From a phage: a stretch of DNA of 64,000 bases. Of this stretch, positions 1 to 64,000 are shown piece after piece. A program made the translations under genes and the position numbers. Numbering within the stretch: position 1 is the stretch's first letter; each line of letters starts with the position of its first letter. The stretch lies in assembly GCA_025677605.1 (NCBI GenBank), contig GCA_025677605.1_4110.1, one strand, 5' to 3'. Under the pieces are notes generated by a model, which had not been told where the DNA came from, did no database searches, and worked only from the letters and a program-made list of their open reading frames with translations.

Positions 1-219
1 TAAGTGTTTTGCATCTTCATCAATCCAATCCTGAAACTGACCATTGTTTACGAGATGTTTATTAACATCACAACAGTTAGGTTGCTTTGATGGTGTACCG
101 TTATATCCAGTACTCAATACTCGGTTATTCTTTACAATAACACAACCTACTTTCTGGGAAAGACACTTACTTTCCTCAGCAACGACACTGGCTATCTTCA
201 ACCACGTTGTATGTTTCAT
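1..219 (-). CDS. cd: dCMP deaminase, 5' part only (gene continues past window start)
   Basis: Minus-strand frame open from Met codon at 217-219 to position 1; N-terminus MKHTTWLKIASVVAEESKCLSQKVGCVIVKNNRVLSTGYNGTPS closely resembles the T4 Cd N-terminus and the CMP/dCMP deaminase core; absent from ORF track because truncated. Confidence 0.8.
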   Translation of the reverse strand, partial: MKHTTWLKIASVVAEESKCLSQKVGCVIVKNNRVLSTGYNGTPSKQPNCCDVNKHLVNNGQFQDWIDEDAKHL

Positions 220-697
220 CATATGTCCCTAAATTGGTTAATAGTTCTTTACAGATCTGATGTGTACGTAAAATACGCATATAGTCTACTATATCTTTCT
301 GTGTAATGTCAAATGGTTTTGAGCTATAAACATTCCAGCAACGAACGATTTCCAGAATGAAATCCACTTCCTTATTCATAATCTTATCAACTGCCACGAT
401 AACATCTTTTTCGTTTTGTTCTAATGTACGACCAGTATCTGAAAAAATCCCACCTAATGTGAACATCGCCCCACTATACAACCCAATAAAAATATCAGAT
501 GGTTTGTACATATTATACATAGTAAGTGCATAAATTTTCATGAAGATATTACGGTGAAAGTGTTTGTATGTTTTTTCTTTAGCTTCGTCTGATACACGGT
601 CAGCTTCCGAAATACATTGTCGCACAAGTTCCAACGTATTGTTTACGTTCTTTAGCCAAATATCAGTATCTTCTTGTGATAATTGATTATAGTTCAT
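176..697 (-). CDS. hypothetical protein (173 aa)
   Basis: Long minus-strand ORF in gene tiling; 3' end overlaps cd start by ~44 nt in another frame. Confidence 0.5.
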   Translation of the reverse strand: MNYNQLSQEDTDIWLKNVNNTLELVRQCISEADRVSDEAKEKTYKHFHRNIFMKIYALTMYNMYKPSDIFIGLYSGAMFTLGGIFSDTGRTLEQNEKDVIVAVDKIMNKEVDFILEIVRCWNVYSSKPFDITQKDIVDYMRILRTHQICKELLTNLGTYDETYNVVEDSQCRC

Positions 698-698
698 A

Positions 699-1208
699 TC
701 ACTCCTTTAATTTTAAAGATTCAACCATCTCTTCACACATTTTCATGTGATGATATTGTTTTTCATCTAAAGTATATGGGATATTACGACCTTGTAAATC
801 CATACTAATATCATAATTTCTATACATAAATGACGAGTGCTTAATCATAAATGTTACAGCTTCCCAAACTTTACCCGATTCTTCATATATTTCCTTAGTA
901 TTGATTGATGTTAATTTTCTAATTTTTTTAATATCCATACCAACAATTGTTGAATTGAAATCAAGTCCAATGTAATTAAAATTCATACAATTATATCTTA
1001 ATACTAGTCCATCTCCCTCAGTTATAGTAGTAAGAAACCACTGGTAATCATTAATTTTATGATACCATTTTCTTGTATTCAAATAATTATCGTACCATTT
1101 CTTGGTTATTTCTATTGCTTCAGTACTGATATTTTTTGCGTACTCATTTATTAAAAACATATTTTTTGAGAACTCAATACTGCTTTCTTTAGTGATTTTA
1201 AAGATCAT
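699..1208 (-). CDS. hypothetical protein (169 aa)
   Basis: Minus-strand ORF, abuts neighbours. Confidence 0.55.
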   Translation of the reverse strand: MIFKITKESSIEFSKNMFLINEYAKNISTEAIEITKKWYDNYLNTRKWYHKINDYQWFLTTITEGDGLVLRYNCMNFNYIGLDFNSTIVGMDIKKIRKLTSINTKEIYEESGKVWEAVTFMIKHSSFMYRNYDISMDLQGRNIPYTLDEKQYHHMKMCEEMVESLKLKE

Positions 1209-1561
1209 TAAAGTATTACCTCCTTCCTAGTGTTACTTGCGTCGCACCAATAAAAGACGTGCCAGTCAGGAAACTCCTTCTTTATTTGTACTGCACAAGC
1301 TTGACTTAATATATGTGATGCTTGTTGGATCATAAACATCCCAGGTGCTTCCACATTTATCATATCCGATGGTGACAGATATGAACTCCAATTGGATGCC
1401 TCCCAAATTTGCTGGTAAACATACAAGCTATGCATTAAACCTGCACTAAAAAGTTTTTTGTATCCATCAAGATCATCATTAATCCAATAGTCTCCTGTTT
1501 CAGAAGTCCATATAGGATCAGATGAATAATCCATATCAACAGAAATGTAAACTTTACTCAT
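1208..1561 (-). CDS. hypothetical protein (117 aa)
   Basis: Minus-strand ORF, 1-nt overlap with downstream gene. Confidence 0.55.
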   Translation of the reverse strand: MSKVYISVDMDYSSDPIWTSETGDYWINDDLDGYKKLFSAGLMHSLYVYQQIWEASNWSSYLSPSDMINVEAPGMFMIQQASHILSQACAVQIKKEFPDWHVFYWCDASNTRKEVIL

Positions 1562-1609
1562 ATAATTTACCTATGCGAAAAGGGAGTACAATGACTCCCA
1601 TTTATTTAA

Positions 1610-2056
1610 TCACTTTTCGGTCGGTGTATAGTTATATTGTTGACAATCTTCAACAGTTAATACACCTTCATCGTAGCCGTACTGAAGTACAATATCAAAT
1701 GCTTCATCTACCATAGTAACAACATCACGATAACGGACAATAGTATGTGCACGTTTTTCAACAGCTTTCATGATACCCATTAGCAGCCATTTACCTTCGT
1801 CGGTATGTAGTTTTGCAAAACGTGGTCGTTTAGTTGCTGCCATAATATCAGTCCAATCAGCCTTAAAGACTTCAGGACGTTTAGGTATATCAAACAATGT
1901 AGTTGGGAAGGTTACATTGTTTTTCTTCATTGCGTCAGCTTGTGCAGCACGATAGCCTTGACGGAAAATTGGATGCTGCATTTTAAGTTGTTCTGGTGAC
2001 AATACTAGTTTATTTTTAAACGCATCATAACCATCTTTGTATTGTTCATTAGCCAT
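1610..2056 (-). CDS. hypothetical protein
   Basis: Track ORF 1610..2149; start moved to internal Met (MANEQYKDG) at 2056, preceded by AAGGA and abutting upstream stop at 2061. Confidence 0.5.
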   Translation of the reverse strand: MANEQYKDGYDAFKNKLVLSPEQLKMQHPIFRQGYRAAQADAMKKNNVTFPTTLFDIPKRPEVFKADWTDIMAATKRPRFAKLHTDEGKWLLMGIMKAVEKRAHTIVRYRDVVTMVDEAFDIVLQYGYDEGVLTVEDCQQYNYTPTEK

Positions 2057-2060
2057 TGTA

Positions 2061-2354
2061 TTATTCCTTATCTTCTGTGCTGACAGCTTTTTTCTCGTTG
2101 AATGAACCGTGTTCGGCTCGCAAATTTGCAGCATATTGCACCGCATCAATTGGTTTAATATTGTTCTTCATAAGAACTTCTTGCATCAATTCAAGAATTT
2201 CAGCCATACCAACCAGTAGGTCTTCTGATTCTTTAATGTCTTTTAGTGCTAACGCTTGAGTACTGATCTGCTCTAGTGCAGTACTGATGAATTCCGAATC
2301 ATCAAGAATTTCAACTTCTTCAGTGCTAGAGTTTCGTACAAGTTTCTTTGACAT
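2061..2354 (-). CDS. hypothetical acidic protein (97 aa)
   Basis: Minus-strand ORF with AAGGAG RBS upstream of ATG at 2352-2354; immediately downstream of ClpP-like gene. Confidence 0.55.
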   Translation of the reverse strand: MSKKLVRNSSTEEVEILDDSEFISTALEQISTQALALKDIKESEDLLVGMAEILELMQEVLMKNNIKPIDAVQYAANLRAEHGSFNEKKAVSTEDKE

Positions 2355-2417
2355 TTTAACTCCTTAGAAAATGCCCCACAAAGTGAGGCATAATATATTT
2401 TAAGTTTTAGTACTGAA

Positions 2418-3113
2418 TTATACCCACTCTTCCACGCCACCGCGACGTTTAACTAGGTATTGACCTTTTTCATTACGTGGACCAAGGATAATACCATCGA
2501 TAAATCCAAGTTCACCATACTCAAGTGCTTCATCTGCACTCAACCACAAATCGCGGTCCGCATCTTCTAGTAGTTTTTCATGAGAAACACCTACAGCTTC
2601 AGCGATTTCTTTCGTCAGCAATGTGTTCAATGCATCAGAGTGTTTTAGTGCAATTTTCTGATCAGTGATCAGACCTTGTGTACCAGAACTTACTTGGTGA
2701 CACATAAAGTACGAGCGTTTACCACCAAGACGATAACCTTTAGTACCAACTACTGATTGTGTGTAGCAACCCATTGATGCTGCATAACCCATCACTACTG
2801 TGCGGATTGGTGATACACAAGATTTAGCAATATCAGAAATACCCAAACCTGCATGAACACTACCACCCGGCGAGGAAATATAAAGAGTAATTGGTTCAGA
2901 ACCTTGAGAATCCAACCACACCAATTGTTGCTTGATGATATGTGCCATCTGGTCGTTGAAATCAGTATCAAGGAAAATGATACGGTCTTGCATCATACGA
3001 GATGCTAGATCATAAGTACGTTCGTTGCCATTAACTTTTTCAACTACATATGGAATTGAAATGTTAGTTGTTTCACCATTCGCATAACCACCAAACATAA
3101 ATTGTTGAGTCAT
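2418..3113 (-). CDS. clpP: ClpP-like serine protease subunit
   Basis: Ser motif VMGYAASMG, His in FMCHQ, Asp in DADRD; ISSPGGSV block; overall collinear with bacterial ClpP. Confidence 0.85.
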   Translation of the reverse strand: MTQQFMFGGYANGETTNISIPYVVEKVNGNERTYDLASRMMQDRIIFLDTDFNDQMAHIIKQQLVWLDSQGSEPITLYISSPGGSVHAGLGISDIAKSCVSPIRTVVMGYAASMGCYTQSVVGTKGYRLGGKRSYFMCHQVSSGTQGLITDQKIALKHSDALNTLLTKEIAEAVGVSHEKLLEDADRDLWLSADEALEYGELGFIDGIILGPRNEKGQYLVKRRGGVEEWV

Positions 3114-3173
3114 TGTATATTTTCCTCTATTGTTTCATTGATGTGAGTATTATATCACAGTGTTCGTATTTGT

Positions 3174-3557
3174 CTACAATTTTCTTGTAAAATCTAGTAA
3201 ACCGTAAATTGTTTCTTTGTTGTACAGAGTTGGGTCTATCTTCAGTAACCTAACCATACCTGTATCATACACAGAAGTGTTGGTAATGTCAAACAAAGAA
3301 TGCGTATAATATTGGTCAGTACTGACATAAATGAAGAATTCGTTCGATTTATCTAAATCTTCAAAGAAAACTGCATCATAGTATTCAGCACGACCATCAA
3401 TATACACTTCAACTGAATCATCATCCAGCCAGTAGTGAGAGATTTCAGTACTGTTCTGTTGTAACTTTGTTTCACCTCTAGTGTGGTGTAAGTTTGCATT
3501 TAACACGTACTTGATTTCGTTATTATATACAATTGTGTACACAGTAATAATTTTCAT
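3174..3557 (-). CDS. hypothetical protein (127 aa)
   Basis: Minus-strand ORF. Confidence 0.5.
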   Translation of the reverse strand: MKIITVYTIVYNNEIKYVLNANLHHTRGETKLQQNSTEISHYWLDDDSVEVYIDGRAEYYDAVFFEDLDKSNEFFIYVSTDQYYTHSLFDITNTSVYDTGMVRLLKIDPTLYNKETIYGLLDFTRKL

Positions 3558-3952
3558 CAGTACTCCCTAATTGATACCAGTGCGTTAAGAAATTCTAAAC
3601 GAATTCCACATGGTATGGTATCAAAATCAACCTCAATCATTCTTAATGAATCAGGGATTTCATTTCTAAAGAACATATTACATGCAAAAGTACTGAAAGG
3701 TAACACATCACCTTTACTATCATCACAAACAACAACGTACACTTTACCACTAAAAGAATCCAAATCATCTGCTCTCTGGATATCACGACTATAGTGATAC
3801 CTATCTTTCAGTACTGAGTTGATTCCTTTCTTATCATCATAGAATTGAACTTTATCACAATATGTCACCAGACGCATACCATATCTTTGGAACATACGAG
3901 CACTTCCATTGATTACGATCATTTTGTCTTTTGTATGCAATGTATATATCAT
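3557..3952 (-). CDS. hypothetical protein (131 aa)
   Basis: Minus-strand ORF, 1-nt overlap with downstream gene. Confidence 0.5.
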   Translation of the reverse strand: MIYTLHTKDKMIVINGSARMFQRYGMRLVTYCDKVQFYDDKKGINSVLKDRYHYSRDIQRADDLDSFSGKVYVVVCDDSKGDVLPFSTFACNMFFRNEIPDSLRMIEVDFDTIPCGIRLEFLNALVSIREY

Positions 3953-3961
3953 AGTAATCCC

Positions 3962-4753
3962 TTAGATTTCGAATACCAATTTAGGATTGTAATCGAAATT
4001 CTCACAAGCTCCACTATAAGATTCGTAACCTCTTGGATTACAAATGATACGTGTCTTACCGATGTGGTAATCAAAGCTACTATGAACATGACCATGAATC
4101 CAAACATCAGCACCCAAATCTTCAATGTACTGATCCATGTCTGAACAGTAACAACCATTCAGTGAATCGTTTTTATATTTTGGTGAAACACTTTGAAAAC
4201 TCGGTGCGTGATGGGTAATCACGATGACCTTGAAATCATTATCCTGCATTAAGCGTACTGTGTCAACTGAATTTTTGATAAATTGTTTATCTTTGTGATG
4301 CATGAACTCAGTATCTTCTGGTGTCAGTTTCTTACGCCAAGGCTCGGATGTTGTTCCATGACGGATGTGTTTATAATCGTTCATCTTCTGACGAGCATCA
4401 AACTTCGTCATGGAATTACCTTTGTCAAAGTCTGTCCACAGAGTACTACCAACGAGCAAAACACCATCCAGCCATACAAATTTGTTTTGCAAAAAGATGA
4501 AATTAGGAAACTCATCTTGTATATCGGACAGTACTTGATGCGTTTTGTAAATGTTCGAACCGTAGTACTCGTGGTTGCCAGGAACCAGTACTACATTCTT
4601 GAACTGCTTACACAGTGATTCGATGCCAGTACGATAACGGCTGCGTTTAACTTCATCGAAATCCCCTGCAATGATCAGTACTGTGTCACTGTAATCACCA
4701 CTGTGGAGGTAATCAGTGCCACCGTGCACATCAGATGTTACGACAAATTTCAT
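3962..4753 (-). CDS. calcineurin-like metallophosphoesterase
   Basis: Motifs SDVHGG, GDFDE, GNHEYY, HHAP, HGHVH; track ORF 3962..4825 trimmed to Met (MKFVVTSDVHGG) at 4753 preceded by GGAGG. Confidence 0.8.
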   Translation of the reverse strand: MKFVVTSDVHGGTDYLHSGDYSDTVLIIAGDFDEVKRSRYRTGIESLCKQFKNVVLVPGNHEYYGSNIYKTHQVLSDIQDEFPNFIFLQNKFVWLDGVLLVGSTLWTDFDKGNSMTKFDARQKMNDYKHIRHGTTSEPWRKKLTPEDTEFMHHKDKQFIKNSVDTVRLMQDNDFKVIVITHHAPSFQSVSPKYKNDSLNGCYCSDMDQYIEDLGADVWIHGHVHSSFDYHIGKTRIICNPRGYESYSGACENFDYNPKLVFEI

Positions 4754-4772
4754 AATTACCTCCAATAAATGT

Positions 4773-6191
4773 TTAGCCAAGTGATTCAATAATACTGTTT
4801 GAGAAGACCTCAACTGCACTATCACGAATTTCTAAGATACGAGTATAATCGTCACAAGTGTTTTTGTCAAATCTAAATTCAATAAACACTGGTAAGAATA
4901 GTGATGGTTCACCAGTACGCTTATCATATACTACGTCATTGCACTCAATTGTAACAACTTTGCCAATGAGTTCTTGCATTCTTTCCCAAATGGTTTTAAA
5001 TGTCCATTCAGCATCTTTCTCTTTAATGCCTGTTCCTACGCTTACTTTTAGTGTACCACAAGCACTTTCCAGTTGTAAAGAACCAAGCATACCTTTACGC
5101 TTACCTTCACCTTCATTGAAACCAACAATACGCAAGTCCAGTTGCATTTTCAATTTCATTTTCAACTGCTTAGGAGAAGTATGAGATTTCCAGATACCAT
5201 CTTCACATTTCAGTACTGAACCTTCTTCACCTGAACTCATGAGTTCAGAGTTGTAAGCAAAGGCTTCTTTGAGATCCTTCACCTTACGATATCCAACCAT
5301 ACGCACGAATTCACTACCTAATGCATTGATTGCACCTTCAAGAATCTCGCGACGTTCCTTACGTTTCACATCCCAGATACCAGCACAATAAGCATCATAT
5401 GGCACTACATCCCAGAGAACGAATACAGTACGCATTGCTTCGTTTTGGGTGATAGTATCCTTACCAGCTTTCTGAATGATGCCGTTACCAGTTGTACGTG
5501 GAAGAATAGTTTCCCCATCAGTATCCAGTACTAAACCCTCGCCCATAAAGACTACACCACTACTGAAACGTTCATCTGTACTTTGAATATGATGAGCAAG
5601 TCCAGCCATTTCAGCATCACGACAACCGAGGAAGTCATAAATCTTACCATTACGGGAAGTGGATGTTAATGATGCATTGATAACAACGTGGTTCAAGTAC
5701 TGACCATCCATCTTAACTTCAGCAACGGCATAACCATAATCTTTGAAGTTGATGTTCTTAGCAGTTTTCTTGTCAATCAATGAACAACGCATATAAGGTT
5801 CATCTTTAATAAAGCCTTTACCGAATACATCATTACAGTTCTTTTCCTGAATACCACAATCAAGGTTCTTCGTGAGCATTTTACGGAGAACTTCCTGATC
5901 ATCTTCAGATACGGAACCCAGTACTGAAGCAATGAAATCACGCCCCGTATTACCCGTCACACCACGCTTATAGATGCATTCTAGCTTATCAATAGCTTCA
6001 TCTAACGTCATATGTTGATACACGTCAGCAGCGTCTGGTAGCTTCTTATAGCCACTTACGATAGTAGGGTCTAGCGTATATTTCAGTACTTTTTTGAGTG
6101 TTTCATTGTTTTTGTTTTCTTCAAGGATTGCTTTCTTACCAAGTGTACTTGAAGTCTTTTTGATTTGTTCCAGAATTGCTAAAATGCTCAT
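4773..6191 (-). CDS. 30: ATP-dependent DNA ligase (T4 gp30-like)
   Basis: N-terminus ILAILEQIKKTSSTLGKKAILEENKNNETLKK resembles T4 DNA ligase N-terminus as I recall it; KxDG adenylation motif in VAEVKMDGQ; 472 aa. Confidence 0.9.
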   Translation of the reverse strand: MSILAILEQIKKTSSTLGKKAILEENKNNETLKKVLKYTLDPTIVSGYKKLPDAADVYQHMTLDEAIDKLECIYKRGVTGNTGRDFIASVLGSVSEDDQEVLRKMLTKNLDCGIQEKNCNDVFGKGFIKDEPYMRCSLIDKKTAKNINFKDYGYAVAEVKMDGQYLNHVVINASLTSTSRNGKIYDFLGCRDAEMAGLAHHIQSTDERFSSGVVFMGEGLVLDTDGETILPRTTGNGIIQKAGKDTITQNEAMRTVFVLWDVVPYDAYCAGIWDVKRKERREILEGAINALGSEFVRMVGYRKVKDLKEAFAYNSELMSSGEEGSVLKCEDGIWKSHTSPKQLKMKLKMQLDLRIVGFNEGEGKRKGMLGSLQLESACGTLKVSVGTGIKEKDAEWTFKTIWERMQELIGKVVTIECNDVVYDKRTGEPSLFLPVFIEFRFDKNTCDDYTRILEIRDSAVEVFSNSIIESLG

Positions 6192-6200
6192 TATATTCCC

Positions 6201-7397
6201 TTATAGATAATAGGTTCCATAAAAAATAGGACAGTCAGTGCTAATATGAACCATAGTTTTTTTATTAGATTCTGATGAATTATTACTATATCGTTTGGTC
6301 GGTGGATAGAAAGGTGAATTATAACCACGCCATGTATTGAAAGATGTATGTTCATCGATATCAACATCCATTGACATTACACCATTCGCATCAACTTCTA
6401 CTGGGTATCCGCAGTATTTTTCAAAATCACCCTTGTACGCTATAGAATAATCATGGCGATAATATCCATAGGAATTTCTGCTGTTGTTATCTGAAATACC
6501 AAAGAATACACGATATTTTTGACCATTCTGTTCAGTCATGAATAATACGTTTTCATTGAAACGACCATTAACAAGAACGTCTTTAGTGATTTCAGTGTAT
6601 TTTACTTTCATATCAGTACTTTTAAATGATTTAGTACTGATCAGTACTGGCCTATTACATTCACCTAATGCGTTCTCAGTTCGCATTCGGTACGTATTGA
6701 AATATGCATTTGCTTTAACAATTTCAGCTTCCATTGTTGTTTTAACGTTATGGAGTGCTCTGGGTGTTAATTCGTATCGGTCAAGGCTTGCACATACACC
6801 ATATGTACCATCAGCGATACAATACACCATATGATAGAAAGAACTTTTGTTAGGTAAAGAGAATTCTTTAGTTTTCTTCAAACAAAGAGCATGAACGCGA
6901 CCACAATAGTAGTACTCTTTTTTGTTATAAAGGAATCCATCACCAACTTTCAACTCACCAACAACGCTTTTACGTTCTTCAGCTTTTTCTTGCTTCTCTT
7001 GCATCTTAGCAAATGTTTTTGTATTACCATTGATGAGTTCAAGATTATTATTAAAGAACATAGCATCTTGGAATACACCATTAACGATATCATTGTGTGT
7101 GATTAAGTCCAGCATATTGTTTGCAGTGATATTGAACTCAAATCCTTCTGGGTGACGACAAACAAAATAGGTATCACGCCCACTGTGAATCAATTTTTGA
7201 ACAATAGCAAAACCTTTTTTCGGTTCATTGTCGAGTATAAGTGACGGCATATTATTGGTTCTTGCCCAGTACTCAACACGTTCTTTCTTAGTTTCAAATG
7301 CTTTAGTGTGCATTTTAGTTGCGTCGATAATATATCCGTCAACCTGATCCCCACTAACAAAACGTCTTGCGACGAAAATCTTTTCAGGAAAATTCAT
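6201..7397 (-). CDS. hypothetical protein (~399 aa)
   Basis: Track ORF 6201..7460; likely start at Met (MNFPEKIF) at 7397 forming ATGA overlap with upstream stop. Confidence 0.5.
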   Translation of the reverse strand: MNFPEKIFVARRFVSGDQVDGYIIDATKMHTKAFETKKERVEYWARTNNMPSLILDNEPKKGFAIVQKLIHSGRDTYFVCRHPEGFEFNITANNMLDLITHNDIVNGVFQDAMFFNNNLELINGNTKTFAKMQEKQEKAEERKSVVGELKVGDGFLYNKKEYYYCGRVHALCLKKTKEFSLPNKSSFYHMVYCIADGTYGVCASLDRYELTPRALHNVKTTMEAEIVKANAYFNTYRMRTENALGECNRPVLISTKSFKSTDMKVKYTEITKDVLVNGRFNENVLFMTEQNGQKYRVFFGISDNNSRNSYGYYRHDYSIAYKGDFEKYCGYPVEVDANGVMSMDVDIDEHTSFNTWRGYNSPFYPPTKRYSNNSSESNKKTMVHISTDCPIFYGTYYL

Positions 7398-7816
7398 CAA
7401 ATAGTCCTCATTGTACTCATAGCTTTTAGTGTTTCGTACATATGACCGTATTTGTGACATAGCTGTAAATCAGTCATTGGGTCGTTAGTACGCATCAGTG
7501 CCATGTCATCAATCATTTCTTCAGTGCATAGTACTGCTACACTAGTGAGGGTATCGTTCAAACCTGGTTCATTGAATTTAGCAAATGGAACCTTGCCCTG
7601 TTTGGATAGATTCTCGTAATGAGTGGTTAATTTATCTTGGTTGCCAGCATTGAGAATTACAATAGTTTCGTGCTCATTATACCATTTATCGATTAGAGTA
7701 CTGAATACTGAACCTTCATAATCTTTGACGAGTTTAATACCAGCATGAAATGCCTGAATGCCAGCCTGAACACCCTGACAGTACATGTTTGTTAAGCAAT
7801 ATAGTTTCACTTCCAT
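7397..7816 (-). CDS. hypothetical protein (139 aa)
   Basis: Minus-strand ORF. Confidence 0.5.
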   Translation of the reverse strand: MEVKLYCLTNMYCQGVQAGIQAFHAGIKLVKDYEGSVFSTLIDKWYNEHETIVILNAGNQDKLTTHYENLSKQGKVPFAKFNEPGLNDTLTSVAVLCTEEMIDDMALMRTNDPMTDLQLCHKYGHMYETLKAMSTMRTI

Positions 7817-8034
7817 ACCTCTTGTTTTTCTACATATCCTTTACCATCACAATCTGGACATGCATAATATCGACGAAATTCTTCATCGGGAACTTGTTGT
7901 GTTCCGTTACATTTAGGACAAATGCGACGAACACCAGAAATAATACGTTCATGATGCTCAGCTTGTTTAGCTGAATCAAAAATGCGACCATCTTCAGTTT
8001 GATATTTTTCAACCTGAACATAAATTACTTTCAT
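7807..8034 (-). CDS. small zinc-ribbon protein
   Basis: Two CxxCxGxG-type pairs: CPKCNGTQQV and CPDCDGKGYV (DnaJ cysteine-rich-repeat-like). Confidence 0.6.
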   Translation of the reverse strand: MKVIYVQVEKYQTEDGRIFDSAKQAEHHERIISGVRRICPKCNGTQQVPDEEFRRYYACPDCDGKGYVEKQEVWK

Positions 8035-8321
8035 TTTATATCCTTATAAAAAGTTAAATCTTCAGTGCTTAATTGTACAAAACATTTGTTAGTTTCATTG
8101 TCAACCAGAATTTCAACATACACCTTCACTTCATGAATTGTTACAATTCTATGAATCACACCAATAGTAGTTCCATCTATATATGGTAGCTCAACCCAAC
8201 GACCAACCAATTTATCACTTAAATGGTCTTTCATTTGTTGGTTGGTATCATTGATTATTGCATCGAGTGATTTTTTAAAAAAGTTAAATTCGGTTAATGC
8301 ACTATCAATCATGTCATGCAT
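8031..8321 (-). CDS. hypothetical protein (96 aa)
   Basis: Minus-strand ORF. Confidence 0.5.
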   Translation of the reverse strand: MHDMIDSALTEFNFFKKSLDAIINDTNQQMKDHLSDKLVGRWVELPYIDGTTIGVIHRIVTIHEVKVYVEILVDNETNKCFVQLSTEDLTFYKDIK

Positions 8322-8326
8322 AATAA

Positions 8327-9070
8327 TTACCTTTTGAATCGACTAAATGAATATTCGTCTTTTTCTTTACGCAAATAACGCATCTTACCACCTTGTGGGG
8401 TAGCAATAGTCAAATCACCAGTAAGAAACTGACTGTCAATCCAGATACGGTTACCATAAATGAGGGGATCAAACACGGCAGTATGCCCACTAAGTACATA
8501 ATCTACGTTGGTAATACGTGATGCATTAAAGACGTTGTTGGCTTTACAGAAATCAAATGTCTTTCTGTCCCATAGGCATGACTCAATTGTATCACTGGAC
8601 ATTGATTTTGTCCCAGTAATGAACTTATTCCAGTCAGTGTGCTTAAGGTCTACACTTGCATGTACGAGGCCAATCTTGAGTCCTCTGTGATTGATTTGGA
8701 TAATCATAGGTAGCTGGTTCAAGTACTGACGGAAGAATTCCACTCCTGATACACCAACTTCTTCCAGGAACTTATCGCCCCCATTCTGTGTCCAGCAATG
8801 ATACCAGTCACGATGAGTTGCAGAATCAATACACATCGATTCATGATTGCCCATGATCATATATCGATTCTCAGCGAATAAAAACTCAAACAAAAGGTGA
8901 GCACTTTGCTCACCTCTGTCAATTAAATCGCCTAAACTGAATACATAATCTTCAGGAGTAATACCAAATTCTTTCTTGGTATGTTCCCATAGTTTTGCAT
9001 TACCGTGAATGTCTCCTACTATATACAAATCTTTTTCATCAGGAACTGTTACTTCTAAGAAATGTTTCAT
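8327..9070 (-). CDS. Ser/Thr protein phosphatase-family metallophosphatase
   Basis: Motifs GDIHGN, GDLIDRGEQS, GNHE typical of PPP-family / lambda-phosphatase-like enzymes. Confidence 0.8.
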   Translation of the reverse strand: MKHFLEVTVPDEKDLYIVGDIHGNAKLWEHTKKEFGITPEDYVFSLGDLIDRGEQSAHLLFEFLFAENRYMIMGNHESMCIDSATHRDWYHCWTQNGGDKFLEEVGVSGVEFFRQYLNQLPMIIQINHRGLKIGLVHASVDLKHTDWNKFITGTKSMSSDTIESCLWDRKTFDFCKANNVFNASRITNVDYVLSGHTAVFDPLIYGNRIWIDSQFLTGDLTIATPQGGKMRYLRKEKDEYSFSRFKR

Positions 9071-9321
9071 TGTTCTTTAATCCATATAATTTTATCATAG
9101 GTGACAACTTGAGTATTGGCAATTTGGTCATTAACATAGCAATCTACGTAATATCGCACATCACCATAATATGTTCCCATATCTCTTATGCATATTTTTT
9201 GCCAACCTCTGGAGTGTTTAAGAAGAATTTCTTGACCAATATATTTGTGCTTAGCACGTTGGACAAAATCATCAGATAACGATTGTAACATCTTTAACTG
9301 TTCAATTTCCGTCTTTGTCAT
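9067..9321 (-). CDS. hypothetical protein (84 aa)
   Basis: Minus-strand ORF; ATGA-type overlap. Confidence 0.5.
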   Translation of the reverse strand: MTKTEIEQLKMLQSLSDDFVQRAKHKYIGQEILLKHSRGWQKICIRDMGTYYGDVRYYVDCYVNDQIANTQVVTYDKIIWIKEQ

Positions 9322-9544
9322 GTTTCTTCTTCTTGAATTTTGTTAGTGTATCGTAAAAATCTTTACAGATTGAAATGAAAAGATACACCAACGACACAGG
9401 CCACAGTACTGATAACATAGAGCAGGTACTAATATTAATCATTGTGGTAGGGGTATCTTTAAAAGAACCCCAATTGATGATAAGAAAAGTACTGATAAAT
9501 GTACTCAGTACTCCTACACCATACAAAGCAAAAAATAAAATCAT
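9302..9544 (-). CDS. small membrane protein (2 predicted TM helices)
   Basis: Hydrophobic segments LFFALYGVGVLSTFISTFLII and MLSVLWPVSLVYLFISI. Confidence 0.5.
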   Translation of the reverse strand: MILFFALYGVGVLSTFISTFLIINWGSFKDTPTTMINISTCSMLSVLWPVSLVYLFISICKDFYDTLTKFKKKKHDKDGN

Positions 9545-9889
9545 TTATTCCTCTTCTATTAGTTCTAAACGATCTAAACGGTAAGTGAATCCGTACCATT
9601 CAGAACTTTTTGGATTTTCATATTCAACATCAACATAGATTGATGAATTCTTTACTCGCAACAAAGTAATAAACATAACTGTATTTTCGTTGATATGAGA
9701 AGCTTCATCATCACAATAAATCCAGTCAGAATCTACTTCATCCTCCTTAGCCTTATTGATGTGGTCAATATACTCTTGAGTGAATTTTACTTTTTTGCCT
9801 ATTAATTTATTTTTTAAGGTACTAACGAATTCTGATTGAAGATCAAGGAGAGATTCGAAGTACCTTAGTTCAGATGATAACGGAACCAT
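9545..9889 (-). CDS. hypothetical protein (114 aa)
   Basis: Minus-strand ORF. Confidence 0.5.
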   Translation of the reverse strand: MVPLSSELRYFESLLDLQSEFVSTLKNKLIGKKVKFTQEYIDHINKAKEDEVDSDWIYCDDEASHINENTVMFITLLRVKNSSIYVDVEYENPKSSEWYGFTYRLDRLELIEEE

Positions 9890-10506
9890 TAATCACAGCT
9901 TCCTGAACTTGAGCTTGAACTATCACAAGAGCCACTGTCATAAGAGGAAGATGAGTCGCTATAGGATGAAGTACTGATAATTGCGGCAGTTGTTGCTGCT
10001 GTCAGTAGAACAGTGCTTGTACCATCATCAGTACTGGTAGTACTGGAAGATGCTTCCTTATCAGTTTTAGTGCTTTTGCGAGTTGTACTGGTTTTTTTGG
10101 TATTTTTAGTGCTAGTCTTGCGACCTTTTGTTTTCTTAGAAGTTTTTGCTTTTGTTTTAGTTGTTGATGCTTTTGGTTGTGGTTCTTCTTTTACTGGAAC
10201 TTCTTCAACTTCTTCCTGAACTGATTTAACTTCTTCAGCCGCACCATCAATGTAAACGTCATCAACAGTTAAAGTTGGCGTATATCCTTCAAAAACTGGT
10301 ACATCATGTACTGCTTTATCACGATTATCGTCAATGACTGGTGTCATGTCACGGCGACCCATAATAATTAGTAAACCTAGTTCTAGTACTGGCGTAAAAA
10401 TAATACCAAATACTGTGTATGCCAGTGCATTACGGTTGTAAGATTTTGCCAAAAACCAACCAATAACCAGACCAAGTACGTATAGTACGTATAGTGCATA
10501 AATCAT
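9889..10506 (-). CDS. membrane-anchored protein with Ser/Thr/Lys-rich low-complexity tail
   Basis: N-terminal TM helices followed by acidic linker and TSKKTKGRKTSTKNTKK...SSSSYDSGSCDSSSSSSGSCD tail. Confidence 0.55.
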   Translation of the reverse strand: MIYALYVLYVLGLVIGWFLAKSYNRNALAYTVFGIIFTPVLELGLLIIMGRRDMTPVIDDNRDKAVHDVPVFEGYTPTLTVDDVYIDGAAEEVKSVQEEVEEVPVKEEPQPKASTTKTKAKTSKKTKGRKTSTKNTKKTSTTRKSTKTDKEASSSTTSTDDGTSTVLLTAATTAAIISTSSYSDSSSSYDSGSCDSSSSSSGSCD

Positions 10507-10802
10507 AGTATGACTCCTTTAATTACAATTATTTTACCGATATCTTCGATATAATTAGAAAAGTGATAGTTGTCTTGGTATATCAACCACGCACCAAACC
10601 CATCTACTATTTCGATTATATTAATTTCTTCAATTGGATTATTTTTACATTCAGCAACTAACGGACAAAAATAATCATTTAAAATTTGAAGATATATTTT
10701 ACTTACCTCTAACCATTCAGTTCTATTATAGTATTTGTCAAAAGTAAAAGTTTCCCACAGAAGTTTATATGTTTCTTCTGCTTCATATAATATTTTAATC
10801 AT
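10503..10802 (-). CDS. hypothetical protein (99 aa)
   Basis: Minus-strand ORF, ATGA overlap. Confidence 0.5.
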   Translation of the reverse strand: MIKILYEAEETYKLLWETFTFDKYYNRTEWLEVSKIYLQILNDYFCPLVAECKNNPIEEINIIEIVDGFGAWLIYQDNYHFSNYIEDIGKIIVIKGVIL

Positions 10803-11101
10803 ATACTAATAATTTCGTTAGTGGATACTACTCTTCCGTACATCAATGGGATTACGTACACATTTGGAACCGAAATCCCCACTGATTTAATTGTATCACA
10901 TAGCTCATTATTTGTCCTGGCATTTTTGAACTTTATTTCTCTACCTTCAAATGCATCAATAACAGATTGTGAATATGAATCCATTAACACCCTGAAGTTA
11001 ATCATCATAGTTGGGTAGTCTAGTATCCCCTCAAGTCGCATATCATGGCACGTTCTGAATAGCATAATGTATGTTTTATGACAAAGTAATAGTTCATTCA
11101 T
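10799..11101 (-). CDS. hypothetical protein (100 aa)
   Basis: Minus-strand ORF, ATGA overlap. Confidence 0.5.
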   Translation of the reverse strand: MNELLLCHKTYIMLFRTCHDMRLEGILDYPTMMINFRVLMDSYSQSVIDAFEGREIKFKNARTNNELCDTIKSVGISVPNVYVIPLMYGRVVSTNEIISI

Positions 11102-11415
11102 ATGAAAATCTCATCCAGATACAATGTAGTACTGGGTCTGTCTGTATTAACATCAGTACTGCAATCAATCATCAGACCGTAGTCAGTACCCCATATTTGC
11201 TTGATATAAAGGTCATAATCACGACTGGTATTTGCTTCATATACTACATTATTATAAAAAAGATCAGTCAATTCGTAATAGAAATCTTTAACACGTTTAT
11301 TCACCTCTTTTCTGTACATATCCATCTCAACGTTATCAATGTACAATAACCATTTCAGACAATAATTAAAATGATTCTCGTACATTATTAATTTATTATA
11401 TTCTTCTTGTGTCAT
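11098..11415 (-). CDS. hypothetical protein (105 aa)
   Basis: Minus-strand ORF, ATGA overlap. Confidence 0.5.
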   Translation of the reverse strand: MTQEEYNKLIMYENHFNYCLKWLLYIDNVEMDMYRKEVNKRVKDFYYELTDLFYNNVVYEANTSRDYDLYIKQIWGTDYGLMIDCSTDVNTDRPSTTLYLDEIFI

Positions 11416-11735
11416 AGTTCAATCTCTTCTATGTACATACTATTTTCTATGTACGGATCAAATGGGTGTATTTTATAATCAACGAATATTCCATATCCTG
11501 TACCAAAAACACCATGAATATATACAATATCATCTTCGCACTTAATAGTTCTGTACTTAAATCTCTTTTCCAATGATTCATATATTTCACTAATTATACA
11601 GTTAATATAGTTATATAACTGATGGTTTGATTTAGTGCATTGTTCTTCAAGAAGTATATTATATAGAATCAGAAAGTATCTGTTTATATAATTCAAATAA
11701 TCTAATTCACTTTTTGTTATTAACGTGTTGGTCAT
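11412..11735 (-). CDS. hypothetical protein (107 aa)
   Basis: Minus-strand ORF. Confidence 0.5.
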   Translation of the reverse strand: MTNTLITKSELDYLNYINRYFLILYNILLEEQCTKSNHQLYNYINCIISEIYESLEKRFKYRTIKCEDDIVYIHGVFGTGYGIFVDYKIHPFDPYIENSMYIEEIEL

Positions 11736-12123
11736 ATATAATCTCTATCTCATTTGAATCGTAATATGCTTTATGGGTTCTTGTTTTATTTTGGTATTTT
11801 ATTTTGGTTTTGATAAAATATATAACCTTTTTCCATTCATAATACACGTACTCAATTTTACCATAGTCACCAGTACTAAGTAATACTTTTTTACCTTTGT
11901 ACAGTTCTTGTAATTGTGTTTTATAATCCTCAAGAAATCTACTTTCAAAAATTTTTACATCACTTTCCATCACAAGGTCGATAAGAATAGCAAGATGCCT
12001 ATCCAATAATAGTAAGTTCTCTTGATCGTATTGCATAATATCTTTGTCCATTATCAGATTTTGCCGTATACATGTATGCCCCATAAGAATATGATATGTT
12101 GGTAATTTCAACTTCTCTTCCAA
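11707..12123 (-). CDS. hypothetical protein (start uncertain)
   Basis: Minus-strand ORF; overlaps upstream ORF by ~125 nt so true start is probably an internal Met. Confidence 0.4.
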   Translation of the reverse strand: MEEKLKLPTYHILMGHTCIRQNLIMDKDIMQYDQENLLLLDRHLAILIDLVMESDVKIFESRFLEDYKTQLQELYKGKKVLLSTGDYGKIEYVYYEWKKVIYFIKTKIKYQNKTRTHKAYYDSNEIEIIYDQHVNNKK

Positions 12124-12370
12124 GATATATAGCTTTTGTTCCTACGTATTTTTTAAGCAGTGGTGTAGTTAGATCAAGGAGATAGGTTTCAAGGAAATCG
12201 GAAATATCATAACATGGGTCTACTAATTGAGTATGAAAGAAACGACGAGTATCTCTTATCAATTTCACTTGCCTGTCATACAATTCTAATCTCGTCATAT
12301 GTTGCATCCCATAAAAAACCTGCTCGTTCGCACCTGTACAAAATATTACCATTCCAGGTCGCCACTTCAA
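11999..12370 (-). CDS. hypothetical protein (start uncertain)
   Basis: Minus-strand ORF; overlaps upstream ORF, probable internal start. Confidence 0.4.
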   Translation of the reverse strand: MKWRPGMVIFCTGANEQVFYGMQHMTRLELYDRQVKLIRDTRRFFHTQLVDPCYDISDFLETYLLDLTTPLLKKYVGTKAIYLGREVEITNISYSYGAYMYTAKSDNGQRYYAIRSRELTIIG

Positions 12371-12557
12371 TAATTGTCCATGTTAAATCGGTATCATCTA
12401 GAACATTGACACCAAAAACCACTTTTGATAATTCGTTCTCGTAATTATCCATCAGTACTGATAATGATGTTAGTAATCTTTCATCGGATTCTGAAAAATA
12501 TAAACTACGTAAAATACGATAATGATAATAAAAAAACTTCAATGAATCATTATTCAT
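12276..12557 (-). CDS. hypothetical protein (93 aa)
   Basis: Minus-strand ORF. Confidence 0.45.
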   Translation of the reverse strand: MNNDSLKFFYYHYRILRSLYFSESDERLLTSLSVLMDNYENELSKVVFGVNVLDDTDLTWTIIEVATWNGNILYRCERAGFLWDATYDEIRIV

Positions 12558-12859
12558 GAAAAAATAAACCTCGAATATATTCTTGAGCGAAATGTTATAT
12601 TACTTGGGATATATTTGCAACAAAGGTATGGATATCCGTAAGTGCTGGATTCGATTTTGGTAATAATAACATCACTACCTCGATATTTGCACTGAACATT
12701 TGAGTATTTTTTATTCAAAAAGTCAAGATATTCATCATGAAAATGAATGAGTTGTTCTTCAAACTTGTATTGTTTTTCATTATACATTGCAAGAGATTCT
12801 TCTTTAAGAAGATATAATGTTTTCAATAATGCTTGGAATTCATTCGTATTCATATCCAT
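12554..12859 (-). CDS. hypothetical protein (101 aa)
   Basis: Minus-strand ORF, ATGA overlap. Confidence 0.5.
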   Translation of the reverse strand: MDMNTNEFQALLKTLYLLKEESLAMYNEKQYKFEEQLIHFHDEYLDFLNKKYSNVQCKYRGSDVIITKIESSTYGYPYLCCKYIPSNITFRSRIYSRFIFS

Positions 12860-13106
12860 CCACAGTAGTTATTGTTGCTCGCGTTGTGAATTGGTATCTA
12901 TGCCCATACATATCAACGCCAGATACAACTATATTATTGTTAGTATCAAGATATACTGAATCAATTTTAATAATGCGTTCCCAGTCACTTGTATCATAGA
13001 CACATTTAACATATGTATCTTTATATTTTTCTGATAGTTGCTTTACTAAATTTTTCAGTACTTGAATATGTGAATTAACAAATTGGAAATCTATATTAAT
13101 ATTCAT
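12840..13106 (-). CDS. hypothetical protein (88 aa)
   Basis: Minus-strand ORF. Confidence 0.5.
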   Translation of the reverse strand: MNINIDFQFVNSHIQVLKNLVKQLSEKYKDTYVKCVYDTSDWERIIKIDSVYLDTNNNIVVSGVDMYGHRYQFTTRATITTVDGYEYE

Positions 13107-13108
13107 GT

Positions 13109-13369
13109 TTATTCATCCGTTATAGATAATTCAGAGATAATTTTTACCATATGTTCACCCAAGAAATTGTTAGATCCAGTTAGGAATATTTTAGCTTTTA
13201 TTTTAATTTCATCACTAAGTGGAGAATAATAAATCTCTACAATTTGTCCACGTCTCCCAGTTGATAAACATGTAGCAATTTTGCCTATGTACTTGATTCG
13301 CAACTCTTCCATTAGGGAGTGCAAAACCAACTGACATTGTTTGAAATGTACATCATAACTATTATCCAT
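13109..13369 (-). CDS. hypothetical small protein (86 aa), YIGK-type
   Basis: Contains RIKYIGKIATC segment shared with small-protein family at 20.2-22.0 kb. Confidence 0.5.
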   Translation of the reverse strand: MDNSYDVHFKQCQLVLHSLMEELRIKYIGKIATCLSTGRRGQIVEIYYSPLSDEIKIKAKIFLTGSNNFLGEHMVKIISELSITDE

Positions 13370-13384
13370 TATATCACCTAAATT

Positions 13385-13412
13385 AAAAGAAAAGGGATCA
13401 GTACTGATCCCT
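13385..13412 (-). terminator. rho-independent terminator downstream of pseT
   Basis: Perfect palindrome AGGGATCAGT/ACTGATCCCT at 13393-13412 followed on minus strand by U-rich run. Confidence 0.6.
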
Positions 13413-13421
13413 TTGTAATAA

Positions 13422-14354
13422 TCAAAATAGTCCAGGTTCCACCTGAAATACTTTCAAGCCTAGTAGCTTACGCCACATGAATACAACGGCGGCCCTGTCA
13501 TCAAATACTTTCTTAACATCGTAATGATTAACAACGTTATTCATATACAACTCGAATTTGACAACATCATCAGGACGTTTATCATCGATAGCTCGCATTA
13601 ACAATACATCGTAGGGAATGCCCCAATTCTTAAGCCACTGTTCAGTATCAGCACGACACCCTTCAGTACGCCCACTCATGACGATTACCTTACGCTTATG
13701 GAAAACAGCCTCAGCAATGACAGACAGAATTACTTCTTCATCTGGTGTATCCTGAAGGACAGTACTTTCATCAAACGGGTTACGTCCCCACTTATGAGCA
13801 AGAGTACCGTCGATATCAACAATGATAGCAGCTTCACGTGCATTACCATAGTAACCAATGTGTAATGCCTTTCTATAATAGTACGTATCTGCCATTGTGT
13901 CAATGATATCATATTGAACTGAACGCTCACGCTGGAGGTTATATTTCTTACAAAGTTTTACGAACTCTTTAATCTTAAAGAATTCATGAACATCTGCACC
14001 ACGGTCTTCATTAGGCACAAAATCATCATAGAAGTTCTTTTCTTTGTAATCATAACCATTATCTTTAGCCCAACGTTTCCATTCATCACGAAAACCTTGT
14101 TTCAGGTTCGTATCGGACACAATAATATTCCATCCATTCGCTGCTGCGGCGTTTGCTGCACTGAACTGTTGATTAGTTACGTACTTCTCGTTCGCATCAG
14201 TGAATTTATAAGCATCATGTGACCCAGCCATAGACTCTCGAATATCATCACGGTTGATGTTGATAGTCTTGGACTTTGCTTTTTTAATTTCTTGCACTGC
14301 CCACGTGGTTTTACCACATCCTGGCAATCCAACTGTTAGTGTAATAGTTGGCAT
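13422..14354 (-). CDS. pseT: polynucleotide 5'-kinase / 3'-phosphatase
   Basis: P-loop GLPGCGKTT at N-terminus; HAD phosphatase DxDGT motif (IVDIDGTLA); length 310 aa and layout match T4 Pnk as I recall it. Confidence 0.9.
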   Translation of the reverse strand: MPTITLTVGLPGCGKTTWAVQEIKKAKSKTININRDDIRESMAGSHDAYKFTDANEKYVTNQQFSAANAAAANGWNIIVSDTNLKQGFRDEWKRWAKDNGYDYKEKNFYDDFVPNEDRGADVHEFFKIKEFVKLCKKYNLQRERSVQYDIIDTMADTYYYRKALHIGYYGNAREAAIIVDIDGTLAHKWGRNPFDESTVLQDTPDEEVILSVIAEAVFHKRKVIVMSGRTEGCRADTEQWLKNWGIPYDVLLMRAIDDKRPDDVVKFELYMNNVVNHYDVKKVFDDRAAVVFMWRKLLGLKVFQVEPGLF

Positions 14355-14666
14355 TTAATCCTCAATAAATTTCACATTCTTTAGATTGTACCACGAAAAA
14401 CGTTCATGTCGTGTGTTGTGTCCTATAGTTACTTCTACATAGCACTCGTCAGAAATGTGATGAGTAACTACATGAAATTTAACATTAACATCACTAATGA
14501 TAGTTTCGAACCATGTTTTAGTGTTGTAATCCCAGCATTCAACTTTCTTACCAATGAGTGATTTCTTGTATTGTGTAATCATATCATGAACAATTTCAGA
14601 AATAGTATTAGTTAATTCAATTTCTGCATTCATTAAATTATTAAGTTCTTTTAATGCTTTATTCAT
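14355..14666 (-). CDS. hypothetical small protein (103 aa)
   Basis: Minus-strand ORF; KKSLIGKKV segment. Confidence 0.5.
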   Translation of the reverse strand: MNKALKELNNLMNAEIELTNTISEIVHDMITQYKKSLIGKKVECWDYNTKTWFETIISDVNVKFHVVTHHISDECYVEVTIGHNTRHERFSWYNLKNVKFIED

Positions 14667-14938
14667 TAGATTACCTCAATAATATCATCAATTGAGATAC
14701 CAATACAATTATCGACAGTGATATTCAATGTAAAATCATCATCTACATATACATTAGTGATTTTACCATAAACATTCATCCCATCATAAGATGATTTATA
14801 ACGTACTCTTTTGTTAATATATTTTGCACGTAGAGTATTACTCTCACGGTACAATATATCCGTCAAACATTCTGATAGTACTTTATAATATAACAAATCA
14901 CTTGAATGATTGTTTTTCATTGTATTTCCCAACTCCAA
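14666..14938 (-). CDS. hypothetical small protein (90 aa)
   Basis: Minus-strand ORF. Confidence 0.5.
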   Translation of the reverse strand: MELGNTMKNNHSSDLLYYKVLSECLTDILYRESNTLRAKYINKRVRYKSSYDGMNVYGKITNVYVDDDFTLNITVDNCIGISIDDIIEVI

Positions 14939-15134
14939 ATCGCTTGGAGATTTTTACAAGTACAGCTTCATCACAACGAATACTAGCAGTGTCATTGGAT
15001 GAACTGTACTTTAAGGGGGTCCACTGTAATTGAGATTCTTCAAGGAACTTGATACATCTGAAGTAATCTTTCAGAGAAAGAAACTTAACCACTGACATAT
15101 CCTGAACAATACTATGCTGAACTTCAACTTTCAT
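14898..15134 (-). CDS. hypothetical small protein (78 aa)
   Basis: Minus-strand ORF. Confidence 0.45.
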   Translation of the reverse strand: MKVEVQHSIVQDMSVVKFLSLKDYFRCIKFLEESQLQWTPLKYSSSNDTASIRCDEAVLVKISKRFGVGKYNEKQSFK

Positions 15135-15143
15135 ATGAACTCC

Positions 15144-15401
15144 TTATAGTGGATCGAATTTATTTTCACGTTTTGATGTATAGCGAGTTACATCATGTAT
15201 TCTCGGCTTAACATCCTTTGGTTTCCTTTTCTTCTTATATTCAGTACTACTACACCCAAAAGTATTCTCGATTCGCTTCTTACTAATCTTCACACCTTTC
15301 ATTGAGCGTTTGTGCTGTAAATCATCGATTTCTTGTTGTATTTTCCTGAACTCAGTAGGAGAAAGGGAACCATCATTTTTATACTTAGGTTTAGCCATCA
15401 C
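15144..15401 (-). CDS. hypothetical basic protein (85 aa)
   Basis: Lys/Arg-rich ORF between pseT and rnlA. Confidence 0.5.
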   Translation of the reverse strand: MMAKPKYKNDGSLSPTEFRKIQQEIDDLQHKRSMKGVKISKKRIENTFGCSSTEYKKKRKPKDVKPRIHDVTRYTSKRENKFDPL

Positions 15402-15427
15402 TTCTCCTTGTGCTGGGCTAGTTAGTA

Positions 15428-16573
15428 CTAAAAATCCTTTAGTACATCTTTGTAGTACTTTAGTAAAGTCTCTTTATAATCGACACTTTTGCCATTGTAC
15501 AACGCAAAGGCCAAGCCTTGTCGGTTCAATACATTAGGTAAATCTTGCTGAACCTTTTGAGCGAATTCCTTTCGCTCTAAGTGCTTGTATGCATGGACGA
15601 AGCTTTCTACCTCATCTTGTAAAGCATTATAGCACGAAAATACCAATTGTTCCATTCTTAATATCTTATCCATAGCATATGTATCAGTACTGAACAATTG
15701 TTTTAAGTCATCACTTGCACCAGTCAGTACAGCTTCATATAAATGGGAATCAATAAGAATGGAATCTTTTGTTAAATGCAAAGAGCAATACCAGTCAGTT
15801 TTGATTTTGCACATTGTACCATCTTTCATTATACACACAAAACCTTCAATGTCAAGCATAGAACGTACTTTATCGATTGACTCTTTAAATGTAGGCATAA
15901 TCGGGAATGTATGATGAATGTCATTACCTGTCATATTAGTACTGTACTGTGAAAGGCATGGAAACTTATCACGTAGTGCTTTACCGCATAACAACTCACC
16001 ACTAATACGATGACGAACGTTAAGAACAAATAACTGTTCCACCTGATATGGTAACACAATTCGATACTCTGGGCTTGTGTATTCCAGATTCACAGTATAG
16101 CCCAAACGGTCTGCTTCATCAATGTATTGATAGAGATTTTGGTTCTCGTTCAAAAGTCGAGTACTGTTAATAGCATGGTCAGAAGATAACGAAGTGTGTG
16201 ATTTGCAACGGATTTCACCATCATTATCACGGAATGTGCTGATGATAGATCCATCTAGCTTAGGCATTACAACCGCAATATCATCACAGGTAGTATCAGC
16301 ACTGAACATTGTGTACGGGTTTTCATATGCATTGAAGAACTTTTTCATTGTACGTGCTGCACAACGAATCATAATTCCGTTGGAATCAATTTCCCACATA
16401 GAACCACGAGTTTCTAGTGCATTTTTATTTGTGAAATCGGTATAAGATGCCAGACGATAGGTGAATACACGGTATAAACCACCACCAGGGCTTGTGTGAT
16501 CTATATAGAAAAATGCATCATTAGATTCACATAGTTCCATTAAATCATTGTATATTTCTCGTAAATTACTCAT
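15428..16573 (-). CDS. rnlA: RNA ligase 1
   Basis: N-terminus YNDLMELCESNDAFFY...LYRVFTYRLASYTDF...RGSMWEID and KxDG nucleotidyltransferase motif (VMPKLDGSII) resemble T4 Rnl1 as I recall it; 381 aa. Confidence 0.9.
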   Translation of the reverse strand: MSNLREIYNDLMELCESNDAFFYIDHTSPGGGLYRVFTYRLASYTDFTNKNALETRGSMWEIDSNGIMIRCAARTMKKFFNAYENPYTMFSADTTCDDIAVVMPKLDGSIISTFRDNDGEIRCKSHTSLSSDHAINSTRLLNENQNLYQYIDEADRLGYTVNLEYTSPEYRIVLPYQVEQLFVLNVRHRISGELLCGKALRDKFPCLSQYSTNMTGNDIHHTFPIMPTFKESIDKVRSMLDIEGFVCIMKDGTMCKIKTDWYCSLHLTKDSILIDSHLYEAVLTGASDDLKQLFSTDTYAMDKILRMEQLVFSCYNALQDEVESFVHAYKHLERKEFAQKVQQDLPNVLNRQGLAFALYNGKSVDYKETLLKYYKDVLKDF

Positions 16574-16878
16574 CTAATTACCTCTATATCTACATCTGTG
16601 CCATAGTAGGAAACGTAACCATTATCTGACTTACATTGAATTGATAACTCTGATTCATAGTATGTTACTTTGATCACTGTTAGAACTTTTTCTTCAATTT
16701 CTCCCGTTAAATAATCCATTTCACGAACACGAATGTTGGTTCCTTTTGGGAGTTCTTGTGCAATTTTATTAACAAGTTCAAAAGCAGCTTCTTCAAGTGT
16801 GTGCAACAATTGCAATCTATCTTGGATATTCATATTATTTCCACCAACTGGTATCACGTCCATTAGATAAAGACTCAT
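16570..16878 (-). CDS. hypothetical protein (102 aa)
   Basis: Minus-strand ORF, ATGA overlap with rnlA. Confidence 0.5.
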   Translation of the reverse strand: MSLYLMDVIPVGGNNMNIQDRLQLLHTLEEAAFELVNKIAQELPKGTNIRVREMDYLTGEIEEKVLTVIKVTYYESELSIQCKSDNGYVSYYGTDVDIEVIR

Positions 16879-17524
16879 TGTACTGATGCCTGAAATTTGT
16901 ATCAGGATTATTAATCATAGTACTAATAAAATCAAATTTAGTGTTCTCTTGGATATATTCAATAACACTATCTTTAAACTTGATAGTACTGAAATCTAAA
17001 TCCAAATGTTCATACGATACTGGATGACAAAACTCATGTGTACGCAATGATCTCATCGTATCCTTAATGTATTGTACGGTGTTAATCATTGCTTCATAGT
17101 CTGGCATTGCACGCATCATCATAAGCTGGAAGTGTTCTTCCTCTGTCATTGATTCATCTAAATCAATAACAACTTCTTCATTCTTAGAGTCATATACTTT
17201 AATCTTACTATTCGTAGGGTCAAGCATAGCCCAATCAGGGTACAGGCATGTTTTCCAGAAAGGATTATTACACTGAAACATACTGACCAGTACTTGATTT
17301 TTATCGAAGATTGCAAAACCAAGATCATTACTGGGCTGTACTTCACACACATATATATCATATGCAGAGTCTTCAGAGCAGAATGATCCAACTACATTTG
17401 ATATATGTGAATATGGAGTTTCTCTTGATTTTAATTCAAAGGCTCTCTCCATGCGGTTAATCTGTGGTTGTAAAGTAATTACACCCCTTAGTACATATAA
17501 AATTCTATCTAAATCTTTAATCAA
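16835..17524 (-). CDS. FQ-family paralog (outlying copy), hypothetical
   Basis: Motif EEEHFQLMMMR resembling the 29.7-58.9 kb array. Confidence 0.5.
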   Translation of the reverse strand: MIKDLDRILYVLRGVITLQPQINRMERAFELKSRETPYSHISNVVGSFCSEDSAYDIYVCEVQPSNDLGFAIFDKNQVLVSMFQCNNPFWKTCLYPDWAMLDPTNSKIKVYDSKNEEVVIDLDESMTEEEHFQLMMMRAMPDYEAMINTVQYIKDTMRSLRTHEFCHPVSYEHLDLDFSTIKFKDSVIEYIQENTKFDFISTMINNPDTNFRHQYNESLSNGRDTSWWK

Positions 17525-18099
17525 AATTCTATCCCCGTGTCGGTTAATTTTGCCCCGTCCATGTACCTGACAGTTATTTCAATACGACTCTCGGCACTCA
17601 ATTTCTGAAGCTCACTGTAGTACAATTTAAATTCTTCAAAAAACTCAAACGGTGGAATATCGAATAGAGTACTCATCTGGAAGTGCTCAGGTAAGCCAAA
17701 ATCTAATATATTAATCTTAGGAATAAGACCATCTGATGCTGCACCTTCAGGTGTACTGCTGTCTGCTATATAAAACATAGAATCACCATGACGCTGAATG
17801 ACGAATATACAATCATCTTCAGTTACATAAATTATATTTCCTAGGTATGGATCATTATCACACCACTCATCATGGACGAGTTCTTCAACTTGAAGTAAAT
17901 CTTTTATAATTCCCTGACCACTATCATCAACTCGAATATGTAAACCAGAATCATCTTTACTCAACCAGCGGTATCTTGAATCACATCCTGATTCCATAAA
18001 TGGATATTTTGAAAAATCCATGTCAGTACCGTTATAATACCAATTGTACCACTCGTTACGCATAGTAATCAGCTTAGTACTTAATTCTACAATATTCAT
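17521..18099 (-). CDS. hypothetical protein (192 aa)
   Basis: Minus-strand ORF, ATGA overlap. Confidence 0.5.
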   Translation of the reverse strand: MNIVELSTKLITMRNEWYNWYYNGTDMDFSKYPFMESGCDSRYRWLSKDDSGLHIRVDDSGQGIIKDLLQVEELVHDEWCDNDPYLGNIIYVTEDDCIFVIQRHGDSMFYIADSSTPEGAASDGLIPKINILDFGLPEHFQMSTLFDIPPFEFFEEFKLYYSELQKLSAESRIEITVRYMDGAKLTDTGIEF

Positions 18100-18395
18100 T
18101 TTAGTTTTAACCTTTTAGCAACATATTCTCTTAATTTTCCATCTGGAAGTTCTACTACAAAATATGGATGATATGTTAGTCTCAGAGTAACCCTTTTTAT
18201 TACACCTCGGTCATATGATATGGGAATTCCATAGGGATCATCAATTTCAACCTCCTTACCATATAACATTGCATTGCATGTATAGGTGTATTGCGTGAGT
18301 ATACCGAGCATAGTACTAACGGAACCACCACTGCTCCATCTGGCAACATCAGCAAGCATTGTTATAGTACTACTAACTAATTGTATTTTGTCCAT
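18096..18395 (-). CDS. hypothetical protein (99 aa)
   Basis: Minus-strand ORF. Confidence 0.5.
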   Translation of the reverse strand: MDKIQLVSSTITMLADVARWSSGGSVSTMLGILTQYTYTCNAMLYGKEVEIDDPYGIPISYDRGVIKRVTLRLTYHPYFVVELPDGKLREYVAKRLKLK

Positions 18396-18406
18396 AATGT
18401 ACCTAC

Positions 18407-18431
18407 AAAAAAGACCAGCAATCCATGCTGG
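18407..18431 (-). terminator. rho-independent terminator
   Basis: Hairpin CCAGCA-ATCCA-TGCTGG followed on minus strand by UUUUUU. Confidence 0.55.
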
Positions 18432-18438
18432 CCTGTAC

Positions 18439-18717
18439 TTATTTTAATTCTTTATACGTGTATATACCAACAGTATCATTGGAGAAAATAATATAAAAAT
18501 ACACACCATGTGTATCAAAATCAATTTCATCAATGATACCTGATTTATTCATTGATTTATGTGTAACTTCTTTATTAGTATAAAGTGGAATAAACTCAGA
18601 AGAAAAATCATCTATCATAGCCCTTATATCGTCTATGTATGGTTTATTTTTAATATACATATCACCATAAAGTTCTAAAAGATATTCATATGTCCACACA
18701 TCTCTTTGTAAATTCAT
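18439..18717 (-). CDS. hypothetical protein (92 aa)
   Basis: Minus-strand ORF. Confidence 0.5.
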   Translation of the reverse strand: MNLQRDVWTYEYLLELYGDMYIKNKPYIDDIRAMIDDFSSEFIPLYTNKEVTHKSMNKSGIIDEIDFDTHGVYFYIIFSNDTVGIYTYKELK

Positions 18718-18725
18718 AACTTACC

Positions 18726-19454
18726 TTAGAAGTAAATCATACCAAGTAATTCAGAATCGTCTGGTCTGTTATAATCTTGCTTCTTAACTTTGAAGTAGAA
18801 AGACTCATGTTCTTCTAAATTATATCTCTTTTTAAGGCAACGTGTGTAAGTCTGACAGTTCGGATGTACCCATTCATAAATGTGTACACCATTCTCATCA
18901 TAACCATTTACACTACAACGATTGCCTTCGTGCTTTTTGTAGTTTTTACTCTTTTCAGTAAATTCACGAGCACATGTGGTATGAGGCTTTTTATAATCAA
19001 AAGGTACTTCAGTTATACGGAAATAATAGAAAAATTCGTCTTCATCATATCCCAAGAGCACTGTGTTAGTTTCACGTACATTGTAATGATTCTTACTTTT
19101 TGCTTCATTTTCGTATATATCTTTCAGTACTTCATCAAATACTACATCACTTGCAGCATTCGGGTTTGACACACCTGATACACGGCGTTCAATAATAAAA
19201 TCGGTAAACTTACGTTCTTCTTCAATATCGCCGTTCATATACAGACTAACAAACTTATCCTTGTATGTTTTGACTGAATATTGTTTACCTTGCACTTCAC
19301 TGTATACATCAGCTAGTAAATTCTCTTGTCCGCATTGGACACCACTTACTGAATATGCAGTTGCATGTTCTGCCATTACGGATGTTAGCATTTGGAAATT
19401 TGCAATGTTTAATTGGTTTGCTAACTCGCTGGCAAATCTGATACGGTCAATCAC
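18726..19454 (-). CDS. hypothetical protein (242 aa)
   Basis: Minus-strand ORF. Confidence 0.55.
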   Translation of the reverse strand: MIDRIRFASELANQLNIANFQMLTSVMAEHATAYSVSGVQCGQENLLADVYSEVQGKQYSVKTYKDKFVSLYMNGDIEEERKFTDFIIERRVSGVSNPNAASDVVFDEVLKDIYENEAKSKNHYNVRETNTVLLGYDEDEFFYYFRITEVPFDYKKPHTTCAREFTEKSKNYKKHEGNRCSVNGYDENGVHIYEWVHPNCQTYTRCLKKRYNLEEHESFYFKVKKQDYNRPDDSELLGMIYF

Positions 19455-19512
19455 TCTACACGCTCCTTGTGTTAGTTATTATTCCATACCAACAATTATA
19501 TCACTACTTATA

Positions 19513-19815
19513 CTACTGTCCCGCTTTATAACAATAAAGATTCTCTAATTTGAAGTCCGCAAGGTCACATTCAGAACGTACTCGGTTCTTGTTCCAGTAC
19601 AAAATACGAATCCTTTCATAATCACGATAAACACTAATAATGCTTTTGTGCTTGGATTTATAGTATTCCTGCACAGTCACAAGATACACGGTCCTCAATA
19701 AAGACTTAATGGGATAGGGCATATTCTGTGCTGTAGTAATACTATAAATCATCTTCATTGTTTCAGCAATAAGTACTTCATTTGTTTGATTTGTCATTGA
19801 AATCCTTACATACAC
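19513..19815 (-). CDS. hypothetical protein (100 aa)
   Basis: Minus-strand ORF. Confidence 0.45.
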   Translation of the reverse strand: MYVRISMTNQTNEVLIAETMKMIYSITTAQNMPYPIKSLLRTVYLVTVQEYYKSKHKSIISVYRDYERIRILYWNKNRVRSECDLADFKLENLYCYKAGQ

Positions 19816-19960
19816 TATGTAAAGTAAATCCTAAACCTACACCGACAATTGGAAATAGTAAATTGATATACCATGTATTCATTGTTGAAAATGAATAAGC
19901 ACCTGCAACTGTCAGTACTGCAAGAGAAAAAAGACTCCAGATAAAAAATAATGTTCTCAT
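19778..19960 (-). CDS. small membrane protein (60 aa, 2 TM)
   Basis: Hydrophobic helices FFIWSLFSLAVLTVAGA and LLFPIVGVGLGFTLH. Confidence 0.45.
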   Translation of the reverse strand: MRTLFFIWSLFSLAVLTVAGAYSFSTMNTWYINLLFPIVGVGLGFTLHSVCKDFNDKSNK

Positions 19961-20247
19961 AAAAAGGTTACCTCATCGAATGAAAAGTTTAAGTACGTTG
20001 GTGAATTTTGGTCTAAACTATGAATAGTAATATGACCATTGAAATAAAAAGAAACATCCTCTGCTTGAAGTTTTGGATATTTTCTAGTACTGAAATATCT
20101 TCCTACTACTAAGTCAGAAAACATATTTCTGTATTCTTGTGATACGTTTTTGTATAGGTTATGTAGAGCACTTTCTTGTGAATCGAAAGTAATGGAATAA
20201 TCTTTCACCAATATAGCATATGTTTTCTGTATTAAAATGATATTCAT
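19957..20247 (-). CDS. hypothetical protein (96 aa)
   Basis: Minus-strand ORF, ATGA overlaps both sides. Confidence 0.5.
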   Translation of the reverse strand: MNIILIQKTYAILVKDYSITFDSQESALHNLYKNVSQEYRNMFSDLVVGRYFSTRKYPKLQAEDVSFYFNGHITIHSLDQNSPTYLNFSFDEVTFL

Positions 20248-20507
20248 AAATCACCTAATACCTCAAAAATTATTGTTATTGGGTATACTGGGTTATCAGA
20301 TGAAGTAACACATACTATTAGTACGTTTTTTCCAGGTGCTACATCCTTTACAGTGAAATTAATATTATTAAGAATCAGTGATTTACCAATATAATGTTCT
20401 TTCAAAGATTCTATAAAATAGTCCAGTACTGGATTATCTACACTATAGGATAACTCAGTACTGGCTATCATTTTATATGTATGAACTATTAGTTCAGCTT
20501 TAGTCAT
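20244..20507 (-). CDS. small-protein family member (MNYxDL / YIGK family)
   Basis: Track ORF 20244..20630 trimmed to Met (MTKAELIVHTYKM) matching family N-terminus and size; contains KEHYIGKSLIL. Confidence 0.5.
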   Translation of the reverse strand: MTKAELIVHTYKMIASTELSYSVDNPVLDYFIESLKEHYIGKSLILNNINFTVKDVAPGKNVLIVCVTSSDNPVYPITIIFEVLGDL

Positions 20508-20700
20508 GTACACGCTCACAATTAAGGCAATAAATGCACTCAATGTCTGGTCGCCATGATTTATCAAAATCTTTGTGCTGTTCTTCAGTGTATTCCGCAT
20601 CATCATTGATGGGAAAGAAATCCCCAGCACCAGTGGCCCAGTCTGAATCTAAGCGGAAACGAGCTAATTGAGTACTGTTACAGTATGGACATTTATTCAA
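20500..20700 (-). CDS. small zinc-ribbon protein (66 aa)
   Basis: CPYCNS ... CIYCLNC cysteine pairs; start codon in track is TTG, so start uncertain. Confidence 0.4.
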   Translation of the reverse strand: MNKCPYCNSTQLARFRLDSDWATGAGDFFPINDDAEYTEEQHKDFDKSWRPDIECIYCLNCERVHD

Positions 20701-20980
20701 AATTTATTCCTTCTAACTGATATACGTTTAATGAAAATGACCCACTATTATTATCGCATCTGAAACACAGTGTTAAAGAACCATTAAAACTAACGACATC
20801 AGTACAGGTACATTTTTCACCATTGGATATGATAGATTTTCCTATATATAAATCTCTTACTATAGTACGGTAATGTTGCCATAAAAAATAATACACACTT
20901 TCATAGTACTCATCTGTTACATATGACAAGTATAAGAAGCTATAAAATACTTGTATTTCCTTTAAGTTGTTTTTCATCAT
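20693..20980 (-). CDS. small-protein family member (MNYxDL / YIGK family)
   Basis: RDLYIGKSIIS motif; tandem with paralogs. Confidence 0.55.
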   Translation of the reverse strand: MMKNNLKEIQVFYSFLYLSYVTDEYYESVYYFLWQHYRTIVRDLYIGKSIISNGEKCTCTDVVSFNGSLTLCFRCDNNSGSFSLNVYQLEGINFE

Positions 20981-21240
20981 TTAAAATCCAGTAAATTTAT
21001 ACCAATGAAGTCCCCGTCTCTGCGGTAGAATTCTAAACGCAACCTACCTCTATGACTTACTACATCAGTACAACGATAGTTTTTATTATTTCTACGTATT
21101 GGAAGTCCTATAAAATGATGTTGTATCTCAGATAGATAATTTGACCATATTTTATTACGTACTTCATAGTAGAAACCTAATTCGTTATTCATATCATCAT
21201 ATAAAAGTTGATATGTGAATTGTAAATCATGATAGTTCAT
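20977..21240 (-). CDS. small-protein family member (MNYxDL / YIGK family)
   Basis: N-terminus MNYHDLQFTYQLLYDD; QHHFIGLPI motif. Confidence 0.55.
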   Translation of the reverse strand: MNYHDLQFTYQLLYDDMNNELGFYYEVRNKIWSNYLSEIQHHFIGLPIRRNNKNYRCTDVVSHRGRLRLEFYRRDGDFIGINLLDFK

Positions 21241-21509
21241 AGGTACTCCAAATCAACAAATCCGCTTTTCGACTCTTCATTGTTATAGTAAATTCCAACA
21301 AGACTTCCATTATAACTTTTAATTCTGATAATACGTACAGTCATGTCGTCAATCATATATTCTTTATCAACAAAAATCTCGTTAATCATTGCCAAATATT
21401 CACACCACAATGTAAGAAAAAAATCTCGTTCATCGTAAGTTAATATTCCTTCACCACGTTCATATTGTTCATGAAGAATTTTGTACGTGAATTGTAAATC
21501 CTTATAATT
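21237..21509 (-). CDS. small-protein family member (MNYxDL / YIGK family)
   Basis: Track ORF 21237..21584 trimmed to Met giving family N-terminus MNYKDLQFTYK. Confidence 0.5.
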   Translation of the reverse strand, partial: NYKDLQFTYKILHEQYERGEGILTYDERDFFLTLWCEYLAMINEIFVDKEYMIDDMTVRIIRIKSYNGSLVGIYYNNEESKSGFVDLEYL

Positions 21510-21768
21510 CATAGATATAAATCTCATGTAATCCATCACTAGAATCTCTACCCCTGAAGCATAGATCCCCGTTGTAACTATCAACTTGAAATATTTTTAC
21601 TGTTTTACCTTCGTATTGAATTATAGTACCTATAAAATGTTCACGTAAAGATTTTATATAATCACTCCACAAACGATGATAAAATGCATTATCCATGCAG
21701 TTGTTATCAGCGTAACGATACATATAAAATGTTAGTTTATAGGTGAAATGTAAATCCTTATAATTCAT
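21502..21768 (-). CDS. small-protein family member (MNYxDL / YIGK family)
   Basis: N-terminus MNYKDLHFTYK; REHFIGTII motif. Confidence 0.55.
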   Translation of the reverse strand: MNYKDLHFTYKLTFYMYRYADNNCMDNAFYHRLWSDYIKSLREHFIGTIIQYEGKTVKIFQVDSYNGDLCFRGRDSSDGLHEIYIYEL

Positions 21769-22040
21769 TATAATATCTCTAAATTTATAGATTGTTGTCC
21801 AATAATAGAATCAGTATAGAATAACACAATTTCACCACCTATACTATCAACGCGTGTTAGCTTACGCATTTCACCATCTATAAAGATTTCGTTAGCGTAA
21901 AAGTAATTTTGAATCATTGTAAAATATTCATTCCATATAATATAAACTGGATTTTTATAAATGATAGGATTATGTACTTTACTTTCAATATATGTTTTGT
22001 ATAAAGCTTTATATGTTCTATTCAGTACTCGATAATCCAT
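21768..22040 (-). CDS. small-protein family member (MNYxDL / YIGK family)
   Basis: N-terminus MDYRVLNRTYKALY; same size and position in array. Confidence 0.55.
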   Translation of the reverse strand: MDYRVLNRTYKALYKTYIESKVHNPIIYKNPVYIIWNEYFTMIQNYFYANEIFIDGEMRKLTRVDSIGGEIVLFYTDSIIGQQSINLEIL

Positions 22041-22048
22041 TTACTTTT

Positions 22049-22080
22049 CCTTAAAAAGATGCCCGAACTAAGTCGGGCAT
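22049..22080 (-). terminator. rho-independent terminator
   Basis: Hairpin ATGCCCGA-ACTAAG-TCGGGCAT followed on minus strand by CUUUUUA. Confidence 0.55.
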
Positions 22081-22085
22081 AATTA

Positions 22086-22742
22086 TTATTCATCGTCGTC
22101 ATCATCATCCAGTTCGATGTAGATTTCACCATCATCATCATCAAAGCTTTCAACGATAACACCTGGAATGTTTAGAGTACTGAATAATACGTCATATTTT
22201 TCATCTGAAGGAATTAAGACAAATTCTTCAATATCTTGAATATCTGGCATCTTATCTTCAGGGATACCCATCTGAAGAAGTGATTGAACCATCTTTGCTT
22301 TGAATTCTTCAAATTTCTCTTTAGATGCAAAATCCATGATAAGTTGTGCTACATATCCATCTTCATTACCAAAAGCAATTGCCATTTGTGGATCTGTACC
22401 TACTAAACACCATGTAGTTTTTGCTGTGTTAGTTTCAATAAATTTATGAATTTCTTTGATTACATCATGTCTTGAACTGTTTACGATGCAATCTAGATTC
22501 TCAATGCCGTCCATAATACCAGTACTGTCATTGGTTTCTTCAAACTCACCGAAGTCACCCAGAACATACTGTACACCATCATCATAAATGGAATATGCAT
22601 AATCTAAATCAGCAAGAGAATCACATTTACCTCGAATTGGACGAAGGGATAGCCCAAGGCGTAGATAACGAAAATAAGTATTACTGTTTGTATTTGTCAA
22701 AATAGTTCTCCTTGGTGAGATAGAATAAATGATCACTTCCAA
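22086..22742 (-). CDS. hypothetical protein with poly-Asp/Glu C-terminal tail
   Basis: C-terminus DDDDGEIYIELDDDDDDE; 5' end overlaps upstream ORF so start uncertain. Confidence 0.5.
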   Translation of the reverse strand: MEVIIYSISPRRTILTNTNSNTYFRYLRLGLSLRPIRGKCDSLADLDYAYSIYDDGVQYVLGDFGEFEETNDSTGIMDGIENLDCIVNSSRHDVIKEIHKFIETNTAKTTWCLVGTDPQMAIAFGNEDGYVAQLIMDFASKEKFEEFKAKMVQSLLQMGIPEDKMPDIQDIEEFVLIPSDEKYDVLFSTLNIPGVIVESFDDDDGEIYIELDDDDDDE

Positions 22743-22971
22743 GATAAATTATATATCCAGTATATGAAAGACTCGGTGATGACCTCACTGTACACAGTTT
22801 ACCTTCAGTACTGCACGAAGTCAAGAGTTTTTTGCATTCAGTACTGAAGCCATTGATACCACGGCATTTAATGTGCCATAGTTCTATACCGTCTAGTACT
22901 GAAAATGTTTCGTATGATCCTAAAATACACTCATCCAATATGATAGAAGTGATATCATTTATTTCAGACAT
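22681..22971 (-). CDS. hypothetical protein (96 aa)
   Basis: Minus-strand ORF. Confidence 0.45.
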   Translation of the reverse strand: MSEINDITSIILDECILGSYETFSVLDGIELWHIKCRGINGFSTECKKLLTSCSTEGKLCTVRSSPSLSYTGYIIYLGSDHLFYLTKENYFDKYKQ

Positions 22972-23257
22972 GTAAATTGTCCAGTAAGTTGATTACATCA
23001 TCGTGTGTAAGATCAGTATCAGTACAAAGGAAGTTCATAATGAACTGCATTTGTGAATAAAGATTAGCGAGAAATTCAACTTCATCCAGACGATATGAAT
23101 AACCCATTGGAACCACTTGACATGTCCATTCACCTAGGGTTTTGTTCGCAACAACCGATACAATAGTGTTACCTTTGTATTCTACTTGGATATTACGATA
23201 TCCTGAACTTTCATTTTGTTCCCATAGTACTGGGTTAGTTTTGAAGAGTACTGTCAT
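22964..23257 (-). CDS. hypothetical protein (97 aa)
   Basis: Minus-strand ORF, ATGA overlap. Confidence 0.5.
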   Translation of the reverse strand: MTVLFKTNPVLWEQNESSGYRNIQVEYKGNTIVSVVANKTLGEWTCQVVPMGYSYRLDEVEFLANLYSQMQFIMNFLCTDTDLTHDDVINLLDNLHV

Positions 23258-23793
23258 GGTTCTTTCCTCATGTATTTTATTACATCTTTAAAAAGTTTTA
23301 TTTTCAAGTCATTATCATCACCTGGTAGATAAGAACTGAAGCTTTCAAAATCATCACGCTTAGCAAAAGAACGCATTTCAGTTGAACTGTACTTGCTAAC
23401 GGTTCGGTCTATACCAGCTTGGATTGCTTTTATATTACGAAAATTATACAAGTTTCCATTGTATCTGTCAAGTACATTTTGAAAGTTTTCTATCCTGTCT
23501 GAACCACATATGAAAAGAACATCACTGTACTTACCATTCAATTCCTGCATAATATCAAAAAGATTATCTTCAGTACTGATGTTGTGTTGAATTCTTGGAT
23601 AGAAACCCTCAGTGTAATACATTTTCAATTCAGGTGGTAATGGATTCTTAATACAATCTTGTGTAGTACTAAGGTATATTTTTAAATCAGCATTGTATTG
23701 TTCTTTCATCGATACGGCTTTATCAAAAATTAACCCATGTCCCAAATGCACTGGATTTATACGTCCATACGTTACTATACAAGTGTCTTTCAT
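23254..23793 (-). CDS. cytidylyltransferase-family nucleotidyltransferase (NMNAT/PPAT-like)
   Basis: N-terminal GRINPVHLGH (HxGH) motif and C-terminal SSTEMR (ISSTxIR-like) motif. Confidence 0.65.
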   Translation of the reverse strand: MKDTCIVTYGRINPVHLGHGLIFDKAVSMKEQYNADLKIYLSTTQDCIKNPLPPELKMYYTEGFYPRIQHNISTEDNLFDIMQELNGKYSDVLFICGSDRIENFQNVLDRYNGNLYNFRNIKAIQAGIDRTVSKYSSTEMRSFAKRDDFESFSSYLPGDDNDLKIKLFKDVIKYMRKEP

Positions 23794-24311
23794 ATATTCT
23801 TCATCACCTGACCGATAGATTTAAGATGGTTGATTTTAGCTGGTGTTAAGTACTTATCCAGTACTATTAAACAGCTAGGGAATGGAGCACTATCAGTCTT
23901 TTTATCTGGTTCTTCAGGGATGCCAAATTTTAAACGTCCTTTAATAAAACAAATACAGTCACAAAGCTTAGATGCATATTCCTGAAATGCAATTGTATCA
24001 GTACGTGATGGAACAAGTATCAGTACTGTTGCACCATTATTATAAGCATCAACTGCCTTAGATAGCCAAGGTTTCAGGTCGCTGTATGGTGGGTTAAGAA
24101 AGACGATATTGTTTCCCCAATCCTGTGAAAGACTATCATCTTCCGGTGTAAAAAACTTGTCACATAATGCAGTTTCTTTAACACATGCTGCATCAAGTGT
24201 GAATCCCCAGACTTCATCCAAATCTTCAAAGAATTCCTTTGGAGTAGTCCAGTTATCTTTTCCAGTACTGAAGTGTACCGAATGTTTTTTCGAAGCATCC
24301 TTCTTCGACAT
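23790..24311 (-). CDS. DNA N6-adenine methyltransferase (phage Dam-like)
   Basis: NPPY catalytic motif (VFLNPPYSD) and N-terminal DNWTTPKEFF block typical of phage N6-adenine MTase family; GGAG RBS. Confidence 0.75.
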   Translation of the reverse strand: MSKKDASKKHSVHFSTGKDNWTTPKEFFEDLDEVWGFTLDAACVKETALCDKFFTPEDDSLSQDWGNNIVFLNPPYSDLKPWLSKAVDAYNNGATVLILVPSRTDTIAFQEYASKLCDCICFIKGRLKFGIPEEPDKKTDSAPFPSCLIVLDKYLTPAKINHLKSIGQVMKNI

Positions 24312-24327
24312 AATACTTTCTCCATTA

Positions 24328-24942
24328 TTAAATTTTACTTATTGTTTCTGTTATCAAACCATTATCTAAATCATATTGTAAAATATCTATTCTACGCTTT
24401 ATTCCATTAATAACTCTTAAATCGACAACAGAACTGTATTTTTCTATGATTTCATATAGATATTTTATTTTCTCCCTTTGCCATACTTGATGAGCTTCTT
24501 CAGGTGTGTGAAATAACCCAAAGTTTCGTATTTGTTTTCCAAATTTACATATTGCAGGTCTATATTTTTTGGAACACCTATCATCATTGAAATACGACAC
24601 ACCAATATAATTATTACCTCTATTTCCGTCAATTATACAACTGTTAATTAAACCAGGTATAAAGGCACACGTTTCAGGTGAGTAAATATCTTTATCTCCC
24701 CCAATTATATCTTTATCTAATTGATATCCCTCAATATAGTGAAGTTTAAACCATTTTTTGAAATTGGAATAATATTTCCATTCATCACAAACTGTTGTGT
24801 TTATGTATGATAAATTCTTATCAGTTCTTTTAAGACTATAGCAACGCCTAATTATTCCAGTCCATTTATCATATATATGATAATCCAAACTTGATGGTAT
24901 GGAGTCGCCAGGAATGTCATTAATACCAAAATTATATATCAC
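24328..24942 (-). CDS. hypothetical protein (204 aa)
   Basis: Minus-strand ORF. Confidence 0.5.
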   Translation of the reverse strand: MIYNFGINDIPGDSIPSSLDYHIYDKWTGIIRRCYSLKRTDKNLSYINTTVCDEWKYYSNFKKWFKLHYIEGYQLDKDIIGGDKDIYSPETCAFIPGLINSCIIDGNRGNNYIGVSYFNDDRCSKKYRPAICKFGKQIRNFGLFHTPEEAHQVWQREKIKYLYEIIEKYSSVVDLRVINGIKRRIDILQYDLDNGLITETISKI

Positions 24943-24956
24943 TGATTTTCCTTTAA

Positions 24957-25499
24957 TTATAGACAGTTCTGTAAGATATTATCGAACAGTTTACTGTCCA
25001 GGTTGTACTCATATAAAAATTTAAATCTAGAACCGTACTTCATCATTATATTGAATGCTTCATCTTCTGCTAATACATAGAAGTTGAAGTCATCTACTGT
25101 ACCATTGAACCCAATAAAATCCATAATTTCAATAGTAACATCATGTCCTTGATGGAAGTACTTCACTGACAAAGGAAGTCCAAGAACACTATATTGTCTG
25201 GATTCCCCTTCTAATTTCCCATCTACAACATGGAATTTCCTTGATACTGTATTAGAATTATATCGCTCTTCTCCGTAATGTCCATAGCGAACAGAAAAAA
25301 TTACTGGGTTTTTTGTAGGTCTACAAGTGATTTTTGCTAGTTCTACACCTCCCATGTACTCAACAATATGATTGATAGTTCCTTTTTCTTTTACTATTTT
25401 ATATCCATCAAATGAATCTCTATCAAATTCTTCTAGTACTTCAAATTCTTTTGATTTATAAATGATCTCTGTTGTTTTGTTCTTTGAAAATACAGGCAT
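24957..25499 (-). CDS. hypothetical protein (180 aa)
   Basis: Minus-strand ORF; upstream is ~690 bp ORF-free region. Confidence 0.5.
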   Translation of the reverse strand: MPVFSKNKTTEIIYKSKEFEVLEEFDRDSFDGYKIVKEKGTINHIVEYMGGVELAKITCRPTKNPVIFSVRYGHYGEERYNSNTVSRKFHVVDGKLEGESRQYSVLGLPLSVKYFHQGHDVTIEIMDFIGFNGTVDDFNFYVLAEDEAFNIMMKYGSRFKFLYEYNLDSKLFDNILQNCL

Positions 25500-26138
25500 T
25501 ATTATTCCTTTTTAGGAAACATCAAATAATGTACTCGATGTTGATTTCGTTTGCACTCAATCAACATCAGTAGAATTAATTCATCGCTACGCTCTGAATA
25601 ATTCTAATAGTACTAAATGGTTTTAATTAATATTGACGAGGTTTGGAAGAGCATATTTCATCCCCCCACTGGGGGAAAGAATTAAAATTTGACGCTGGTG
25701 GTCTTCACATATTTCATATCACGAATTCTCTTAACGAGGCGAAAGCGGGTTGCTCTGTTTCTCTCTATCGCGGTTCTTGTAGCAACGGTCGTCGGTCTTA
25801 AACATCCCGACACATAATACGAGTACCATATGAACAGTACTGGTATTTGATTTCACCAAATTTTGGACGCAACTATCTTGTACAAATAGTTGACCGCAAT
25901 TTCTAATGAAATCTCCCTTAGCAAATCTGGTAAGGTGCGATCCTTATATGTCTATCTAGGAACTCTCTGTGTGCTTATCGGAGTTCTTTATACAGCCGCA
26001 TTGCCGTGAGGGGTTCATAATATGCCCACATCTGACGGGTTTCATCTGCTGTTCGTACTGAAAGGACTACTCATCTACCCTCTACATTTTCGAGTGGATT
26101 AGGCTCTTAATCATTTCCATATGGAACCTTTCAGGATT

Positions 26139-26172
26139 AAAAAAAAAGAGTGACAAAGATATATTGCCACTC
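26139..26172 (-). terminator. rho-independent terminator
   Basis: Hairpin GAGTGGC...GTCACTC (one G-U pair on minus-strand RNA) followed by nine U. Confidence 0.6.
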
Positions 26173-26192
26173 ATCATTATATCACCAAGAAT

Positions 26193-27032
26193 TTATTTGT
26201 CCTGGGTATTTTCAGTAAATTTCTTCCACAGTAGTAATGTATTTTGACGAATTATTTCAATATGTCTTGAACTAAATTGTCTTTCATTATCGTCCCATAG
26301 TGCATCTGAATTCAAAAATGCCAGAAATACAAATGCAACATCTTCTCGTGGGACATTGAATACTGTATTGTTCGTACATACACGATCCATTGGTACAGGC
26401 ATACCACCAGTACGATCACTGTACTGTAAGTCACGTGCCACCAGATTTACATCTTTGACGAATTTATGATTGATATAAGGCTTCAGAACGTTAAGGAAGT
26501 CATTATATCCATTATTGTGGTCAATTTCAAACATTACATGTTCAGTATTGTCCGCGTCTTCACAGTCGTTATTATTGCTATTTTTGAAATCAAAAAACCT
26601 TTCACTCATTCTACTGGAGTTTGAAGATGAACAATTACGTATACCACCAGAACGGCGTTTAATATTTTCTAAATCTTCATCAGTACTGGAATAATAAGTA
26701 AGATCATATGAATCATTACCAATCATAATACGCTTAGTATAATGGTTATAAACTATAAAGTCATAATCTTTAATACCAAGTAACATGAACTGGAATACTA
26801 ATTCATCCGGTACATCAACGAGTGCATGTTCAAAGTCTTCATATCTGGAACGGAATACAACATCCTTAAATCCACGGTAGATAATAAAATTACCAAAGTC
26901 GAAATAATTTTCATGCATATGGACATTTTCATTTCTGATGTATTCAGACGAAGCTGGTGCAACACGGTCATCTTCTGATGCGTAATGATCGGTTTCTTTA
27001 ACATTAAAGTTGATAATAAAATTTAATTTCAT
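26193..27032 (-). CDS. hypothetical protein (279 aa)
   Basis: Minus-strand ORF. Confidence 0.55.
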   Translation of the reverse strand: MKLNFIINFNVKETDHYASEDDRVAPASSEYIRNENVHMHENYFDFGNFIIYRGFKDVVFRSRYEDFEHALVDVPDELVFQFMLLGIKDYDFIVYNHYTKRIMIGNDSYDLTYYSSTDEDLENIKRRSGGIRNCSSSNSSRMSERFFDFKNSNNNDCEDADNTEHVMFEIDHNNGYNDFLNVLKPYINHKFVKDVNLVARDLQYSDRTGGMPVPMDRVCTNNTVFNVPREDVAFVFLAFLNSDALWDDNERQFSSRHIEIIRQNTLLLWKKFTENTQDK

Positions 27033-27044
27033 AGTGCCTCATAG

Positions 27045-27078
27045 ACAAAAAGGCCGAGAATATTCCCGACCTTTTTTT
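27045..27078 (-). terminator. rho-independent terminator (strand-specific)
   Basis: Stem GGUCGGG/CUCGGCC pairs only on minus-strand RNA (two G-U pairs), followed by UUUUUGU. Confidence 0.5.
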
Positions 27079-27086
27079 ATTATGTA

Positions 27087-27395
27087 TTAGTTTGAGGTTC
27101 CCCAGCAGTAGACTGGTTTCAAATTCTCAAGAGGATTAACTTCAGGTTTCAGTACTGTAACGCGAACTTCATAAGTACTTCCATCTGCACGAGTCATTGT
27201 TTCATAATGAATACTTTCAATGAACGTTTCATATTCTTCTTGTGAACGAGCACGAACTGCTGAAGAGTATTTCTTCTTAGTATCCGATTTTAAGGTAACA
27301 CTTACGAGTTCTGCTTCTTCGCCATTTTCAAGCTTGTTGAAATCAAACTCTGGTACACCTTCAAACATATCAAATTTCATTCCGTTGTCTTCCAT
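27087..27395 (-). CDS. hypothetical protein (102 aa)
   Basis: Minus-strand ORF followed by terminator. Confidence 0.5.
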   Translation of the reverse strand: MEDNGMKFDMFEGVPEFDFNKLENGEEAELVSVTLKSDTKKKYSSAVRARSQEEYETFIESIHYETMTRADGSTYEVRVTVLKPEVNPLENLKPVYCWGTSN

Positions 27396-27448
27396 TTTAA
27401 ATTCCTTTTATATAATGTTTAATTAGTTTGTTTTAATAATCGGAGATA

Positions 27449-27835
27449 TTACAGTACTTCGTATTGTAGTGTTCCGTGACGGAACTTCTCTAGTTGTGAT
27501 AGTACTTCTTTACGTTCAACAATCTCTGGTACTTCTTCTTGAAGTTGATTACACACTTCAACAATGAAATCCCAATCTGAATCACAATTCTGACGAACAG
27601 CTTCAATTGTTTTCCAGTCAGTACTGATTTCACCTTCGTCATTGCGATAGTTAGGCCATGCACGACCGTAGTCACCTACTGTTTTATCATTCAAAACACG
27701 AATTGCATTGAAAATCTGACCAGTACCAAAGAATTTAGTTTGTTTCATATCTTCTAAACAACATAGTTTTGGTTCACCTTGTACCTCGATGAGAAGTACA
27801 CCACCAATTGCTTTTAGAATAGAACTTGTATTCAT
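27449..27835 (-). CDS. hypothetical protein (128 aa)
   Basis: Minus-strand ORF. Confidence 0.5.
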   Translation of the reverse strand: MNTSSILKAIGGVLLIEVQGEPKLCCLEDMKQTKFFGTGQIFNAIRVLNDKTVGDYGRAWPNYRNDEGEISTDWKTIEAVRQNCDSDWDFIVEVCNQLQEEVPEIVERKEVLSQLEKFRHGTLQYEVL

Positions 27836-27901
27836 CTTTATCTCCGTTTATCAAAAAGATGCGAACATTATATCATTGAATTGTCATATGTCCAGATGAT
27901 T

Positions 27902-28204
27902 TTAGACAATATTTTCAATCCAATTTTCAAAGTCTTGAATTGCAAGGATGAACATATTCTCGTCTTGGAAGTCGAGGATGTGCTCGCTATATAGATAACT
28001 GATGTACTTACTGTCCTCTGTCTTTGTATTGTGCTTACAGTTCATGATAAGCATTTCAACAGCACGCTCATATGAACATGGATTCAAATACAATTTAGTA
28101 CCATCAGGGTGAACAACCTCTACTGCTCCTTCAGGAATAAAACGTTTCCCAGTATTAGGAGTATATGGTTGTGTCAAGAATTTAATTTCAAATTTAGTAT
28201 CCAT
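27902..28204 (-). CDS. hypothetical protein (100 aa)
   Basis: Minus-strand ORF. Confidence 0.5.
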   Translation of the reverse strand: MDTKFEIKFLTQPYTPNTGKRFIPEGAVEVVHPDGTKLYLNPCSYERAVEMLIMNCKHNTKTEDSKYISYLYSEHILDFQDENMFILAIQDFENWIENIV

Positions 28205-28224
28205 ACTAAATCTATCTCCATGTA

Positions 28225-29061
28225 TTAACTTACTCTTTCAATATTTTCGAGAATAGTATTAACTATACTCATCTTACCACCTAACTGTTGGTAAGTTTTC
28301 AACTTATTAACTATGCCTTTACGTAAGATATCAAGAATCTCGTACTGCTTAGGGTTCAGTACTAACTCTGCTTGAAATGCTGCCAGCGGATCAAAAATAC
28401 CAAGTAATGATGCATCAGGTACATCCAGTTCTAATGTAAACGAATGTCGGTATCCAGAGGTTATAGTGGCGATTGTTTTATCACCTGTACGAGTGATATC
28501 CAAATCACACATCACTGGACGCCCATCTTCGGTGTTATATCTGAAAAAAGCAACACTACGCATAATAATCCCGTCTGATGACAAACGTTCTTGGAGTGTG
28601 ATGTTGCTTTCTTCTGTACCTTGTGTTAGACGGAAAGTTGTTTCAAATGATCGTACATTATTTTCGACAGTATATTTTGCAAATCTATCAGTACTACGAA
28701 CTGAAACTATACCACTGGCATTAATTCTACGATTAAAAACTATATCATTAATCGTGGTATCTCGGTAACGAATTGTATCTTCTGACTTGTAATAATGGAC
28801 TGATGGTGTGTTGAATATTTCAGACTTAAGATCTGAATCATATTCGTATGATAGTGAAGTTTCATAAGTCTCATTATTACGAATATTAATATCTAGTGTC
28901 GAAGGACGGATATTGTTTTTTACAGAAACAGTATGTCCTGTAATGTTATAAACATCATAAGATTCTCCATTTGCTGTTTTTACTGCACCAAATGTTTCAG
29001 GATTCTCAGATAGAATCTTGATATGATCAAGTACTGAATACTCTTTGAAGTTTAAGAACAT
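28225..29061 (-). CDS. hypothetical protein (278 aa)
   Basis: Minus-strand ORF. Confidence 0.55.
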   Translation of the reverse strand: MFLNFKEYSVLDHIKILSENPETFGAVKTANGESYDVYNITGHTVSVKNNIRPSTLDINIRNNETYETSLSYEYDSDLKSEIFNTPSVHYYKSEDTIRYRDTTINDIVFNRRINASGIVSVRSTDRFAKYTVENNVRSFETTFRLTQGTEESNITLQERLSSDGIIMRSVAFFRYNTEDGRPVMCDLDITRTGDKTIATITSGYRHSFTLELDVPDASLLGIFDPLAAFQAELVLNPKQYEILDILRKGIVNKLKTYQQLGGKMSIVNTILENIERVS

Positions 29062-29083
29062 TTACATTTCCTCGGACAAAAAA

Positions 29084-29221
29084 TTAGTCGAGATAAAATC
29101 TCGACTGGTGTTTAATTTTTCCATTTTTTGCAGCTTTCTTGCGGTCCACGTGCACTTGAGCCTTATTAAACTCATTACAGTGCTTTGCAACAAAGTTGTT
29201 TACTTTAGATTTCTTAGCCAT
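29084..29221 (-). CDS. small basic protein (45 aa), not in ORF track
   Basis: ATG at 29219-29221 preceded by GGAG; MAKKSKVNNFVAKHCNEFNKAQVHVDRKKAAKNGKIKHQSRFYLD; fills gap between neighbouring genes. Confidence 0.3.
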   Translation of the reverse strand: MAKKSKVNNFVAKHCNEFNKAQVHVDRKKAAKNGKIKHQSRFYLD

Positions 29222-29223
29222 AA

Positions 29224-29697
29224 TTACTCCAGGTCTGGATCTTTCACTGTAAGGCTCTCGATATCACTTGCATATAGAACTACGTTGACTTGCTTCTCAG
29301 ATACTTTAAAGTCATGATAACTATCTTTGATTATGAAGTTGTCAAGTAGAAAACCCTTGGTAACGCACATCATAATTTTATCGTCTTTAATAGTATATGT
29401 ATTTTTCTTCTTATGCACTTCACTCTGTGGTGTGATAGAAGGATCATTACGAACAACACAATCAATATATTCTTCATTCGTATTCATTGGTATACCCATT
29501 ATAAATGAGTTTTCAGTACTGATAGTTAGTATAAAAATATTAGTACGTGGGCAATGGAAATGTTCATACATTGACTTGCTGCACAAGAAAAGGCATTGGA
29601 TAATGTCTCTTACGTTAAACATTATATCATGCACTTTGAAAGCGTCCAACTCTAAAATGTCATCAATCTTTCCGTTTTCAACAGTTTTAATCTCCAT
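29224..29697 (-). CDS. hypothetical protein (157 aa)
   Basis: Minus-strand ORF. Confidence 0.5.
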   Translation of the reverse strand: MEIKTVENGKIDDILELDAFKVHDIMFNVRDIIQCLFLCSKSMYEHFHCPRTNIFILTISTENSFIMGIPMNTNEEYIDCVVRNDPSITPQSEVHKKKNTYTIKDDKIMMCVTKGFLLDNFIIKDSYHDFKVSEKQVNVVLYASDIESLTVKDPDLE

Positions 29698-29737
29698 GAT
29701 CTATCCTTGATCGTCATCGCACATCCATGTGCTGGTG

Positions 29738-30238
29738 TTACGACACAGCGTTTTCGTAATATTCTATTGCTTCCGAGATATTTTGAATTGCCTGTGCCTT
29801 TAATGATTTGTTATAGCGACCAGTAAATGAACCTAAATTCTTAATGAGATCAAGAAATAATGGAAGTACTTCAGATGTATCAGTAAAATCACACTGATAT
29901 AAAGTTCCCATCTGGAACAATTCACCGCCGTCTACGCACAACGTGTTAAAGTCTTTTTGTACTCCCTTTTCTTCATTGAAAATGAAATACGAAGTCCCCA
30001 TGTGGTGAAGATAAACACCATGTTCATCCTGAACGTGGCAGGGGGTAATACACATCGCCGTATTGTCAATATTATTTACTATCGTCAAACGGAGGCTATG
30101 TAATCCGAAAACTACAGTACTATTGAGTGTACTGCATTGTAAATGGTCATTGGTGATAGTAACTTTACTTGTCCTTTTGTCATCGAATGAACGCATAATC
30201 AAAGAAATGCAAAGTTTCATATCAGTTGTTAGTTTCAT
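29738..30238 (-). CDS. FQ-family paralog, hypothetical
   Basis: Motif GGELFQMGTLY. Confidence 0.55.
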   Translation of the reverse strand: MKLTTDMKLCISLIMRSFDDKRTSKVTITNDHLQCSTLNSTVVFGLHSLRLTIVNNIDNTAMCITPCHVQDEHGVYLHHMGTSYFIFNEEKGVQKDFNTLCVDGGELFQMGTLYQCDFTDTSEVLPLFLDLIKNLGSFTGRYNKSLKAQAIQNISEAIEYYENAVS

Positions 30239-30680
30239 CTAAAATACCCTTAATATGTTTGATTAAATTGACTAGTACTGATTTATCAAATGGATTATTT
30301 AGACCAATACACTCGTACTGGAATAAGTCACCATCAAGAATAACATCTAAATCAATATCTAACTTCTTATTGTTGGTATCAAACATAGTAACATTATCAG
30401 AAGAAACTGTCAACACTTTTTGTGAATTTTTAATCTTATTACTGATATAAACATCAATAAGTAATTTACTGTTCACTGTAACCGTTTCAAAGATGATTTG
30501 ACTAGTACCGTAAATGTATTTTACTGAATTATGTATTCGTGAATATTTTAATTTGTATAAATTAATACCATTGTACTTACATTTGGTATCAATTTTTAAT
30601 TTGCATGATAAGATAGCATTAACTAATTCATTTATATTAGTTAATCTTGTTTCGGCTATCGATAAAGTTGGTAAATTCAT
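30222..30680 (-). CDS. FQ-family paralog, hypothetical
   Basis: Motif DGDLFQYECIG. Confidence 0.55.
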   Translation of the reverse strand: MNLPTLSIAETRLTNINELVNAILSCKLKIDTKCKYNGINLYKLKYSRIHNSVKYIYGTSQIIFETVTVNSKLLIDVYISNKIKNSQKVLTVSSDNVTMFDTNNKKLDIDLDVILDGDLFQYECIGLNNPFDKSVLVNLIKHIKGILDETNN

Positions 30681-31101
30681 TATGTAATACCTTTAGGCAT
30701 TGTAATGTTTCTGACATGATATTTGAATCGAACTCAATACTATCAAATTTGATAAATGTACTTTGTGTGAAGAAGGTAGATTCCACATCGGTTGAATAAA
30801 ATGATTCATCAAAGAGATTAGTACTGAACATACCAGTTTTCTTTTTAAAGAACATCATGAATTTTGAATTATAACGAATGACGGCTTCATCTTTATTGAT
30901 GATGATACGAGAAATCTGTGTTCTCGTTTGTGTGAGAATATTGATTTGGAAAACATTTTTCTTAACTTCAACAATATCAACCATATAACCATCCCCACTA
31001 TAAAAGTTACTTCTAACTTGGATTGGCTTTGATGTGATATTGATAATTGCGTCTTGAATAAAAAAGTTTACCGTATCAATGTTTCCTAAAATGTCTAACA
31101 T
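30637..31101 (-). CDS. FQ-family paralog (weak), hypothetical
   Basis: Degenerate motif ESTFFTQSTFI. Confidence 0.45.
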   Translation of the reverse strand: MLDILGNIDTVNFFIQDAIINITSKPIQVRSNFYSGDGYMVDIVEVKKNVFQINILTQTRTQISRIIINKDEAVIRYNSKFMMFFKKKTGMFSTNLFDESFYSTDVESTFFTQSTFIKFDSIEFDSNIMSETLQCLKVLHNEFTNFIDSRNKIN

Positions 31102-31619
31102 AAATTCTCCTTAATAGCTGTCATATTTACGAGAAATTCTTCAAGTACTTCCTCTGTAATACGCTCTGTATACCAGAATATCACAATATCTTTTGAAAGA
31201 CGAACATTCATAAAAATATCTACTAACTCTCTGTAGTACTCTAGAGTTTCTATATCTTTTAGAATTAGTGAGTACTGAAACATAGATTCTTCAGTTAACT
31301 TAAATTCTGGATATAGTAATTCGTTAAATTCAATTGATTCAATCTGTACTTTTATTCCTTTGAAGTTATTGGTTATACAACCTGAATAATTATTTCGGTA
31401 CAACGCGGCATAATCCATGAATTTTGCTTTGTGATTAAAATCAAGAACAGTTTCACCTTTATATGACAATCGGTGGAACGCCGAGAACCTTGTAATTTCC
31501 CACGGTTGCTTAATATCTAGTTCTGTAATATCAATTTGATTGTGCATAAGATCTGTGAAAATCTCACCAATCTTCAATAGTAACTTAGTACGTACCAGTA
31601 CTGTCATTGAATCAGTCAT
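31095..31619 (-). CDS. FQ-family paralog, hypothetical
   Basis: Motif EESMFQYSLIL. Confidence 0.55.
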   Translation of the reverse strand: MTDSMTVLVRTKLLLKIGEIFTDLMHNQIDITELDIKQPWEITRFSAFHRLSYKGETVLDFNHKAKFMDYAALYRNNYSGCITNNFKGIKVQIESIEFNELLYPEFKLTEESMFQYSLILKDIETLEYYRELVDIFMNVRLSKDIVIFWYTERITEEVLEEFLVNMTAIKENLC

Positions 31620-32038
31620 TATACACCTTCATATTCATCAAGAAAATCTTCGATAATCATTTCAGCTTCATCCATATGCATAGCATCAACTTCAACAATA
31701 CGAACTTTAGATGTATCCCAAATCATATAACTAGGAACATTGTCCGGCTCGTATTCATTTTTGTACTGAACTGCATCGTAACCTTCAGTATCACAATACT
31801 CAATAAGTGATCGCCATTCGTCATCACTACCCATATCCTCACACAGAAGCACGTTATCAACGTCAACTTCTAAGGTATGCAAGTACACCGTGTCAGCATC
31901 AACAACGTTCAGTGGGCTTCTCAGCTTGCGTAACGCAGCCTCAAGAGCACTATGCTTCCCTCCCATATGTAAACCACCATAAGGAATGTAGAAGTTGTCA
32001 ATTTTAACAGTACTTGCATGGTATAGAATCATCATCAA
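31619..32038 (-). CDS. hypothetical protein (139 aa)
   Basis: Minus-strand ORF inside array; family motif not evident. Confidence 0.5.
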   Translation of the reverse strand: MMMILYHASTVKIDNFYIPYGGLHMGGKHSALEAALRKLRSPLNVVDADTVYLHTLEVDVDNVLLCEDMGSDDEWRSLIEYCDTEGYDAVQYKNEYEPDNVPSYMIWDTSKVRIVEVDAMHMDEAEMIIEDFLDEYEGV

Positions 32039-32634
32039 TCCTCAGTGAGAATACAGTTCAGGTACGAACACAGTTCATCGTAGAAGAGTTTGTCCAGTAC
32101 TGTAAGGTAACAGATACCGTTCTCTTTCATTGCAGCCTGTATCTTATCATAACCATTCACTGTGTCAAGGATTTCTTGATAAGATAATGCATCATCATTA
32201 ACAGTACTACTCTGGAATGCCATTTCTTCTATGTTATCGATGGGTTCCTCATCGGAATTTAAGAAGCCTCCATTTTGATATATAATGTAATCTTCATTCC
32301 ATGATTTAGTGAAACGGAGCAGGATAGGTTCATTAGCGAACATTTCGATATCACCACTTTCAATGTCGTATGAACAATATAGATTACAGTCTTCATCTAT
32401 GAATTCTGCCATAAAGATTGCAGTTCGAGAACCATCATATACATAAACTCCAGTTTTGTTCATCTCAACATCAACTGCCATTCCATTTTTGAATTGCATT
32501 CGAATCGTGATTTTAAGACTTTGGAGTATGTTATTTTCTGTATCTTTAACACTATACAATCCACGATATCGTAACCACAAATCTTTGATAGTACTTAAAG
32601 AATTGATTAAGTCTTCATTGGGATCTTTTTTCAT
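32035..32634 (-). CDS. FQ-family paralog, hypothetical
   Basis: Motif IEEMAFQSSTV. Confidence 0.55.
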   Translation of the reverse strand: MKKDPNEDLINSLSTIKDLWLRYRGLYSVKDTENNILQSLKITIRMQFKNGMAVDVEMNKTGVYVYDGSRTAIFMAEFIDEDCNLYCSYDIESGDIEMFANEPILLRFTKSWNEDYIIYQNGGFLNSDEEPIDNIEEMAFQSSTVNDDALSYQEILDTVNGYDKIQAAMKENGICYLTVLDKLFYDELCSYLNCILTED

Positions 32635-33248
32635 TCAGGTATTACCATATTGTTAATTAGTGTTTCTTTCTTGATGCAATCAGGCTTGATATAAATGAAC
32701 ATCTTTCGTAGACTCTTCACTTTGTACCAATCATTCAGTACTGAAACCATAAGCCATAATTCTTCTGGTGTAGTGGTAACCTCTGTGATTACACCCATCT
32801 GAAACAATGCACCCTTACAATCTTCAAGTGATTTCAGATCAGTCTTATACCCAGATTCAATATCCATTAGTGTTTTAGTTTTGGCATCATATGTGATGAA
32901 CGATTCTTTTAGCGTTTTTCTTCCATCATTTAAGGTTAAAAACACTGGATTACCTGGACTAAACATGCACTCTTCAAATTCAGGAAATAAATCATGTGCT
33001 TCTTCATCATCGTCTTGGGTTAATTCCAGTACTAATTCATCTGTATAGATATTACAAATCCCAACGCTATATCTATTATACAGCGTTGTATATTGTGTGG
33101 GTTTTCCCTTTTTTGATAGCTTGAGTTCACTTTTCGGACCGTACTTGTCAAATAGTGTTTGTTTAGCTCTAATTAAATCTGGTGCAATGTTTAGTAAATC
33201 ACGTAGTGCTTTCTCGTACTTAACATACTCTGTTCTAATGTTAGTCAT
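32631..33248 (-). CDS. FQ-family paralog, hypothetical
   Basis: Motif KGALFQMGVIT. Confidence 0.5.
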   Translation of the reverse strand: MTNIRTEYVKYEKALRDLLNIAPDLIRAKQTLFDKYGPKSELKLSKKGKPTQYTTLYNRYSVGICNIYTDELVLELTQDDDEEAHDLFPEFEECMFSPGNPVFLTLNDGRKTLKESFITYDAKTKTLMDIESGYKTDLKSLEDCKGALFQMGVITEVTTTPEELWLMVSVLNDWYKVKSLRKMFIYIKPDCIKKETLINNMVIPE

Positions 33249-33780
33249 TGTAACCCTCTAAAAAATAATCTAATGTATCAAGTACATCACTATCAAAAAA
33301 ACAATTATTAACTACAACGATACCAGTATTATGTTCTAAATCATAACATTTATCCAGTACATTGATGCATTCATTGTACTCAATGATATCATGAAGAGTA
33401 CTGTGCTGAAAGTGTTCTTCTTCAGTGTACTCACAGTAATTAATATCAACACTGAACGATTGGTCGTTTCTTTTGCACGGATATAATTTAGTAGACTTTC
33501 GTCCAGACCATGTAATTGAATAACAACCAATCGAATTCTGTGGGATTTGTGTACCAGCATGAAGCATAATGTACAGAGCTTGCGAACTGTATGATTCAAC
33601 GTACAAACGGTTCTTATCTGCATTCATAACACAACCATCAATTGACATGCTTAGTGAATGTGACATTCTACTGGCTTTCCTGATGCCACGGCAGAAATTA
33701 ACATAACGCTGACGTAAGCTGTTAACTTTCTCAGGCCATAGCTCAAATTCTTTAGTATTTGATAATGTTGCAATGTGCAT
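33241..33780 (-). CDS. FQ-family paralog, hypothetical
   Basis: Motif EEEHFQHSTLH. Confidence 0.55.
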   Translation of the reverse strand: MHIATLSNTKEFELWPEKVNSLRQRYVNFCRGIRKASRMSHSLSMSIDGCVMNADKNRLYVESYSSQALYIMLHAGTQIPQNSIGCYSITWSGRKSTKLYPCKRNDQSFSVDINYCEYTEEEHFQHSTLHDIIEYNECINVLDKCYDLEHNTGIVVVNNCFFDSDVLDTLDYFLEGYND

Positions 33781-33782
33781 TA

Positions 33783-34385
33783 TTATTCCTTAATAACTGG
33801 TATAGCAGACCAAATTCGTTTCATTAGTTCATCTTCTAATACCACATCAGTACTGATCTTTTTGTAGTTCATTGATAATAGAAAATTACATTTCAGTTCT
33901 GATTTTAATTTTTCATAAAGATCAATGTTCATATACATTTCTTCATACGAAGGTAAAGAATGAATTAATGAATTTTGAAAATACCATTCTTCGCTGAAAT
34001 CTTTCACTTCAACACTTTTGATATTCTTAAATGAATCCTTATCAAAATAATATGAAACATCAGAACCATTATAATGTGAAAATGTTTTGAATAATTTTAT
34101 TTCATTTGTTCTACGAAGAATTCTTTCATAGGACAGAATTTTACTATCTTCTAATTCACCATGAAGTATCAGTGAAATATCAAAATCATTTGCAAGTCCA
34201 GCACCAAGGCGTTTGAATGCTAGTGTAATTCGTTGTTCACATGCCGAGATTTCAATCCTGTAAAAATCAGTTGCATACGTTAACATAGAGTATGGGAGAT
34301 GCAACTTTTCATTATTAGAAATACTTTTAGCTAACGTAATGACAGGGTTAAGCATTTTATTAAGAATAGGCATGTCAATGATCAT
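33783..34385 (-). CDS. FQ-family paralog, hypothetical
   Basis: Motif SEEWYFQNSLIH. Confidence 0.55.
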   Translation of the reverse strand: MIIDMPILNKMLNPVITLAKSISNNEKLHLPYSMLTYATDFYRIEISACEQRITLAFKRLGAGLANDFDISLILHGELEDSKILSYERILRRTNEIKLFKTFSHYNGSDVSYYFDKDSFKNIKSVEVKDFSEEWYFQNSLIHSLPSYEEMYMNIDLYEKLKSELKCNFLLSMNYKKISTDVVLEDELMKRIWSAIPVIKE

Positions 34386-34386
34386 A

Positions 34387-34890
34387 TCATAATTCTCTTA
34401 GTTTTTTCAATACATAGTGTAGTACTTCATCTTCATTTACATACGATGTGTACATGAGAAATTTGCAACAAGTACTGTTAAGATAGCACATGTAGGTGAA
34501 CATTGCACTATAATTATTCACAGTACTGTTCTGAAATTCAACTTCATCAATTTCACCCAATGATACAGGTCGCATGTTGCAATCTACACCATCAATTTTT
34601 ACAACAGTAGTTCCTGGATGAAAGACTGCGGATTGTGAACCTATGGTGCTTGTATCGAAACTTGGTGCATCATAGATAGGACTATTGCTATCAAAGAGCA
34701 TGAAAATGTCATGGTCTAAACCTCTTTTCTGCTCAAATACAACTCGGATCATACCATCTTTTTGTATTTTAAGAATAATATCTGGAGCCAGTTCGAATCG
34801 ACCATATTGTTCATTGATATATTTTTCTTCAAGAATTTTATGCAATTCCACAAAGTCTTTAGTACTAAAGTGTTCCATCATATCCCTCAA
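34387..34890 (-). CDS. FQ-family paralog, hypothetical
   Basis: Motif DEVEFQNSTVN. Confidence 0.55.
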   Translation of the reverse strand: MRDMMEHFSTKDFVELHKILEEKYINEQYGRFELAPDIILKIQKDGMIRVVFEQKRGLDHDIFMLFDSNSPIYDAPSFDTSTIGSQSAVFHPGTTVVKIDGVDCNMRPVSLGEIDEVEFQNSTVNNYSAMFTYMCYLNSTCCKFLMYTSYVNEDEVLHYVLKKLREL

Positions 34891-35323
34891 CTAATTTTGT
34901 AATTTCTGCTCTTCGTACATCAATGTCATGAGCAAATGATATGGATGTGAAACCACGTTCCGCTGCAATGGCTCTCAACTGTAGGAGAAGTAATAACGGA
35001 TATATCACTTCATCAGAATACAAAGTACTTAATTGAAATATGGTTGCTTCATCAATCTCAGTACTTAAATCTATACTTTTAATATCAATGATTAACTGTG
35101 TATTGAAATACCATACATTGTCATTGACATAATCTATAGTAGTATTATCCATTACACTATAATCAATGTATCTTTCATTTGACCATAATGTCATCATATC
35201 ATCGCCGTCCGATGGATAGCTTACGTCAAACCATGAACCTGATTTTCGAGCTTTACCATTATCCAGTTCATTGAGGCAGTACTGGATTAACTTTTTCAGT
35301 AATTCGTAATCGTCTTTATTCAT
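34865..35323 (-). CDS. FQ-family paralog, hypothetical
   Basis: Motif DEATIFQLSTLY. Confidence 0.55.
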   Translation of the reverse strand: MNKDDYELLKKLIQYCLNELDNGKARKSGSWFDVSYPSDGDDMMTLWSNERYIDYSVMDNTTIDYVNDNVWYFNTQLIIDIKSIDLSTEIDEATIFQLSTLYSDEVIYPLLLLLQLRAIAAERGFTSISFAHDIDVRRAEITKLVEGYDGTL

Positions 35324-35801
35324 TGCATTTCCAGAATATAGGATGTTTGTTAAGTGTTTGAAATATCATATCAAATGTAAATTTGTAATAAGAATAAACA
35401 CCGAAATTAATTGATATAGAATTTAAATTAGTTTCATGCACCATAGCACTATGTATCAGAACTGCATTTCTATGAAACTCATTATCAAGGCTCAATTCAG
35501 CCATAAAATCATCTAAAGTTCTGTCGCCGTTCTTTTTCTCGTATATGATTTCACCACTTGGTTCAATGAATACTGAACTTTCCCTTGATAGGATCATGAT
35601 TCGTTTCTCAATGACATTTTGAGATTCTTGACAGTTGAGTTCACAAAATGTCCATGAGCCACAGAACACAGCGATAATGTCGTTGTTTTTCACGAAGTTA
35701 AAGGGAATGCCATCAATCATTATCTGTACTTCGTGCACAAATTTATGAGAATACTTCTCAAGAATTTTACAAAATTTAATAACGTCTGCTGGATTTAACA
35801 T
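35316..35801 (-). CDS. hypothetical protein, possibly diverged FQ-family member
   Basis: Minus-strand ORF in array; motif degenerate. Confidence 0.45.
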   Translation of the reverse strand: MLNPADVIKFCKILEKYSHKFVHEVQIMIDGIPFNFVKNNDIIAVFCGSWTFCELNCQESQNVIEKRIMILSRESSVFIEPSGEIIYEKKNGDRTLDDFMAELSLDNEFHRNAVLIHSAMVHETNLNSISINFGVYSYYKFTFDMIFQTLNKHPIFWKCNE

Positions 35802-36355
35802 TGGATTGCCTTAATATGTTCAATCATTGCCTTGGAGTTAGTACTCATGTACTCAAATATATCATCATTCATGAGTTCTGTCAAGTTCAATTCAACCGTA
35901 CATCCATCTGGTAAGTTCTTCTGACAGAACGGAGCCAGTACTGCACCGTACAGTACATACGGATCATCAATAATTAAACTCTTCTGGAAGCAATCACAAT
36001 CCATATCTTCTTCATTATCGAAGTAAGTACTGATATCTATTGCAGTACTATCTTTACACATCAACTCTACATCACCTTTTTTAATTACTACACGCTTTGT
36101 CTTGGTATTGCGTAATCGGGTGTATTCTTTTATGTGTCGTTGTTGTGTATTGATTTCAATGATATCTTTGTGGTTGTACGTTATTGTGAAGTGCATATCA
36201 TTATTCAAATCACCACTCAGAAAAAAATTAAGATCTCTTAGTACAGTGTGATTGACTTTAATGTATTCACCTTCACGAATTAAACTCAGTGCAGCTACAC
36301 AATCTTCAATAAACTTCTCAAGGAACTTCCCTCTATAGTAAAGACTATATTTCAT
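35795..36355 (-). CDS. FQ-family paralog, hypothetical
   Basis: Motif DCDCFQKSLII. Confidence 0.55.
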   Translation of the reverse strand: MKYSLYYRGKFLEKFIEDCVAALSLIREGEYIKVNHTVLRDLNFFLSGDLNNDMHFTITYNHKDIIEINTQQRHIKEYTRLRNTKTKRVVIKKGDVELMCKDSTAIDISTYFDNEEDMDCDCFQKSLIIDDPYVLYGAVLAPFCQKNLPDGCTVELNLTELMNDDIFEYMSTNSKAMIEHIKAIQC

Positions 36356-36930
36356 GAGAACTCCCCAGTATTGTTGATAAGACTGTCCAGACCTTCATGA
36401 ATTCTTTTAAATTCACTACGTTTAAAACGATGAACAATTTGTTGTAATGGACAGTATTTGTCTTTCTTATCCAGTTCATGATTGACGATTGTACTGAAAA
36501 GTAATAAATCCAATTCGTTAGTACTGTACATAGTACTTAACTGGAATAGTTCTTCTTCTATAGTACTACTGTTAAGATTAATCTTTGGAATTTTTTTACC
36601 TGAAATAACAATCCCTGCAAATTCACTTGTCCCTGGAACTTCAGCATTTCCTCCAATAATATAATCGTAGTTAATGTACCCATCGTTATTGGTTAAATCT
36701 TCTTTATTGTACTTAATTATCAGAAAGACACGTAGATCATTCATCGAAACTACTGCATGATCATACATACCTTCCTGGTCTTTAGTAATCGCCAAACGCA
36801 TATATGGGAGATTAAATGTCTTTTTAGTTTTACATAAATCACTATTAAGAATAGCATTCACTTTCAAAACCATCTTAGTGTAATATTGATACTCTTCGGA
36901 CATGTAATTATAAAGATTTGAGAAAGGCAT
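36352..36930 (-). CDS. FQ-family paralog, hypothetical
   Basis: Motif EEELFQLSTMY. Confidence 0.55.
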   Translation of the reverse strand: MPFSNLYNYMSEEYQYYTKMVLKVNAILNSDLCKTKKTFNLPYMRLAITKDQEGMYDHAVVSMNDLRVFLIIKYNKEDLTNNDGYINYDYIIGGNAEVPGTSEFAGIVISGKKIPKINLNSSTIEEELFQLSTMYSTNELDLLLFSTIVNHELDKKDKYCPLQQIVHRFKRSEFKRIHEGLDSLINNTGEFS

Positions 36931-37480
36931 TTAATTCCTCCAATAATTCTTCTTGTGTTTCAGTACTTTCATTGTATAAATTATTGAAAGCGGAACACTC
37001 CCCACTACCAAGTTGCATTGATAGTTGATATACAAAATCAGCTTTAGCTATCATATCATAACCAGGAAGCAACGACAACTGGAAAAGATATGCTTCTCGC
37101 TCTTCTGGATTTTGTAGCTCAGGTGCAATATGAAGATATTCTTCATCATCATAATAATCATCGTACAAATTTCTGACGATTAATTCGTTAGTTTCTTTGA
37201 GTTTATTCACAGTAAGACTACAATCAGAAACTGAACCCAAAAATTTACTCTCTCTGCCTGATGCCACATAAGAAGCATCAACTGACCATATATTTTTGGT
37301 TTTATGTTGAATGCAGTGTTGTATTTGGATATTAGCATAACGATACAAAGTACTGCAATCAAAAACTAATCGGTACATTGGATTGTTGAAGTAATGAAAA
37401 ATATTCTCTGTTCTTTTTTGTTCATCTAACTTATGAGTAAGTTCTTCTAGTACTTTAAAAATATCAATTAGTGTTTTCAT
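36908..37480 (-). CDS. FQ-family paralog, hypothetical
   Basis: Motif EREAYLFQLSLL. Confidence 0.55.
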   Translation of the reverse strand: MKTLIDIFKVLEELTHKLDEQKRTENIFHYFNNPMYRLVFDCSTLYRYANIQIQHCIQHKTKNIWSVDASYVASGRESKFLGSVSDCSLTVNKLKETNELIVRNLYDDYYDDEEYLHIAPELQNPEEREAYLFQLSLLPGYDMIAKADFVYQLSMQLGSGECSAFNNLYNESTETQEELLEELNAFLKSL

Positions 37481-38018
37481 GTTCTTTTCTCGTTTGTGCG
37501 TAGTTTTTCAAGTCCTTGAGTAATACTACTAATTGATCATCAGTGAGTAATGATGCTGTTGCACTATATGACATATAATAATTATTGAGATTGAAATCAA
37601 ATTTATAGTTACGTGCTAAAGCTTCAATCGTAAGTGCATCAGTGATTAATTTATCGTGAGTTACAGAACTCTGGAAATTTTGTTCTTCTAAATTCTCAGT
37701 ACTGAACAACGCAATAGGATCATATGATGGTTCTTTGTAATCCACTGCCTCTTTCATTCGAGGATTACGTGAAATAAAAGCCCAAGAACTGTCATATGAA
37801 AAATCAACAACACAGTCTTCCTCATCACCTTCATGTGGGTAAACGCACAGAATAGTTTTATTTTCTTCTGTGAACATCTGCTGCGTTGCAATACCCTCTC
37901 CTGTGTATTCAATTTCATAATCGAAACCGATTCTTAATTTACGTCCCTGTGAATTACACGTTTCAAGAAGTTTTCCCAGTTCGTTGTAAATTTGTAAGAT
38001 TAATAGGTAATTGTCCAT
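37464..38018 (-). CDS. FQ-family paralog, hypothetical
   Basis: Motif EEQNFQSSVTH; track ORF 37464..38075 trimmed to Met at 38018 (GAGGA RBS) because the 5' extension runs through the MCP terminator hairpin. Confidence 0.55.
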   Translation of the reverse strand: MDNYLLILQIYNELGKLLETCNSQGRKLRIGFDYEIEYTGEGIATQQMFTEENKTILCVYPHEGDEEDCVVDFSYDSSWAFISRNPRMKEAVDYKEPSYDPIALFSTENLEEQNFQSSVTHDKLITDALTIEALARNYKFDFNLNNYYMSYSATASLLTDDQLVVLLKDLKNYAQTRKEHENTN

Positions 38019-38052
38019 ATGATATCCTCGGTTAAATAATATTAAAATAATA

Positions 38053-38087
38053 GCAAAGAAAAAAGCCAGAGTCAATACCCTGGCTTT
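38053..38087 (-). terminator. rho-independent terminator downstream of MCP gene
   Basis: Hairpin AAAGCCAG...CTGGCTTT with U-run on minus strand, directly after MCP stop codon. Confidence 0.6.
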
Positions 38088-38091
38088 AAAA

Positions 38092-39504
38092 TTATTTCAC
38101 GTTAAAAATCGAAGTGGCTTTTTGTAAAGCATGTACTTCAGACTGTTGATTGTCTACCATCATCATTGTGTCCTTGACATGCTCCGCATTTTGCTGTACT
38201 GAACGGTCCATCATATTAACACTCTCGGTAACCTGAAGGATTGCAATGCTTTGTTGTTCAGCCATTATAGCTAAATCATCAATGAACTGCAAGAGAGAAT
38301 CAACATTTTTTACAATAGAATCAATATCACTTGCAGTTTCGTTGATTTGTTCTATTCCTTGGTTGTTGTTTTTTACAGAGTTATCAACGATTTCTTTAAT
38401 TTCTTTACTACATGCATCACATTTCATTGCTAAGTTACGAACTTCCTGTGCAACAACAGAGAATCCACGTCCATGTTCACCCGCTTTAGCAGCCTCAATA
38501 CTGGCATTTAAAGAAAGAATATTAGTCTGGAAAGCAATAGTTTCTATATTTTTGAGTATAGCAACTATAGCATTAGAATCTTCTTTAATTCTATCCATCT
38601 GCTCTTTGCAATTATTAATACTTTCAATTGCATTAGTACTGGATTCTTTTGTAGTTTTAACCATACTTTTTGCAGTATTGGAGTTATCAGATGTATTTGC
38701 AGATGTAGCACTTAATTCTTCCATAGCAGCAGCGATTTGAGTAAGTGCCTGTCCTTGTGTTTCAGTTCTGAAAGCTAAATCATTACTTTTACTTTCGAGA
38801 TGATAGGAGTTGCTTTTCATTGACTGAACTGTAATTTGTACTTGTTCAATTGCCTCACGCATAGCTGATATTGTTTTACTAAAAGTCTGTGCAAATTCTG
38901 AGTTGAAATGATTATTTTGTATTTCTAAAGTAATATTGCCGTCTTCAGAATTCACCGAATGGGCAATTCGTTGAATTTCATCTGCTTCATTTGCATCTTT
39001 CTCCATAATATACGCAACGTACATCAGAACTATTGCCTGTACTACTACATATATTGCGTGCTCTATAATGTGCCATAACGAAATATGGTGAAAAGAAAAC
39101 ACGAATAATATTGGAATTCCAGCACCCTGTAACAATCCAAATAATAAATGATGTATAGCAATCAGTACTGAACCTGCTAATACACAACGCCAGTCACGCC
39201 ATACAATCAATAAACTTAAAAAGACAAAAACTGTAAAGTGCCATTCCACCATCCCTAAGCCAAGATGTATTAGTAACGCACTCCAGCACATCACATTTAT
39301 ACTTAACAACGTTCGAGTGAACGCATTACTTTCAACAAATAGTAAAGGAGTTAGCATTACTAATAATAAAACTGCACCGATTAGTGCAATAATAAAACTA
39401 CCATGAACAACACCGGAAACTAAAGTAACAGCAAATAAAGCCCCTATACAACATAGTACTAAATTATCGGCTTTTTTGCGTATATTTTCTAAATTACTTT
39501 TCAA
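38092..39504 (-). CDS. methyl-accepting chemotaxis protein-like transducer with multi-TM N-terminal domain
   Basis: C-terminal MCP signalling domain: highly conserved [25 protein letters not shown] block and [14 protein letters not shown]; ~6-7 hydrophobic helices in first 170 aa; track start codon is TTG so exact start uncertain. Confidence 0.8.
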
Positions 39505-40049
39505 CGTACTTCTCCATAATTTAAATTATCATCAATATATTTTTTTAATAACAAATGCATTTTCTCTAGTTCCTCTTGGCTTTTGGTAAGTAACTTGTCC
39601 ATAATTGTAATTTCATAATGATCTTCTAATAACCTAAGTAATTTATAACCCATTTCTAGCTTATTATAAGTTAATTGATCATATGACATAGCAGCCATGA
39701 ACATTTGTTCTTTGAAAGTGTTTGAATCAATTTTAGCTACAGCTAACTTCTCGTCATCTTCATAAGAATGTTTTACCAGTATCTTAGTGTAGCGTGATAC
39801 ATTATATAGACGAATTTCACTATCTCCGCGTAGAATTTCCATCTTGTATTCTTGTCTACGTTGTGTTGCATTAATGATCTTTACGACATAACCTAAACCA
39901 CTAATGAACAATGTAATATTAGAATATACTGATGGAGATTCTTTTGGGTTGATATTTAATTCACCTAACTCAAAATTAACAGTCTTATTATCAGGACTGT
40001 TTTTAAAAATATAAATCATGCATTCAATAATATTTACAATGCTATCCAT
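39501..40049 (-). CDS. FQ-family paralog (weak), hypothetical
   Basis: Degenerate motif [11 protein letters not shown]; overlaps MCP start by 4 nt. Confidence 0.45.
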
Positions 40050-40119
40050 AAAATACGCTCTCTTTTAAATAGGTTACAATATTCTAACACTCTACATTAC
40101 TAATGTCAACCTATAAACG

Positions 40120-40143
40120 AAAAAAGACCCATCAGGGTCTTTT
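40120..40143 (-). terminator. rho-independent terminator
   Basis: Hairpin AAAGACCC-ATCA-GGGTCTTT followed on minus strand by UUUUUUCG; overlaps stop of 40132..40683. Confidence 0.6.
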
Positions 40144-40683
40144 AAATGCTCGTAAGTCTCTCAGAATGTTTGGTAGAGTGCCTTGTTCCATTACAGAATT
40201 CAGTACATTAAGATCCATTGTAAGATAGAAACCATCAGGGATGTAATCACGCACTAACTTATCCAACTCAATGATATCCATTGTTAACTGATCATATAGA
40301 GTACTGTACTGGAAAAGCACCCCATCGTCAACATTTAAATCTATTAAGTTATCACCGTGATTGCATTGGCAAAAGTTATTAGCAAGATTTTTATGTTTAA
40401 TGCTGCTTATGTACACATATGGATAACGTGTGAGTACACGATTCTGTGCCTCCGAACAACCATCTGCAATTTCTTCATCTGATAACTCAGGGTGCAAAAG
40501 AAACAATGAACTATCACTAATGTACAAAGTACCTATAGAACCGTTTTTATTATTACTGTGTCGAATATAACATGAACCAAGATTTGATATAGGTTTTATA
40601 TCTTGTAGTACAATAGGAAAAAAGTTAATAATAACTTTAGATAGATCTTTTAGTACTGGGTTTATTGTTAATGGTAGACTCAT
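40132..40683 (-). CDS. FQ-family paralog, hypothetical
   Basis: Motif DGVLFQYSTLY. Confidence 0.55.
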   Translation of the reverse strand: MSLPLTINPVLKDLSKVIINFFPIVLQDIKPISNLGSCYIRHSNNKNGSIGTLYISDSSLFLLHPELSDEEIADGCSEAQNRVLTRYPYVYISSIKHKNLANNFCQCNHGDNLIDLNVDDGVLFQYSTLYDQLTMDIIELDKLVRDYIPDGFYLTMDLNVLNSVMEQGTLPNILRDLRAFKRP

Positions 40684-41312
40684 TTCATTATCCTTGAACC
40701 GCCTATATAGGTATCGTTAAAATAATTATCATTTTCAAACGCCATGTTATTCAAATCAGCAAGGTCATCGAAGTAACCGCCTTCAATACATATTTCTTTG
40801 AATACGTCACTGTACTTGAATAAATTTACTAAACTAAAGGTAATGTCTGCTCTTTGAACTTTAGTACATTTAAGGTGCTCATGTAGATATGGGAAAACAA
40901 TAGTATATAATAAATCATTCGGTTCATATATTAAACTATTTTGAAAGAATGATTCTTCTGAATAATCCATAACATTGAGGTTCAATCTAAGTACCTCATT
41001 ACTATCCAGTACTAATGTTTTATCTGACAAATCGAAGTTCAAGCAGTGCGTATAAAATGGTCCCAAATTACCAACTCTATTTTTATCTAAACCACTAGGA
41101 CTGAAATCAAGCCATACTTCATTCAACTCACTATCATCTGATTCTATGTACTCAAGAACATTGTTATGAAAACGCATGTCATAACATTCAAGGAACTTAT
41201 CATCCTTCAGACGTGGTAATATGTCCGTTAATGCTCGTGCATACGCAATGCAGTGCTTATACTCTAGGCGATGAAAAACGTACTTTGAAATTGGTTTTCT
41301 TTTTGTACTCAT
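40680..41312 (-). CDS. FQ-family paralog, hypothetical
   Basis: Motif EESFFQNSLIY. Confidence 0.55.
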   Translation of the reverse strand: MSTKRKPISKYVFHRLEYKHCIAYARALTDILPRLKDDKFLECYDMRFHNNVLEYIESDDSELNEVWLDFSPSGLDKNRVGNLGPFYTHCLNFDLSDKTLVLDSNEVLRLNLNVMDYSEESFFQNSLIYEPNDLLYTIVFPYLHEHLKCTKVQRADITFSLVNLFKYSDVFKEICIEGGYFDDLADLNNMAFENDNYFNDTYIGGSRIMK

Positions 41313-41316
41313 TCAA

Positions 41317-41931
41317 TTAATCTCCAATTGTACATATGTTTTCTTCAGTAATACTTTTTAATTTAAGTAATAAACCATCCCAGTCCTGTTCTTTGAATAT
41401 TTCAGGTTCTAATTTGATATACTTTGTTAATGGTAATTTAGGGGATAGATTTTTACAAAATTTAATAGCATCAATAACACAGGCGTTGTGAATTAATGAG
41501 TACTGAAACAATGTTTCGTCGAGTACATCATCATCTGGAATATCCAGAAATTCAGGTTCATGTGTTGTGACATAGTATTCTTCTTCTTCATCCATATCAA
41601 TGTAGACTTTATTAAGATAATTAAGTCCAGATGAACTAATAAAAATACCATCGCTTCTTGAGATACAAATATAAGAACTGGGCATATATATATCTAAATC
41701 TCTTTCTCTGTTGTGGTCGGTCAATTCTGTTCTTACGCAGATGATAGCTTTACAATTTTCATCCATTAAATCAAACCATTTGTCACCACGGTCAAATTTG
41801 TATGTAGAATTTTGTTCAGTACTGGTATGAAATGAAATAACACGATTTGTTAGACGCCATGCAAATTCATGAATACGAATTAGTTCTAAACTTATCTGAC
41901 TAATTTTATCTATTGTTTCGTTTGTCAGCAT
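41317..41931 (-). CDS. FQ-family paralog, hypothetical
   Basis: Motif DETLFQYSLIH. Confidence 0.55.
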   Translation of the reverse strand: MLTNETIDKISQISLELIRIHEFAWRLTNRVISFHTSTEQNSTYKFDRGDKWFDLMDENCKAIICVRTELTDHNRERDLDIYMPSSYICISRSDGIFISSSGLNYLNKVYIDMDEEEEYYVTTHEPEFLDIPDDDVLDETLFQYSLIHNACVIDAIKFCKNLSPKLPLTKYIKLEPEIFKEQDWDGLLLKLKSITEENICTIGD

Positions 41932-42412
41932 TTTTTAAAATCCTTACTTGTTTAATAAAGTGCTTCATTGAAGCAAATTCAAAACTAATTCTCTGAAACT
42001 CACTATATTTTTTAAAGTACGATAGAATAAACATAGCTTTAAGTTCAGAGTCATTGTAAATTAATGAATTTTGGAAATAATTTTCATCCGTTAAATCCGT
42101 AATGTACGGAAGTATATGATTAATAAATTGGGCTTTTCCTCTTTGGTGTGAAATATATTTTATATCAGAACCATCTGAACGAAATAGAATATAGTCTGTT
42201 TTACCTTTCTCAAACATAGAATGAGCCAGACGATCTTCAGCTTTAGTATGAAAATATATACTATGAGCACCGTGACGAATATTGAAAGACGATTCAGTAC
42301 TGTGATGGATAGCGAAATATCTATGCAAATTAACTTCATTAACGTACAAATAAGTTATTGTATCAAGACAATCCTTTGCGAACTTTATTAGTTCTGATAG
42401 TTTCCTCGACAT
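41906..42412 (-). CDS. FQ-family paralog, hypothetical
   Basis: Motif DENYFQNSLIY. Confidence 0.55.
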   Translation of the reverse strand: MSRKLSELIKFAKDCLDTITYLYVNEVNLHRYFAIHHSTESSFNIRHGAHSIYFHTKAEDRLAHSMFEKGKTDYILFRSDGSDIKYISHQRGKAQFINHILPYITDLTDENYFQNSLIYNDSELKAMFILSYFKKYSEFQRISFEFASMKHFIKQVRILKNADKRNNR

Positions 42413-42421
42413 ATAGCACCT

Positions 42422-42892
42422 TTATAAATGTTCCAAAAATGTATTAAAGAAATCCAAATCAATATAAAAGGAATTAAGTCCTTCGCTTCTTAAGTATGTT
42501 ACAATCACAGATAGTAAAAGTATATTACTTGTATATAATAATGAGTTTTGAAAGTACATCTCTTCATTACATATTTCAATATATGAAGGTAATACTTTAA
42601 AATCACTGTCATGAACACAAATTTTATCAAGGTATGAATGGTACTGAATATAATAGTAATCAAAGCTCATGAATGATTCATTATCACACACTGATTCCCC
42701 TATGTTTAAAACTTCAGTACCAGCGTAATACCATGCATTATGAGTATTTGATTTTTCAAACACTTTGTCAAATTTACCATTATTACCAGCATGATAAATC
42801 TTCATCAAAATCTTTGCAAAATCAATACACGCCGCATATGAATCGTATCGGATAACGTGACCATCCAGTACTAACTCGTCGGATTCTATCAT
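42422..42892 (-). CDS. FQ-family paralog, hypothetical
   Basis: Motif EEMYFQNSLLY. Confidence 0.55.
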   Translation of the reverse strand: MIESDELVLDGHVIRYDSYAACIDFAKILMKIYHAGNNGKFDKVFEKSNTHNAWYYAGTEVLNIGESVCDNESFMSFDYYYIQYHSYLDKICVHDSDFKVLPSYIEICNEEMYFQNSLLYTSNILLLSVIVTYLRSEGLNSFYIDLDFFNTFLEHL

Positions 42893-43371
42893 AGAGAAAG
42901 TTCCTCTGCAAGTAATTCCTCAATAAGTTCAAGATGTACTAAATCCAGATAGAAAGCACTGGCATTTACACTATTGAGATATGAATACAACATTATAGCA
43001 CGAACTGTTTCTTCTGTATAGATCAAAGATAACTGAAAGTGCGTCTCTTCAGTAGGCTTATAAGAACCTATATTATCAAGTACAATTGTCTCTTCCTCCC
43101 ATTGGAAGTAACATACAAGTGTATTCCCTGGGGTAAAGGTCATGTACAAATCCATTAGATTGTATTCTGAATCATCATAAATCGTAGCGTAGATGGCCTC
43201 TCTTTTGGATTTGAATGTAGGTAGTTTTATGACAAATGAACTTTTATCACAGCTTTTAATCTTATCGACATATGAACGCTTTTGGAACTCAGTACTTTCC
43301 ATTATAAGATGAATTTTGTAAATCTTTTTTGCAAAATCAATATCTTCCTGGAATGTCATTAATCTCTCCAT
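42889..43371 (-). CDS. FQ-family paralog, hypothetical
   Basis: Motif EETHFQLSLIY. Confidence 0.55.
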   Translation of the reverse strand: MERLMTFQEDIDFAKKIYKIHLIMESTEFQKRSYVDKIKSCDKSSFVIKLPTFKSKREAIYATIYDDSEYNLMDLYMTFTPGNTLVCYFQWEEETIVLDNIGSYKPTEETHFQLSLIYTEETVRAIMLYSYLNSVNASAFYLDLVHLELIEELLAEELSL

Positions 43372-43790
43372 TTTTTTCCTGGGAAATGCTTATCGTAGAA
43401 CTCATCATCACTAAGCATATAATCAGGAATTTCTCTTTCGATCTTTAAAAACTCTACATTAGTTGAAAAATATTCAGGGCTAGACTTAGGCACAAAGTCC
43501 ATTAAACCCTCCTGAATCTTCTTGAGAAGGTCAATATCACCACGGTAAGGACATACTAAGCTGTACTGAAATAGCTCGTCAGGTGGCATTACAGCGAGAT
43601 TCTCAATGTCATATTGTGAGTTATCTTTGTGAGAATAGATATAGAATTTATTCTCCGGTACTGGTTGTGTTACTTTAGAATAATACAATTCGTTATTATC
43701 ATCCAGCATTACACTATGAGTGCAACCATACGTTTGAAATCTTGTATTAAGTAAAGCCTTTGATTTAACTTTTATAATTTCAAAATACAT
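43359..43790 (-). CDS. FQ-family paralog, hypothetical
   Basis: Motif PDELFQYSLVC. Confidence 0.55.
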   Translation of the reverse strand: MYFEIIKVKSKALLNTRFQTYGCTHSVMLDDNNELYYSKVTQPVPENKFYIYSHKDNSQYDIENLAVMPPDELFQYSLVCPYRGDIDLLKKIQEGLMDFVPKSSPEYFSTNVEFLKIEREIPDYMLSDDEFYDKHFPGKKWRD

Positions 43791-44128
43791 TAATCCACCT
43801 CAAGTGTAAATTTGTGCATCATAAATGATTTAACCAGAAATAAATCTTTGTGTTTTAGTTTCTGAAGAGACTCCAACAAAATATTCTGTACATCTAATAA
43901 TTCGTATACATCATATTCAAATGCAGTGCTCATTTGAAATAGTTCTTCTTCACTTAAATTGTAAAGAAGTTCCAAATTCGTATCTTTATGTTTAGTAGAA
44001 ATAAAAGATACAATGGATTCATCCTCTTCTACAGAGAAGATAACCCAATGTCCAGCCTTGCATTCTTTTTGGACAATAAAAATTTCATCACCATCGTGCA
44101 TGTACTCAATATCAACTACTTTTCCCAT
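43790..44128 (-). CDS. FQ-family paralog, hypothetical
   Basis: Motif EEELFQMSTAF. Confidence 0.55.
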   Translation of the reverse strand: MGKVVDIEYMHDGDEIFIVQKECKAGHWVIFSVEEDESIVSFISTKHKDTNLELLYNLSEEELFQMSTAFEYDVYELLDVQNILLESLQKLKHKDLFLVKSFMMHKFTLEVD

Positions 44129-44615
44129 TTAGATATCCCTTGCATACTTCAAAATCATTCAAATCAAAATAGAAGTCAGTTTCAATTTCATGCTTATATC
44201 GGAGAAAACCGTAGAGTGTTATGACATTCAATACCAACATATTCATAGTAGTACTGAACTGAAAGTAATCTTCTTCAGAAATTAGTTTTACATCTTCTTC
44301 CTTGATACTACTCTTTTTATTACGACCATTTTCATCACGTAAATCTACTACAACTTCACCTTCTTTTGAGTAAGATAGGTAATTCATGCCTACACTATAT
44401 TCACTATCATCAAATGATTCACAGAAGATTTCCATCATTTCGCCTGATTTCTGTGTATATGTTAAACAACTTTTCCTATCCCTGTTAAGACTCTTTTTTC
44501 GAGAATACATTGAACCAAATGCTGTAGTATTGTTCTTGAATTCATCATAGATTTCGTAGATATCTTTTGCGTACTGTTCAATCTCATCGTAATTAAGTTT
44601 GCTAATATCAGGCAT
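44112..44615 (-). CDS. FQ-family paralog, hypothetical
   Basis: Motif EEDYFQFSTTM. Confidence 0.55.
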   Translation of the reverse strand: MPDISKLNYDEIEQYAKDIYEIYDEFKNNTTAFGSMYSRKKSLNRDRKSCLTYTQKSGEMMEIFCESFDDSEYSVGMNYLSYSKEGEVVVDLRDENGRNKKSSIKEEDVKLISEEDYFQFSTTMNMLVLNVITLYGFLRYKHEIETDFYFDLNDFEVCKGYLNGKSS

Positions 44616-45112
44616 TACAATTCTCCTACACGATTAATATGATCCAACATGATATCATAATCACTAAGGTCAAAGTAAAATTGGGCATCTGGTGGTAATT
44701 TTTTATGCAATTCAGATATTGCAGTTAATGCAAAAACCACATCTTCTGAATAGATTGTGCAGTACTGAAAGTATTCACACTCATCATTGATATCAATGAG
44801 ATCTATCTCTTCGCACTCCAAAAATTCTTTATAAAAACGAAGAGTACCTTTCGCTTTCGCATTGAATCCAAAGAATGACGAACCAAGAATTCTGACATTA
44901 TTATGTGCTTCAACTTTGCTGTATAACATATGCATACGAAATGACAGGATACTGGATACCTGTACTGTATCGGTAAACATTTCACCACTTTTGGGGTCCA
45001 CATATGTAACGTCAAAATTAGTTTCAACATCTCTTAAAAAGTTATGAATGCGAATTAAATTGTCTGCAAAAGTTATAGCATTACTGTATGAGAGTTCAGG
45101 ATTGAATTGCAT
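44615..45112 (-). CDS. FQ-family paralog, hypothetical
   Basis: Motif ECEYFQYCTIY. Confidence 0.55.
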   Translation of the reverse strand: MQFNPELSYSNAITFADNLIRIHNFLRDVETNFDVTYVDPKSGEMFTDTVQVSSILSFRMHMLYSKVEAHNNVRILGSSFFGFNAKAKGTLRFYKEFLECEEIDLIDINDECEYFQYCTIYSEDVVFALTAISELHKKLPPDAQFYFDLSDYDIMLDHINRVGEL

Positions 45113-45168
45113 GATATGATCCTTTTCGTATTAGATGAAAAAGATTATATCATGCACAGAAGGAGGTG

Positions 45169-45705
45169 TCAAGATGGATTACGAACAAAATTCCAAATTA
45201 GATCGTAAAAAGTAAGGTCAACATAAAAAGGAGGGAAGTTATTCTGTTTAAGCCAAGAGAACATGAATTGTACACCAACTATGTACGGGTCGTCAACAGT
45301 ACTCATCTGAAAGAACAGTTCTTCGGTAAGTTCTTCTTCTATAAATGGTATAACAATGTCTGCCTCTTCATAAAAGAACTTTATTCTGTCATAGTCAGGT
45401 GAATAACTTAAAAAGCCACCGCTGTATTTTGGATCATATTCAGGGTCATTAAATTTGTTGATATTGAACATATCAACACTGTACCCGTCATCATCCAGAC
45501 CTCTTGAACGAATACTGAAGTAATCATAACTTGAATCAATAAATCTGTCAGATTTTACCCAAATAGAAGTCTCTCTGTTATTACAAATGAACTCATGGAT
45601 TTGCATAAGATCTTGAGCAGTACTGCGAGCGTGTTCAAAAGTGTCAACCTTTAAATGGTGAGTACCGTCCCAATCATCTTTCTCTATTCTGTCATAATCT
45701 AACAT
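45169..45705 (-). CDS. FQ-family paralog, hypothetical
   Basis: Motif EELFFQMSTVD. Confidence 0.55.
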   Translation of the reverse strand: MLDYDRIEKDDWDGTHHLKVDTFEHARSTAQDLMQIHEFICNNRETSIWVKSDRFIDSSYDYFSIRSRGLDDDGYSVDMFNINKFNDPEYDPKYSGGFLSYSPDYDRIKFFYEEADIVIPFIEEELTEELFFQMSTVDDPYIVGVQFMFSWLKQNNFPPFYVDLTFYDLIWNFVRNPS

Positions 45706-45707
45706 AA

Positions 45708-46046
45708 TTAAACCTCTTTGTATTGGACAATAAATTCCAGTTCTCTTTGTAGTTCACATGGATAGTTATTCATTATATCTTTCATTAGTTGTTGATACTT
45801 AAATAACTTTTCAATATCTACAATTCTATTATACTCCCATACTAATGATTCCTGAAATAACTCTTCTTCACTATAATCACTGTAATCAAAAATATGAAAT
45901 ACATCTCGTGCTAAATTATTAGTGATTATCTTGAACATATTCTTTTCATATGTAAGATAATAAAAATGTTCTTTCTTGTGGTTATAACCTAACTCAATCA
46001 TTACATAGTACTGATGTTTGGCTATAGTAACTTTAACTAAATCCAT
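45708..46046 (-). CDS. FQ-family paralog, hypothetical
   Basis: Motif EEELFQESLVW. Confidence 0.55.
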   Translation of the reverse strand: MDLVKVTIAKHQYYVMIELGYNHKKEHFYYLTYEKNMFKIITNNLARDVFHIFDYSDYSEEELFQESLVWEYNRIVDIEKLFKYQQLMKDIMNNYPCELQRELEFIVQYKEV

Positions 46047-46459
46047 CAGTACTCAACCTCTACATGAATAGATTCAGGAAACTTAGTCATATGATCTTCT
46101 GGATAGTTCTGCATTGCTTTGATCATCTCTACCTGTGTAGCACGGACGTATTCAATTGGTGCTCCTGGTAAATCCCAAACTGTACTTTCCTGAAAGAATT
46201 CCTCTTCTGACAGTACTGTAAGATTTACAAAATCATTACGATAATTTTTTGAATCATCATATGTGAAGATTTTAAAAGACCCATTTTCATATAGTACAAG
46301 AACAAAATGGGAGAATTTTTGTAATGCATCAAACCTTTCCACGACCGCATGATTCAGTGTACAAATGACCTCTTTTTTCCTCATACCGAATTGGATTCTA
46401 ATTTCTTTTTTCATAAAATCTCCTTCAGATGAGTACAAAATTTGTACAGTATATTGCAA
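46046..46459 (-). CDS. FQ-family paralog, hypothetical
   Basis: Motif EEEFFQESTVW. Confidence 0.55.
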   Translation of the reverse strand: MQYTVQILYSSEGDFMKKEIRIQFGMRKKEVICTLNHAVVERFDALQKFSHFVLVLYENGSFKIFTYDDSKNYRNDFVNLTVLSEEEFFQESTVWDLPGAPIEYVRATQVEMIKAMQNYPEDHMTKFPESIHVEVEY

Positions 46460-47061
46460 TCCGCAATGTACAATAACTCAAGAATTTTGGAATTCTGAAA
46501 TTCCTTACACAGAACATTAGAACTGTATACTGATGCTGAATCCACATTCATAATCAAATCCTGTTGGAATGCAACATCAGTACTTGGATTGAGATCCACA
46601 TCTTGTACTGCACCTTTATTATAAAATGAAGTACCTGTGCCTAAATTCTTACCCAATCCAATAATGAAAGAAGTACTGGAATTTAATGTAAGTTGATACA
46701 GATTGCTTCTTACATCGTAGAAGAAACGATTTAAATCACGATCAATCTTGAAATCATCATTGCATTTAATCAAATCACGCTTTGACATATATGGTTTAAT
46801 ATACATAAAGTTCACACCATTATATGAAAGCTCACATTCTTTTTGTGTTTTATTAAATGATTTAACTAAATCACGAAATGTAGAAGGTGATTGACTCAGT
46901 ACTGTATCGTAATAATATTCAGCAGTACTGATGAGTAGCTTAGCTTTCTCGTGAATATCAAATGTGGAAGTTTTGTTTAAATTGATCAATTCTTCTCTCC
47001 ATTTCATCAATACAAGTATCAATGTCTTCATAATTTGCATATACAAATACAGGAGCATCAT
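46411..47061 (-). CDS. FQ-family paralog, hypothetical (start uncertain)
   Basis: Motif DVAFQQDLIM; 5' end overlaps upstream gene. Confidence 0.45.
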   Translation of the reverse strand: MMLLYLYMQIMKTLILVLMKWREELINLNKTSTFDIHEKAKLLISTAEYYYDTVLSQSPSTFRDLVKSFNKTQKECELSYNGVNFMYIKPYMSKRDLIKCNDDFKIDRDLNRFFYDVRSNLYQLTLNSSTSFIIGLGKNLGTGTSFYNKGAVQDVDLNPSTDVAFQQDLIMNVDSASVYSSNVLCKEFQNSKILELLYIADCNILYKFCTHLKEIL

Positions 47062-47506
47062 CCCTTAAACGAAGGATATTCCACAAAGAAATACCAAACA
47101 CTTCAATATCATTGTGCACTGTACTTAACTGAAAAACACTTTCTTCATTAATTTCAAGGTGTGGTAAATCTATGTGTTTGTCAACATCACTCAACGATGT
47201 AACATCAACTGCACTCGCTCCTGCATTAAAAGTATTCAGTACTGTCGAATCTTTTCTGTACACTAATCCATACAATTCCCCATTGTTATGGGTGCACATA
47301 GATAATTTTCCATTTGTTTCAGGAACAGAACCGAACTTAATAAGTGTTCGGCCTGAAGATCTGAAAGACATATACGTCATGTAATCGTGTTGTGAAACAT
47401 CTAGCTCACTACGGGCAAGTATACGCTCATCTTGCAGTACTACTTCCGTCAATTTGGTTAGTGTACTTAACTTATTTGCAAAAGAAATTATCTCATCATA
47501 GGTCAT
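46958..47506 (-). CDS. FQ-family paralog, hypothetical
   Basis: Motif EESVFQLSTVH. Confidence 0.55.
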   Translation of the reverse strand: MTYDEIISFANKLSTLTKLTEVVLQDERILARSELDVSQHDYMTYMSFRSSGRTLIKFGSVPETNGKLSMCTHNNGELYGLVYRKDSTVLNTFNAGASAVDVTSLSDVDKHIDLPHLEINEESVFQLSTVHNDIEVFGISLWNILRLRDDAPVFVYANYEDIDTCIDEMERRIDQFKQNFHI

Positions 47507-47732
47507 AGTGTTCGCTCATTTCATTCATATATTCATAGCACGATAGGTATATAATTTTTTTAATCATAAAAGACATATCAGATTTATCACTGTCCTCTGC
47601 AATACGAAAAATATAACGCATATTAGCAAAGATATAAAGAGGTATATCAGATGCTTCAGTACCAGAAAATATATCTATAATAAACCCATAACTGAAATCC
47701 GATGCTGGTGCTTGTTCAAAAGTATTGTCCAT
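47496..47732 (-). CDS. hypothetical small protein (78 aa)
   Basis: Minus-strand ORF between array members. Confidence 0.45.
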   Translation of the reverse strand: MDNTFEQAPASDFSYGFIIDIFSGTEASDIPLYIFANMRYIFRIAEDSDKSDMSFMIKKIIYLSCYEYMNEMSEHYDL

Positions 47733-47922
47733 TTTTCATCCTTATAATACCCAATAGGTACTTAATATACGTCTCAACTGAAGCCTCCTGGTATTGTGTC
47801 CCTATGTACATCAGTAACTGTAATTCCGACACGTCATTTTGATTGGAAGACCTGATTGCAGTGAACATTTGAGCACTGTATTGGTTAAGAATATCTTGCA
47901 TGTCTCTGTGTCTTATACCCAC
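47716..47922 (-). CDS. GTNYQ-family small protein, hypothetical
   Basis: Motif LMYIGTQYQEA. Confidence 0.5.
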   Translation of the reverse strand: MGIRHRDMQDILNQYSAQMFTAIRSSNQNDVSELQLLMYIGTQYQEASVETYIKYLLGIIRMKNGQYF

Positions 47923-48140
47923 GGTGACTCCCCCTTTCCTTGAACTTTATTCTGAATTAATTTCTGAAGGTTAAAAATGTAATCTTTCATCACAACCTCT
48001 TGATAATTAGTTCCAAGAAAATGATTCAACTTGTAATCATGATATGGTCGCCTCTTCTTCAAAAGGGGATGAAATGTATTCCATTTTGTGTAAATGTCAG
48101 AACACATCCTGTAGTACTGGTGTTTTGGAATATACTTCAT
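47913..48140 (-). CDS. GTNYQ-family small protein, hypothetical
   Basis: Motif HFLGTNYQEV. Confidence 0.5.
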   Translation of the reverse strand: MKYIPKHQYYRMCSDIYTKWNTFHPLLKKRRPYHDYKLNHFLGTNYQEVVMKDYIFNLQKLIQNKVQGKGESPWV

Positions 48141-48706
48141 AGTATACCATCAACGAATACATCTTCGAATTCAAATGTTGAAGTATCAATGTATAAATTA
48201 CTTCTGAAGTTCATTTGCATCTCCATATATAGACGTAGAATCATGTACATGTCATCAGTACATGACAATTGAAACATCTGCTCTTCAAATGCGTTGTAAT
48301 TGTATTTCGGGATTTCAATAGTACTACTCTTTACTGTATCCCACCAGTTCTGAATACCAAAATATAATTCAGTACTTTTTCCTGTATAAAACAAATTCAT
48401 GATTTGATTTTTTTCATTCAAGTACAAACGGTTCGTGCCGCATACGGCAATACCAATACCAATAAGTGTAAGTGCAGGAAGACCGTCACGTAATACACGA
48501 CAACGATGAAATGTACCACCCTTATAGACTGACTGTAGGTAGTATCCTTCTTTAATAATGTCTCGTGATGGAATCAAACCAGTACTGCAATCCTTAAGCA
48601 AAGGAACTATAATGTTGATTTTACGAGATAATTCCTGCATTTCCTCTGCATTGTAAGCATCAATAATCATTTCATGTGCACCTTTTGAATTAATATTACT
48701 GTGCAT
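48137..48706 (-). CDS. FQ-family paralog, hypothetical
   Basis: Motif EEQMFQLSCTD. Confidence 0.55.
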   Translation of the reverse strand: MHSNINSKGAHEMIIDAYNAEEMQELSRKINIIVPLLKDCSTGLIPSRDIIKEGYYLQSVYKGGTFHRCRVLRDGLPALTLIGIGIAVCGTNRLYLNEKNQIMNLFYTGKSTELYFGIQNWWDTVKSSTIEIPKYNYNAFEEQMFQLSCTDDMYMILRLYMEMQMNFRSNLYIDTSTFEFEDVFVDGIL

Positions 48707-48742
48707 TGTAACACAGTACAGGCTCTTGTCAATAGCATGAAC

Positions 48743-49189
48743 TCATTTTTTAGAACTAATCTTACGTAAGTACTCAAAGTAATCTAAATCAATGTATACC
48801 TGATCGTGCTTCAAGTTCATAGTACTAATAAGATAAAACAAACGTAATACATGTAGTTCTTCATGATTCAGTACTGTACTCAATTGAAAGTATCCTTCTT
48901 CATTACCTACACTTTGTATTGTCTCTCTGGTATACACTGTACGGTCATCACTACTGTCACGTACCACAATCAACTCGTCTGCAAGTGCATTATAGGAGAT
49001 GTAATTTGAATAAGAATTGAAAAATGATTGCTCTTCCGAGCACCCACCACAGAAAGTAAAATATACACACCCACCTTTCTCGTATTCAAGCTCACTACCC
49101 AATACGTTAGGATTATCATTGAAGTACTTGATTATTTGTACAATATCCTGAACCAACTTATCATTTACTTCATAATAATAAAAAAACAT
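48743..49189 (-). CDS. FQ-family paralog, hypothetical
   Basis: Motif EEGYFQLSTVL. Confidence 0.55.
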   Translation of the reverse strand: MFFYYYEVNDKLVQDIVQIIKYFNDNPNVLGSELEYEKGGCVYFTFCGGCSEEQSFFNSYSNYISYNALADELIVVRDSSDDRTVYTRETIQSVGNEEGYFQLSTVLNHEELHVLRLFYLISTMNLKHDQVYIDLDYFEYLRKISSKK

Positions 49190-49194
49190 TACAA

Positions 49195-49650
49195 TTACCT
49201 CTTATATTTCTGTGTCTCTATGTATTCATAATCCATATAGAAACATGTTGAATCTATACTTTTAAAGTACCACATAATGACCAGAGTATCGAGTTCATGT
49301 TCAGTATATACAGTACTTTGCTGAAAGTAATACTCTTCACTATCCCACGGACCATCCAGTACTGAAAACGGAATTGTCAAATCTTTAGCATAATAATCAG
49401 GGTTGTATACGGTTATATCTGACCCTGGGTAGTAATTGATAAAGTAGTACAAAGGGTTATAACCACAATTATCATGATCATAATCATCACATTGCAGTAC
49501 TAATGTATCAGAACCATCAAAATCCTCAATATTCTTCGTGCAATATTCAGTCTCTGACATTTTGAAGATACCTGGAATTTCTCCACCTTTGACCTTAATC
49601 ATGTACTCATGAATCTTCTTTGCTTCTTTTAATGCACTTTGTAACGACAT
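49195..49650 (-). CDS. FQ-family paralog, hypothetical
   Basis: Motif EEYYFQQSTVY; N-terminus MSLQSALKEAKKIHEY. Confidence 0.6.
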   Translation of the reverse strand: MSLQSALKEAKKIHEYMIKVKGGEIPGIFKMSETEYCTKNIEDFDGSDTLVLQCDDYDHDNCGYNPLYYFINYYPGSDITVYNPDYYAKDLTIPFSVLDGPWDSEEYYFQQSTVYTEHELDTLVIMWYFKSIDSTCFYMDYEYIETQKYKR

Positions 49651-50093
49651 TACAAATCCCCTGTACTTAAATATTCACATGCTCCCCAGTCAAGAAAGAA
49701 TGGTTCAAAATTCAATTCCTTAAAGTACCACAACACAACCAAGGAATCAAGCATTTCTTGGTTAAAAATGAGACTCTGTTGGAAGTAATACTCTTCAGTA
49801 CCCCACGGGCCATCAAGTACCCCGAAGTCAACAGGTGAATTTGATGTGTCAAAAGTAATCTTAGTACCTGGAATATATACCATAAAACTAGTATATTGAC
49901 TACATGAAGAGTACTGTATAGTATTGTCTTTATCATGACCCATAAGTAAAATATCAGCAGAGTATGTCTTTATACCTGATAGATAATACTCATTACCAAA
50001 TGCACTTACTTTATCACCATAGAACCCACTTTTTATGTTATCGTGGAAGTGATGTATTTTGTTGGCTAGTTCTAGTGCTCTTTCTAAACTCAT
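49650..50093 (-). CDS. FQ-family paralog, hypothetical
   Basis: Motif EEYYFQQSLIF; N-terminus MSLERALELANKIHHF. Confidence 0.6.
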   Translation of the reverse strand: MSLERALELANKIHHFHDNIKSGFYGDKVSAFGNEYYLSGIKTYSADILLMGHDKDNTIQYSSCSQYTSFMVYIPGTKITFDTSNSPVDFGVLDGPWGTEEYYFQQSLIFNQEMLDSLVVLWYFKELNFEPFFLDWGACEYLSTGDL

Positions 50094-50094
50094 T

Positions 50095-50577
50095 TCAACC
50101 CCTGTGAAGTTTATTAATACCGTTATCTACAGTTTTCTTTACGTATCTGTAATCGAAATAGAAGTTCTCAGAACCAATACTTTTAAAGTACCACATAATT
50201 ACAATACAATCAAGTTCTTCTTCATTGTATACAGTACTTTGTTGGAAGTAATACTCTTCACTATCCCACGGACCATCCAGTACTGCACACGGAATTATAA
50301 TGTCATCGGTATCGTGGACAGTACTGTAGATGGTAATATCTCCACCATTAACATAGACCATGTACTCATTATGCATATCAATGAAACATTCATAATCATT
50401 AGGGTCGGTATCTAGTACGCACGTTTCTGTATCTGGGAAGTCATTATCAATGAGGTTATCAGAGACATAATATTGAGTACTTGTGTCTTTGAAAATACCG
50501 TAAACTGAACCTTCTTTTGCCATATTCATGTACTCATGAATCTTCTTTGCTTCTTGTAATGCTCTTTTTAAACTCAT
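50095..50577 (-). CDS. FQ-family paralog, hypothetical
   Basis: Motif EEYYFQQSTVY; N-terminus MSLKRALQEAKKIHEY. Confidence 0.6.
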   Translation of the reverse strand: MSLKRALQEAKKIHEYMNMAKEGSVYGIFKDTSTQYYVSDNLIDNDFPDTETCVLDTDPNDYECFIDMHNEYMVYVNGGDITIYSTVHDTDDIIIPCAVLDGPWDSEEYYFQQSTVYNEEELDCIVIMWYFKSIGSENFYFDYRYVKKTVDNGINKLHRG

Positions 50578-50578
50578 T

Positions 50579-50749
50579 TCAACCCCTGTGAAGTGTCTTG
50601 ATATATTCTCTGTACGCCATGTGAATATTAGCTATATACAATTCTATACCGTACTTGTCATTTGTAATACAGTTCTTGTGTTGGATATCATTAACAAAAC
50701 GACGAATAACTGCATTCATTAATGATTCCATTTGTTCTTTTTTAAGCAT
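50579..50749 (-). CDS. small protein (56 aa), not in ORF track
   Basis: ATG at 50747-50749 overlapping upstream stop (TGATG); MLKKEQMESLMNAVIRRFVNDIQHKNCITNDKYGIELYIANIHMAYREYIKTLHRG; fills otherwise empty gap. Confidence 0.35.
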   Translation of the reverse strand: MLKKEQMESLMNAVIRRFVNDIQHKNCITNDKYGIELYIANIHMAYREYIKTLHRG

Positions 50750-51075
50750 CAGTACTCCAGATTAATAGAATAAATGCAAGAACGAACTATTTGGTCCTTG
50801 TTATCTCTGTAGTACTTTTGTAATGCAAGGTACATAAAGAAATCGATTTCTTTATCCCATACTAATGATTCCTGAAATATAAAACTTTCATAGTTCTCCA
50901 TGTATTCACATTCGATGTAATTAGGAAGCTTATCTGTTTTGGATACGTACTCAATATTACATTCATTGAAATCACGAATAATCAATATAGGTGTTTTATT
51001 CAATGTAGTAAAAAAGCACGTATAAGTAAAACCACTTCCCATTGTACTTGAAGAAACATATATTTTAGTATTCAT
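50749..51075 (-). CDS. FQ-family paralog, hypothetical
   Basis: Motif ESFIFQESLVW. Confidence 0.55.
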   Translation of the reverse strand: MNTKIYVSSSTMGSGFTYTCFFTTLNKTPILIIRDFNECNIEYVSKTDKLPNYIECEYMENYESFIFQESLVWDKEIDFFMYLALQKYYRDNKDQIVRSCIYSINLEY

Positions 51076-51419
51076 TAGAATCTACTCTTAAGAAGTTTAT
51101 TACAGTGCTCATTGTATTCTTCCTCGGAAATAACTTGAGTACTGCTATTGTTGAAATGATTTCTATAATGACCAGTATTCAAACAGAATGATGCGTTATT
51201 GCGAGTTATAATGTATTTCACAATTTCTCCGCACCAGACTTCTCCAGTGAAAGTCTTTATTTTAATTTTAGTACCATTATGTTTTTTCTGAAGTACTACT
51301 TTTATTTCTTCGAACATTTCATTAAAGAACGAAAGACTTGTCCATCCGTGCATTAAATCTTCAATTTCATATAATGTATTCTGAAGAAGATCTATTTCAC
51401 GGTATTCATTGTATGTCAT
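51075..51419 (-). CDS. hypothetical protein (114 aa)
   Basis: Minus-strand ORF; family motif not evident. Confidence 0.5.
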   Translation of the reverse strand: MTYNEYREIDLLQNTLYEIEDLMHGWTSLSFFNEMFEEIKVVLQKKHNGTKIKIKTFTGEVWCGEIVKYIITRNNASFCLNTGHYRNHFNNSSTQVISEEEYNEHCNKLLKSRF

Positions 51420-51430
51420 AGTTAAGACCC

Positions 51431-51787
51431 CTATAGATTGAAATAGTACTGAACAGTCTTGTGCTTATCTTGAGTTAATTCTATCATGCACTTCGCAGAG
51501 TATTCTTTCATGATATTCTGAATACCAATAACTTCATCTAGTGTACAAATATATTTCTTATCGAACACTAATGACTCCTGAAATAGAGTCGCCTCATCCA
51601 TTTCTGTATAGTCCAGTAGAGGTTCATTAACACCACCACCCACTCGACCGTAATCAATAAAAGAAAATCCATTTGAGGTGTACTTAATATATTGGTCCAA
51701 CGAATGATTGGTATCACCCTTAACGAGATTACAATAGAACTCAACCTTTTTGTAGAAAAAACTGTGAATAGCAAAATCATTGCTCAT
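51431..51787 (-). CDS. FQ-family paralog, hypothetical
   Basis: Motif EATLFQESLVF. Confidence 0.55.
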   Translation of the reverse strand: MSNDFAIHSFFYKKVEFYCNLVKGDTNHSLDQYIKYTSNGFSFIDYGRVGGGVNEPLLDYTEMDEATLFQESLVFDKKYICTLDEVIGIQNIMKEYSAKCMIELTQDKHKTVQYYFNL

Positions 51788-52000
51788 AATAACCTCTACT
51801 ATAATTAATAAGGTAAACTACAATATAAGGAGCACGTTCGGCGGCGGGGTATTTTTTTGTTTAAGGAAACATGAACTGTACTCTGAAAAACACAATATAA
51901 AATTTTATATTAAACATATACCTTAACATGTTTTTCAGCGAAAATTTTTTTGACCCCCCAAAACGCCCCCAAAAACAAGCCTATATTTATCATTTTAAAA

Positions 52001-52567
52001 TTACCCCTTTTCCGCGACCTTATCAAACACGTACTGTATGTACTGATTCAATGCAATGAGATCGATATCTCTGTCAAATCTCAACGTTAACTTCTCTGTC
52101 AACTCCCCGAAGGTATCATAATAATGCTTAACAAAATAACGATATCGTATTGAATTATAATCGTGCAATGTACTGTACTGAAACACTACATCAGGACTAT
52201 ATGGCATCAAATCAATAAGCTCACTTACTTTTAATTTCTCATTTTCGCCATTATTTTTAACTGTTATATATTCATTTGAACTGAACCATGCACATGATAC
52301 ATCTGAACAAATTGATGTTGTACTGTAAAATCTATCTGTACTCACAAATAATACACTATGTGATTTGTTGGATTTTCTTTCGTAAATCGATAAATCCGAC
52401 ATAAGCGTAATGATTGGTTCGTGTCGAAATTTATTATGCTGGTACGTTTCCTGAAACGCATTCGGATTTTTGTAAATCCTATCTACAATTAAATACAACC
52501 CCTTGATGTATTCTAAATCATCTTCTATCGCTTTGCATGTACTTTCTATGTCCTGAAGGTCCAGCAT
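52001..52567 (-). CDS. FQ-family paralog, hypothetical
   Basis: Motif PDVVFQYSTLH. Confidence 0.55.
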   Translation of the reverse strand: MLDLQDIESTCKAIEDDLEYIKGLYLIVDRIYKNPNAFQETYQHNKFRHEPIITLMSDLSIYERKSNKSHSVLFVSTDRFYSTTSICSDVSCAWFSSNEYITVKNNGENEKLKVSELIDLMPYSPDVVFQYSTLHDYNSIRYRYFVKHYYDTFGELTEKLTLRFDRDIDLIALNQYIQYVFDKVAEKG

Positions 52568-53103
52568 TACTCCCCCTTAATCTCTTTGAGATCTTTTACT
52601 AACCTATCGTACCACGTTAAAGCTAAAAAGAAATTCGTTTTCACATTAGCACGTAATACATTATATACTTGCTGCACCTGTAAAACATAAGGATCTTGTA
52701 CTAAGGACTCCTGAAAATATTCTTCAGGACTCAGGATGTTAGGATTCAAGGTTGCAATATCAACGTGCTTTGTTAAACCAAAAAAGGTTTCTTCCTCTCT
52801 CTTGCTCATATCCAAATAACGAATCCAATTCACTGGAGCGAACTCTTCAGATGCTGATGTAGCCGATGTAATAGCATTGAACAAAAGACAATACTCTAAC
52901 TGCATCTTCTCACCTACAGCGTGCATTACCGTATCTCTCCTGTAATACACAATAGAGGGATACTTTTCAATATCGCTCTTAGGCTCAAGCCATCCTTCCT
53001 TGTGCTTAGGATAGATGTGGTCAAAATCCCCAGCCTCAAACGCCTGTACGATTTTTACTAAATTGTCAGCGAACTCGTACTCAAAATGTTTGTGCTGGAT
53101 CAT
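52567..53103 (-). CDS. FQ-family paralog, hypothetical
   Basis: Motif PEEYFQESLVQ. Confidence 0.55.
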   Translation of the reverse strand: MIQHKHFEYEFADNLVKIVQAFEAGDFDHIYPKHKEGWLEPKSDIEKYPSIVYYRRDTVMHAVGEKMQLEYCLLFNAITSATSASEEFAPVNWIRYLDMSKREEETFFGLTKHVDIATLNPNILSPEEYFQESLVQDPYVLQVQQVYNVLRANVKTNFFLALTWYDRLVKDLKEIKGE

Positions 53104-53134
53104 CTAAATCACTCCCGTCTTTGTTGTATTGTGT

Positions 53135-53164
53135 GTTATTGCATGTTATTGCATGTTATTGCGT
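53135..53164. repeat. three tandem copies of a 10-bp unit (GTTATTGCAT x2, GTTATTGCGT)
   Basis: Direct tandem repeat in the 62-bp intergenic gap between two array genes. Confidence 0.7.
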
Positions 53165-53165
53165 A

Positions 53166-53804
53166 TTATAACACAATCTCTTTTAACTTCAAAATGAAAT
53201 CTTCATATACTTTTATCTGAAAATGCGGACTCTGTGCACTGAAACTAAACCCAGGTTCAATCAATTTCTTGTACTCATTTGCATATTTGCACAACTTCAG
53301 GATTTCGGTAGGGTCCACCATATCCTTCTGTACTAAGGACATTTGAAAAAGCACTTCCTCTACACCCTCGTACTCTTGACCTGCAATGTAACATATGTCA
53401 TCGTCTAACGATAATGATATGAACGTCTTTGTACTTATTACATTACCATCTTTTGAAACACCATAATCTGCAACTGAATCCACAAAGGAATCCGGCTTAG
53501 ATGAACCTGCTATGTCGCAAATGTACTTGTCAATGTATGTGATGTTATTGTTGTTATCGAATATACCAAATGCTAATGACGTGTCAAATACTTCCCTGAA
53601 ACCAATTCTGTCACTACCGATAACTAAAACTAATTTACCACAGGATGCACTGTATCTGGATGCGGAATCAAATGGAATCTCCAATTTTGAATTCTCAGGG
53701 AAAATAGCATTGAACTTCTTTAGCATTTCAAACATATAAGGAACATGAGGCTCCATGAACTTCATCACCTCATACGGTGAAGCATTTCTGGGAAAATTAT
53801 GCAT
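53166..53804 (-). CDS. FQ-family paralog, hypothetical
   Basis: Motif EEVLFQMSLVQ. Confidence 0.55.
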   Translation of the reverse strand: MHNFPRNASPYEVMKFMEPHVPYMFEMLKKFNAIFPENSKLEIPFDSASRYSASCGKLVLVIGSDRIGFREVFDTSLAFGIFDNNNNITYIDKYICDIAGSSKPDSFVDSVADYGVSKDGNVISTKTFISLSLDDDICYIAGQEYEGVEEVLFQMSLVQKDMVDPTEILKLCKYANEYKKLIEPGFSFSAQSPHFQIKVYEDFILKLKEIVL

Positions 53805-54366
53805 ATGTACTTACCCTTAAATTTTCGAAATCCCATACATCACTGATTGTACCATTGTGCCTGTAATCATAATATTGTACTAATACATTATACAATAACT
53901 TCAACGATACAAATTCATGATTCCACGGGGCTTTATTCTCATGAACACATTTAGAGATATAAGGTATCATATATAAAGCAACCATCTCTAATGGTTCATG
54001 TACACATTGCTTTTGAAAATATTCTTCTTCTTGCATACAATGCTCAGGAATAATTAGATCACCATGTTTACCGAAGACATATGAACCTACTGTGTATTTT
54101 TTCACATCGCAAGCGAACCATATTGTACTATCCGAAACAAATGGAATGATACCATTATTGTTTGCAATGTACATCATATGGTAAGAGCTATTTGACTTGT
54201 TAAATACCTCTATACTTTTAATATTACTACAAATCGCGTATTCAATACAATCAATAATCTTATCTTTAAATACACCAATTTCATTGAATGTCATTGCTTT
54301 CTGTACTTGCGATGTTTGCGATGTTTGCATGGGGTTCTCCTTAAAAATGTTCAGGTATATTAGCAC
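53797..54366 (-). CDS. FQ-family paralog, hypothetical
   Basis: Motif EEEYFQKQCVH. Confidence 0.55.
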   Translation of the reverse strand: MLIYLNIFKENPMQTSQTSQVQKAMTFNEIGVFKDKIIDCIEYAICSNIKSIEVFNKSNSSYHMMYIANNNGIIPFVSDSTIWFACDVKKYTVGSYVFGKHGDLIIPEHCMQEEEYFQKQCVHEPLEMVALYMIPYISKCVHENKAPWNHEFVSLKLLYNVLVQYYDYRHNGTISDVWDFENLRVSTYA

Positions 54367-54410
54367 CGATTCGGTACTGTGTCAATACCAAAACGAAAAA
54401 AGCCCATATC

Positions 54411-54908
54411 TTACGATACAGGCTCGGTTGGGTAAAAGGACTCATATACATTTTTCATTTGCTGGAAATAAAAATATACATGATTCTTAAGCACACCATT
54501 CTCATAAAGCATCTTGTATATTGCGTAGAAAAAGATATCAATTTCTTCATGTATTGTACTGTACTGGAACCACAACTCCGGTGTCAAGGGTTCTGGACTG
54601 TATTTGATTTCCAACAAAGCATCATCCATTGGCTTATCACGTCCTGGATACATATACCAAAGGTCATCTCTTTCCAGACGAAGATCATCTTCATCAGGAT
54701 ATACATTGTCAGGAGCAAAATTTAAAAAACTAAAAAGCACTTTACCTGAATTTGATTCTTCTAACTGATTGTTAATATAATCATATTTGTGATTTATTGA
54801 AGCATATCCTTTTCCTTCATATGCTTTCATTATATTGTATACACCTTCAATGTACTTAACGTACTGTACAGCACTCTCTAAACTAAATTCCACTTTACAT
54901 TTTTGCAT
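54411..54908 (-). CDS. FQ-family paralog, hypothetical
   Basis: Motif PELWFQYSTIH. Confidence 0.55.
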   Translation of the reverse strand: MQKCKVEFSLESAVQYVKYIEGVYNIMKAYEGKGYASINHKYDYINNQLEESNSGKVLFSFLNFAPDNVYPDEDDLRLERDDLWYMYPGRDKPMDDALLEIKYSPEPLTPELWFQYSTIHEEIDIFFYAIYKMLYENGVLKNHVYFYFQQMKNVYESFYPTEPVS

Positions 54909-55279
54909 AATAAAATAATCTCAACTAAAGCAAGAACTGTATTGAATTCCACTATACTTGTAATTCCCTGAAGGTACATGTACTTTGCTATTACATATTT
55001 CTGTACTAAATTATCATTCTTCTTGAATTCATCAAACGCATCATTACAACGTGTCATGTATTCTGTACTCAAAAATATCTTATGCATCTCTAATGCACTC
55101 TGATAATATGCATACAACTCACGAATATCTATACTACGTAAATCACGTTGTTCGTACTTGTGATACGGAATAGCTTCAATTTCAATATTATAAAACCATT
55201 CTGTTAACTTATTAATATCAAATGTATTATTGTACTTCGAGGTCATAATATTTCCTTTCCCATTCGGATACATGGGCAT
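54878..55279 (-). CDS. hypothetical protein (133 aa)
   Basis: Minus-strand ORF; family motif not evident. Confidence 0.45.
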   Translation of the reverse strand: MPMYPNGKGNIMTSKYNNTFDINKLTEWFYNIEIEAIPYHKYEQRDLRSIDIRELYAYYQSALEMHKIFLSTEYMTRCNDAFDEFKKNDNLVQKYVIAKYMYLQGITSIVEFNTVLALVEIILLCKNVKWNLV

Positions 55280-55535
55280 TAAAATTCATAACAGCTTTCT
55301 GTATCTTTTTTAATAATAACACATCATATCCACCTGTGTCAATCACTAATTGCTGTTGAAACAATTCTTCGTCGGATAATGTATTGAAATCTACAAAATA
55401 ATCTGTGACTTCGTTATCATTTAAATGTGCCATGTACCAACCTGAACTACATGAATAAATCAAATTCCAACCGTCTTCATCGCCTTCTAATTCAACATAA
55501 ATCATATCTTTTGTATAAAGCATTCTATACTTCAT
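55227..55535 (-). CDS. FQ-family paralog, hypothetical
   Basis: Motif DEELFQQQLVI. Confidence 0.5.
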   Translation of the reverse strand: MKYRMLYTKDMIYVELEGDEDGWNLIYSCSSGWYMAHLNDNEVTDYFVDFNTLSDEELFQQQLVIDTGGYDVLLLKKIQKAVMNFNAHVSEWERKYYDLEVQ

Positions 55536-56040
55536 AACTATATCCTTGCATCAAAATATCATAAACTGCTTGAATGTCAGGAACTTTTATATAAAATTTA
55601 AAACCCTTAATTAAAGGATTCGCGTACAATGAACTGAATAACTTTAGATAATGCATTTGACGAGGACTATATAATAACGATTTCTGAAATAATTCAGCAC
55701 TACAATCTGTACTAATATCAATTAAATCAATTCGTTCTTCTACTTCATCATCTTGTTTCAAATCATAAAAGAAATAATCGTTTGTGTTTACCCACAAATA
55801 CCCTTCTTTATTTTCGTATACAACAGGAGATGTTTGTACCGGATTGGCTTGGGTAAATGCTGCAATACAAACGTTAACATTCCCTGCATTATTTGCATTG
55901 TGAAACATAAACGATAATTTACCATGCCTATCTTCTATGCGTAATTCATCTATATCAATGTACTTATGTATAGGATGATTATTTTTGAGCATAAGCATTA
56001 TTGTACTAATCTTGTGCGTTAATAATTCAATTTCATTCAT
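55525..56040 (-). CDS. FQ-family paralog, hypothetical
   Basis: Motif SAELFQKSLLY. Confidence 0.55.
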   Translation of the reverse strand: MNEIELLTHKISTIMLMLKNNHPIHKYIDIDELRIEDRHGKLSFMFHNANNAGNVNVCIAAFTQANPVQTSPVVYENKEGYLWVNTNDYFFYDLKQDDEVEERIDLIDISTDCSAELFQKSLLYSPRQMHYLKLFSSLYANPLIKGFKFYIKVPDIQAVYDILMQGYSYEV

Positions 56041-56046
56041 ATATTA

Positions 56047-56430
56047 TTACCTATAGCATTTGAGCACTGTAACCAATCCCTCTGCATTCTTGAAATGCAT
56101 TAAAGACAATGAACTATCAACGTACTGCAATGATATAATTACATCCTGTTCTGTGTGTTTGAATAAAAATTCCTGTACCGAATTCGTACCATAATACATG
56201 TACTTCGTTGCTTCAATCTGCAAATAAGGCACTTCTGTATTGTGTAAAAAGATATTGATTATTTCATTATTCTGTAATCTGCAATCAAATTTGTATGTTT
56301 CATATAACGGTACATCCGATGATGCCTGTACTGCCTGTACTGCCTGTGCTGCATGAGCGGTGTTTATAAATGATAAAAACACAAATGTTAAAATGAATAT
56401 GATTTTATTGAACATGTTTTGTTTCCTCAA
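56047..56430 (-). CDS. secreted protein with N-terminal signal peptide
   Basis: Basic N-terminus, hydrophobic core IIFILTFVFLSFI, AHA-AQ cleavage-like site, then AQAVQAVQA repeat. Confidence 0.55.
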   Translation of the reverse strand: MRKQNMFNKIIFILTFVFLSFINTAHAAQAVQAVQASSDVPLYETYKFDCRLQNNEIINIFLHNTEVPYLQIEATKYMYYGTNSVQEFLFKHTEQDVIISLQYVDSSLSLMHFKNAEGLVTVLKCYR

Positions 56431-56624
56431 TAATGTTTGTACTTGTGTAAAATTCTATCCTGTACTGAAAGATGCTCAAATATAATTACACTCAAATAAT
56501 AATTGTAATCATTGATACCACCCCTCAAATGCATATTGTAATACAGCTTAATACTATCTAATAATGAATCCTGTAATGCATGTAATGCATTTAATGTCTT
56601 TGCATCTATCATCATCTTTCCCAT
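56427..56624 (-). CDS. hypothetical small protein (65 aa)
   Basis: Minus-strand ORF, ATGA overlap. Confidence 0.45.
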   Translation of the reverse strand: MGKMMIDAKTLNALHALQDSLLDSIKLYYNMHLRGGINDYNYYLSVIIFEHLSVQDRILHKYKHY

Positions 56625-57013
56625 TTAATAGGGTATTCCGTTTCATTCACTACATACGACATAATCCATCCGTAATGGATAGGATGATATTTGTCTGAAT
56701 CAGGAATAAAATATAAAGCTGTACTGGGATTATAACTGAAGAAATCCCTCTCGTCAAATGTTAATCTGGCTAACTTAATTTTCCTTGGAATTGCATGAGG
56801 ACGAACTGCATTCTTTACACAGAATATACCATCTTTGTATTTTGGTTCGATAACACCCAATGCACTCTGGATTAACTCCTGAAAGACTAAATTGATTTGT
56901 GCAAATGAATCCTTGTTGTTATGCATTTCGTGCCATAAATCTCGTCTTGCATTTAACATCATTATTACTGGTCTAAGATCCTGTACTATTGTTAGATTCT
57001 GCATTGTATTCAT
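56612..57013 (-). CDS. hypothetical protein (133 aa)
   Basis: Minus-strand ORF. Confidence 0.5.
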   Translation of the reverse strand: MNTMQNLTIVQDLRPVIMMLNARRDLWHEMHNNKDSFAQINLVFQELIQSALGVIEPKYKDGIFCVKNAVRPHAIPRKIKLARLTFDERDFFSYNPSTALYFIPDSDKYHPIHYGWIMSYVVNETEYPIKWER

Positions 57014-57230
57014 TTATCTCATTCTGTAACTTAACAACCAAAATTTGCGTATGAATTTTTCGCTCAAGGTGCTTGATAAATTTCTGTACCATTTCTTCTT
57101 GTACTGATGTACCAAGATAAAATAACATATTAAATTCTGATAATCGCAGAGCAAAATCTTCATCGCCCCCCTGTAAACAAAAATCCCTGTACTTCGATGC
57201 GTACAAATGATGGTTTACATTTTTGTACAT
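56973..57230 (-). CDS. GTNYQ-family small protein (diverged), hypothetical
   Basis: Motif FYLGTSVQEE. Confidence 0.45.
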   Translation of the reverse strand: MYKNVNHHLYASKYRDFCLQGGDEDFALRLSEFNMLFYLGTSVQEEMVQKFIKHLERKIHTQILVVKLQNEINEYNAESNNSTGS

Positions 57231-57433
57231 TTAGACTCCTTTGGTGTGCATACTATCTCTGTTCGTAAAGCCCTTATGTATGCATCAACGAATTGTGGCT
57301 GTGCTCTCGTTCCTAGATAAAATAATAAATCGAACTCTGCCATTTTAACATTAAAAGGATCTGAATCTACATTTCGAATAAACTGTCTGTACTTCAATTC
57401 ATATCCGTTAGGCATCTTCTTGTATACTATCAT
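57215..57433 (-). CDS. GTNYQ-family small protein (diverged), hypothetical
   Basis: Motif FYLGTRAQPQ. Confidence 0.45.
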   Translation of the reverse strand: MIVYKKMPNGYELKYRQFIRNVDSDPFNVKMAEFDLLFYLGTRAQPQFVDAYIRALRTEIVCTPKESKCTKM

Positions 57434-57743
57434 ATTCTATACAATCACCTCTTTTAATCGAATCCCAAACTTCTTTCATCCTCTTCTGTAAACTGCACAT
57501 AATATCTATATCAAACATATAAGGGTCATGAATTAGACTGTACTGAAATAATTCATCTTCCTGCATAAGAGAAAGATCCTGAAGCAACTCGTACTTACCT
57601 AAACTCCTGGGACTCAAATAAGCAAAATATTCTTTACCGTCCTCAAAAACATAATGTACTTCATGATTCATGTACTTCTTGTAATTCTCATGCGTATAAG
57701 CAAATATACAACCGGAATTAATTCGGTGAATGTTGAATTTCAT
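57408..57743 (-). CDS. FQ-family paralog, hypothetical
   Basis: Motif EDELFQYSLIH. Confidence 0.55.
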   Translation of the reverse strand: MKFNIHRINSGCIFAYTHENYKKYMNHEVHYVFEDGKEYFAYLSPRSLGKYELLQDLSLMQEDELFQYSLIHDPYMFDIDIMCSLQKRMKEVWDSIKRGDCIEYDSIQEDA

Positions 57744-57752
57744 ATTAATCTC

Positions 57753-58109
57753 TTATACGTAAATTGGATGAATATTTTGAAGGAAATGCTTAGAAATATT
57801 CATACATGATATCATCTGCCTTTGTACTTCCTTCATCTCTTTGTATGTCAACCCAAAAGAATCATCGTATACTAACATGTACTGAAACTCTTCTTCTTCA
57901 GAGATATCAACTAGATTCGGTACTGCTATCGTATTTTCATATGATTTGATACCTTCTACCCAATAGAAACAATTATCAACTTTATTGTACTCAAATATCT
58001 TAACCCCAGGCCCACCCTGTACATTGGTCAACGCAATGAAACATGTATTCGCTCTTTTTATACAATTGATCTTACGCATTATCGCATTATCTCCATCTCT
58101 CTCCGTCAT
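57753..58109 (-). CDS. FQ-family paralog, hypothetical
   Basis: Motif EEEEFQYMLVY. Confidence 0.55.
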   Translation of the reverse strand: MTERDGDNAIMRKINCIKRANTCFIALTNVQGGPGVKIFEYNKVDNCFYWVEGIKSYENTIAVPNLVDISEEEEFQYMLVYDDSFGLTYKEMKEVQRQMISCMNISKHFLQNIHPIYV

Positions 58110-58332
58110 CGCAAGAGTACTGGTACGTTGTCGTTAGGGTAGGAATCATGTTCGTAATCGGCATATTATTCACAATAACCGTTACGGGCATCATAACCGT
58201 CTCTTTTCTACTCTGTCCTGTCTTTGTGCAATTCATCTTGTGCATTTCATCTGAATCCAGATACGCTAATACAAACGGTGCAATCCCAAGAACAATACAC
58301 AAGACGATAAGGAAATTTAAAAATTTTAACAT
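58087..58332 (-). CDS. small membrane protein (81 aa)
   Basis: N-terminal TM helix FLNFLIVLCIVLGIAPFVLAYL. Confidence 0.45.
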   Translation of the reverse strand: MLKFLNFLIVLCIVLGIAPFVLAYLDSDEMHKMNCTKTGQSRKETVMMPVTVIVNNMPITNMIPTLTTTYQYSCDDGERWR

Positions 58333-58370
58333 AATCTGTACCCTATGATTAACGTTAGTGTACTATAGCA

Positions 58371-58601
58371 CTACAATAGAGTACTGTCAACTGCTTTGTT
58401 CTCTATTATACTCATTAAACCCCAAATTAGATAACGAACACTATCAGCTTGATAGTTAGTACCTACTGTGCATTTTAAAATTAACTCATCTTTCAGTACT
58501 GCACGTTCTTCTTGGGATATAGGAAGAGAATTTATTTGTTTTATTTGTGGTTGTAAAGTATTAATAAGCTTGCAGTACTCTTCGAATGATAATCTTTTCA
58601 T
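58371..58601 (-). CDS. GTNYQ-family small protein, hypothetical
   Basis: Motif KCTVGTNYQAD. Confidence 0.5.
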   Translation of the reverse strand: MKRLSFEEYCKLINTLQPQIKQINSLPISQEERAVLKDELILKCTVGTNYQADSVRYLIWGLMSIIENKAVDSTLL

Positions 58602-58604
58602 GGT

Positions 58605-58946
58605 TCAGTACTCAATAATGTGTTCTTCATAAGCACTATTAGGCTCCTGTTTAGTTTCTTTTATTAGTACTATCATCTTATGTGCCAATGGCATAGGAAA
58701 CTCTAAATCCCATACTAATGATTCTTGAAAGTATTCTTCTTCAGATAAAGTACTTAAATCTTCAATGTCAATGTGTTCGTACATGTTATATTTGTAATCA
58801 GCAAAAGATATATAAAAACCTCTTGTAGAATCGTAAGTAATCGTGAATGGCTTACCTTTGTAGTCCATTACATCTTTACATAGACTGCATTTGATATATG
58901 TACTTGCAAATGATTTATAAACCTTAAGTTGAATATTAGTTTTCAT
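58605..58946 (-). CDS. FQ-family paralog, hypothetical
   Basis: Motif EEEYFQESLVW. Confidence 0.55.
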   Translation of the reverse strand: MKTNIQLKVYKSFASTYIKCSLCKDVMDYKGKPFTITYDSTRGFYISFADYKYNMYEHIDIEDLSTLSEEEYFQESLVWDLEFPMPLAHKMIVLIKETKQEPNSAYEEHIIEY

Positions 58947-58948
58947 TT

Positions 58949-59170
58949 TTAAACACCTATTCCATTAGCAATAGCAGTACTTAACGCTAACAAATACTTC
59001 TGTACTGCTTGCTCTTGATGATCTGTACCTAAAAGTATATACACCCATAATTCACTGTAGTGTACATCTTCTGTATAAGGGTTGTTGTAACTTTTTGATA
59101 ATATAGCATCAAATTCAGATGCATGAACCCTTGTGAACTTAAGAATATCTTGTTGTGTTATGATTCTCAT
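58949..59170 (-). CDS. GTNYQ-family small protein, hypothetical
   Basis: Motif ILLGTDHQEQ. Confidence 0.5.
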   Translation of the reverse strand: MRIITQQDILKFTRVHASEFDAILSKSYNNPYTEDVHYSELWVYILLGTDHQEQAVQKYLLALSTAIANGIGV

Positions 59171-59382
59171 AGCTTTTCCTGTATAAGCTTCTTAAGTATT
59201 TCTATGTGTGAATTAACAGTTCTTTCTTGATGCTGTGTTCCTAAGAGTATCAGTACTATCATCTCTGAACGCAAAAGATTTTTTTCAAGTTCCCCTATAT
59301 CAGTTCTTGTATCAAGTACTAAAAATTTGTGATTATTCTTTCTGAATAGTTCTAAGTACTCTTGATTTGATATTGTCTTCAT
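59167..59382 (-). CDS. GTNYQ-family small protein, hypothetical
   Basis: Motif ILLGTQHQER. Confidence 0.5.
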   Translation of the reverse strand: MKTISNQEYLELFRKNNHKFLVLDTRTDIGELEKNLLRSEMIVLILLGTQHQERTVNSHIEILKKLIQEKL

Positions 59383-59609
59383 AGTTTATCCCTGATGCCA
59401 TTTAAAAGTGCTCTAATATGCTCCTGTACGAATTTGTACTGACTGTCTGTTCCTAGAGTGAGTAACAATCTTAAATCTGAACTTTTGATATGATATTCTA
59501 AATCATTATTTGATTCTTGCCTCAGTTTCTGAAAGGATGAGAAGTTTGCTGCCATTAGTTCAATGTATTCTGCTGTTCCTAGGGGTTTGTGTATGTGCTG
59601 TCTGTGCAT
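59379..59609 (-). CDS. GTNYQ-family small protein, hypothetical
   Basis: Motif LTLGTDSQYK. Confidence 0.5.
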   Translation of the reverse strand: MHRQHIHKPLGTAEYIELMAANFSSFQKLRQESNNDLEYHIKSSDLRLLLTLGTDSQYKFVQEHIRALLNGIRDKL

Positions 59610-59815
59610 TTTAATTGTATTACCCTTTTAAGTGTATTAATATAATCCACGATGATGTGTTCTTGATAGTTAGTTCCTATAGTAGCTAGAACATAGATTT
59701 CACTTATTAGAATATTTTTTTCATCCTGTGATAATTCTTCTGACCAGCTACGATGCAACTTTGGAATTAAACTACTTAATAGTTGGTTGTATTCAGTAGG
59801 TGAAATGATTTTCAT
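59579..59815 (-). CDS. GTNYQ-family small protein, hypothetical
   Basis: Motif ATIGTNYQEH. Confidence 0.5.
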   Translation of the reverse strand: MKIISPTEYNQLLSSLIPKLHRSWSEELSQDEKNILISEIYVLATIGTNYQEHIIVDYINTLKRVIQLKCTDSTYTNP

Positions 59816-60027
59816 TTACATCTTCTCAGTACTGATTCTTTAAGTTCATCGATGTAGTCCTCAACAAATTGTTCTTGTAGGTTTGTTCCGAGATGTAACA
59901 GTACTCTTAAATCTGCTCTAAGTACTTCTTTGTCATCTTCATCTATATCAGACAGTGATATGTTTAAGAATTTACTTGAATTCTCTATAAGTAATATTAC
60001 TTCATCACCTTCGCTTAAAATTTTCAT
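59812..60027 (-). CDS. GTNYQ-family small protein, hypothetical
   Basis: Motif LHLGTNLQEQ. Confidence 0.5.
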   Translation of the reverse strand: MKILSEGDEVILLIENSSKFLNISLSDIDEDDKEVLRADLRVLLHLGTNLQEQFVEDYIDELKESVLRRCK

Positions 60028-60239
60028 AATCTTTGTGTTTTCCTCGACAGTAGGTACAGGTAACGTTCAGTGCATTGTTCTTGATAGTTTGTTCCTAATA
60101 AATGAACTAATTGTTGTTCAGCTATAGAAAGCTGTTTATCTTCATAACAAGCGTATCGTTGTTTCCTATGGTATTCTTTATTGATAACATCAAGGATGAT
60201 AACACCGTATTCGTCATCTGTCAAGTGTTTCATGTGCAT
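60024..60239 (-). CDS. GTNYQ-family small protein, hypothetical
   Basis: Motif HLLGTNYQEQ. Confidence 0.5.
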   Translation of the reverse strand: MHMKHLTDDEYGVIILDVINKEYHRKQRYACYEDKQLSIAEQQLVHLLGTNYQEQCTERYLYLLSRKTQRL

Positions 60240-60471
60240 TTCTTTTTCTTATATGTTTAGTTAAAAGGTATATTAGTTTTCTTACGTACTCGTCTTGATA
60301 GTTAGTCCCTAATAGTGCAAGAAGTTTTGCTTCAACTAAAGCTAATTGTCGTTCTTCAAATGTGTGTTCCAGAATGTACTTGGGGTTTGATTTTTTAGAA
60401 ATTGCACTATTAGTCTTCATTATAATCTTATGATATTCATTGACTGTTAAGATTTTTATATATTTGGTCAT
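60214..60471 (-). CDS. GTNYQ-family small protein, hypothetical
   Basis: Motif ALLGTNYQDE. Confidence 0.5.
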   Translation of the reverse strand: MTKYIKILTVNEYHKIIMKTNSAISKKSNPKYILEHTFEERQLALVEAKLLALLGTNYQDEYVRKLIYLLTKHIRKRNAHETLDR

Positions 60472-60727
60472 GTATCTTTTCCTGAATAGTCATTTTAAGA
60501 TATCTAAGAATCGATCGAACATAATACTCCTGTCTATCGGTTCCAAGAAAGTACAGGAGTTGTTGATATAATACTTCTGCACTCCTTGCAGCAGGGGTTT
60601 GATTTGGGTCTTTTGGAAGTTGATTTGTATGTTTTCTGGATTTAATTATTCTTTCTTTTATTTCATCGTCTGTTAAGTATATCATTTGCATTTTATGTTC
60701 CTCACATGAATTGTTTGGATTAAACAT
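60437..60727 (-). CDS. GTNYQ-family small protein, hypothetical
   Basis: Motif YFLGTDRQEY. Confidence 0.5.
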   Translation of the reverse strand: MFNPNNSCEEHKMQMIYLTDDEIKERIIKSRKHTNQLPKDPNQTPAARSAEVLYQQLLYFLGTDRQEYYVRSILRYLKMTIQEKIHDQIYKNLNSQ

Positions 60728-60918
60728 TCAATCCAAGATGTAACATATCTTGTTTGATATTGTGTGCCTAAGAGACTCTGCATTTTAAACTCTGCTTCAA
60801 GTTCATATCTCTTTTCTATCGTAAAGCTTAAATGACCATATTCTGCATCGTATCTTCTCAGTGATTCCCCAATTCTATCAAATCTTTCTGCTAAGTTGAT
60901 GTTATTCACAGTATTCAT
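60682..60918 (-). CDS. GTNYQ-family small protein, hypothetical
   Basis: Motif SLLGTQYQTR. Confidence 0.5.
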   Translation of the reverse strand: MNTVNNINLAERFDRIGESLRRYDAEYGHLSFTIEKRYELEAEFKMQSLLGTQYQTRYVTSWIECLIQTIHVRNIKCK

Positions 60919-61178
60919 CGATCAGTACACCTCAGTGGTTGGGTCATTTGATAAAAGTACAGCTTACCTCTGATTTCCATTAACAACTCGGCTATGACGC
61001 GATTTACTTCTGTCTCTTGATAGTTTGTTCCTAAGAAGACACCCATCTTTAACTCACGATGCATAATCATCTTCTTACTGTGTTGAATTTCTTGGCTGTA
61101 ATAGATTGCATTACGTTTAGGTGAGATTTTTGCTAGTCGCTCGTTATATTCATCTTGACTTAAATTAATCATTTGCAT
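60915..61178 (-). CDS. GTNYQ-family small protein, hypothetical
   Basis: Motif VFLGTNYQET. Confidence 0.5.
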   Translation of the reverse strand: MQMINLSQDEYNERLAKISPKRNAIYYSQEIQHSKKMIMHRELKMGVFLGTNYQETEVNRVIAELLMEIRGKLYFYQMTQPLRCTDR

Positions 61179-61393
61179 TTACTTTGGACCTCATTTTGAA
61201 GTGCATTAATGACCTTCAGTACAGCACTCGCTTGATAGTTTGTTCCTAAGACTGAAAGCATCTTGATCTCATTTACTACAATCCACTTATTTGATTGTTC
61301 AATAATGTGACTTTCATAAATGGCCTTGCGTAATGAATAAGTTTTTGCAAGACGTACATAATATTCATCTTTACTTAAATTAATCATTTGCAT
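61169..61393 (-). CDS. GTNYQ-family small protein, hypothetical
   Basis: Motif SVLGTNYQAS. Confidence 0.5.
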   Translation of the reverse strand: MQMINLSKDEYYVRLAKTYSLRKAIYESHIIEQSNKWIVVNEIKMLSVLGTNYQASAVLKVINALQNEVQSKCK

Positions 61394-61602
61394 TTACTTT
61401 TAACCTCTTTCTGGAGTGCATCAATCCATAGGTCTATATACGTTTGTTGATAGTTTGTGCCTAAGAGTGCCTCTACATAGAGTTCAGCTACCTTTGCGTG
61501 CTTTAGGTCAACAGGGATGCTCTTATCGCTTGATAACATTCTCCTTCTGCTGGTGCATGTTTTCAGAAGCCTGATGTATTCAACACCTTGTAATTTTCTC
61601 AT
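61384..61602 (-). CDS. GTNYQ-family small protein, hypothetical
   Basis: Motif ALLGTNYQQT. Confidence 0.5.
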   Translation of the reverse strand: MRKLQGVEYIRLLKTCTSRRRMLSSDKSIPVDLKHAKVAELYVEALLGTNYQQTYIDLWIDALQKEVKSKCK

Positions 61603-61814
61603 TCTCTGGATATCACCTTGTTACGTAGACTTGCTAACCATGCGTCAGTATAGATGTTTTGATAGTTTGTCCCAATGAAGATAGATAGCTTCATTTCAGT
61701 TATTATAACACATTTGTCCACTTGTGCAATAGATTTGTTTAAAGAAATACTAGAAACTTTTGCTTGTATAGTTCGCAACAGCCTGTAATATTCATACCCA
61801 CTAAGGATTTTCAT
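61599..61814 (-). CDS. GTNYQ-family small protein, hypothetical
   Basis: Motif IFIGTNYQNI. Confidence 0.5.
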   Translation of the reverse strand: MKILSGYEYYRLLRTIQAKVSSISLNKSIAQVDKCVIITEMKLSIFIGTNYQNIYTDAWLASLRNKVISRE

Positions 61815-62061
61815 TCTCTCGTCTCCAGACTTCCGTTCTTATATGTTGTTGATATGCTTCCAGATAGTTCTCTATTGCCTTAGAGATTGTTTGTGTATCG
61901 TCGCCCGTCATCAGTACAAGCATCTCTGCTTCACAGTGTATAAGTCTGCTAATATCATTAGTGAGTTTATCAGATACCGTATCATAGTGTTTGTGGATTA
62001 GTTTCTGAAATAGTTTAACGTACATAATGTGATTTATTCTGGATCGCATTGTCTTTTCCAT
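61801..62061 (-). CDS. GTNYQ-family small protein (diverged), hypothetical
   Basis: Motif LMTGDDTQTI. Confidence 0.45.
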   Translation of the reverse strand: MEKTMRSRINHIMYVKLFQKLIHKHYDTVSDKLTNDISRLIHCEAEMLVLMTGDDTQTISKAIENYLEAYQQHIRTEVWRRENENP

Positions 62062-62285
62062 TCTCTTTTGGCCTGTCGGGTTTTATACGCTACAAGGTTT
62101 CTTAGTGCATTGATATAACGATCAGTGAAGATATCTTGTTTATTAGTTCCAACGAATTTAAGAAGAAACACGTCACCATTAACTACATCATTCTCAGGGG
62201 AAGGATAAAGTTCATTGTTCTTGCGAAGGGTGTTTAGTAAAGAGAATAGGGCAGATTGATACTCAGTGCTTGATAATACTTTCAT
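62034..62285 (-). CDS. GTNYQ-family small protein, hypothetical
   Basis: Motif KFVGTNKQDI. Confidence 0.5.
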   Translation of the reverse strand: MKVLSSTEYQSALFSLLNTLRKNNELYPSPENDVVNGDVFLLKFVGTNKQDIFTDRYINALRNLVAYKTRQAKREWKRQCDPE

Positions 62286-62509
62286 TAGTTCATTCCCTTT
62301 CTTTCTATATGTTTCATAAGAACATTAAGATACTCACCCACAAACCTATTCTGATACTGCGTCCCCATGAATTCAAACAGCCATACTTCAGCAACCATTT
62401 CTTCAATTTCATTCCAAGATAAGTACATCATAGTGAAGTAAATGTGGTTCTCTTTTTGAGATGCACTCCTTGAGCGAGCCTCGTATTCAAAGTTATTAAT
62501 GCAGTTCAT
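62285..62509 (-). CDS. GTNYQ-family small protein, hypothetical
   Basis: Motif EFMGTQYQNR. Confidence 0.5.
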   Translation of the reverse strand: MNCINNFEYEARSRSASQKENHIYFTMMYLSWNEIEEMVAEVWLFEFMGTQYQNRFVGEYLNVLMKHIERKGMN

Positions 62510-62718
62510 AGTTTACTCCTGATGTATTTCTCAAGAGCTATTAGATACTCTTGGACATAAGATTTCTGGTGGTCAGTTCCTAAGAAGACACCCAGAAGTA
62601 ATTCTTTTTCCATAACTTTTGATAAGTATACATCATCCCTGTCTGCATATATCAGCAAGATTTCAATCTGCTTAGAATTGTAACGTTTCCTATATTGCTC
62701 TGGTGTTAATATAATCAT
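62506..62718 (-). CDS. GTNYQ-family small protein, hypothetical
   Basis: Motif VFLGTDHQKS. Confidence 0.5.
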   Translation of the reverse strand: MIILTPEQYRKRYNSKQIEILLIYADRDDVYLSKVMEKELLLGVFLGTDHQKSYVQEYLIALEKYIRSKL

Positions 62719-62924
62719 AGTTTACTCTTTATATCTTCAATTAAAAATCCAATACAATCATTGACATACTCTTCCTGAAAGTTAGTCCCCAGTACAGCCA
62801 ACATGCGATACTCTGCTGACCTTATCGCTCTTTCAGTTTTTGGTAAGTTACGTGGTATAGTTACCATCAATTCAAGATACTCCACCATACGACTCAATGC
62901 TTGTCTTTGTGTTATAGTTTTCAT
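62715..62924 (-). CDS. GTNYQ-family small protein, hypothetical
   Basis: Motif AVLGTNFQEE. Confidence 0.5.
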   Translation of the reverse strand: MKTITQRQALSRMVEYLELMVTIPRNLPKTERAIRSAEYRMLAVLGTNFQEEYVNDCIGFLIEDIKSKL

Positions 62925-63121
62925 AATTTACACCTCGCTCGTATGTCAGCTTTCAAAGATTCCAAATAGTGCGTTACCCACACTTCCTGATAGTTGGTTC
63001 CCATCGTAATCAACAGGTACAACTCAACTCTTTCTAAGTGCACATTGCTTTGGTAAATCCTTGCCGTGTTTTTACGTAGTATATGATGATATTCATCTTG
63101 GGTTAATGTACGCATTTTCAT
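62921..63121 (-). CDS. GTNYQ-family small protein, hypothetical
   Basis: Motif ITMGTNYQEV. Confidence 0.5.
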   Translation of the reverse strand: MKMRTLTQDEYHHILRKNTARIYQSNVHLERVELYLLITMGTNYQEVWVTHYLESLKADIRARCKL

Positions 63122-63315
63122 AGTTTACCATTTATCTCTAAACATAACTCTTTTACATATAGTTTAACATATTCATTTTGTAAGTTAGTTCCTAAGAATA
63201 GTTCCATAACTAATTCACGTTTATAGGCATTACCACGTTTATGAGACTTATACATTATCATAGCCATGTTATTGATAAGTCTTTCGTGATGCTCTTCTTG
63301 TGTTAAAATACGCAT
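63118..63315 (-). CDS. GTNYQ-family small protein, hypothetical
   Basis: Motif LFLGTNLQNE. Confidence 0.5.
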   Translation of the reverse strand: MRILTQEEHHERLINNMAMIMYKSHKRGNAYKRELVMELFLGTNLQNEYVKLYVKELCLEINGKL

Positions 63316-63342
63316 AGGGCAAATTCCATAGGTTCATATATG

Positions 63343-63371
63343 AAAAAACATCATACCCCATATGAGGCATG
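63343..63371 (-). terminator. putative rho-independent terminator
   Basis: Imperfect hairpin (G-U pairs on minus-strand RNA) at 63352-63371 followed by UUUUUU. Confidence 0.4.
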
Positions 63372-63381
63372 ATGTCAAGTG

Positions 63382-63966
63382 TTAAAGCTTACCCATGTAA
63401 GTAAGTTCTTCCATAATAAATTTTAGTCCAGCTTCGTCGGTGAGTTCAGTACAGCCATCTTTGATTTTAACATGTTGCATATGATTAATTAAATTAGTAT
63501 ACTTCAACATATCCTCAAGGTCAGCAGCTTCAACTGAGTTTTCAAACAGTACAGCTATGATTTCTTCAGAATCGAACCTATTGTTATATTTGAATAGTTC
63601 ACGACGATTTGTTAAATTATGAGTAACTCCGTATTTGTAAACAACTTCACTATTGTGGATGAACTTATTGACATAGAAATAAGCTTCATGCGAACCATTG
63701 AATGTCTTACGCTTATAACAATCTGGGCAGTTTGTTATATTACCATTTTCAACTATATGACACATTTTTCGTTCAAAAATACAACCACATTTACATTCAA
63801 GATTGCATGTGTAATTACCATATACTCCATGTCTATTTGATTTACCTGACGGAATATACCCATTACATCTTATATCATTTCCCTGAAATTCTAGAATGCA
63901 ATTAGCAACGTAAACTATATCTTTATCAGTATATCGTATACGAGAAATATTATTAGCTTTCATCAA
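63382..63966 (-). CDS. Cys-rich putative zinc-binding protein (194 aa)
   Basis: Cluster CNGY...CNLECKCGC...CHIVENGN...CPDC in N-terminal half; possibly nuclease-like but fold not recognised. Confidence 0.5.
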   Translation of the reverse strand: MMKANNISRIRYTDKDIVYVANCILEFQGNDIRCNGYIPSGKSNRHGVYGNYTCNLECKCGCIFERKMCHIVENGNITNCPDCYKRKTFNGSHEAYFYVNKFIHNSEVVYKYGVTHNLTNRRELFKYNNRFDSEEIIAVLFENSVEAADLEDMLKYTNLINHMQHVKIKDGCTELTDEAGLKFIMEELTYMGKL

Positions 63967-64000
63967 ATAATTAGCTGACCTTGTAAGTAAAACACCATTA

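Follow-up and report, generated by a model that had tools for sequence, protein, structure and literature searches.

The hexanucleotide palindrome AGTACT is strongly over-represented in the DNA of a RaK2/121Q-like jumbo coliphage, and it is the DNA word, not the encoded protein, that selection keeps in excess. We tentatively regard AGTACT as a clade-specific signature word of the RaK2-like jumbo phages, and as the site of a putative dyad-symmetric phage DNA-binding protein. The stretch analyzed here (the window, 64 kb) is 95-99% identical to Escherichia phage A4, and all of its genes lie on one strand. It contains 185 copies of AGTACT where about 18 are expected, and the 355 kb A4 genome contains 922 against 101, in agreement with the genome-wide over-representation claimed in an initial annotation of this DNA. 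Dinucleotide shuffles of the window give 17.3±4.6 copies (maximum 29), and Markov models of orders 0 to 3 predict 21.5, 17.9, 37.7 and 77. Ranked by z-score, AGTACT is first among the window's hexamers and is the sole strongly enriched 6-bp palindrome, while G+C-rich palindromes are absent in the same hexamer analysis. The core GTAC occurs 552 times (190 expected), and the extended 8-mer CAGTACTG occurs 53 times against 0.78 expected (68-fold) in the window and 224 times against 4.8 in the A4 genome. No earlier report of AGTACT enrichment was found in the literature.

Most copies are dispersed throughout the first four-fifths of the window (Table 1), where the bulk sites display no clustering, helical phasing or relation to gene starts. 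Spacing is near-random but slightly even (CV 0.84 vs 0.99±0.07), and maximal gaps are shorter. A previous hand tally of about 30 sites in the first 10 kb is close to the 32 counted, and the three sites assigned to 6610-6650 start at 6615, 6633 and 6643. The copy reported in a terminator loop is indeed at the apex of a hairpin (80 nt segment, -21.4 kcal/mol by RNAfold), although it occupies 13400-13405 and not 13401-13406. The sites tallied in 58-60 kb are likewise present, but number 14 instead of 11. The excess had been assigned to the entire 64 kb; it is real but not uniform, as two blocks lack AGTACT completely.

Table 1. Features of the 64 kb window that relate to AGTACT
Feature	Coordinates	Strand	Description
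Bulk region	1..51450		171 dispersed AGTACT, about 3.3/kb; preferred extended form CAGTACTG
Bulk-region site placement	1..51450		Inside and between minus-strand genes
Three-site example	6615..6648		Three AGTACT in 34 bp of one gene
Intrinsic-terminator-like hairpin	13385..13414	-	AAAGGGATCAGTACTGATCCCTTT followed by a T-run; CAGTACTG at the apex
Dam-family DNA adenine methyltransferase, 173 aa	23790..24311	-	Pfam PF05869, E = 4e-32
Polar block	51451..58115	-	AGTACT absent; 43 AGTACA on the sense (minus) strand, 0 TGTACT
Local cluster	58116..59926		14 palindromic AGTACT in 1.8 kb, between two AGTACT-free stretches
AGTACT-free stretch	59927..64000		Array, ~215 bp period, of ~70-aa paralog genes (phrog_4148)

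As the initial annotation had observed, sites fall in all three reading frames (82/28/59) and in non-coding DNA (16 sites), with densities of 2.9/kb and 2.8/kb in coding and non-coding regions, respectively. At least one copy is present in 80 of the 140 genes. The 169 copies within genes compare with 49.8±5.8 (maximum 66) after synonymous-codon shuffling and 24.1±5.1 after codon permutation, excesses of 3.4-fold and 7-fold. The possibility that a codon-aware null or a few repeated protein motifs would suffice does not hold, given these counts and the 180 distinct flanking contexts of the 185 sites. The dipeptides Ser-Thr, Val-Leu and Gln-Tyr are inflated by the word. The occurrence in every frame and outside genes, the excess over the codon-aware nulls and these inflated dipeptides together place the selection at the DNA level, as was previously suggested.

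The constraint is dyad-symmetric. Among the 185 sites, C is found at position -1 in 97 and G at position +1 in 97, despite the single-strand orientation of the genes, and these outer flanks contribute independently. Single half-words are enriched 1.9-fold everywhere, but the full palindrome is 2.6-fold above the prediction from two independent half-words (odds ratio 2.59, p = 9e-27), and the odds ratio reaches 10 in the terminal repeat. Observed/expected ratios of single-nucleotide deviants, by position, are 1.87/1.18/1.48/1.22/1.16/1.95, with the outer positions exceeding the inner ones. This pattern, which is also seen in HIP1-type words, fits a nested GTAC or AGTAC core with another reader as well.

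AGTACT sites are under purifying selection. In comparison with phage 121Q, 48 of 72 window sites are conserved (67%, vs 36.5% of all hexamers; p = 2e-7), so that at 81% identity the word is retained twice as well as other hexamers. At deeper divergence the density is kept and the positions turn over: in an 11.5 kb alignment with Serratia phage BF there are 39 and 40 sites, only four of which are shared. Counts in related phages reveal 8-12-fold enrichment in four genera, Asteriusvirus, Eneladusvirus, Alcyoneusvirus and Mimasvirus. T4, which has the same G+C content and host, has only a 1.4-fold excess, and XacN1 has no copies against 9.3 expected. Escherichia coli is not enriched (0.06/kb, vs 2.6/kb in the phage, an approximately 40-fold contrast). 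The tetramer GCGC, conversely, is absent from the 355 kb phage genome and occurs at 6.8/kb in E. coli.

Three features go beyond the initial annotation: the exclusion zones, a strand-polar AGTACA block, and the embedding of AGTACT in promoters of the terminal repeat. The polar block (6.7 kb) has only AGTACA, a non-palindromic variant differing from AGTACT by one base, which occurs in all three frames but solely on the sense strand (43:0:0 for AGTACA, TGTACT and AGTACT) and is 14-fold enriched; AGTAC as a whole is found about 52 times on that strand and 0 times on the other. No other such region exists in the 355 kb A4 genome. The property is maintained in 121Q and fEgEco12, even though the sequence barely aligns, and the adjacent 14-site cluster is also present in both; the strict block is nevertheless found in Asteriusvirus alone, whereas RaK2 and BF have it weakly or not at all. 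The dominant palindrome has no strand bias; the polarity is local. The second exclusion zone, where about 12 copies would be expected at bulk density, lies immediately inside the terminal-repeat boundary (direct repeat of 21 kb), which falls about 0.6 kb past the end of the window. An opposite polarity seen at 59.9-64 kb may be an artefact of a paralog motif. That the zones are so sharp at this boundary implies that AGTACT has consequences where it is present.

The density of AGTACT peaks in the terminal repeat itself, just outside the window and at the physical ends of the genome. There, early σ70-type promoters incorporate the word at two fixed positions, fused to the -35 element or abutting the -10 element; 40 of 140 copies have this placement in promoters of sense orientation, where the antisense control gives 6, and some promoters have two sites 20 bp apart. 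The same promoter design is found in Serratia phage BF and in RaK2, making three genera in all. Such placement is confined to the terminal repeat. In the window, 6 of 185 copies look promoter-embedded (7 in the antisense control), and in the bulk genome 20 of 726 are promoter-placed (11 in the control). The terminal-repeat arrangement is operator-like, although contacts with RNA polymerase could be part of what the promoter-embedded copies provide; CTG, for example, supplies an extended -10-like TG.

The preferred reading follows one suggestion of the initial annotation, which also named a replication or recombination signal as a possible role. If this reading is correct, a putative phage-encoded, dimeric protein with two-fold symmetry would recognize AGTACT on double-stranded DNA. 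With a site about every 400 bp, it would occupy phage DNA at roughly 40 times the density on host DNA, and could thereby mark or organize the phage chromosome. At the early promoters of the terminal repeat, it would bind the word as an operator and regulate early transcription. Selection at the DNA level, dyad symmetry, promoter embedding, conservation of density across the clade and exclusion zones beside the terminal repeat are all observed; we infer the nature of the reader, a binding protein and not an enzyme, as well as the effect of binding. The proposed mode of action is that of TF1 of SPO1 and p6 of phi29, two phage proteins that associate with the chromosome of their phage along its length and, in addition, repress early promoters. 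However, TF1 and p6 recognize modified DNA or bendability and not a defined hexamer, and neither a homologue of either protein nor another candidate AGTACT-binding protein was identified. A simple dimer-binding model does not anticipate the sense-only AGTACA block, and the lack of clustering, phasing or gene-start relation among bulk sites gives an architectural role no definite form.

It is possible, though unlikely, that AGTACT or its GTAC core is instead acted on by a DNA-modifying enzyme of the phage, such as a methyltransferase, and is abundant because modification density, or modification-dependent repair or marking, is beneficial. The model here is HIP1 (GCGATCGC), which with the alternate cyanobacterial palindromes resembles AGTACT in being short, far above expectation genome-wide and frame-independent within and between ORFs. 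In cyanobacteria, every hyper-abundant palindrome is accompanied by a cognate orphan methyltransferase, and single-nucleotide deviants are biased to the outermost positions, as they are for AGTACT (PMC4390886). A type II-like enzyme would account for the dyad symmetry, two methyltransferases are conserved across the RaK2-like clade, and fEgEco12 DNA is cut normally by ten enzymes, the sites of which do not overlap GTAC; digestion with ScaI, RsaI or TatI is not reported in the literature. One of the two methyltransferases is the Dam-family protein in Table 1, which the initial annotation had linked to AGTACT. That link is not supported. RaK2 DNA is reported to be Dam-type and CpG methylated (data not shown in the RaK2 paper), which plausibly accounts for both methylases without AGTACT, and the RaK2 digests suggest Dam-type methylation. 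PF05869 is, moreover, a widespread phage family (1253 records), and no further modification genes were recognized in the annotation. AGTACT differs from HIP1 in lacking an evident cognate methyltransferase, as well as in being an A+T-rich 6-mer (8-mer form CAGTACTG) of a phage and not a G+C-rich 8-mer of a cellular genome, in being built into early promoters and in being excluded from defined blocks. Modification alone leaves the advantage of additional sites and the fixed promoter positions unexplained. ScaI-type type II targets are the same 6-bp palindrome, with a dyad symmetry characteristic of type II enzymes. Restriction targets are, however, avoided in phage genomes, whereas AGTACT is 9-10-fold enriched, and no ScaI-like gene was identified in the annotation.

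We also give a low probability, similar to that of modification, to a reading in which the unit is a strand-specific (C)AGTAC half-word, read by a DNA-tracking or single-strand machine such as a T4-type primase, a helicase-nuclease with a private Chi-like signal, or a translocase. The palindrome would then be a compact way of placing the word on both strands. Chi, KOPS and DUS/USS, words scattered through genomes under selection and recognized by DNA-processing machines, share with AGTACT a selected density, positional turnover, frame independence within genes and a self/foreign contrast. The polar block, with its AGTAC bias and lack of AGTACT in A4, 121Q and fEgEco12, has the complete orientation bias of such words, and the general enrichment of single half-words, the slightly even spacing, the maximal density at the physical ends and the contrast with host DNA also suit this reading. 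Yet Chi-type words are asymmetric and oriented genome-wide, while here the palindrome is favored 2.6- to 10-fold over independent half-words. The restriction of the strict block to one genus, the possible artefact behind the opposite polarity, and the lack of a known reader enzyme also count against it. An asymmetric word with a single orientation across a phage stretch has a precedent in the CAGCAG (EcoP15I) sites of T7, which are explained by type III restriction; those sites are not enriched, in contrast to the confined and enriched AGTACA.

Somewhat less probable still is a two-word code, by which RaK2-like phages would distinguish their own chromosome from that of the host through AGTACT as a positive word and GCGC as a negative one. 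Phage DNA would not be hypermodified, and phage enzymes would read the code. For example, GCGC-rich DNA would be the target or the license of a nuclease for host-DNA degradation or recombination, which AGTACT would stop or redirect as a private, palindromic Chi-like signal. The AGTACA block beside the terminal repeat would control direction-specific processing of the genome end.

A neutral drive, in which biased mutation or mismatch repair keeps generating functionless copies, has been proposed for HIP1 and would be compatible with sites that turn over among genera while density persists, but we consider it improbable. One-off neighbors are not depleted (AGTATT 1.02, AATACT 1.19, AGTGCT 2.2), two blocks sharply exclude AGTACT with one specific oriented variant as a replacement, and the word has fixed promoter positions in three genera. 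HIP1, like AGTACT, is conserved above background, which indicates that such words are selected rather than replenished (PMC5861425).

There is very little chance that AGTACT recruits the host nucleoid-occlusion factor SlmA and so blocks cell division. The word is identical to the central six bases of the SlmA-binding sequence GTGAGTACTCAC, which is bound by a dimeric helix-turn-helix protein (PMC3020112), and cells infected by Sharanji, of the same genus, form filaments. SlmA, however, requires the core to be flanked on both sides by G1, T2 and a purine at position 3 (PMC3020112), and these flanks are depleted in the phage: the A4 genome has no full match and 16 GTR-flanked half-sites against 56.8 expected, and at -1 48% of half-sites have C and 8% have G, which contradicts this identity. 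The preferred codons include AGT, ACT and GTA, Ser-Thr is encoded at 82 sites, and many genes of the window belong to paralog families; a coding artefact nevertheless has next to no chance, as it is refuted by the codon-aware nulls, the equal non-coding density, the diversity of contexts and the unenriched T4.

Phages are textbook avoiders of short palindromes. The RaK2-like clade avoids G+C-rich palindromes completely yet keeps AGTACT at 9-10 times expectation, at a measurable cost to its proteins, and retention at such a cost points to a strong DNA transaction, specific for sequence and hitherto undescribed. In AGTACT, the HIP1 puzzle of cyanobacteria, now three decades old, has its phage counterpart, and a life cycle of one hour, a tractable host and a defined early-promoter read-out make the role of hyper-abundant palindromes directly testable. 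For this clade, whose jumbo phages are candidates for therapy and have unknown functions for more than 80% of their genes, AGTACT and the GCGC void are diagnostic signatures, and they locate the early promoters and the terminal-repeat boundary by sequence alone.

AGTACT occurs 185 times in the window, against 17.3±4.6 (maximum 29) in dinucleotide shuffles and 21.5, 17.9, 37.7 and 77 expected from Markov models of orders 0, 1, 2 and 3. It ranks first by z-score among window hexamers and is the only palindromic hexamer enriched more than 1.8-fold. The GTAC core (552 observed, 190 expected) and the preferred extended form CAGTACTG (53 observed, 0.78 expected) are likewise in excess, and the local tallies of the initial annotation are essentially correct on recount. 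That annotation had also proposed that the constraint acts on the DNA word and not on protein, which is borne out: the sites occupy all three reading frames (82/28/59) and non-coding DNA (16), at equal coding and non-coding densities (2.9/kb and 2.8/kb). A codon or dipeptide artefact is effectively excluded, since the 169 genic sites exceed both the 49.8±5.8 obtained when synonymous codons are shuffled within each gene and the 24.1±5.1 obtained by codon permutation. Repeated paralogue motifs are no explanation either, because nearly all flank contexts differ (180 for 185 sites) and at least one site is present in 80 of the 140 genes. Protein composition is itself shaped by AGTACT, with an excess in window proteins of Ser-Thr (143 observed, 75 expected), Val-Leu (158 and 102) and Gln-Tyr (65 and 41) dipeptides.

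The window shares 95-99% identity with Escherichia phage A4 (ON286972.1, Asteriusvirus, 355.5 kb), a member of the RaK2/121Q-like jumbo myoviruses, and all of its genes lie on the minus strand. Identity is lowest in a single region following the terminal repeat (see table), which indicates that the window represents an isolate distinct from A4 and that this post-repeat region evolves faster.

Features discussed in the text, in window coordinates unless another genome is named
Feature	Location	Strand or orientation	Content
Window on A4	A4 91267 down to 25992	reversed coordinates	sequence match
Window methylase	23790-24311		PF05869 Dam-family enzyme
FQ-family genes	36000-58000		many paralogues with E-E-x-F-Q-(E/Y)-S-L-(V/I) core
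Polar block	51451-58115	sense (minus) strand	AGTACT 0; AGTACA 43; TGTACT 0
Lower-identity region	54380-63688		95.3% identity to A4; 98-99% in other parts of window
AGTACT cluster	58116-59926		14 sites
Tandem paralogue array	58374-64000		~20 genes of ~70 aa, ~215 bp period; phrog_4148 (function unassigned)
AGTACT-free part of paralogue array	59927-64000		0 sites vs ~12 expected at bulk density; 215 bp period
Direct terminal repeat	fEgEco12 1-20993 = A4 4.44-25.39 kb		~0.6 kb past window right end
C5 cytosine methyltransferase	A4 292647-294545, outside window		Hint/LAGLIDADG intein
AGTACV	bulk genome		observed/expected 1.95
BGTACT	bulk genome		observed/expected 1.87
BGTACV	bulk genome		observed/expected 1.14
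AGTACT	bulk genome		observed/expected 8.27; multiplicative prediction 3.2

Across the whole A4 genome, AGTACT occurs 922 times (101 expected) and CAGTACTG 224 times (4.8 expected). The enrichment reported in the initial annotation extends to all four relatives sampled: in 41-50 kb of 121Q, Serratia phage BF (Eneladusvirus), Klebsiella phage RaK2 (Alcyoneusvirus) and Cronobacter phage GAP32 (Mimasvirus), AGTACT heads the hexamer ranking, with 8-12-fold enrichment. The count is 12 versus 8.8 expected in T4, which matches A4 in host and G+C content, 0 versus 9.3 in a segment (positions 100-150 kb) of the distant giant phage XacN1, and 3 (0.06/kb) in 50 kb of E. coli K-12. The trait is thus old and clade-specific, with a roughly 40-fold contrast to host DNA. 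Relative to 121Q (20.4 kb aligned, 81% identity), 48 of 72 sites are kept, compared with 36.5% of all hexamers (p = 2e-7). In 20 orthologue pairs shared with Serratia BF (11.5 kb codon-aligned), the two phages carry 39 and 40 sites, of which 4 are common to both, equal to the 8% hexamer background. Individual sites therefore persist in the short term and are replaced in the long term at constant density, as dispersed genomic words do and fixed operators do not.

Other words are missing from these genomes. GCGC is absent from the window (28.6 expected), from the 355 kb A4 genome (214 expected) and from the samples of 121Q, Serratia BF, RaK2 and GAP32; it occurs 44 times in T4 (56 expected) and at 6.8/kb in E. 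coli. Seventeen G+C-rich 6-bp palindromes for each of which 3 or more copies are expected (82 in total) have zero copies in the window, where GATC and CTAG stand at 0.49 and 0.43 of expectation. The same XacN1 segment has no GATC (210 expected) and, as noted, no AGTACT, so separate giant-phage branches fully exclude different words.

The flanks of AGTACT mirror each other despite all genes lying on one strand: 97 of 185 sites have C at -1, and 97 have G at +1. The full palindrome exceeds the multiplicative prediction (see table), with an odds ratio of 2.59 in the bulk genome (p = 9e-27) and 10.4 in the terminal repeat, which indicates that the entire hexamer is read as a dyad; the flanking C and G are independent of each other (odds ratio 1.24, not significant). 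Spacing in the bulk genome is near-random and slightly even (CV 0.84-0.91 versus 0.99±0.07), and gaps within the window part reach at most 1.1 kb, versus 1.8±0.4 kb. The gaps show neither short-gap excess nor helical phasing, and the spacing analysis gives no sign of cooperative arrays in the bulk genome. Inside the window, a role as promoter element is rejected: 6 sites are so placed versus 7 in the control, and the profile at gene starts is flat except for a dip across ribosome-binding sites. AGTACT also lacks association with TATAAATA, of which there are only 13 copies.

The distribution is interrupted by sharp exclusion zones. AGTACT falls to zero exactly at the terminal-repeat boundary, which the phrog_4148 array adjoins on its inner side. 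On the lower-coordinate side of the AGTACT cluster lies the polar block, whose AGTACA words are spread over the three frames (12/18/11, plus 2 non-coding). The 355 kb A4 genome offers no second example of the block. Equal counts recur in 121Q (43:0:0) and in fEgEco12, even though the region can be aligned with 121Q over only 3.1 of 8.5 kb; the block is weak in RaK2 and is not seen in the first 67 kb of Serratia BF. Its proteins have no Pfam match and belong to PHROGs families without assigned function. Here the F-Q-Y-S-T version of the FQ-family core, a family named in the initial annotation, is written in overlapping AGTACA words (CAGTACAGTACA). The existence of the block shows the palindrome to be harmful in certain contexts, with selection in the block favouring the broken, oriented AGTACA form itself. 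An origin-like polarity flip at 58-60 kb is not relied on, since the opposite polarity of 59.9-64 kb is weak (9:1) and the skew changes coincide with the 215-bp paralogue array.

The termini of fEgEco12, of the same genus as A4, have been mapped experimentally, and its direct terminal repeat measures 20,993 bp. This repeat is an array of tiny genes of higher G+C content (0.36-0.42), each with one rightward sigma70-type promoter, and AGTACT reaches 6-8/kb within it. In 40 of 140 cases the word lies within sense-oriented promoters, compared with 6 in the antisense control. It is joined to the -35 element (AGTAC-TTGCAA) in 17 cases and adjoins the -10 element (AGTACT-G-TATAAT or AGTACT-GG-CATAAT) in 24; most promoters have a 16-bp spacer, and certain ones carry both sites, 20 bp apart. 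A dense array of ~21 kb with identical promoter design is also present in Serratia BF and RaK2, and the layout recalls the pre-early region of T5. The placement of AGTACT in these early promoters is operator-like.

AGTACT is thus a selected, dyad-symmetric, clade-specific DNA word. Its most likely reader, at somewhat less than even odds, is a putative dimeric phage DNA-binding protein. Such a protein would recognise AGTACT and, once bound, would mark or organise the phage chromosome; the same protein would also regulate the early promoters.

It is rather doubtful that AGTACT is instead a modification target resembling HIP1, the highly iterated palindrome of cyanobacteria, for which Elhai (PMC4390886) describes a similar outer-position bias. 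A4 encodes a C5 methylase besides the Dam-like enzyme, and both are conserved clade-wide, with a distribution that does not discriminate between them. An intein splits the C5 enzyme of A4, its insertion point coinciding exactly with the catalytic P-C-Q motif (GGFP|C...VVHN|CQAWS); in most relatives the enzyme is uninterrupted, at 286 aa. The link between AGTACT and the Dam-like methylase drawn in the initial annotation is unsupported, as is one to the C5 enzyme: according to the RaK2 paper (data not shown there), RaK2 DNA has the properties of Dam- and CpG-methylated DNA, with 5mCpG seen by bisulfite, which would explain both methylases without AGTACT. Ten enzymes, all with sites clear of GTAC, cut fEgEco12 DNA as predicted, so this DNA carries no blanket hypermodification.

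Equally doubtful is a reading in which a tracking or single-strand enzyme reads the oriented half-word (C)AGTAC, the palindrome being its two-strand form; the half-word is modestly enriched (1.9), above the inner-position variants (1.2-1.5). Neutral, repair-type drive of the very-short-patch kind is very unlikely, since the transition neighbours AGTATT (1.02) and AATACT (1.19) are undepleted. The E. coli SlmA site GTGAGTACTCAC has an AGTACT core (PMC3020112) and Sharanji-infected cells form filaments, but SlmA sites are effectively excluded: SlmA requires G1, T2 and a purine at position 3 (PMC3020112), and such GTR flanks are 3.5-fold depleted beside AGTACT in A4 (16 versus 57 expected), with no full site in the genome. 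This shortage could reflect active avoidance of making host SlmA sites.

No report of AGTACT as a jumbo-phage word was found in the searchable literature, and full-text matches to CAGTACTG are primer noise only. A word search of the genome papers on Sharanji, fEgEco12 and RaK2 finds neither palindromes nor promoters mentioned, the one "motif" (Sharanji) referring to protein domains. HIP1 is the closest described phenomenon; the promoter embedding, terminal-repeat concentration, exclusion zones and polar hemi-palindrome block have no described counterpart. We class AGTACT as a hyper-abundant, selected genomic word, here in a phage.

Follow-up and report, generated by a model that had tools for sequence, protein, structure and literature searches.

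The 205-residue protein encoded at positions 9889–10506 (minus strand) of the window, the 64,000-nucleotide stretch of phage DNA analysed here, is a small, membrane-anchored, and mostly disordered product of a giant E. coli phage gene, and the only parts of it that are conserved in sequence among orthologues are a two-helix hairpin at the N-terminus and the very C-terminal end (...SSYDSGS...SSSSS(G)S(C)D-COOH). Comparison of alleles points clearly to purifying selection on the Ser-rich C-terminal tail at the amino acid level, because its codons change and its residues do not. The recurrence of the tail on proteins with unrelated N-termini indicates that it is a portable module, independent of the hairpin.

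Gene, Orthologues, and Genomic Neighborhood

The open reading frame (ORF) runs from an ATG (10504–10506), preceded at a distance of 7 nt by the Shine-Dalgarno sequence AAGGAG (10514–10519, identified by reading the sequence), to a TAA stop (9889–9891); the coordinates given in the initial annotation were exact, and the strand is minus. The ATG overlaps the TGA of the upstream ORF (10503–10802) as ATGA, and a TAATG overlap joins the stop to the downstream ORF (9545–9889). The strong Shine-Dalgarno sequence, the coupled start/stop overlaps, the syntenic orthologues, and a full-length match to PHROG 29057 (E 2.6e-18, residues 7–205 on profile positions 9–209 of 209) establish that the ORF is a real gene. 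In the six frames of the window it is the sole stop-to-stop ORF of at least 40 residues with at least 60% serine in its last 25 residues. An antisense ORF on the plus strand (10013–10219) mirrors the low-complexity tract and runs against the direction of the gene array.

The source phage, 98.7% identical to phage A4, belongs to the Asteriusvirus jumbo coliphages; the orthologue in A4 is A4_442. Syntenic orthologues occur in 36 phage records, including every Asteriusvirus record matched (they were seen in A4, JNE01, Turkey5, 121Q, PBECO4, EC.P1, and UE-S1), and more distant ones in L008, L017, and L018, in the Klebsiella RaK2-like phage K64-1 (gp618), and in metagenomic relatives. Overall identity among orthologues is 20–40%, and three divergent Asteriusvirus alleles are about 40% identical. 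The "hypothetical" or "membrane" proteins of Rak2-like phages (A4_442, 121Q gp451, phAPEC6 gp366c, and K64-1 gp618; PHROG 29057) are products of this same gene, with the same hairpin, charge blocks, and tail. The orthologue gp366 is absent from the text of the phAPEC6 structural proteome, and the best reading is that of a non-virion accessory protein of Rak2-like jumbo phages.

The position of the gene is conserved, between polynucleotide kinase (PNK)/RNA ligase on one side and a Metallophos phosphatase/DNA ligase on the other. The phosphatase, a NinI-like (lambda-type) Ser/Thr enzyme at 8327–9070 of the window (Pfam E 2.1e-14; PHROG 246 E 1.6e-65), is encoded downstream, 0–5 genes away, in all relatives examined, and in K64-1 the two genes are direct neighbors. 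A4 and the other loci have, within ±4 kb, small ORFs, the phosphatase, a DnaJ-like gene, PNK, and ligases. Neither the whole protein nor the isolated hairpin matched any Pfam, NCBIfam, or PADLOC family above threshold, and the PADLOC anti-phage defence models gave no match at E ≤ 0.1. PDB sequence searches with both profiles returned nothing meaningful (the best match, Mycoplasma Mgp-operon protein 3 at E 0.08, is low-complexity noise), no nucleic-acid-binding domain was detected by Pfam, NCBIfam, or PDB profile searches, and literature searches returned nothing on this protein family.

Hairpin, Charged Spacer, and Ser-Rich Tail

The hydrophobic hairpin (residues 1–52, 10351–10506; this and all features below lie on the minus strand) is predicted by AlphaFold to comprise helices 2–22 and 27–52, with no fixed structure in residues 53–205, and Kyte-Doolittle hydropathy peaks at 2.2 over residues 1–20 and 31–50 (19-residue window). 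Hydropathy and structure prediction thus agree with the initial annotation of a membrane protein with two N-terminal transmembrane (TM) helices and a long low-complexity C-terminal region. PHROG 9201 matches residues 6–52 (E 3e-6), and the family consensus reads G..A...NR(N/S)..GY..LS...SP(L/V).....LL..G, with Ala20, Arg25, and Pro39 each at least 90% conserved in 141 aligned hairpin sequences; Arg25 forms the turn with Asn24 (10432–10437). Judged by these residues, the protein bears the NRN-hairpin family signature (PHROG 9201/25625) of two helices, an A...NR(N/S)..G(Y/W) turn, and SP in helix 2. The NRN-hairpin family is absent from Pfam.

Profile searching placed the hairpin in over 130 clusters of small proteins, frequently together with zinc ribbons: these are C-terminal in at least 21 of 141 relatives, some relatives carry SHOCT, and in one (P0144) the order is hairpin, basic loop, third TM helix, and PG-binding domain. 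Small phage and bacterial membrane proteins of PHROG 9201, 25625, and 8436 (e.g. RB49p211) have the same hairpin with the A...NR(N/S)..GY...SP...G signature but lack the Ser-rich tail, the hairpin being followed instead by nothing, zinc ribbons, SHOCT, or helical domains. This distribution indicates that the hairpin, present in many other phage proteins, is itself an independent portable module, which in our model would anchor the protein in the inner membrane. In a comparison with cardiolipin synthase N-termini, the hairpin-only relatives P0019 and P0020 matched TIGR04265 positions 9–111 (E 2e-4 and 9e-4), the hairpin HMM scored only 1.0 bit against E. coli ClsA, and Pfam PLDc_N was not matched.

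An RR pair directly follows helix 2, and residues 53–88 of the spacer (10243–10350; 9 D/E and 2 K/R) are a variable acidic linker. An acidic E/V-rich block follows (residues 89–108, AAEEVKSVQEEVEEVPVKEE, 10183–10242), in which 8 of 20 residues are D/E, in agreement with the acidic linker that had been noted ahead of the K/T/S tract. The basic K/T/S tract itself (residues 109–150, 10057–10182) holds 16 K/R and 18 S/T in 42 residues and a charge of +14; the low-complexity basic region described in the initial annotation is therefore present, at about 42 residues and not ~90, and its "repeats" are a compositional bias, with no true repeat detected by TRF. This K/T/S version of the tract is unusually long in the window/A4 allele. 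A short uncharged A/T/I/L-rich patch (residues 166–178, VLLTAATTAAIIS, 9973–10011), with acidic residues on both sides, ends the spacer; it has a counterpart in most proteins with the tail module and is weak or absent in the orthologues P0014 and P0016. In orthologues at 20–40% identity the order of acidic block, basic block, and acidic Ser-rich tail is kept and net charge stays near zero, and the basic tract retains a charge of +9 to +14 in all of them while its sequence is not kept.

Length does vary between near-identical phages (205, 201, and 202 residues), as the initial annotation had anticipated. The differences map, in frame, to 9-nt tandem duplications and one GCG codon: a GAAGAAGTT ×2 duplication (10198–10215) and the GCG codon (10240–10242), both within the acidic block and both indel sites in close relatives, and the duplication CCAGTACTA/CCAGTACTG (10029–10046), which is single copy in phage A4 and gives a three-residue indel. 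TRF found only two 9-nt duplications in the low-complexity C-terminal part of the ORF. It also reported two further short arrays in the hairpin-coding part.

The tail (residues 179–205, 9892–9972) contains 17 S/T, 4 D, and 2 C in 27 residues, and its last 20 residues form two decapeptide copies, SSSYDSGSCD and SSSSSSGSCD, the second ending at the C-terminal carboxylate. Within the core motif S188-Y-D-S-G-S193 (9928–9945), Tyr189, Asp190, Ser191, and Ser193 are invariant in orthologues. Most alleles have both tail cysteines, and some orthologues (P0007, P0014, and P0015) lack them. Across alleles about 40% identical overall, the C-terminal 10–18 residues are invariant or nearly so while 5–9 of 10 codons have changed synonymously; between the window and JNE01, 8 of the last 10 codons differ and none of the last 10 residues, and serine codons in the tail switch between TCN and AGY.

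About 60 clusters were found by profile search to end in the tail. Their N-termini are unrelated (34 Vequintavirinae-type, 6 hairpin-type, and 20 others), and many of them have no membrane segment or signal peptide. Of these 60 clusters, a terminal CD is present in 51 and Y[DE]S[GSY]S, 8–25 residues from the end, in 56; the statistics are partly circular, since a profile of the tail itself was used to collect the set. Carriers with neither TM helix nor signal peptide include P0077, P0179, P0181, P0192, and P0204, two single-TM carriers (P0172 and P0186) have RRMRAR or KKRKK directly after the TM helix, and P0189 is an unambiguous N-in/C-in hairpin. The Ser-rich end had been read initially as part of a linker region, possibly O-glycosylated; it proves to be the extreme C-terminus, the best-conserved part of the protein, and a motif common to unrelated proteins, and O-glycosylation finds no support, the same tail being present on proteins without signal peptide or TM helix and on single-TM proteins in which positive-inside bias places it in the cytoplasm.

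Carriers of the tail include Vequintavirinae proteins (phiTE_004, A5-4 A54_257, CR8 gp042, PBES02 ADU18_0150, and POP15_044; PHROG 13005/13684; Pfam DUF7206-like), which share with the window protein a basic stretch, an uncharged A/G/Y-rich patch, and a Ser-rich tail with SSYDSGS that ends ...SSSCD-COOH. In contrast, they have no TM hairpin, their N-terminus being a short amphipathic MFKKLxxWVKxLF segment, and their phage family and genomic context are unrelated to those of the window protein. The window protein did not match DUF7206 (PF23836, gathering threshold 25.6 bits) at E ≤ 1, and PF23836 scored 18.7–20.7 bits on the C-terminal parts of its relatives P0010, P0012, and P0013; precomputed PF23836.2 matches comprise these three together with P0052 and P0158. 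Such sub-threshold scores suggest a related tail without formal family membership. In tblastn searches against named phages, the carriers P0077, P0179, and P0192 had no matches and P0181 matched through its N-terminal domain only (Bcep176 gp48), and the gene contexts of P0204 and P0188 are arrays of small ORFs with no recurrent partner gene.

Orientation in the Membrane and Possible Roles of the Tail

The hairpin probably lies N-in/C-in, with the tail facing the cytoplasm, where positive-inside bias also places the tails of the single-TM carriers. We tentatively favor, as plausible though far from assured, a mechanism in which this membrane-tethered, disordered protein displays a portable C-terminal docking or modification peptide to one conserved host or phage partner. 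The hairpin would fix the protein at the membrane, the charged spacer of roughly 125 residues (53–178, with the uncharged patch at its end) would serve as a flexible arm, and the Ser-rich peptide, aided by the upstream patch, would act as a short linear docking or modification motif, a step that we infer from conservation and portability alone. The tail would then engage one conserved cytoplasmic partner, either an Enterobacterales host factor or a phage enzyme, which would be recruited, sequestered, or regulated at the membrane during infection.

The opposite orientation, N-out/turn-in/C-out with helix 2 acting as signal anchor, would instead make the protein a periplasm-facing envelope factor, whose spacer would span the periplasm as that of TonB does and whose Ser-rich end would contact peptidoglycan or the outer membrane, e.g. 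in superinfection exclusion. We regard this as unlikely. The K/R-rich turn (mean 2.3 K/R in 9 residues, against 2.9 K/R and 2.6 D/E in the 15 residues after helix 2) would suit a cytoplasmic loop, and in the relatives P0078 and P0133 a signal peptide and ecto-domain precede the hairpin, implying turn-in/C-out in those two; two cysteines, present in most alleles, could form a disulfide, and the spacer gives sub-threshold matches to TonB models (P0014 to TonB_N, E 0.0033, 18.5 versus 33 bits; the window protein to TonB NF008082, E 0.086). However, positive residues (RR, ER, EK, KK) directly follow helix 2, the strongly basic tract would need export, and several orthologues lack the cysteines. 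Zinc ribbons are fused after the hairpin, and the same tail is found both on proteins that lack any export signal and, in single-TM proteins, on the cytoplasmic side. TonB membership was rejected, as there is no TonB_C domain and the sub-threshold spacer similarity is one of composition only. Nor is there kinship with T4 Imm (PF14373 gave no Pfam match at E ≤ 10, and the hairpin HMM scored −5.7 bits, E 1), which tells against the superinfection-exclusion role suggested initially.

A phospho-switch, in which the poly-Ser tail is a multi-site substrate of a host or phage kinase and its state is set by the linked NinI-like phosphatase, tuning tail binding to the basic tract or to a partner, is a somewhat weaker candidate and in our estimate quite improbable. 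It would accord with the phosphatase gene near the orthologue in every relative examined and with a tail of 60% Ser that also has acidic residues. Synteny extends across the entire region, however, so that the nearby phosphatase gene adds no independent support; no candidate kinase came to light, the tail carriers of Vequintavirinae have no phosphatase within 2.6–3 kb, and an invariant Y-D-S-G-S core with CD at the end suggests specific recognition more than bulk phosphorylation. Slightly less credible still is binding of an anionic ligand, either nucleic acid or acidic phospholipid, by the basic tract, with which the Ser/Asp tail, being acidic, would compete intramolecularly in the manner of the acidic tails of Hfq, SSB, T7 gp2.5, and HMGB1. 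The succession of basic block and acidic tail in all orthologues, at near-zero net charge, and the R/K-rich regions upstream of the tail in other carriers would fit this arrangement, whereas the lack of a detected nucleic-acid-binding domain and the mere four acidic residues of the tail speak against it, and the invariant YDSGS...CD would be left unexplained.

A holin, antiholin, or lysis-timing protein of class II-like design (two TM helices and a charged C-terminus) is very improbable: small two-TM holins with charged tails do resemble the window protein in architecture, but it matches no holin or lysis PHROG or Pfam family, no endolysin or spanin gene lies within ±4 kb in A4, where RNA-repair, ligase, phosphatase, and small ORFs are found, 205 residues with a 150-residue disordered tail would be atypical, and the zinc-ribbon and SHOCT fusions seen among hairpin relatives are not holin-like. 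The lysis-timing function considered in the initial annotation accordingly finds no support in family matches or neighboring genes. That the tail is functionless low-complexity sequence from slippage and drift is hardly credible, since the small in-frame indels at 9-nt duplications are set against a C-terminus held nearly invariant through synonymous change and a motif equally far from the C-terminus in unrelated proteins. Three further ideas, a PPTase "DS" site, a C-terminal degron, and a Ser-tRNA-sensing leader peptide, were dropped as lacking any support.

Returning to the docking peptide, a broader possibility, which we hold to be doubtful but worth stating, is that the ...SSYDSGS-(S)n-(C)D-COOH tail with its uncharged patch is a previously unrecognised portable C-terminal signal (a sorting, docking, or modification tag) of Enterobacterales phages, one that would channel dozens of unrelated early proteins, soluble as well as anchored by TM segments or amphipathic helices, to a single host hub or modifying enzyme. 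In large phages, small early genes annotated as "hypothetical" number in the hundreds, and here the informative part is a peptide of roughly 25 residues and not a fold, which stays invariant while the rest diverges to 20–40% identity and which has been joined to many phage proteins of unrelated kinds. Tags of this portable sort usually indicate one cellular receptor (a protease, modifying enzyme, localisation factor, or hub protein). If the tail is such a signal, its partner would mark a new point at which phage takeover converges, and the orphan proteins that carry it in Asteriusvirus, Alcyoneusvirus, and Vequintavirinae phages could be assigned a target as a set; if there is no single receptor, the protein stays an ordinary conserved hypothetical membrane protein. 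Several phages of these three groups are under development for therapy.

Comparison with Known Systems

T4 Imm (PF14373) is, like the window protein, a small inner-membrane protein with two hydrophobic helices, and is expressed early, but it has no disordered tail and no sequence kinship to the window protein. In class IIb microcins (MccE492/M/H47), a Ser/Gly-rich C-terminus (SSSGS...) is a portable recognition tag for a modifying enzyme; these tags end in Ser, the secreted peptides that bear them have a double-glycine leader, and genes of the mceC/I/J type are required. The window protein has a TM hairpin at its start and CD at its end, and no mceC/I/J-like genes are annotated nearby, so that assignment as such a tag was rejected. 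Lanthipeptide or microcin-B17-like heterocyclisation of the Ser/Cys tail was likewise dropped, without any support.

TPM-domain membrane proteins (E. coli YgcG; P0088) resemble the window protein in having a TM segment, a charged region, an Ala-rich patch, and a Ser/Gly/Asp-rich low-complexity C-terminus that in the window protein, too, would be cytoplasmic. The YgcG tail is, however, Gly-rich and ends ...GGGGASGRW, without YDSGS...CD, and the kinship of the two tails may be compositional only. P0199 is an intermediate between the tail carriers and the YgcG/P0088 type.

TonB, on the periplasmic side, and ZipA, on the cytoplasmic side, are membrane tethers with flexible charged or Pro-rich arms. 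As in the window protein, an anchor is followed by an acidic-then-basic or P/E/K/V-rich spacer with a functional element at the far end; ZipA is likened here by architecture, with no homology claimed. In contrast to the folded domain that TonB and ZipA carry at this position, the far end of the window protein is a peptide of roughly 25 residues.

Coding anatomy and genomic setting

The hairpin-tail gene (9889-10506) lies on the minus strand, which corrects the initial annotation, and comprises 205 codons from an ATG start, with AAGGAG 7 nt upstream. Its start codon runs into the stop of the ORF upstream (ATGA) and its TAA stop into the ATG of the ORF downstream (TAATG), so the gene belongs to a minus-strand series of small, tightly coupled ORFs. 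The 205-aa translation confirms the anatomy described initially, essentially correct in its two N-terminal hydrophobic helices, acidic stretch, basic K/T/S tract, and Ser-rich end. Strong hydrophobicity marks residues 1-20 and 31-50, where Kyte-Doolittle means over 19 residues reach 2.2; these segments are followed by an acidic block (residues 89-108, 8/20 D/E), a basic K/T/S-rich block (residues 109-150; 16/42 K/R, 18/42 S/T), and a tail (residues 179-205; 63% Ser/Thr, 4 Asp, 2 Cys) ending SSSYDSGSCDSSSSSSGSCD. The K/T/S tract, however, spans ~42 residues rather than the ~90 proposed, and reflects compositional bias, not repeats: in the low-complexity part encoding the C-terminus, TRF identified no more than two 9-nt duplications, with two further short arrays in the hairpin-coding part. 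AlphaFold2, using a family alignment, predicts helices at residues 2-22 and 27-52 (pLDDT 60-74), with residues 53-205 at pLDDT <50 and without predicted secondary structure. A comparably Ser-rich tail is absent from all other stop-to-stop ORFs of ≥40 aa in the 64-kb window. An antisense ORF (10013-10219, plus strand, 68 aa, V/L/F-rich) mirrors the K/T/S tract and almost certainly exists as a side effect of low complexity on the coding strand.

Over 3 kb around the gene, the sequence matches Escherichia phage A4 (Asteriusvirus, 355 kb) at 98.7% identity; the A4 counterpart is A4_442, annotated 'hypothetical protein'. Using the allele of the Asteriusvirus phage JNE01 as a tblastn query, we found the gene in 36 phage records, from jumbo phages of Escherichia and Salmonella. 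Alleles within Asteriusvirus fall into three groups, ~40% identical. At every inspected locus the gene is located between polynucleotide kinase/RNA ligase and a lambda-type Ser/Thr phosphatase, a DnaJ-like protein, and DNA ligase, an order kept in metagenomic relatives (loci L008, L017, and L018) at only 20-30% identity and in the Klebsiella RaK2-like phage K64-1, where gp618 ('membrane protein') is directly upstream of the phosphatase gp619. The phAPEC6 orthologue, gp366c, is absent from the phAPEC6 virion proteome paper (PMC7247149), implying that the protein is probably non-structural.

The region 9067-15134 (minus) is densely packed with ORFs of ~80-140 aa whose starts and stops overlap. 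Weak similarity links several of them in pairs (blastp E 0.001-0.007), e.g. 11098-11415 and 11412-11735 with a common ...GT(D/G)YG(L/I)...D end, and the array may represent a diverged paralogue family. A terminator-like hairpin (13391-13414, minus; 10-bp stem, T-run) immediately follows the polynucleotide kinase gene (13422-14354), and the UE-S1 record has a terminator annotated at the equivalent position; the transcription unit containing the hairpin-tail gene may begin here.

Hairpin and tail modules

Searching 1.84 billion representative proteins with a profile yielded 143 matches; only 6 of the matched clusters are full-length. The hairpin alone is common to >130 clusters (proteins of 48-432 aa, mostly <250), including RB49p211 of the T4-like phage RB49, and occurs by itself or with zinc ribbons (at least 21), SHOCT (18), or helical domains. 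It is covered by PHROGs 9201, 25625, and 8436, all of unknown function, and has no corresponding Pfam family. RB49p211 (L020:2001-2345) directly follows the genes for DNA ligase gp30 and an HNH endonuclease, and the hairpin-tail gene of the jumbo phages likewise lies no more than a few kb from DNA ligase (4773-6191, minus); hairpin genes appear to be recurrently placed in a ligase/RNA-repair early region.

The tail also occurs without the hairpin. The 60 clusters retrieved with a profile of the last ~100 residues have N-termini of Vequintavirinae type (34; MFKKLxxWVKxLF..., as in phiTE_004, A5-4 A54_257, CR8 gp042, PBES02, and POP15), hairpin type (6), or others (20), the last including coiled coils, single TM anchors, a different two-TM hairpin, basic N-termini, and a small globular domain. 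A C-terminal CD is present in 51/60 clusters and Y[DE]S[GSY]S, lying 8-25 residues before the C-terminal end (median 11), in 56/60. These statistics carry some circularity, since the clusters were gathered with the tail profile; the N-terminal diversity is free of it. In most tail carriers a short, uncharged, acid-flanked A/G/T/M/Y-rich patch precedes the tail. PHROGs 13005, 13684, 14698, 10669, and 17348, all of unknown function, include such tails, and some relatives score just below threshold for Pfam DUF7206.

Hairpin positions G12, A20, N24-R25, Y30, P39, and G50 are kept across alleles and distant relatives, as are the charge pattern (neutral hairpin, acidic block, basic block of +9 to +14, acidic Ser-rich tail; net charge near zero) and the extreme C-terminus, S-Y-D-S-x-S...S(5-7)-(G)-S-(C)-D-COOH. 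Over the last 10 codons, the window and JNE01 alleles differ at 8 codons, including TCN<->AGY serine switches, and at 0 amino acids, and the window and L008 alleles at 7 codons and 2 amino acids, indicating selection of the extreme C-terminus at the protein level. The Ser-rich end, initially likened to linker regions, is instead a conserved, portable C-terminal tag. Length does vary across isolates, as had been anticipated, but the in-frame indels among near-identical phages (205, 201, and 202 aa), which map to an CCAGTACTN duplication, an GAAGAAGTT duplication, and one GCG codon, are ordinary slippage and not a hypervariable tract.

Bacterial TPM-domain proteins of the YgcG type (E. coli ygcG, L016:9712-10584, and cluster P0088) have the same general layout of TM, charged region, Ala-rich patch, and Ser/Gly/Asp-rich tail, and the tail of cluster P0199 is a hybrid (SSSYDSGSSSSSSSDSGSFGGGDSGSF). 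A distant relationship between the phage and TPM tails is possible, as a lead only.

Orientation of the tail

We moderately favor a cytoplasmic tail. Many proteins with the tail lack both TM segments and signal peptides; in single-TM carriers, RRMRAR or KKRKK comes directly after the TM; the distinct hairpin of P0189 is bracketed by an R-rich N-terminus and an R-rich C-flank; hairpin relatives have zinc ribbons directly after helix 2; P0144 comprises hairpin, basic loop, third TM, then a peptidoglycan-binding domain; and in the window protein, RR directly follows helix 2 and the basic tract is +14. Against this orientation, the hairpin turn is K/R-rich (mean 2.3 K/R in 9 residues) and a signal peptide and ecto-domain precede the hairpin in P0078 and P0133. 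The 15 residues after helix 2 contain on average 2.9 K/R and 2.6 D/E, such that the family-wide K/R bias is near zero. The fusions of the NRN-hairpin family conflict (alignment A7; P0078, P0133, P0144, and P0139), with ecto-domains before the hairpin versus zinc ribbons, or a third TM and PG-binding domain, after it. Near-zero bias with conflicting fusions is typical of dual-topology small membrane proteins.

Proposed mechanism and relation to known systems

The protein is conserved, membrane-anchored, largely disordered, and probably non-virion, its selected elements being the anchor, the charge-block spacer, and the portable C-terminal peptide. We propose that the hairpin would tether it at the inner membrane, with the spacer acting as a flexible arm and the Ser-rich peptide as a short linear motif that may dock to, or be modified by, one conserved partner, which would be recruited or sequestered at the membrane.

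A periplasmic TonB-like envelope factor would accommodate the K/R-rich turn and the P0078/P0133 ecto-domains, but not the evidence for a cytoplasmic tail; TonB identity itself was rejected. Alternatively, the tail may be a phospho-switch governed by the lambda NinI-like Ser/Thr phosphatase (8327-9070, minus; Metallophos E 2.1e-14; PHROG 246 E 1.6e-65), which is linked to the gene in all relatives examined, or the basic tract may bind an anionic ligand with the acidic tail autoinhibitory, as the kept charge blocks would allow. The functional guesses made initially are mostly unsupported: for lysis timing, holin identity was rejected by family searches and gene neighbourhood, and for superinfection exclusion, sequence comparisons gave no match to T4 Imm. 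The ORF two genes downstream (9302-9544, minus; 80 aa) encodes two hydrophobic segments plus a KKKKHDKDGN tail; its sole holin-family match is very weak (phrog_920, E 0.093). Functionless low complexity is contradicted by the extreme C-terminus (8/10 codons but 0/10 residues differing from JNE01) and by the tail motif near the C-terminus of clusters with diverse N-termini.

The protein belongs to PHROG 29057, and its anchor is the NRN-hairpin of PHROG 9201. A comparison with PADLOC families gave no match, structure-database searches with hairpin-tail profiles found no solved relative, and we found no discussion of the family in the literature searched. Sequence comparisons did not confirm a link between the hairpin and the cardiolipin-synthase N-terminal domain, and the resemblance of the tail to microcin Ser-rich tags is a lead only. 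Among known systems, the hairpin-tail protein is an uncharacterised case of a disordered viral protein that is tethered to the membrane and bears a short linear motif.

Follow-up and report, generated by a model that had tools for sequence, protein, structure and literature searches.

The window analysed here, a 64,000-nt stretch of phage DNA, carries two neighbouring genes that we interpret as a predicted orphan Dam-family methylase and a stand-alone phage HxGH nucleotidyltransferase, which probably function independently of each other. Escherichia phage A4 (ON286972.1, 355,528 bp), a jumbo myovirus of the genus Asteriusvirus, matches the region around them (22900–24900) at 99.8% identity. 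In that record the methylase ORF is A4_406, labelled 'DNA N-6-adenine-methyltransferase', and the nucleotidyltransferase ORF is A4_407, labelled 'putative cytitidyltransferase'. GenBank thus already has annotations for the two genes, in phage A4 and in relatives, and each falls in a recognised family; as a pair they are ordinary.

The methylase gene occupies 23790–24311 (ATG start, 173 aa) and the nucleotidyltransferase gene 23254–23793 (ATG start, 179 aa), both on the minus strand. ORF coordinates and sequence agree with the 4-nt overlap that the first-pass annotation had placed at 23790–23793. The minus-strand junction reads ...AATAT[ATGA]AAGAC, the TGA stop of the methylase and the ATG start of the nucleotidyltransferase sharing these four positions. 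A second ATGA overlap, at 23254–23257 on the same strand, joins the nucleotidyltransferase gene to the gene downstream of it (22964–23257, 97 aa), which is without a family match. On the other side, a spacer of 16 nt separates the methylase from the upstream gene, whose stop codon is at 24328–24330; within this spacer, 8 nt upstream of the methylase ATG, is a Shine-Dalgarno-like GGAG (24320–24323, minus strand). A conserved multi-copy structured RNA-like element, common to Rak2-like phages, lies 1.3 kb upstream.

Both genes are links in a long, tightly packed minus-strand gene chain. We counted 86 adjacent pairs of annotated genes in the 42 kb around them. Overlaps of exactly 4 nt join 22 of these pairs and 1-nt overlaps join 9; another 18 overlap by some other length, which brings the pairs with an overlap of any kind to 49 of 86. 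The 4-nt overlap of our pair is the default packing here, no more than chance gives in this genome. Since such overlaps are ubiquitous in the genome, the one between methylase and nucleotidyltransferase is not evidence of shared function, and translational coupling was dismissed as a sign of it.

The methylase scores 111.6 bits over residues 16–160 with Pfam PF05869 (Dam), whose cut-off is 28.1 (E 4e-32); it also matches PHROG 111 ('DNA methyltransferase') at 1.4e-56 and the PADLOC 'orphan methyltransferase' (oMTase) model at 2.3e-35. Its NPPY catalytic motif IV falls at residues 73–76 (24084–24095, minus strand; AAC CCA CCA TAC in the reverse complement). The NPPY motif and the membership of the phage Dam family, both pointed out on the first pass, were correctly recognised. 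There were 7,428 homologues in the protein database, with PF05869 present in all of the matches listed; among those listed, the closest relatives from outside the jumbo phages were methylases of Lactococcus and Staphylococcus phages, at 46–48% identity. Single-sequence phmmer searches against PDB sequences gave nothing meaningful, either for the methylase or for the nucleotidyltransferase.

The known systems most like this protein are the phage Dam enzymes of PF05869, those of T1, Stx/VT2 and HP1, with which it has in common the family, small size, the NPPY motif, orphan status and a phage genome as its home. It differs from the Stx- and T1-type enzymes in sequence, at only ~30–37% identity (30.5% over 90% of the query for Stx-phage Dam, ~37% over 64% for T1-like Dam). 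It also scores just under the equivalog cut-off of NCBIfam TIGR01712 (phage_N6A_met; 90.7 vs 97.05 bits), and GATC specificity by orthology is therefore not guaranteed. Stx-phage Dam and T1-like Dam are GATC-specific. Because these characterised relatives methylate GATC, we take it as the default guess and the most likely target of the A4 enzyme, with modest confidence.

No nuclease was found among the four ORFs flanking the pair, nor any Pfam or PADLOC family match, and on this basis the methylase is an orphan, with no cognate restriction endonuclease beside it. A restriction-modification system, for want of a nuclease neighbour, was dismissed.

The nucleotidyltransferase is a member of a phage 'cytidyltransferase' family (PHROG 3041/395; cyanophage T4-GC 190), matching PHROG 3041 at 5.5e-54 and PHROG 395 at 9.9e-26, both of that name. 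A word-indexed homologue search retrieved close jumbo-phage relatives only; the rest came when a profile was run exhaustively against 1.84 billion cluster representatives, giving 3,366 relatives at E ≤ 1e-3, of which 2,239 also passed E ≤ 1e-10. By tblastn the domain is found in 562 phage records, most of them T4-like cyanophages (the total includes 375 Synechococcus, 61 'Cyanophage' and 24 Prochlorococcus phages), and jumbo phages of Enterobacteria, Erwinia and Pseudomonas appear there too. Most of the best 150 of the 3,366 relatives are proteins of 400–1,200 aa that begin with the domain; by position, it is N-terminal in 105, internal in 7 and C-terminal in 6. For 65 long relatives the Pfam content was tallied: PF01467 in 48 (E < 1e-3), DUF5824 in 17 and a Zeta-toxin/AAA_33 kinase in 4.

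The 'cytitidyltransferase' of T4-like cyanophages (T4-GC 190; PSSM2_194 of P-SSM2, and S-PM2) belongs to the same domain family as the A4 protein, the two aligning at 30–39% identity across 82% or more of the protein and having in common the motifs GRxNP..GH, KNPL, GSDR, YNG and S..xR. Two differences stand out. The cyanophage and metagenomic members mostly run to 400–1,200 aa with long extensions, whereas the A4 protein consists of the domain alone; and unlike in those members, the (H/T)xGH motif of the A4 protein opens with His, not Thr. Our literature search found no discussion of the phage 'cytitidyltransferase' family or of DUF5824.

The signatures reported on the first pass, GRINPVHLGH and SSTxxR, are indeed in place. 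The former spans residues 10–19 (23737–23766, minus strand) and includes the nucleotide-binding HxGH signature as H16-L-G-H19; the latter is SSTEMR at residues 136–141 (23371–23388, minus strand), a second signature of the ISxTxxR type. Between them lies a KNPL motif, K49-N50-P51-L52 (23638–23649, minus strand). In family alignments G10, R11, G18 and H19 vary little or not at all, N50 is invariant across the family, and S136 and R141 are likewise invariant. HxGH, KNPL and SSTxxR are kept across 150 diverse relatives, and the motifs of the family as a whole read GR.NP..GH, KNPL, GSDR, YNG, SAG.R and S...R. An AlphaFold (AF2) model (pLDDT 79, pTM 0.76) has a Rossmann-like nucleotidyltransferase fold, matching cyanophage proteins in BFVD at TM 0.72–0.80, and PPAT, FADS, NMNAT and class I aaRS as well. 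The safe conclusion is that this is a predicted, catalytically intact HxGH enzyme.

Its substrate class is less easily assigned. Tested against every NMNAT, PPAT and FAD-synthetase model, the protein exceeded the threshold of none. NCBIfam TIGR00482 (NMNAT) gave 20.2 bits against a cut-off of 112.45, Pfam PF01467 (CTP_transf_like) gave E 0.039 and 14.6 bits, under the gathering score of 21, and Pfam FAD_syn gave a sub-threshold E of 0.015. Thus of the earlier label 'NMNAT/PPAT-like', membership in the HxGH superfamily stands, on signatures and fold; for NMNAT or PPAT in particular, the scores of the models are below cut-off. NCBIfam matches among 34 stand-alone members of the family were to the generic cyt_tran_rel for 24, to NMNAT models for 16, 11, 10 and 5, to FAD synthetase for 5 and to PPAT for 4, every one far under its cut-off.

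The nucleotidyltransferase had been put forward as part of an NAD-salvage pathway with partners elsewhere in the genome, that is, as an NMN/NaMN adenylyltransferase helping to rebuild NAD+ depleted by host defence. We consider this unlikely. The weak NCBIfam matches are mostly to NMNAT (TIGR00482 in 16/34, PRK01153 in 11/34), which leaves NMN or NaMN some probability as substrate and which we counted against our preferred reading. The KVP40 system of NatV plus NadV/Nampt, which related jumbo phages do encode, shares fold superfamily and HxGH chemistry with the A4 protein. The NMNAT models are nonetheless all far under cut-off for the A4 protein, and NatV-type enzymes are of another build, ~350 aa with a Nudix domain and lying beside Nampt; A4 has neither NadM-Nudix nor Nampt. 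By the established pathway, an NMNAT alone cannot regenerate NAD+ from ADP-ribose and nicotinamide, a further count against the NMNAT reading.

The NAD genes of the relatives were located through Klebsiella phage Muenster, to which we were led by tblastn with human NAMPT (a query validated by its matches to phage genes, hundreds of which carry a Nampt annotation). Muenster has a canonical cluster of NadM-Nudix, homing endonuclease, Nampt, Sir2 and Nudix genes, bounded by a Clp protease and a PhoH-like ATPase, its NadM-Nudix showing 37% identity to KVP40 NatV. NadM-Nudix is present also in RaK2, K64-1, Serratia BF, Erwinia SNUABM phages, CBB, GAP32, Yersinia fHe-Yen9, Munch, 7t3, fENko-Kae01 and Escherichia phage EJP2. 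Matches to it totalled 470 records, only 10 of them Escherichia, and Asteriusvirus was absent among the best 60 of the 470 (identities down to ~36%). When the whole A4 genome was searched by tblastn for Nampt/NadV-like partners, none was found, the best E values being 3.2 for Muenster NadM-Nudix, 1.9 for Muenster Nampt and 0.38 for human NAMPT; the positive controls Sir2 (64%), Nudix (52%) and PhoH-like ATPase (80%) were recovered, and Clp is present as well. At the very place between Clp protease and Sir2 where related phages carry the NadM-Nudix/Nampt pair, A4 has just two short hypothetical ORFs. The Asteriusvirus literature that we searched does not mention NAD genes.

The relatives provide a second argument. 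In fENko-Kae01, K64-1, Serratia BF, Munch and EJP2 the small nucleotidyltransferase is kept alongside a dedicated NMNAT of NatV type. As both genes coexist there, the small nucleotidyltransferase is neither required for the NAD pathway nor its substitute. For the A4 genome we find no support for a part of this gene in NAD salvage.

By structure and by profile, the protein comes nearest to phosphopantetheine adenylyltransferase. In a Foldseek search of the PDB with the A4 model the top matches were all PPAT (E 2e-4, TM ~0.5), followed by FAD synthetase and NaMNAT. The best match to PDB for a profile of the 34 stand-alone members was H. pylori PPAT, over its full length (E 1.5e-5) and with KNPL aligned to the KNPM of that enzyme; NMNATs aligned with the profile at the N-terminus only. 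Bacterial PPAT (CoaD) is like the A4 protein in having ~160–180 aa, a single domain and the KNP motif, and PPAT is the annotation given in one related phage record (Turkey3). A CoaD-like enzyme could then boost or deregulate CoA synthesis in the infected cell. We judge this quite improbable: identity to bacterial PPAT is 11–18%, TM is ~0.5, the curated cut-offs are missed and there is no CoA-pathway context. The nearest subfamily moreover varies with the method, among Foldseek, the profile against PDB and the NCBIfam votes. We therefore prefer to place the protein, as a stand-alone HxGH nucleotidyltransferase, in the phage 'cytidyltransferase' family, a large clade specific to phages.

Functional independence of the two genes was judged from the distribution of the pair. 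The order methylase–nucleotidyltransferase is kept in fENko-Kae01 (8-nt overlap), K64-1 (4-nt overlap) and Munch, and also in Serratia BF, with a 39-nt gap and a nucleotidyltransferase only 36% identical. This persistence down to 36% protein identity could reflect functional linkage, and we counted it against independence. The flanks of the pair are themselves syntenic in the Rak2-like clade, however, with an ORF of 176–204 aa upstream and one of 93–97 aa downstream, and RNA ligase and polynucleotide kinase genes further along. For the ORF upstream of the methylase, the fENko-Kae01 record has a virion mass-spectrometry note; there is none for the methylase or the nucleotidyltransferase.

Elsewhere the two genes part company. 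Of 80 diverse IMG/VR loci with a nucleotidyltransferase homologue, retrieved with an alignment of long-form domains, none had a PF05869 gene within 6 kb, and in neither Pseudomonas phage MIJ3 nor Prochlorococcus phage P-SSM2 does a methylase adjoin the homologue. The pairing is conserved solely inside the syntenic Rak2-like clade. Recurrent neighbours in the IMG/VR loci, identified by eye from sequence, were a putative replicative helicase, RecA-like, HAD-type nucleotidase-like and Dps/ferritin-like proteins, and P-loop kinases, which suggests that the nucleotidyltransferase may typically sit in a replication or nucleotide-metabolism context.

The methylase had also been proposed, speculatively, as a candidate modifier of AGTACT. 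The enrichment of this hexamer is real: the window has 185 sites, vs 17.3±4.6 in shuffles, and the whole genome 922, vs 120 expected from base composition, a 7.7x excess that is clade-wide. Within genes there are 751 sites, vs 215±11 after synonymous-codon shuffling, spread over the three frames (371, 127 and 252), and flanking bases extend the motif to CAGTACTG at 224 sites. Excesses of 8–10x were seen in fragments of fENko-Kae01, Muenster, K64-1 and Serratia BF and in the complete A4 genome; MIJ3 and P-SSM2 lacked the enrichment. Two related palindromes, GGTACC and CGTACG, are absent from A4 (0 vs 35 expected each), an avoidance that would be unnecessary were GTAC adenines generally methylated. 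The tetramer GCGC is completely absent as well, a lack common to Rak2-like phages. In the literature we found nothing on AGTACT in jumbo phages, and its mentions in methylome papers were irrelevant.

Two published studies bear on the modification state of such DNA. One reports, with data unshown, that RaK2 DNA yields only to enzymes that Dam, Dcm, CpG and EcoKI methylation does not affect, and that bisulfite sequencing found CpG methylation (PMC3622015); we counted the cutting result as indirect evidence in favour of the methylase reading. In the other, ten type II enzymes were tried on DNA of the Asteriusvirus fEgEco12 and all cut it as predicted (PMC13070987), a point against bulk hypermodification.

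These observations allow one to ask whether the pair forms a site-specific DNA-modification module, in which the Dam-like protein picks out the site, perhaps (C)AGTACT(G) or GTAC, and the nucleotidyltransferase supplies or attaches an activated group, beyond plain m6A. Gene order is kept in A4, fENko-Kae01, K64-1, Munch and Serratia BF; the AGTACT excess occurs in Rak2-like lineages, and MIJ3 and P-SSM2, with the homologue, have neither an adjacent methylase nor the excess; and PF05869 domains are found fused to PAPS-reductase-like nucleotide-binding enzymes too (phrog_33262 match). But the co-occurrence comes from one clade with the whole region syntenic, making it phylogenetically a single observation, and so nothing ties the AGTACT excess to the methylase. 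The association is missing in the 80 other loci, fEgEco12 DNA is cut as predicted by type II enzymes, and the absence of GGTACC would be needless if GTAC adenines were protected. We regard such a module as highly improbable.

We favour instead two enzymes with separate tasks, in a packed Asteriusvirus gene chain from which they are probably co-transcribed, their ATGA overlap mirroring the default gene packing of the genome. The methylase would use SAM to methylate adenines in the phage DNA and may thereby blunt host restriction. The nucleotidyltransferase most likely moves an NMP from an NTP onto the phosphate of a small metabolite, with release of pyrophosphate, and is probably not the NMN adenylyltransferase of phage NAD salvage.

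For the scoring of NAD pathways in jumbo phages, this means that the small 'cytidyltransferase' should not count as an NAD-salvage NMNAT, because the relatives hold a separate NadM-Nudix/Nampt pair and Asteriusvirus is without one. The target of the methylase is worth measuring, since the oligonucleotide biases of the genome are extreme. The nucleotidyltransferase belongs to a very large family, which counts over 3,000 cluster representatives and occurs in hundreds of T4-like cyanophage records, and is a worthwhile biochemical target.

AGTACT is over-represented 7.7–8.6-fold. The excess is still 3.5-fold relative to synonymous shuffles and is present in all three frames, evidence that the word is selected at the DNA level. 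About 19% of AGTACT sites fall outside predicted genes, which make up about 89% of the genome. The sites prefer a preceding C and a following G, giving the extended motif CAGTACTG, and one subset of them is contained in an early-promoter-like repeat, AAAAAGTACTTGCAAACTAAGTTTAAAAGCGTATAAT. Palindromes of the form TTCAGTACTGAA are densely packed in an unannotated 2-kb stretch outside the window, at 4139–6138 of the record for Escherichia jumbo phage A4 (ON286972.1). Within the window, a 6.7-kb stretch (51451–58115) has no AGTACT at all, nor any AGTAC on the + strand. GTAC is nonetheless enriched 3.6-fold there, with 72 sites; in 43 of these the surrounding hexamer is TGTACT, corresponding to AGTACA on the coding strand. 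It is specifically the palindromic form that is missing from this stretch.

A perfect sigma-70 consensus (TTGACA-17 nt-TATAAT, 12/12) was found on the − strand at 23443–23471, inside the coding sequence of the HxGH nucleotidyltransferase gene and oriented towards the downstream small genes. The site could serve as an internal promoter, or the match could be fortuitous.

The NAD-salvage partner genes of related jumbo phages, NadM-Nudix and Nampt, were sought in A4 by comparison with Klebsiella phage Muenster and other Rak2-like phages, the jumbo-phage clade that includes A4. At ~95,200–100,500 of the A4 record, outside the window, the interval from the Clp-type protease gene to the Sir2 gene lacks exactly NadM-Nudix and Nampt, and Sir2-like, Nudix and PhoH-like genes are retained in the phage. 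No Asteriusvirus, the genus of A4, appeared among the best 60 of 470 records matching NadM-Nudix. A4 itself is without this NAD-salvage pair.

An unannotated 693-nt gap (25500–26192), 1.3 kb upstream of the Dam-family methylase gene, holds a conserved non-coding element of ~480 nt (~25623–26120, sense on the − strand). Its nucleotide identity is 67–73% over the whole Rak2-like group (62 records), whereas Rak2-like proteins are only 36–60% identical. Each genome carries 4–5 copies, every one in an unannotated gap; A4 record positions 65083–65776, 125754–126142, 205609–206123 and 320997–321451 are occupied by copies. One copy is syntenic with the methylase–nucleotidyltransferase block in A4, fENko-Kae01, Serratia BF and K64-1. 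The structure that RNAalifold derived from a seven-sequence alignment contains 60 pairs, and compensatory double changes occur at 29 of these. Searches of the element against Rfam 15 gave no match, and a search for tRNAs in it found none. The element is probably a large structured RNA family, previously undescribed.

Besides the Dam-family methylase, the A4 record annotates a DNA-cytosine methyltransferase of 632 aa (A4_120, at 292647–294545, outside the window). CpG methylation of RaK2 virion DNA has been reported (PMC3622015, as data not shown).

GCGC is absent both from the 64-kb window and from the whole A4 genome (355,528 bp), where 338 occurrences are expected from composition and 206 ± 13 after synonymous-codon shuffling. 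It is likewise absent from fragments of fENko-Kae01, Muenster, K64-1 and Serratia BF. AGCGCT, GGTACC and CGTACG are also each at zero, against ~35 expected for each; GATC stands at 0.56 of expectation, CTAG and GGCC are below expectation too, and CGCG is depleted alongside GCGC and CCGG. The absence of GCGC could reflect restriction avoidance, or it could be the means by which a phage nuclease distinguishes phage from host DNA.
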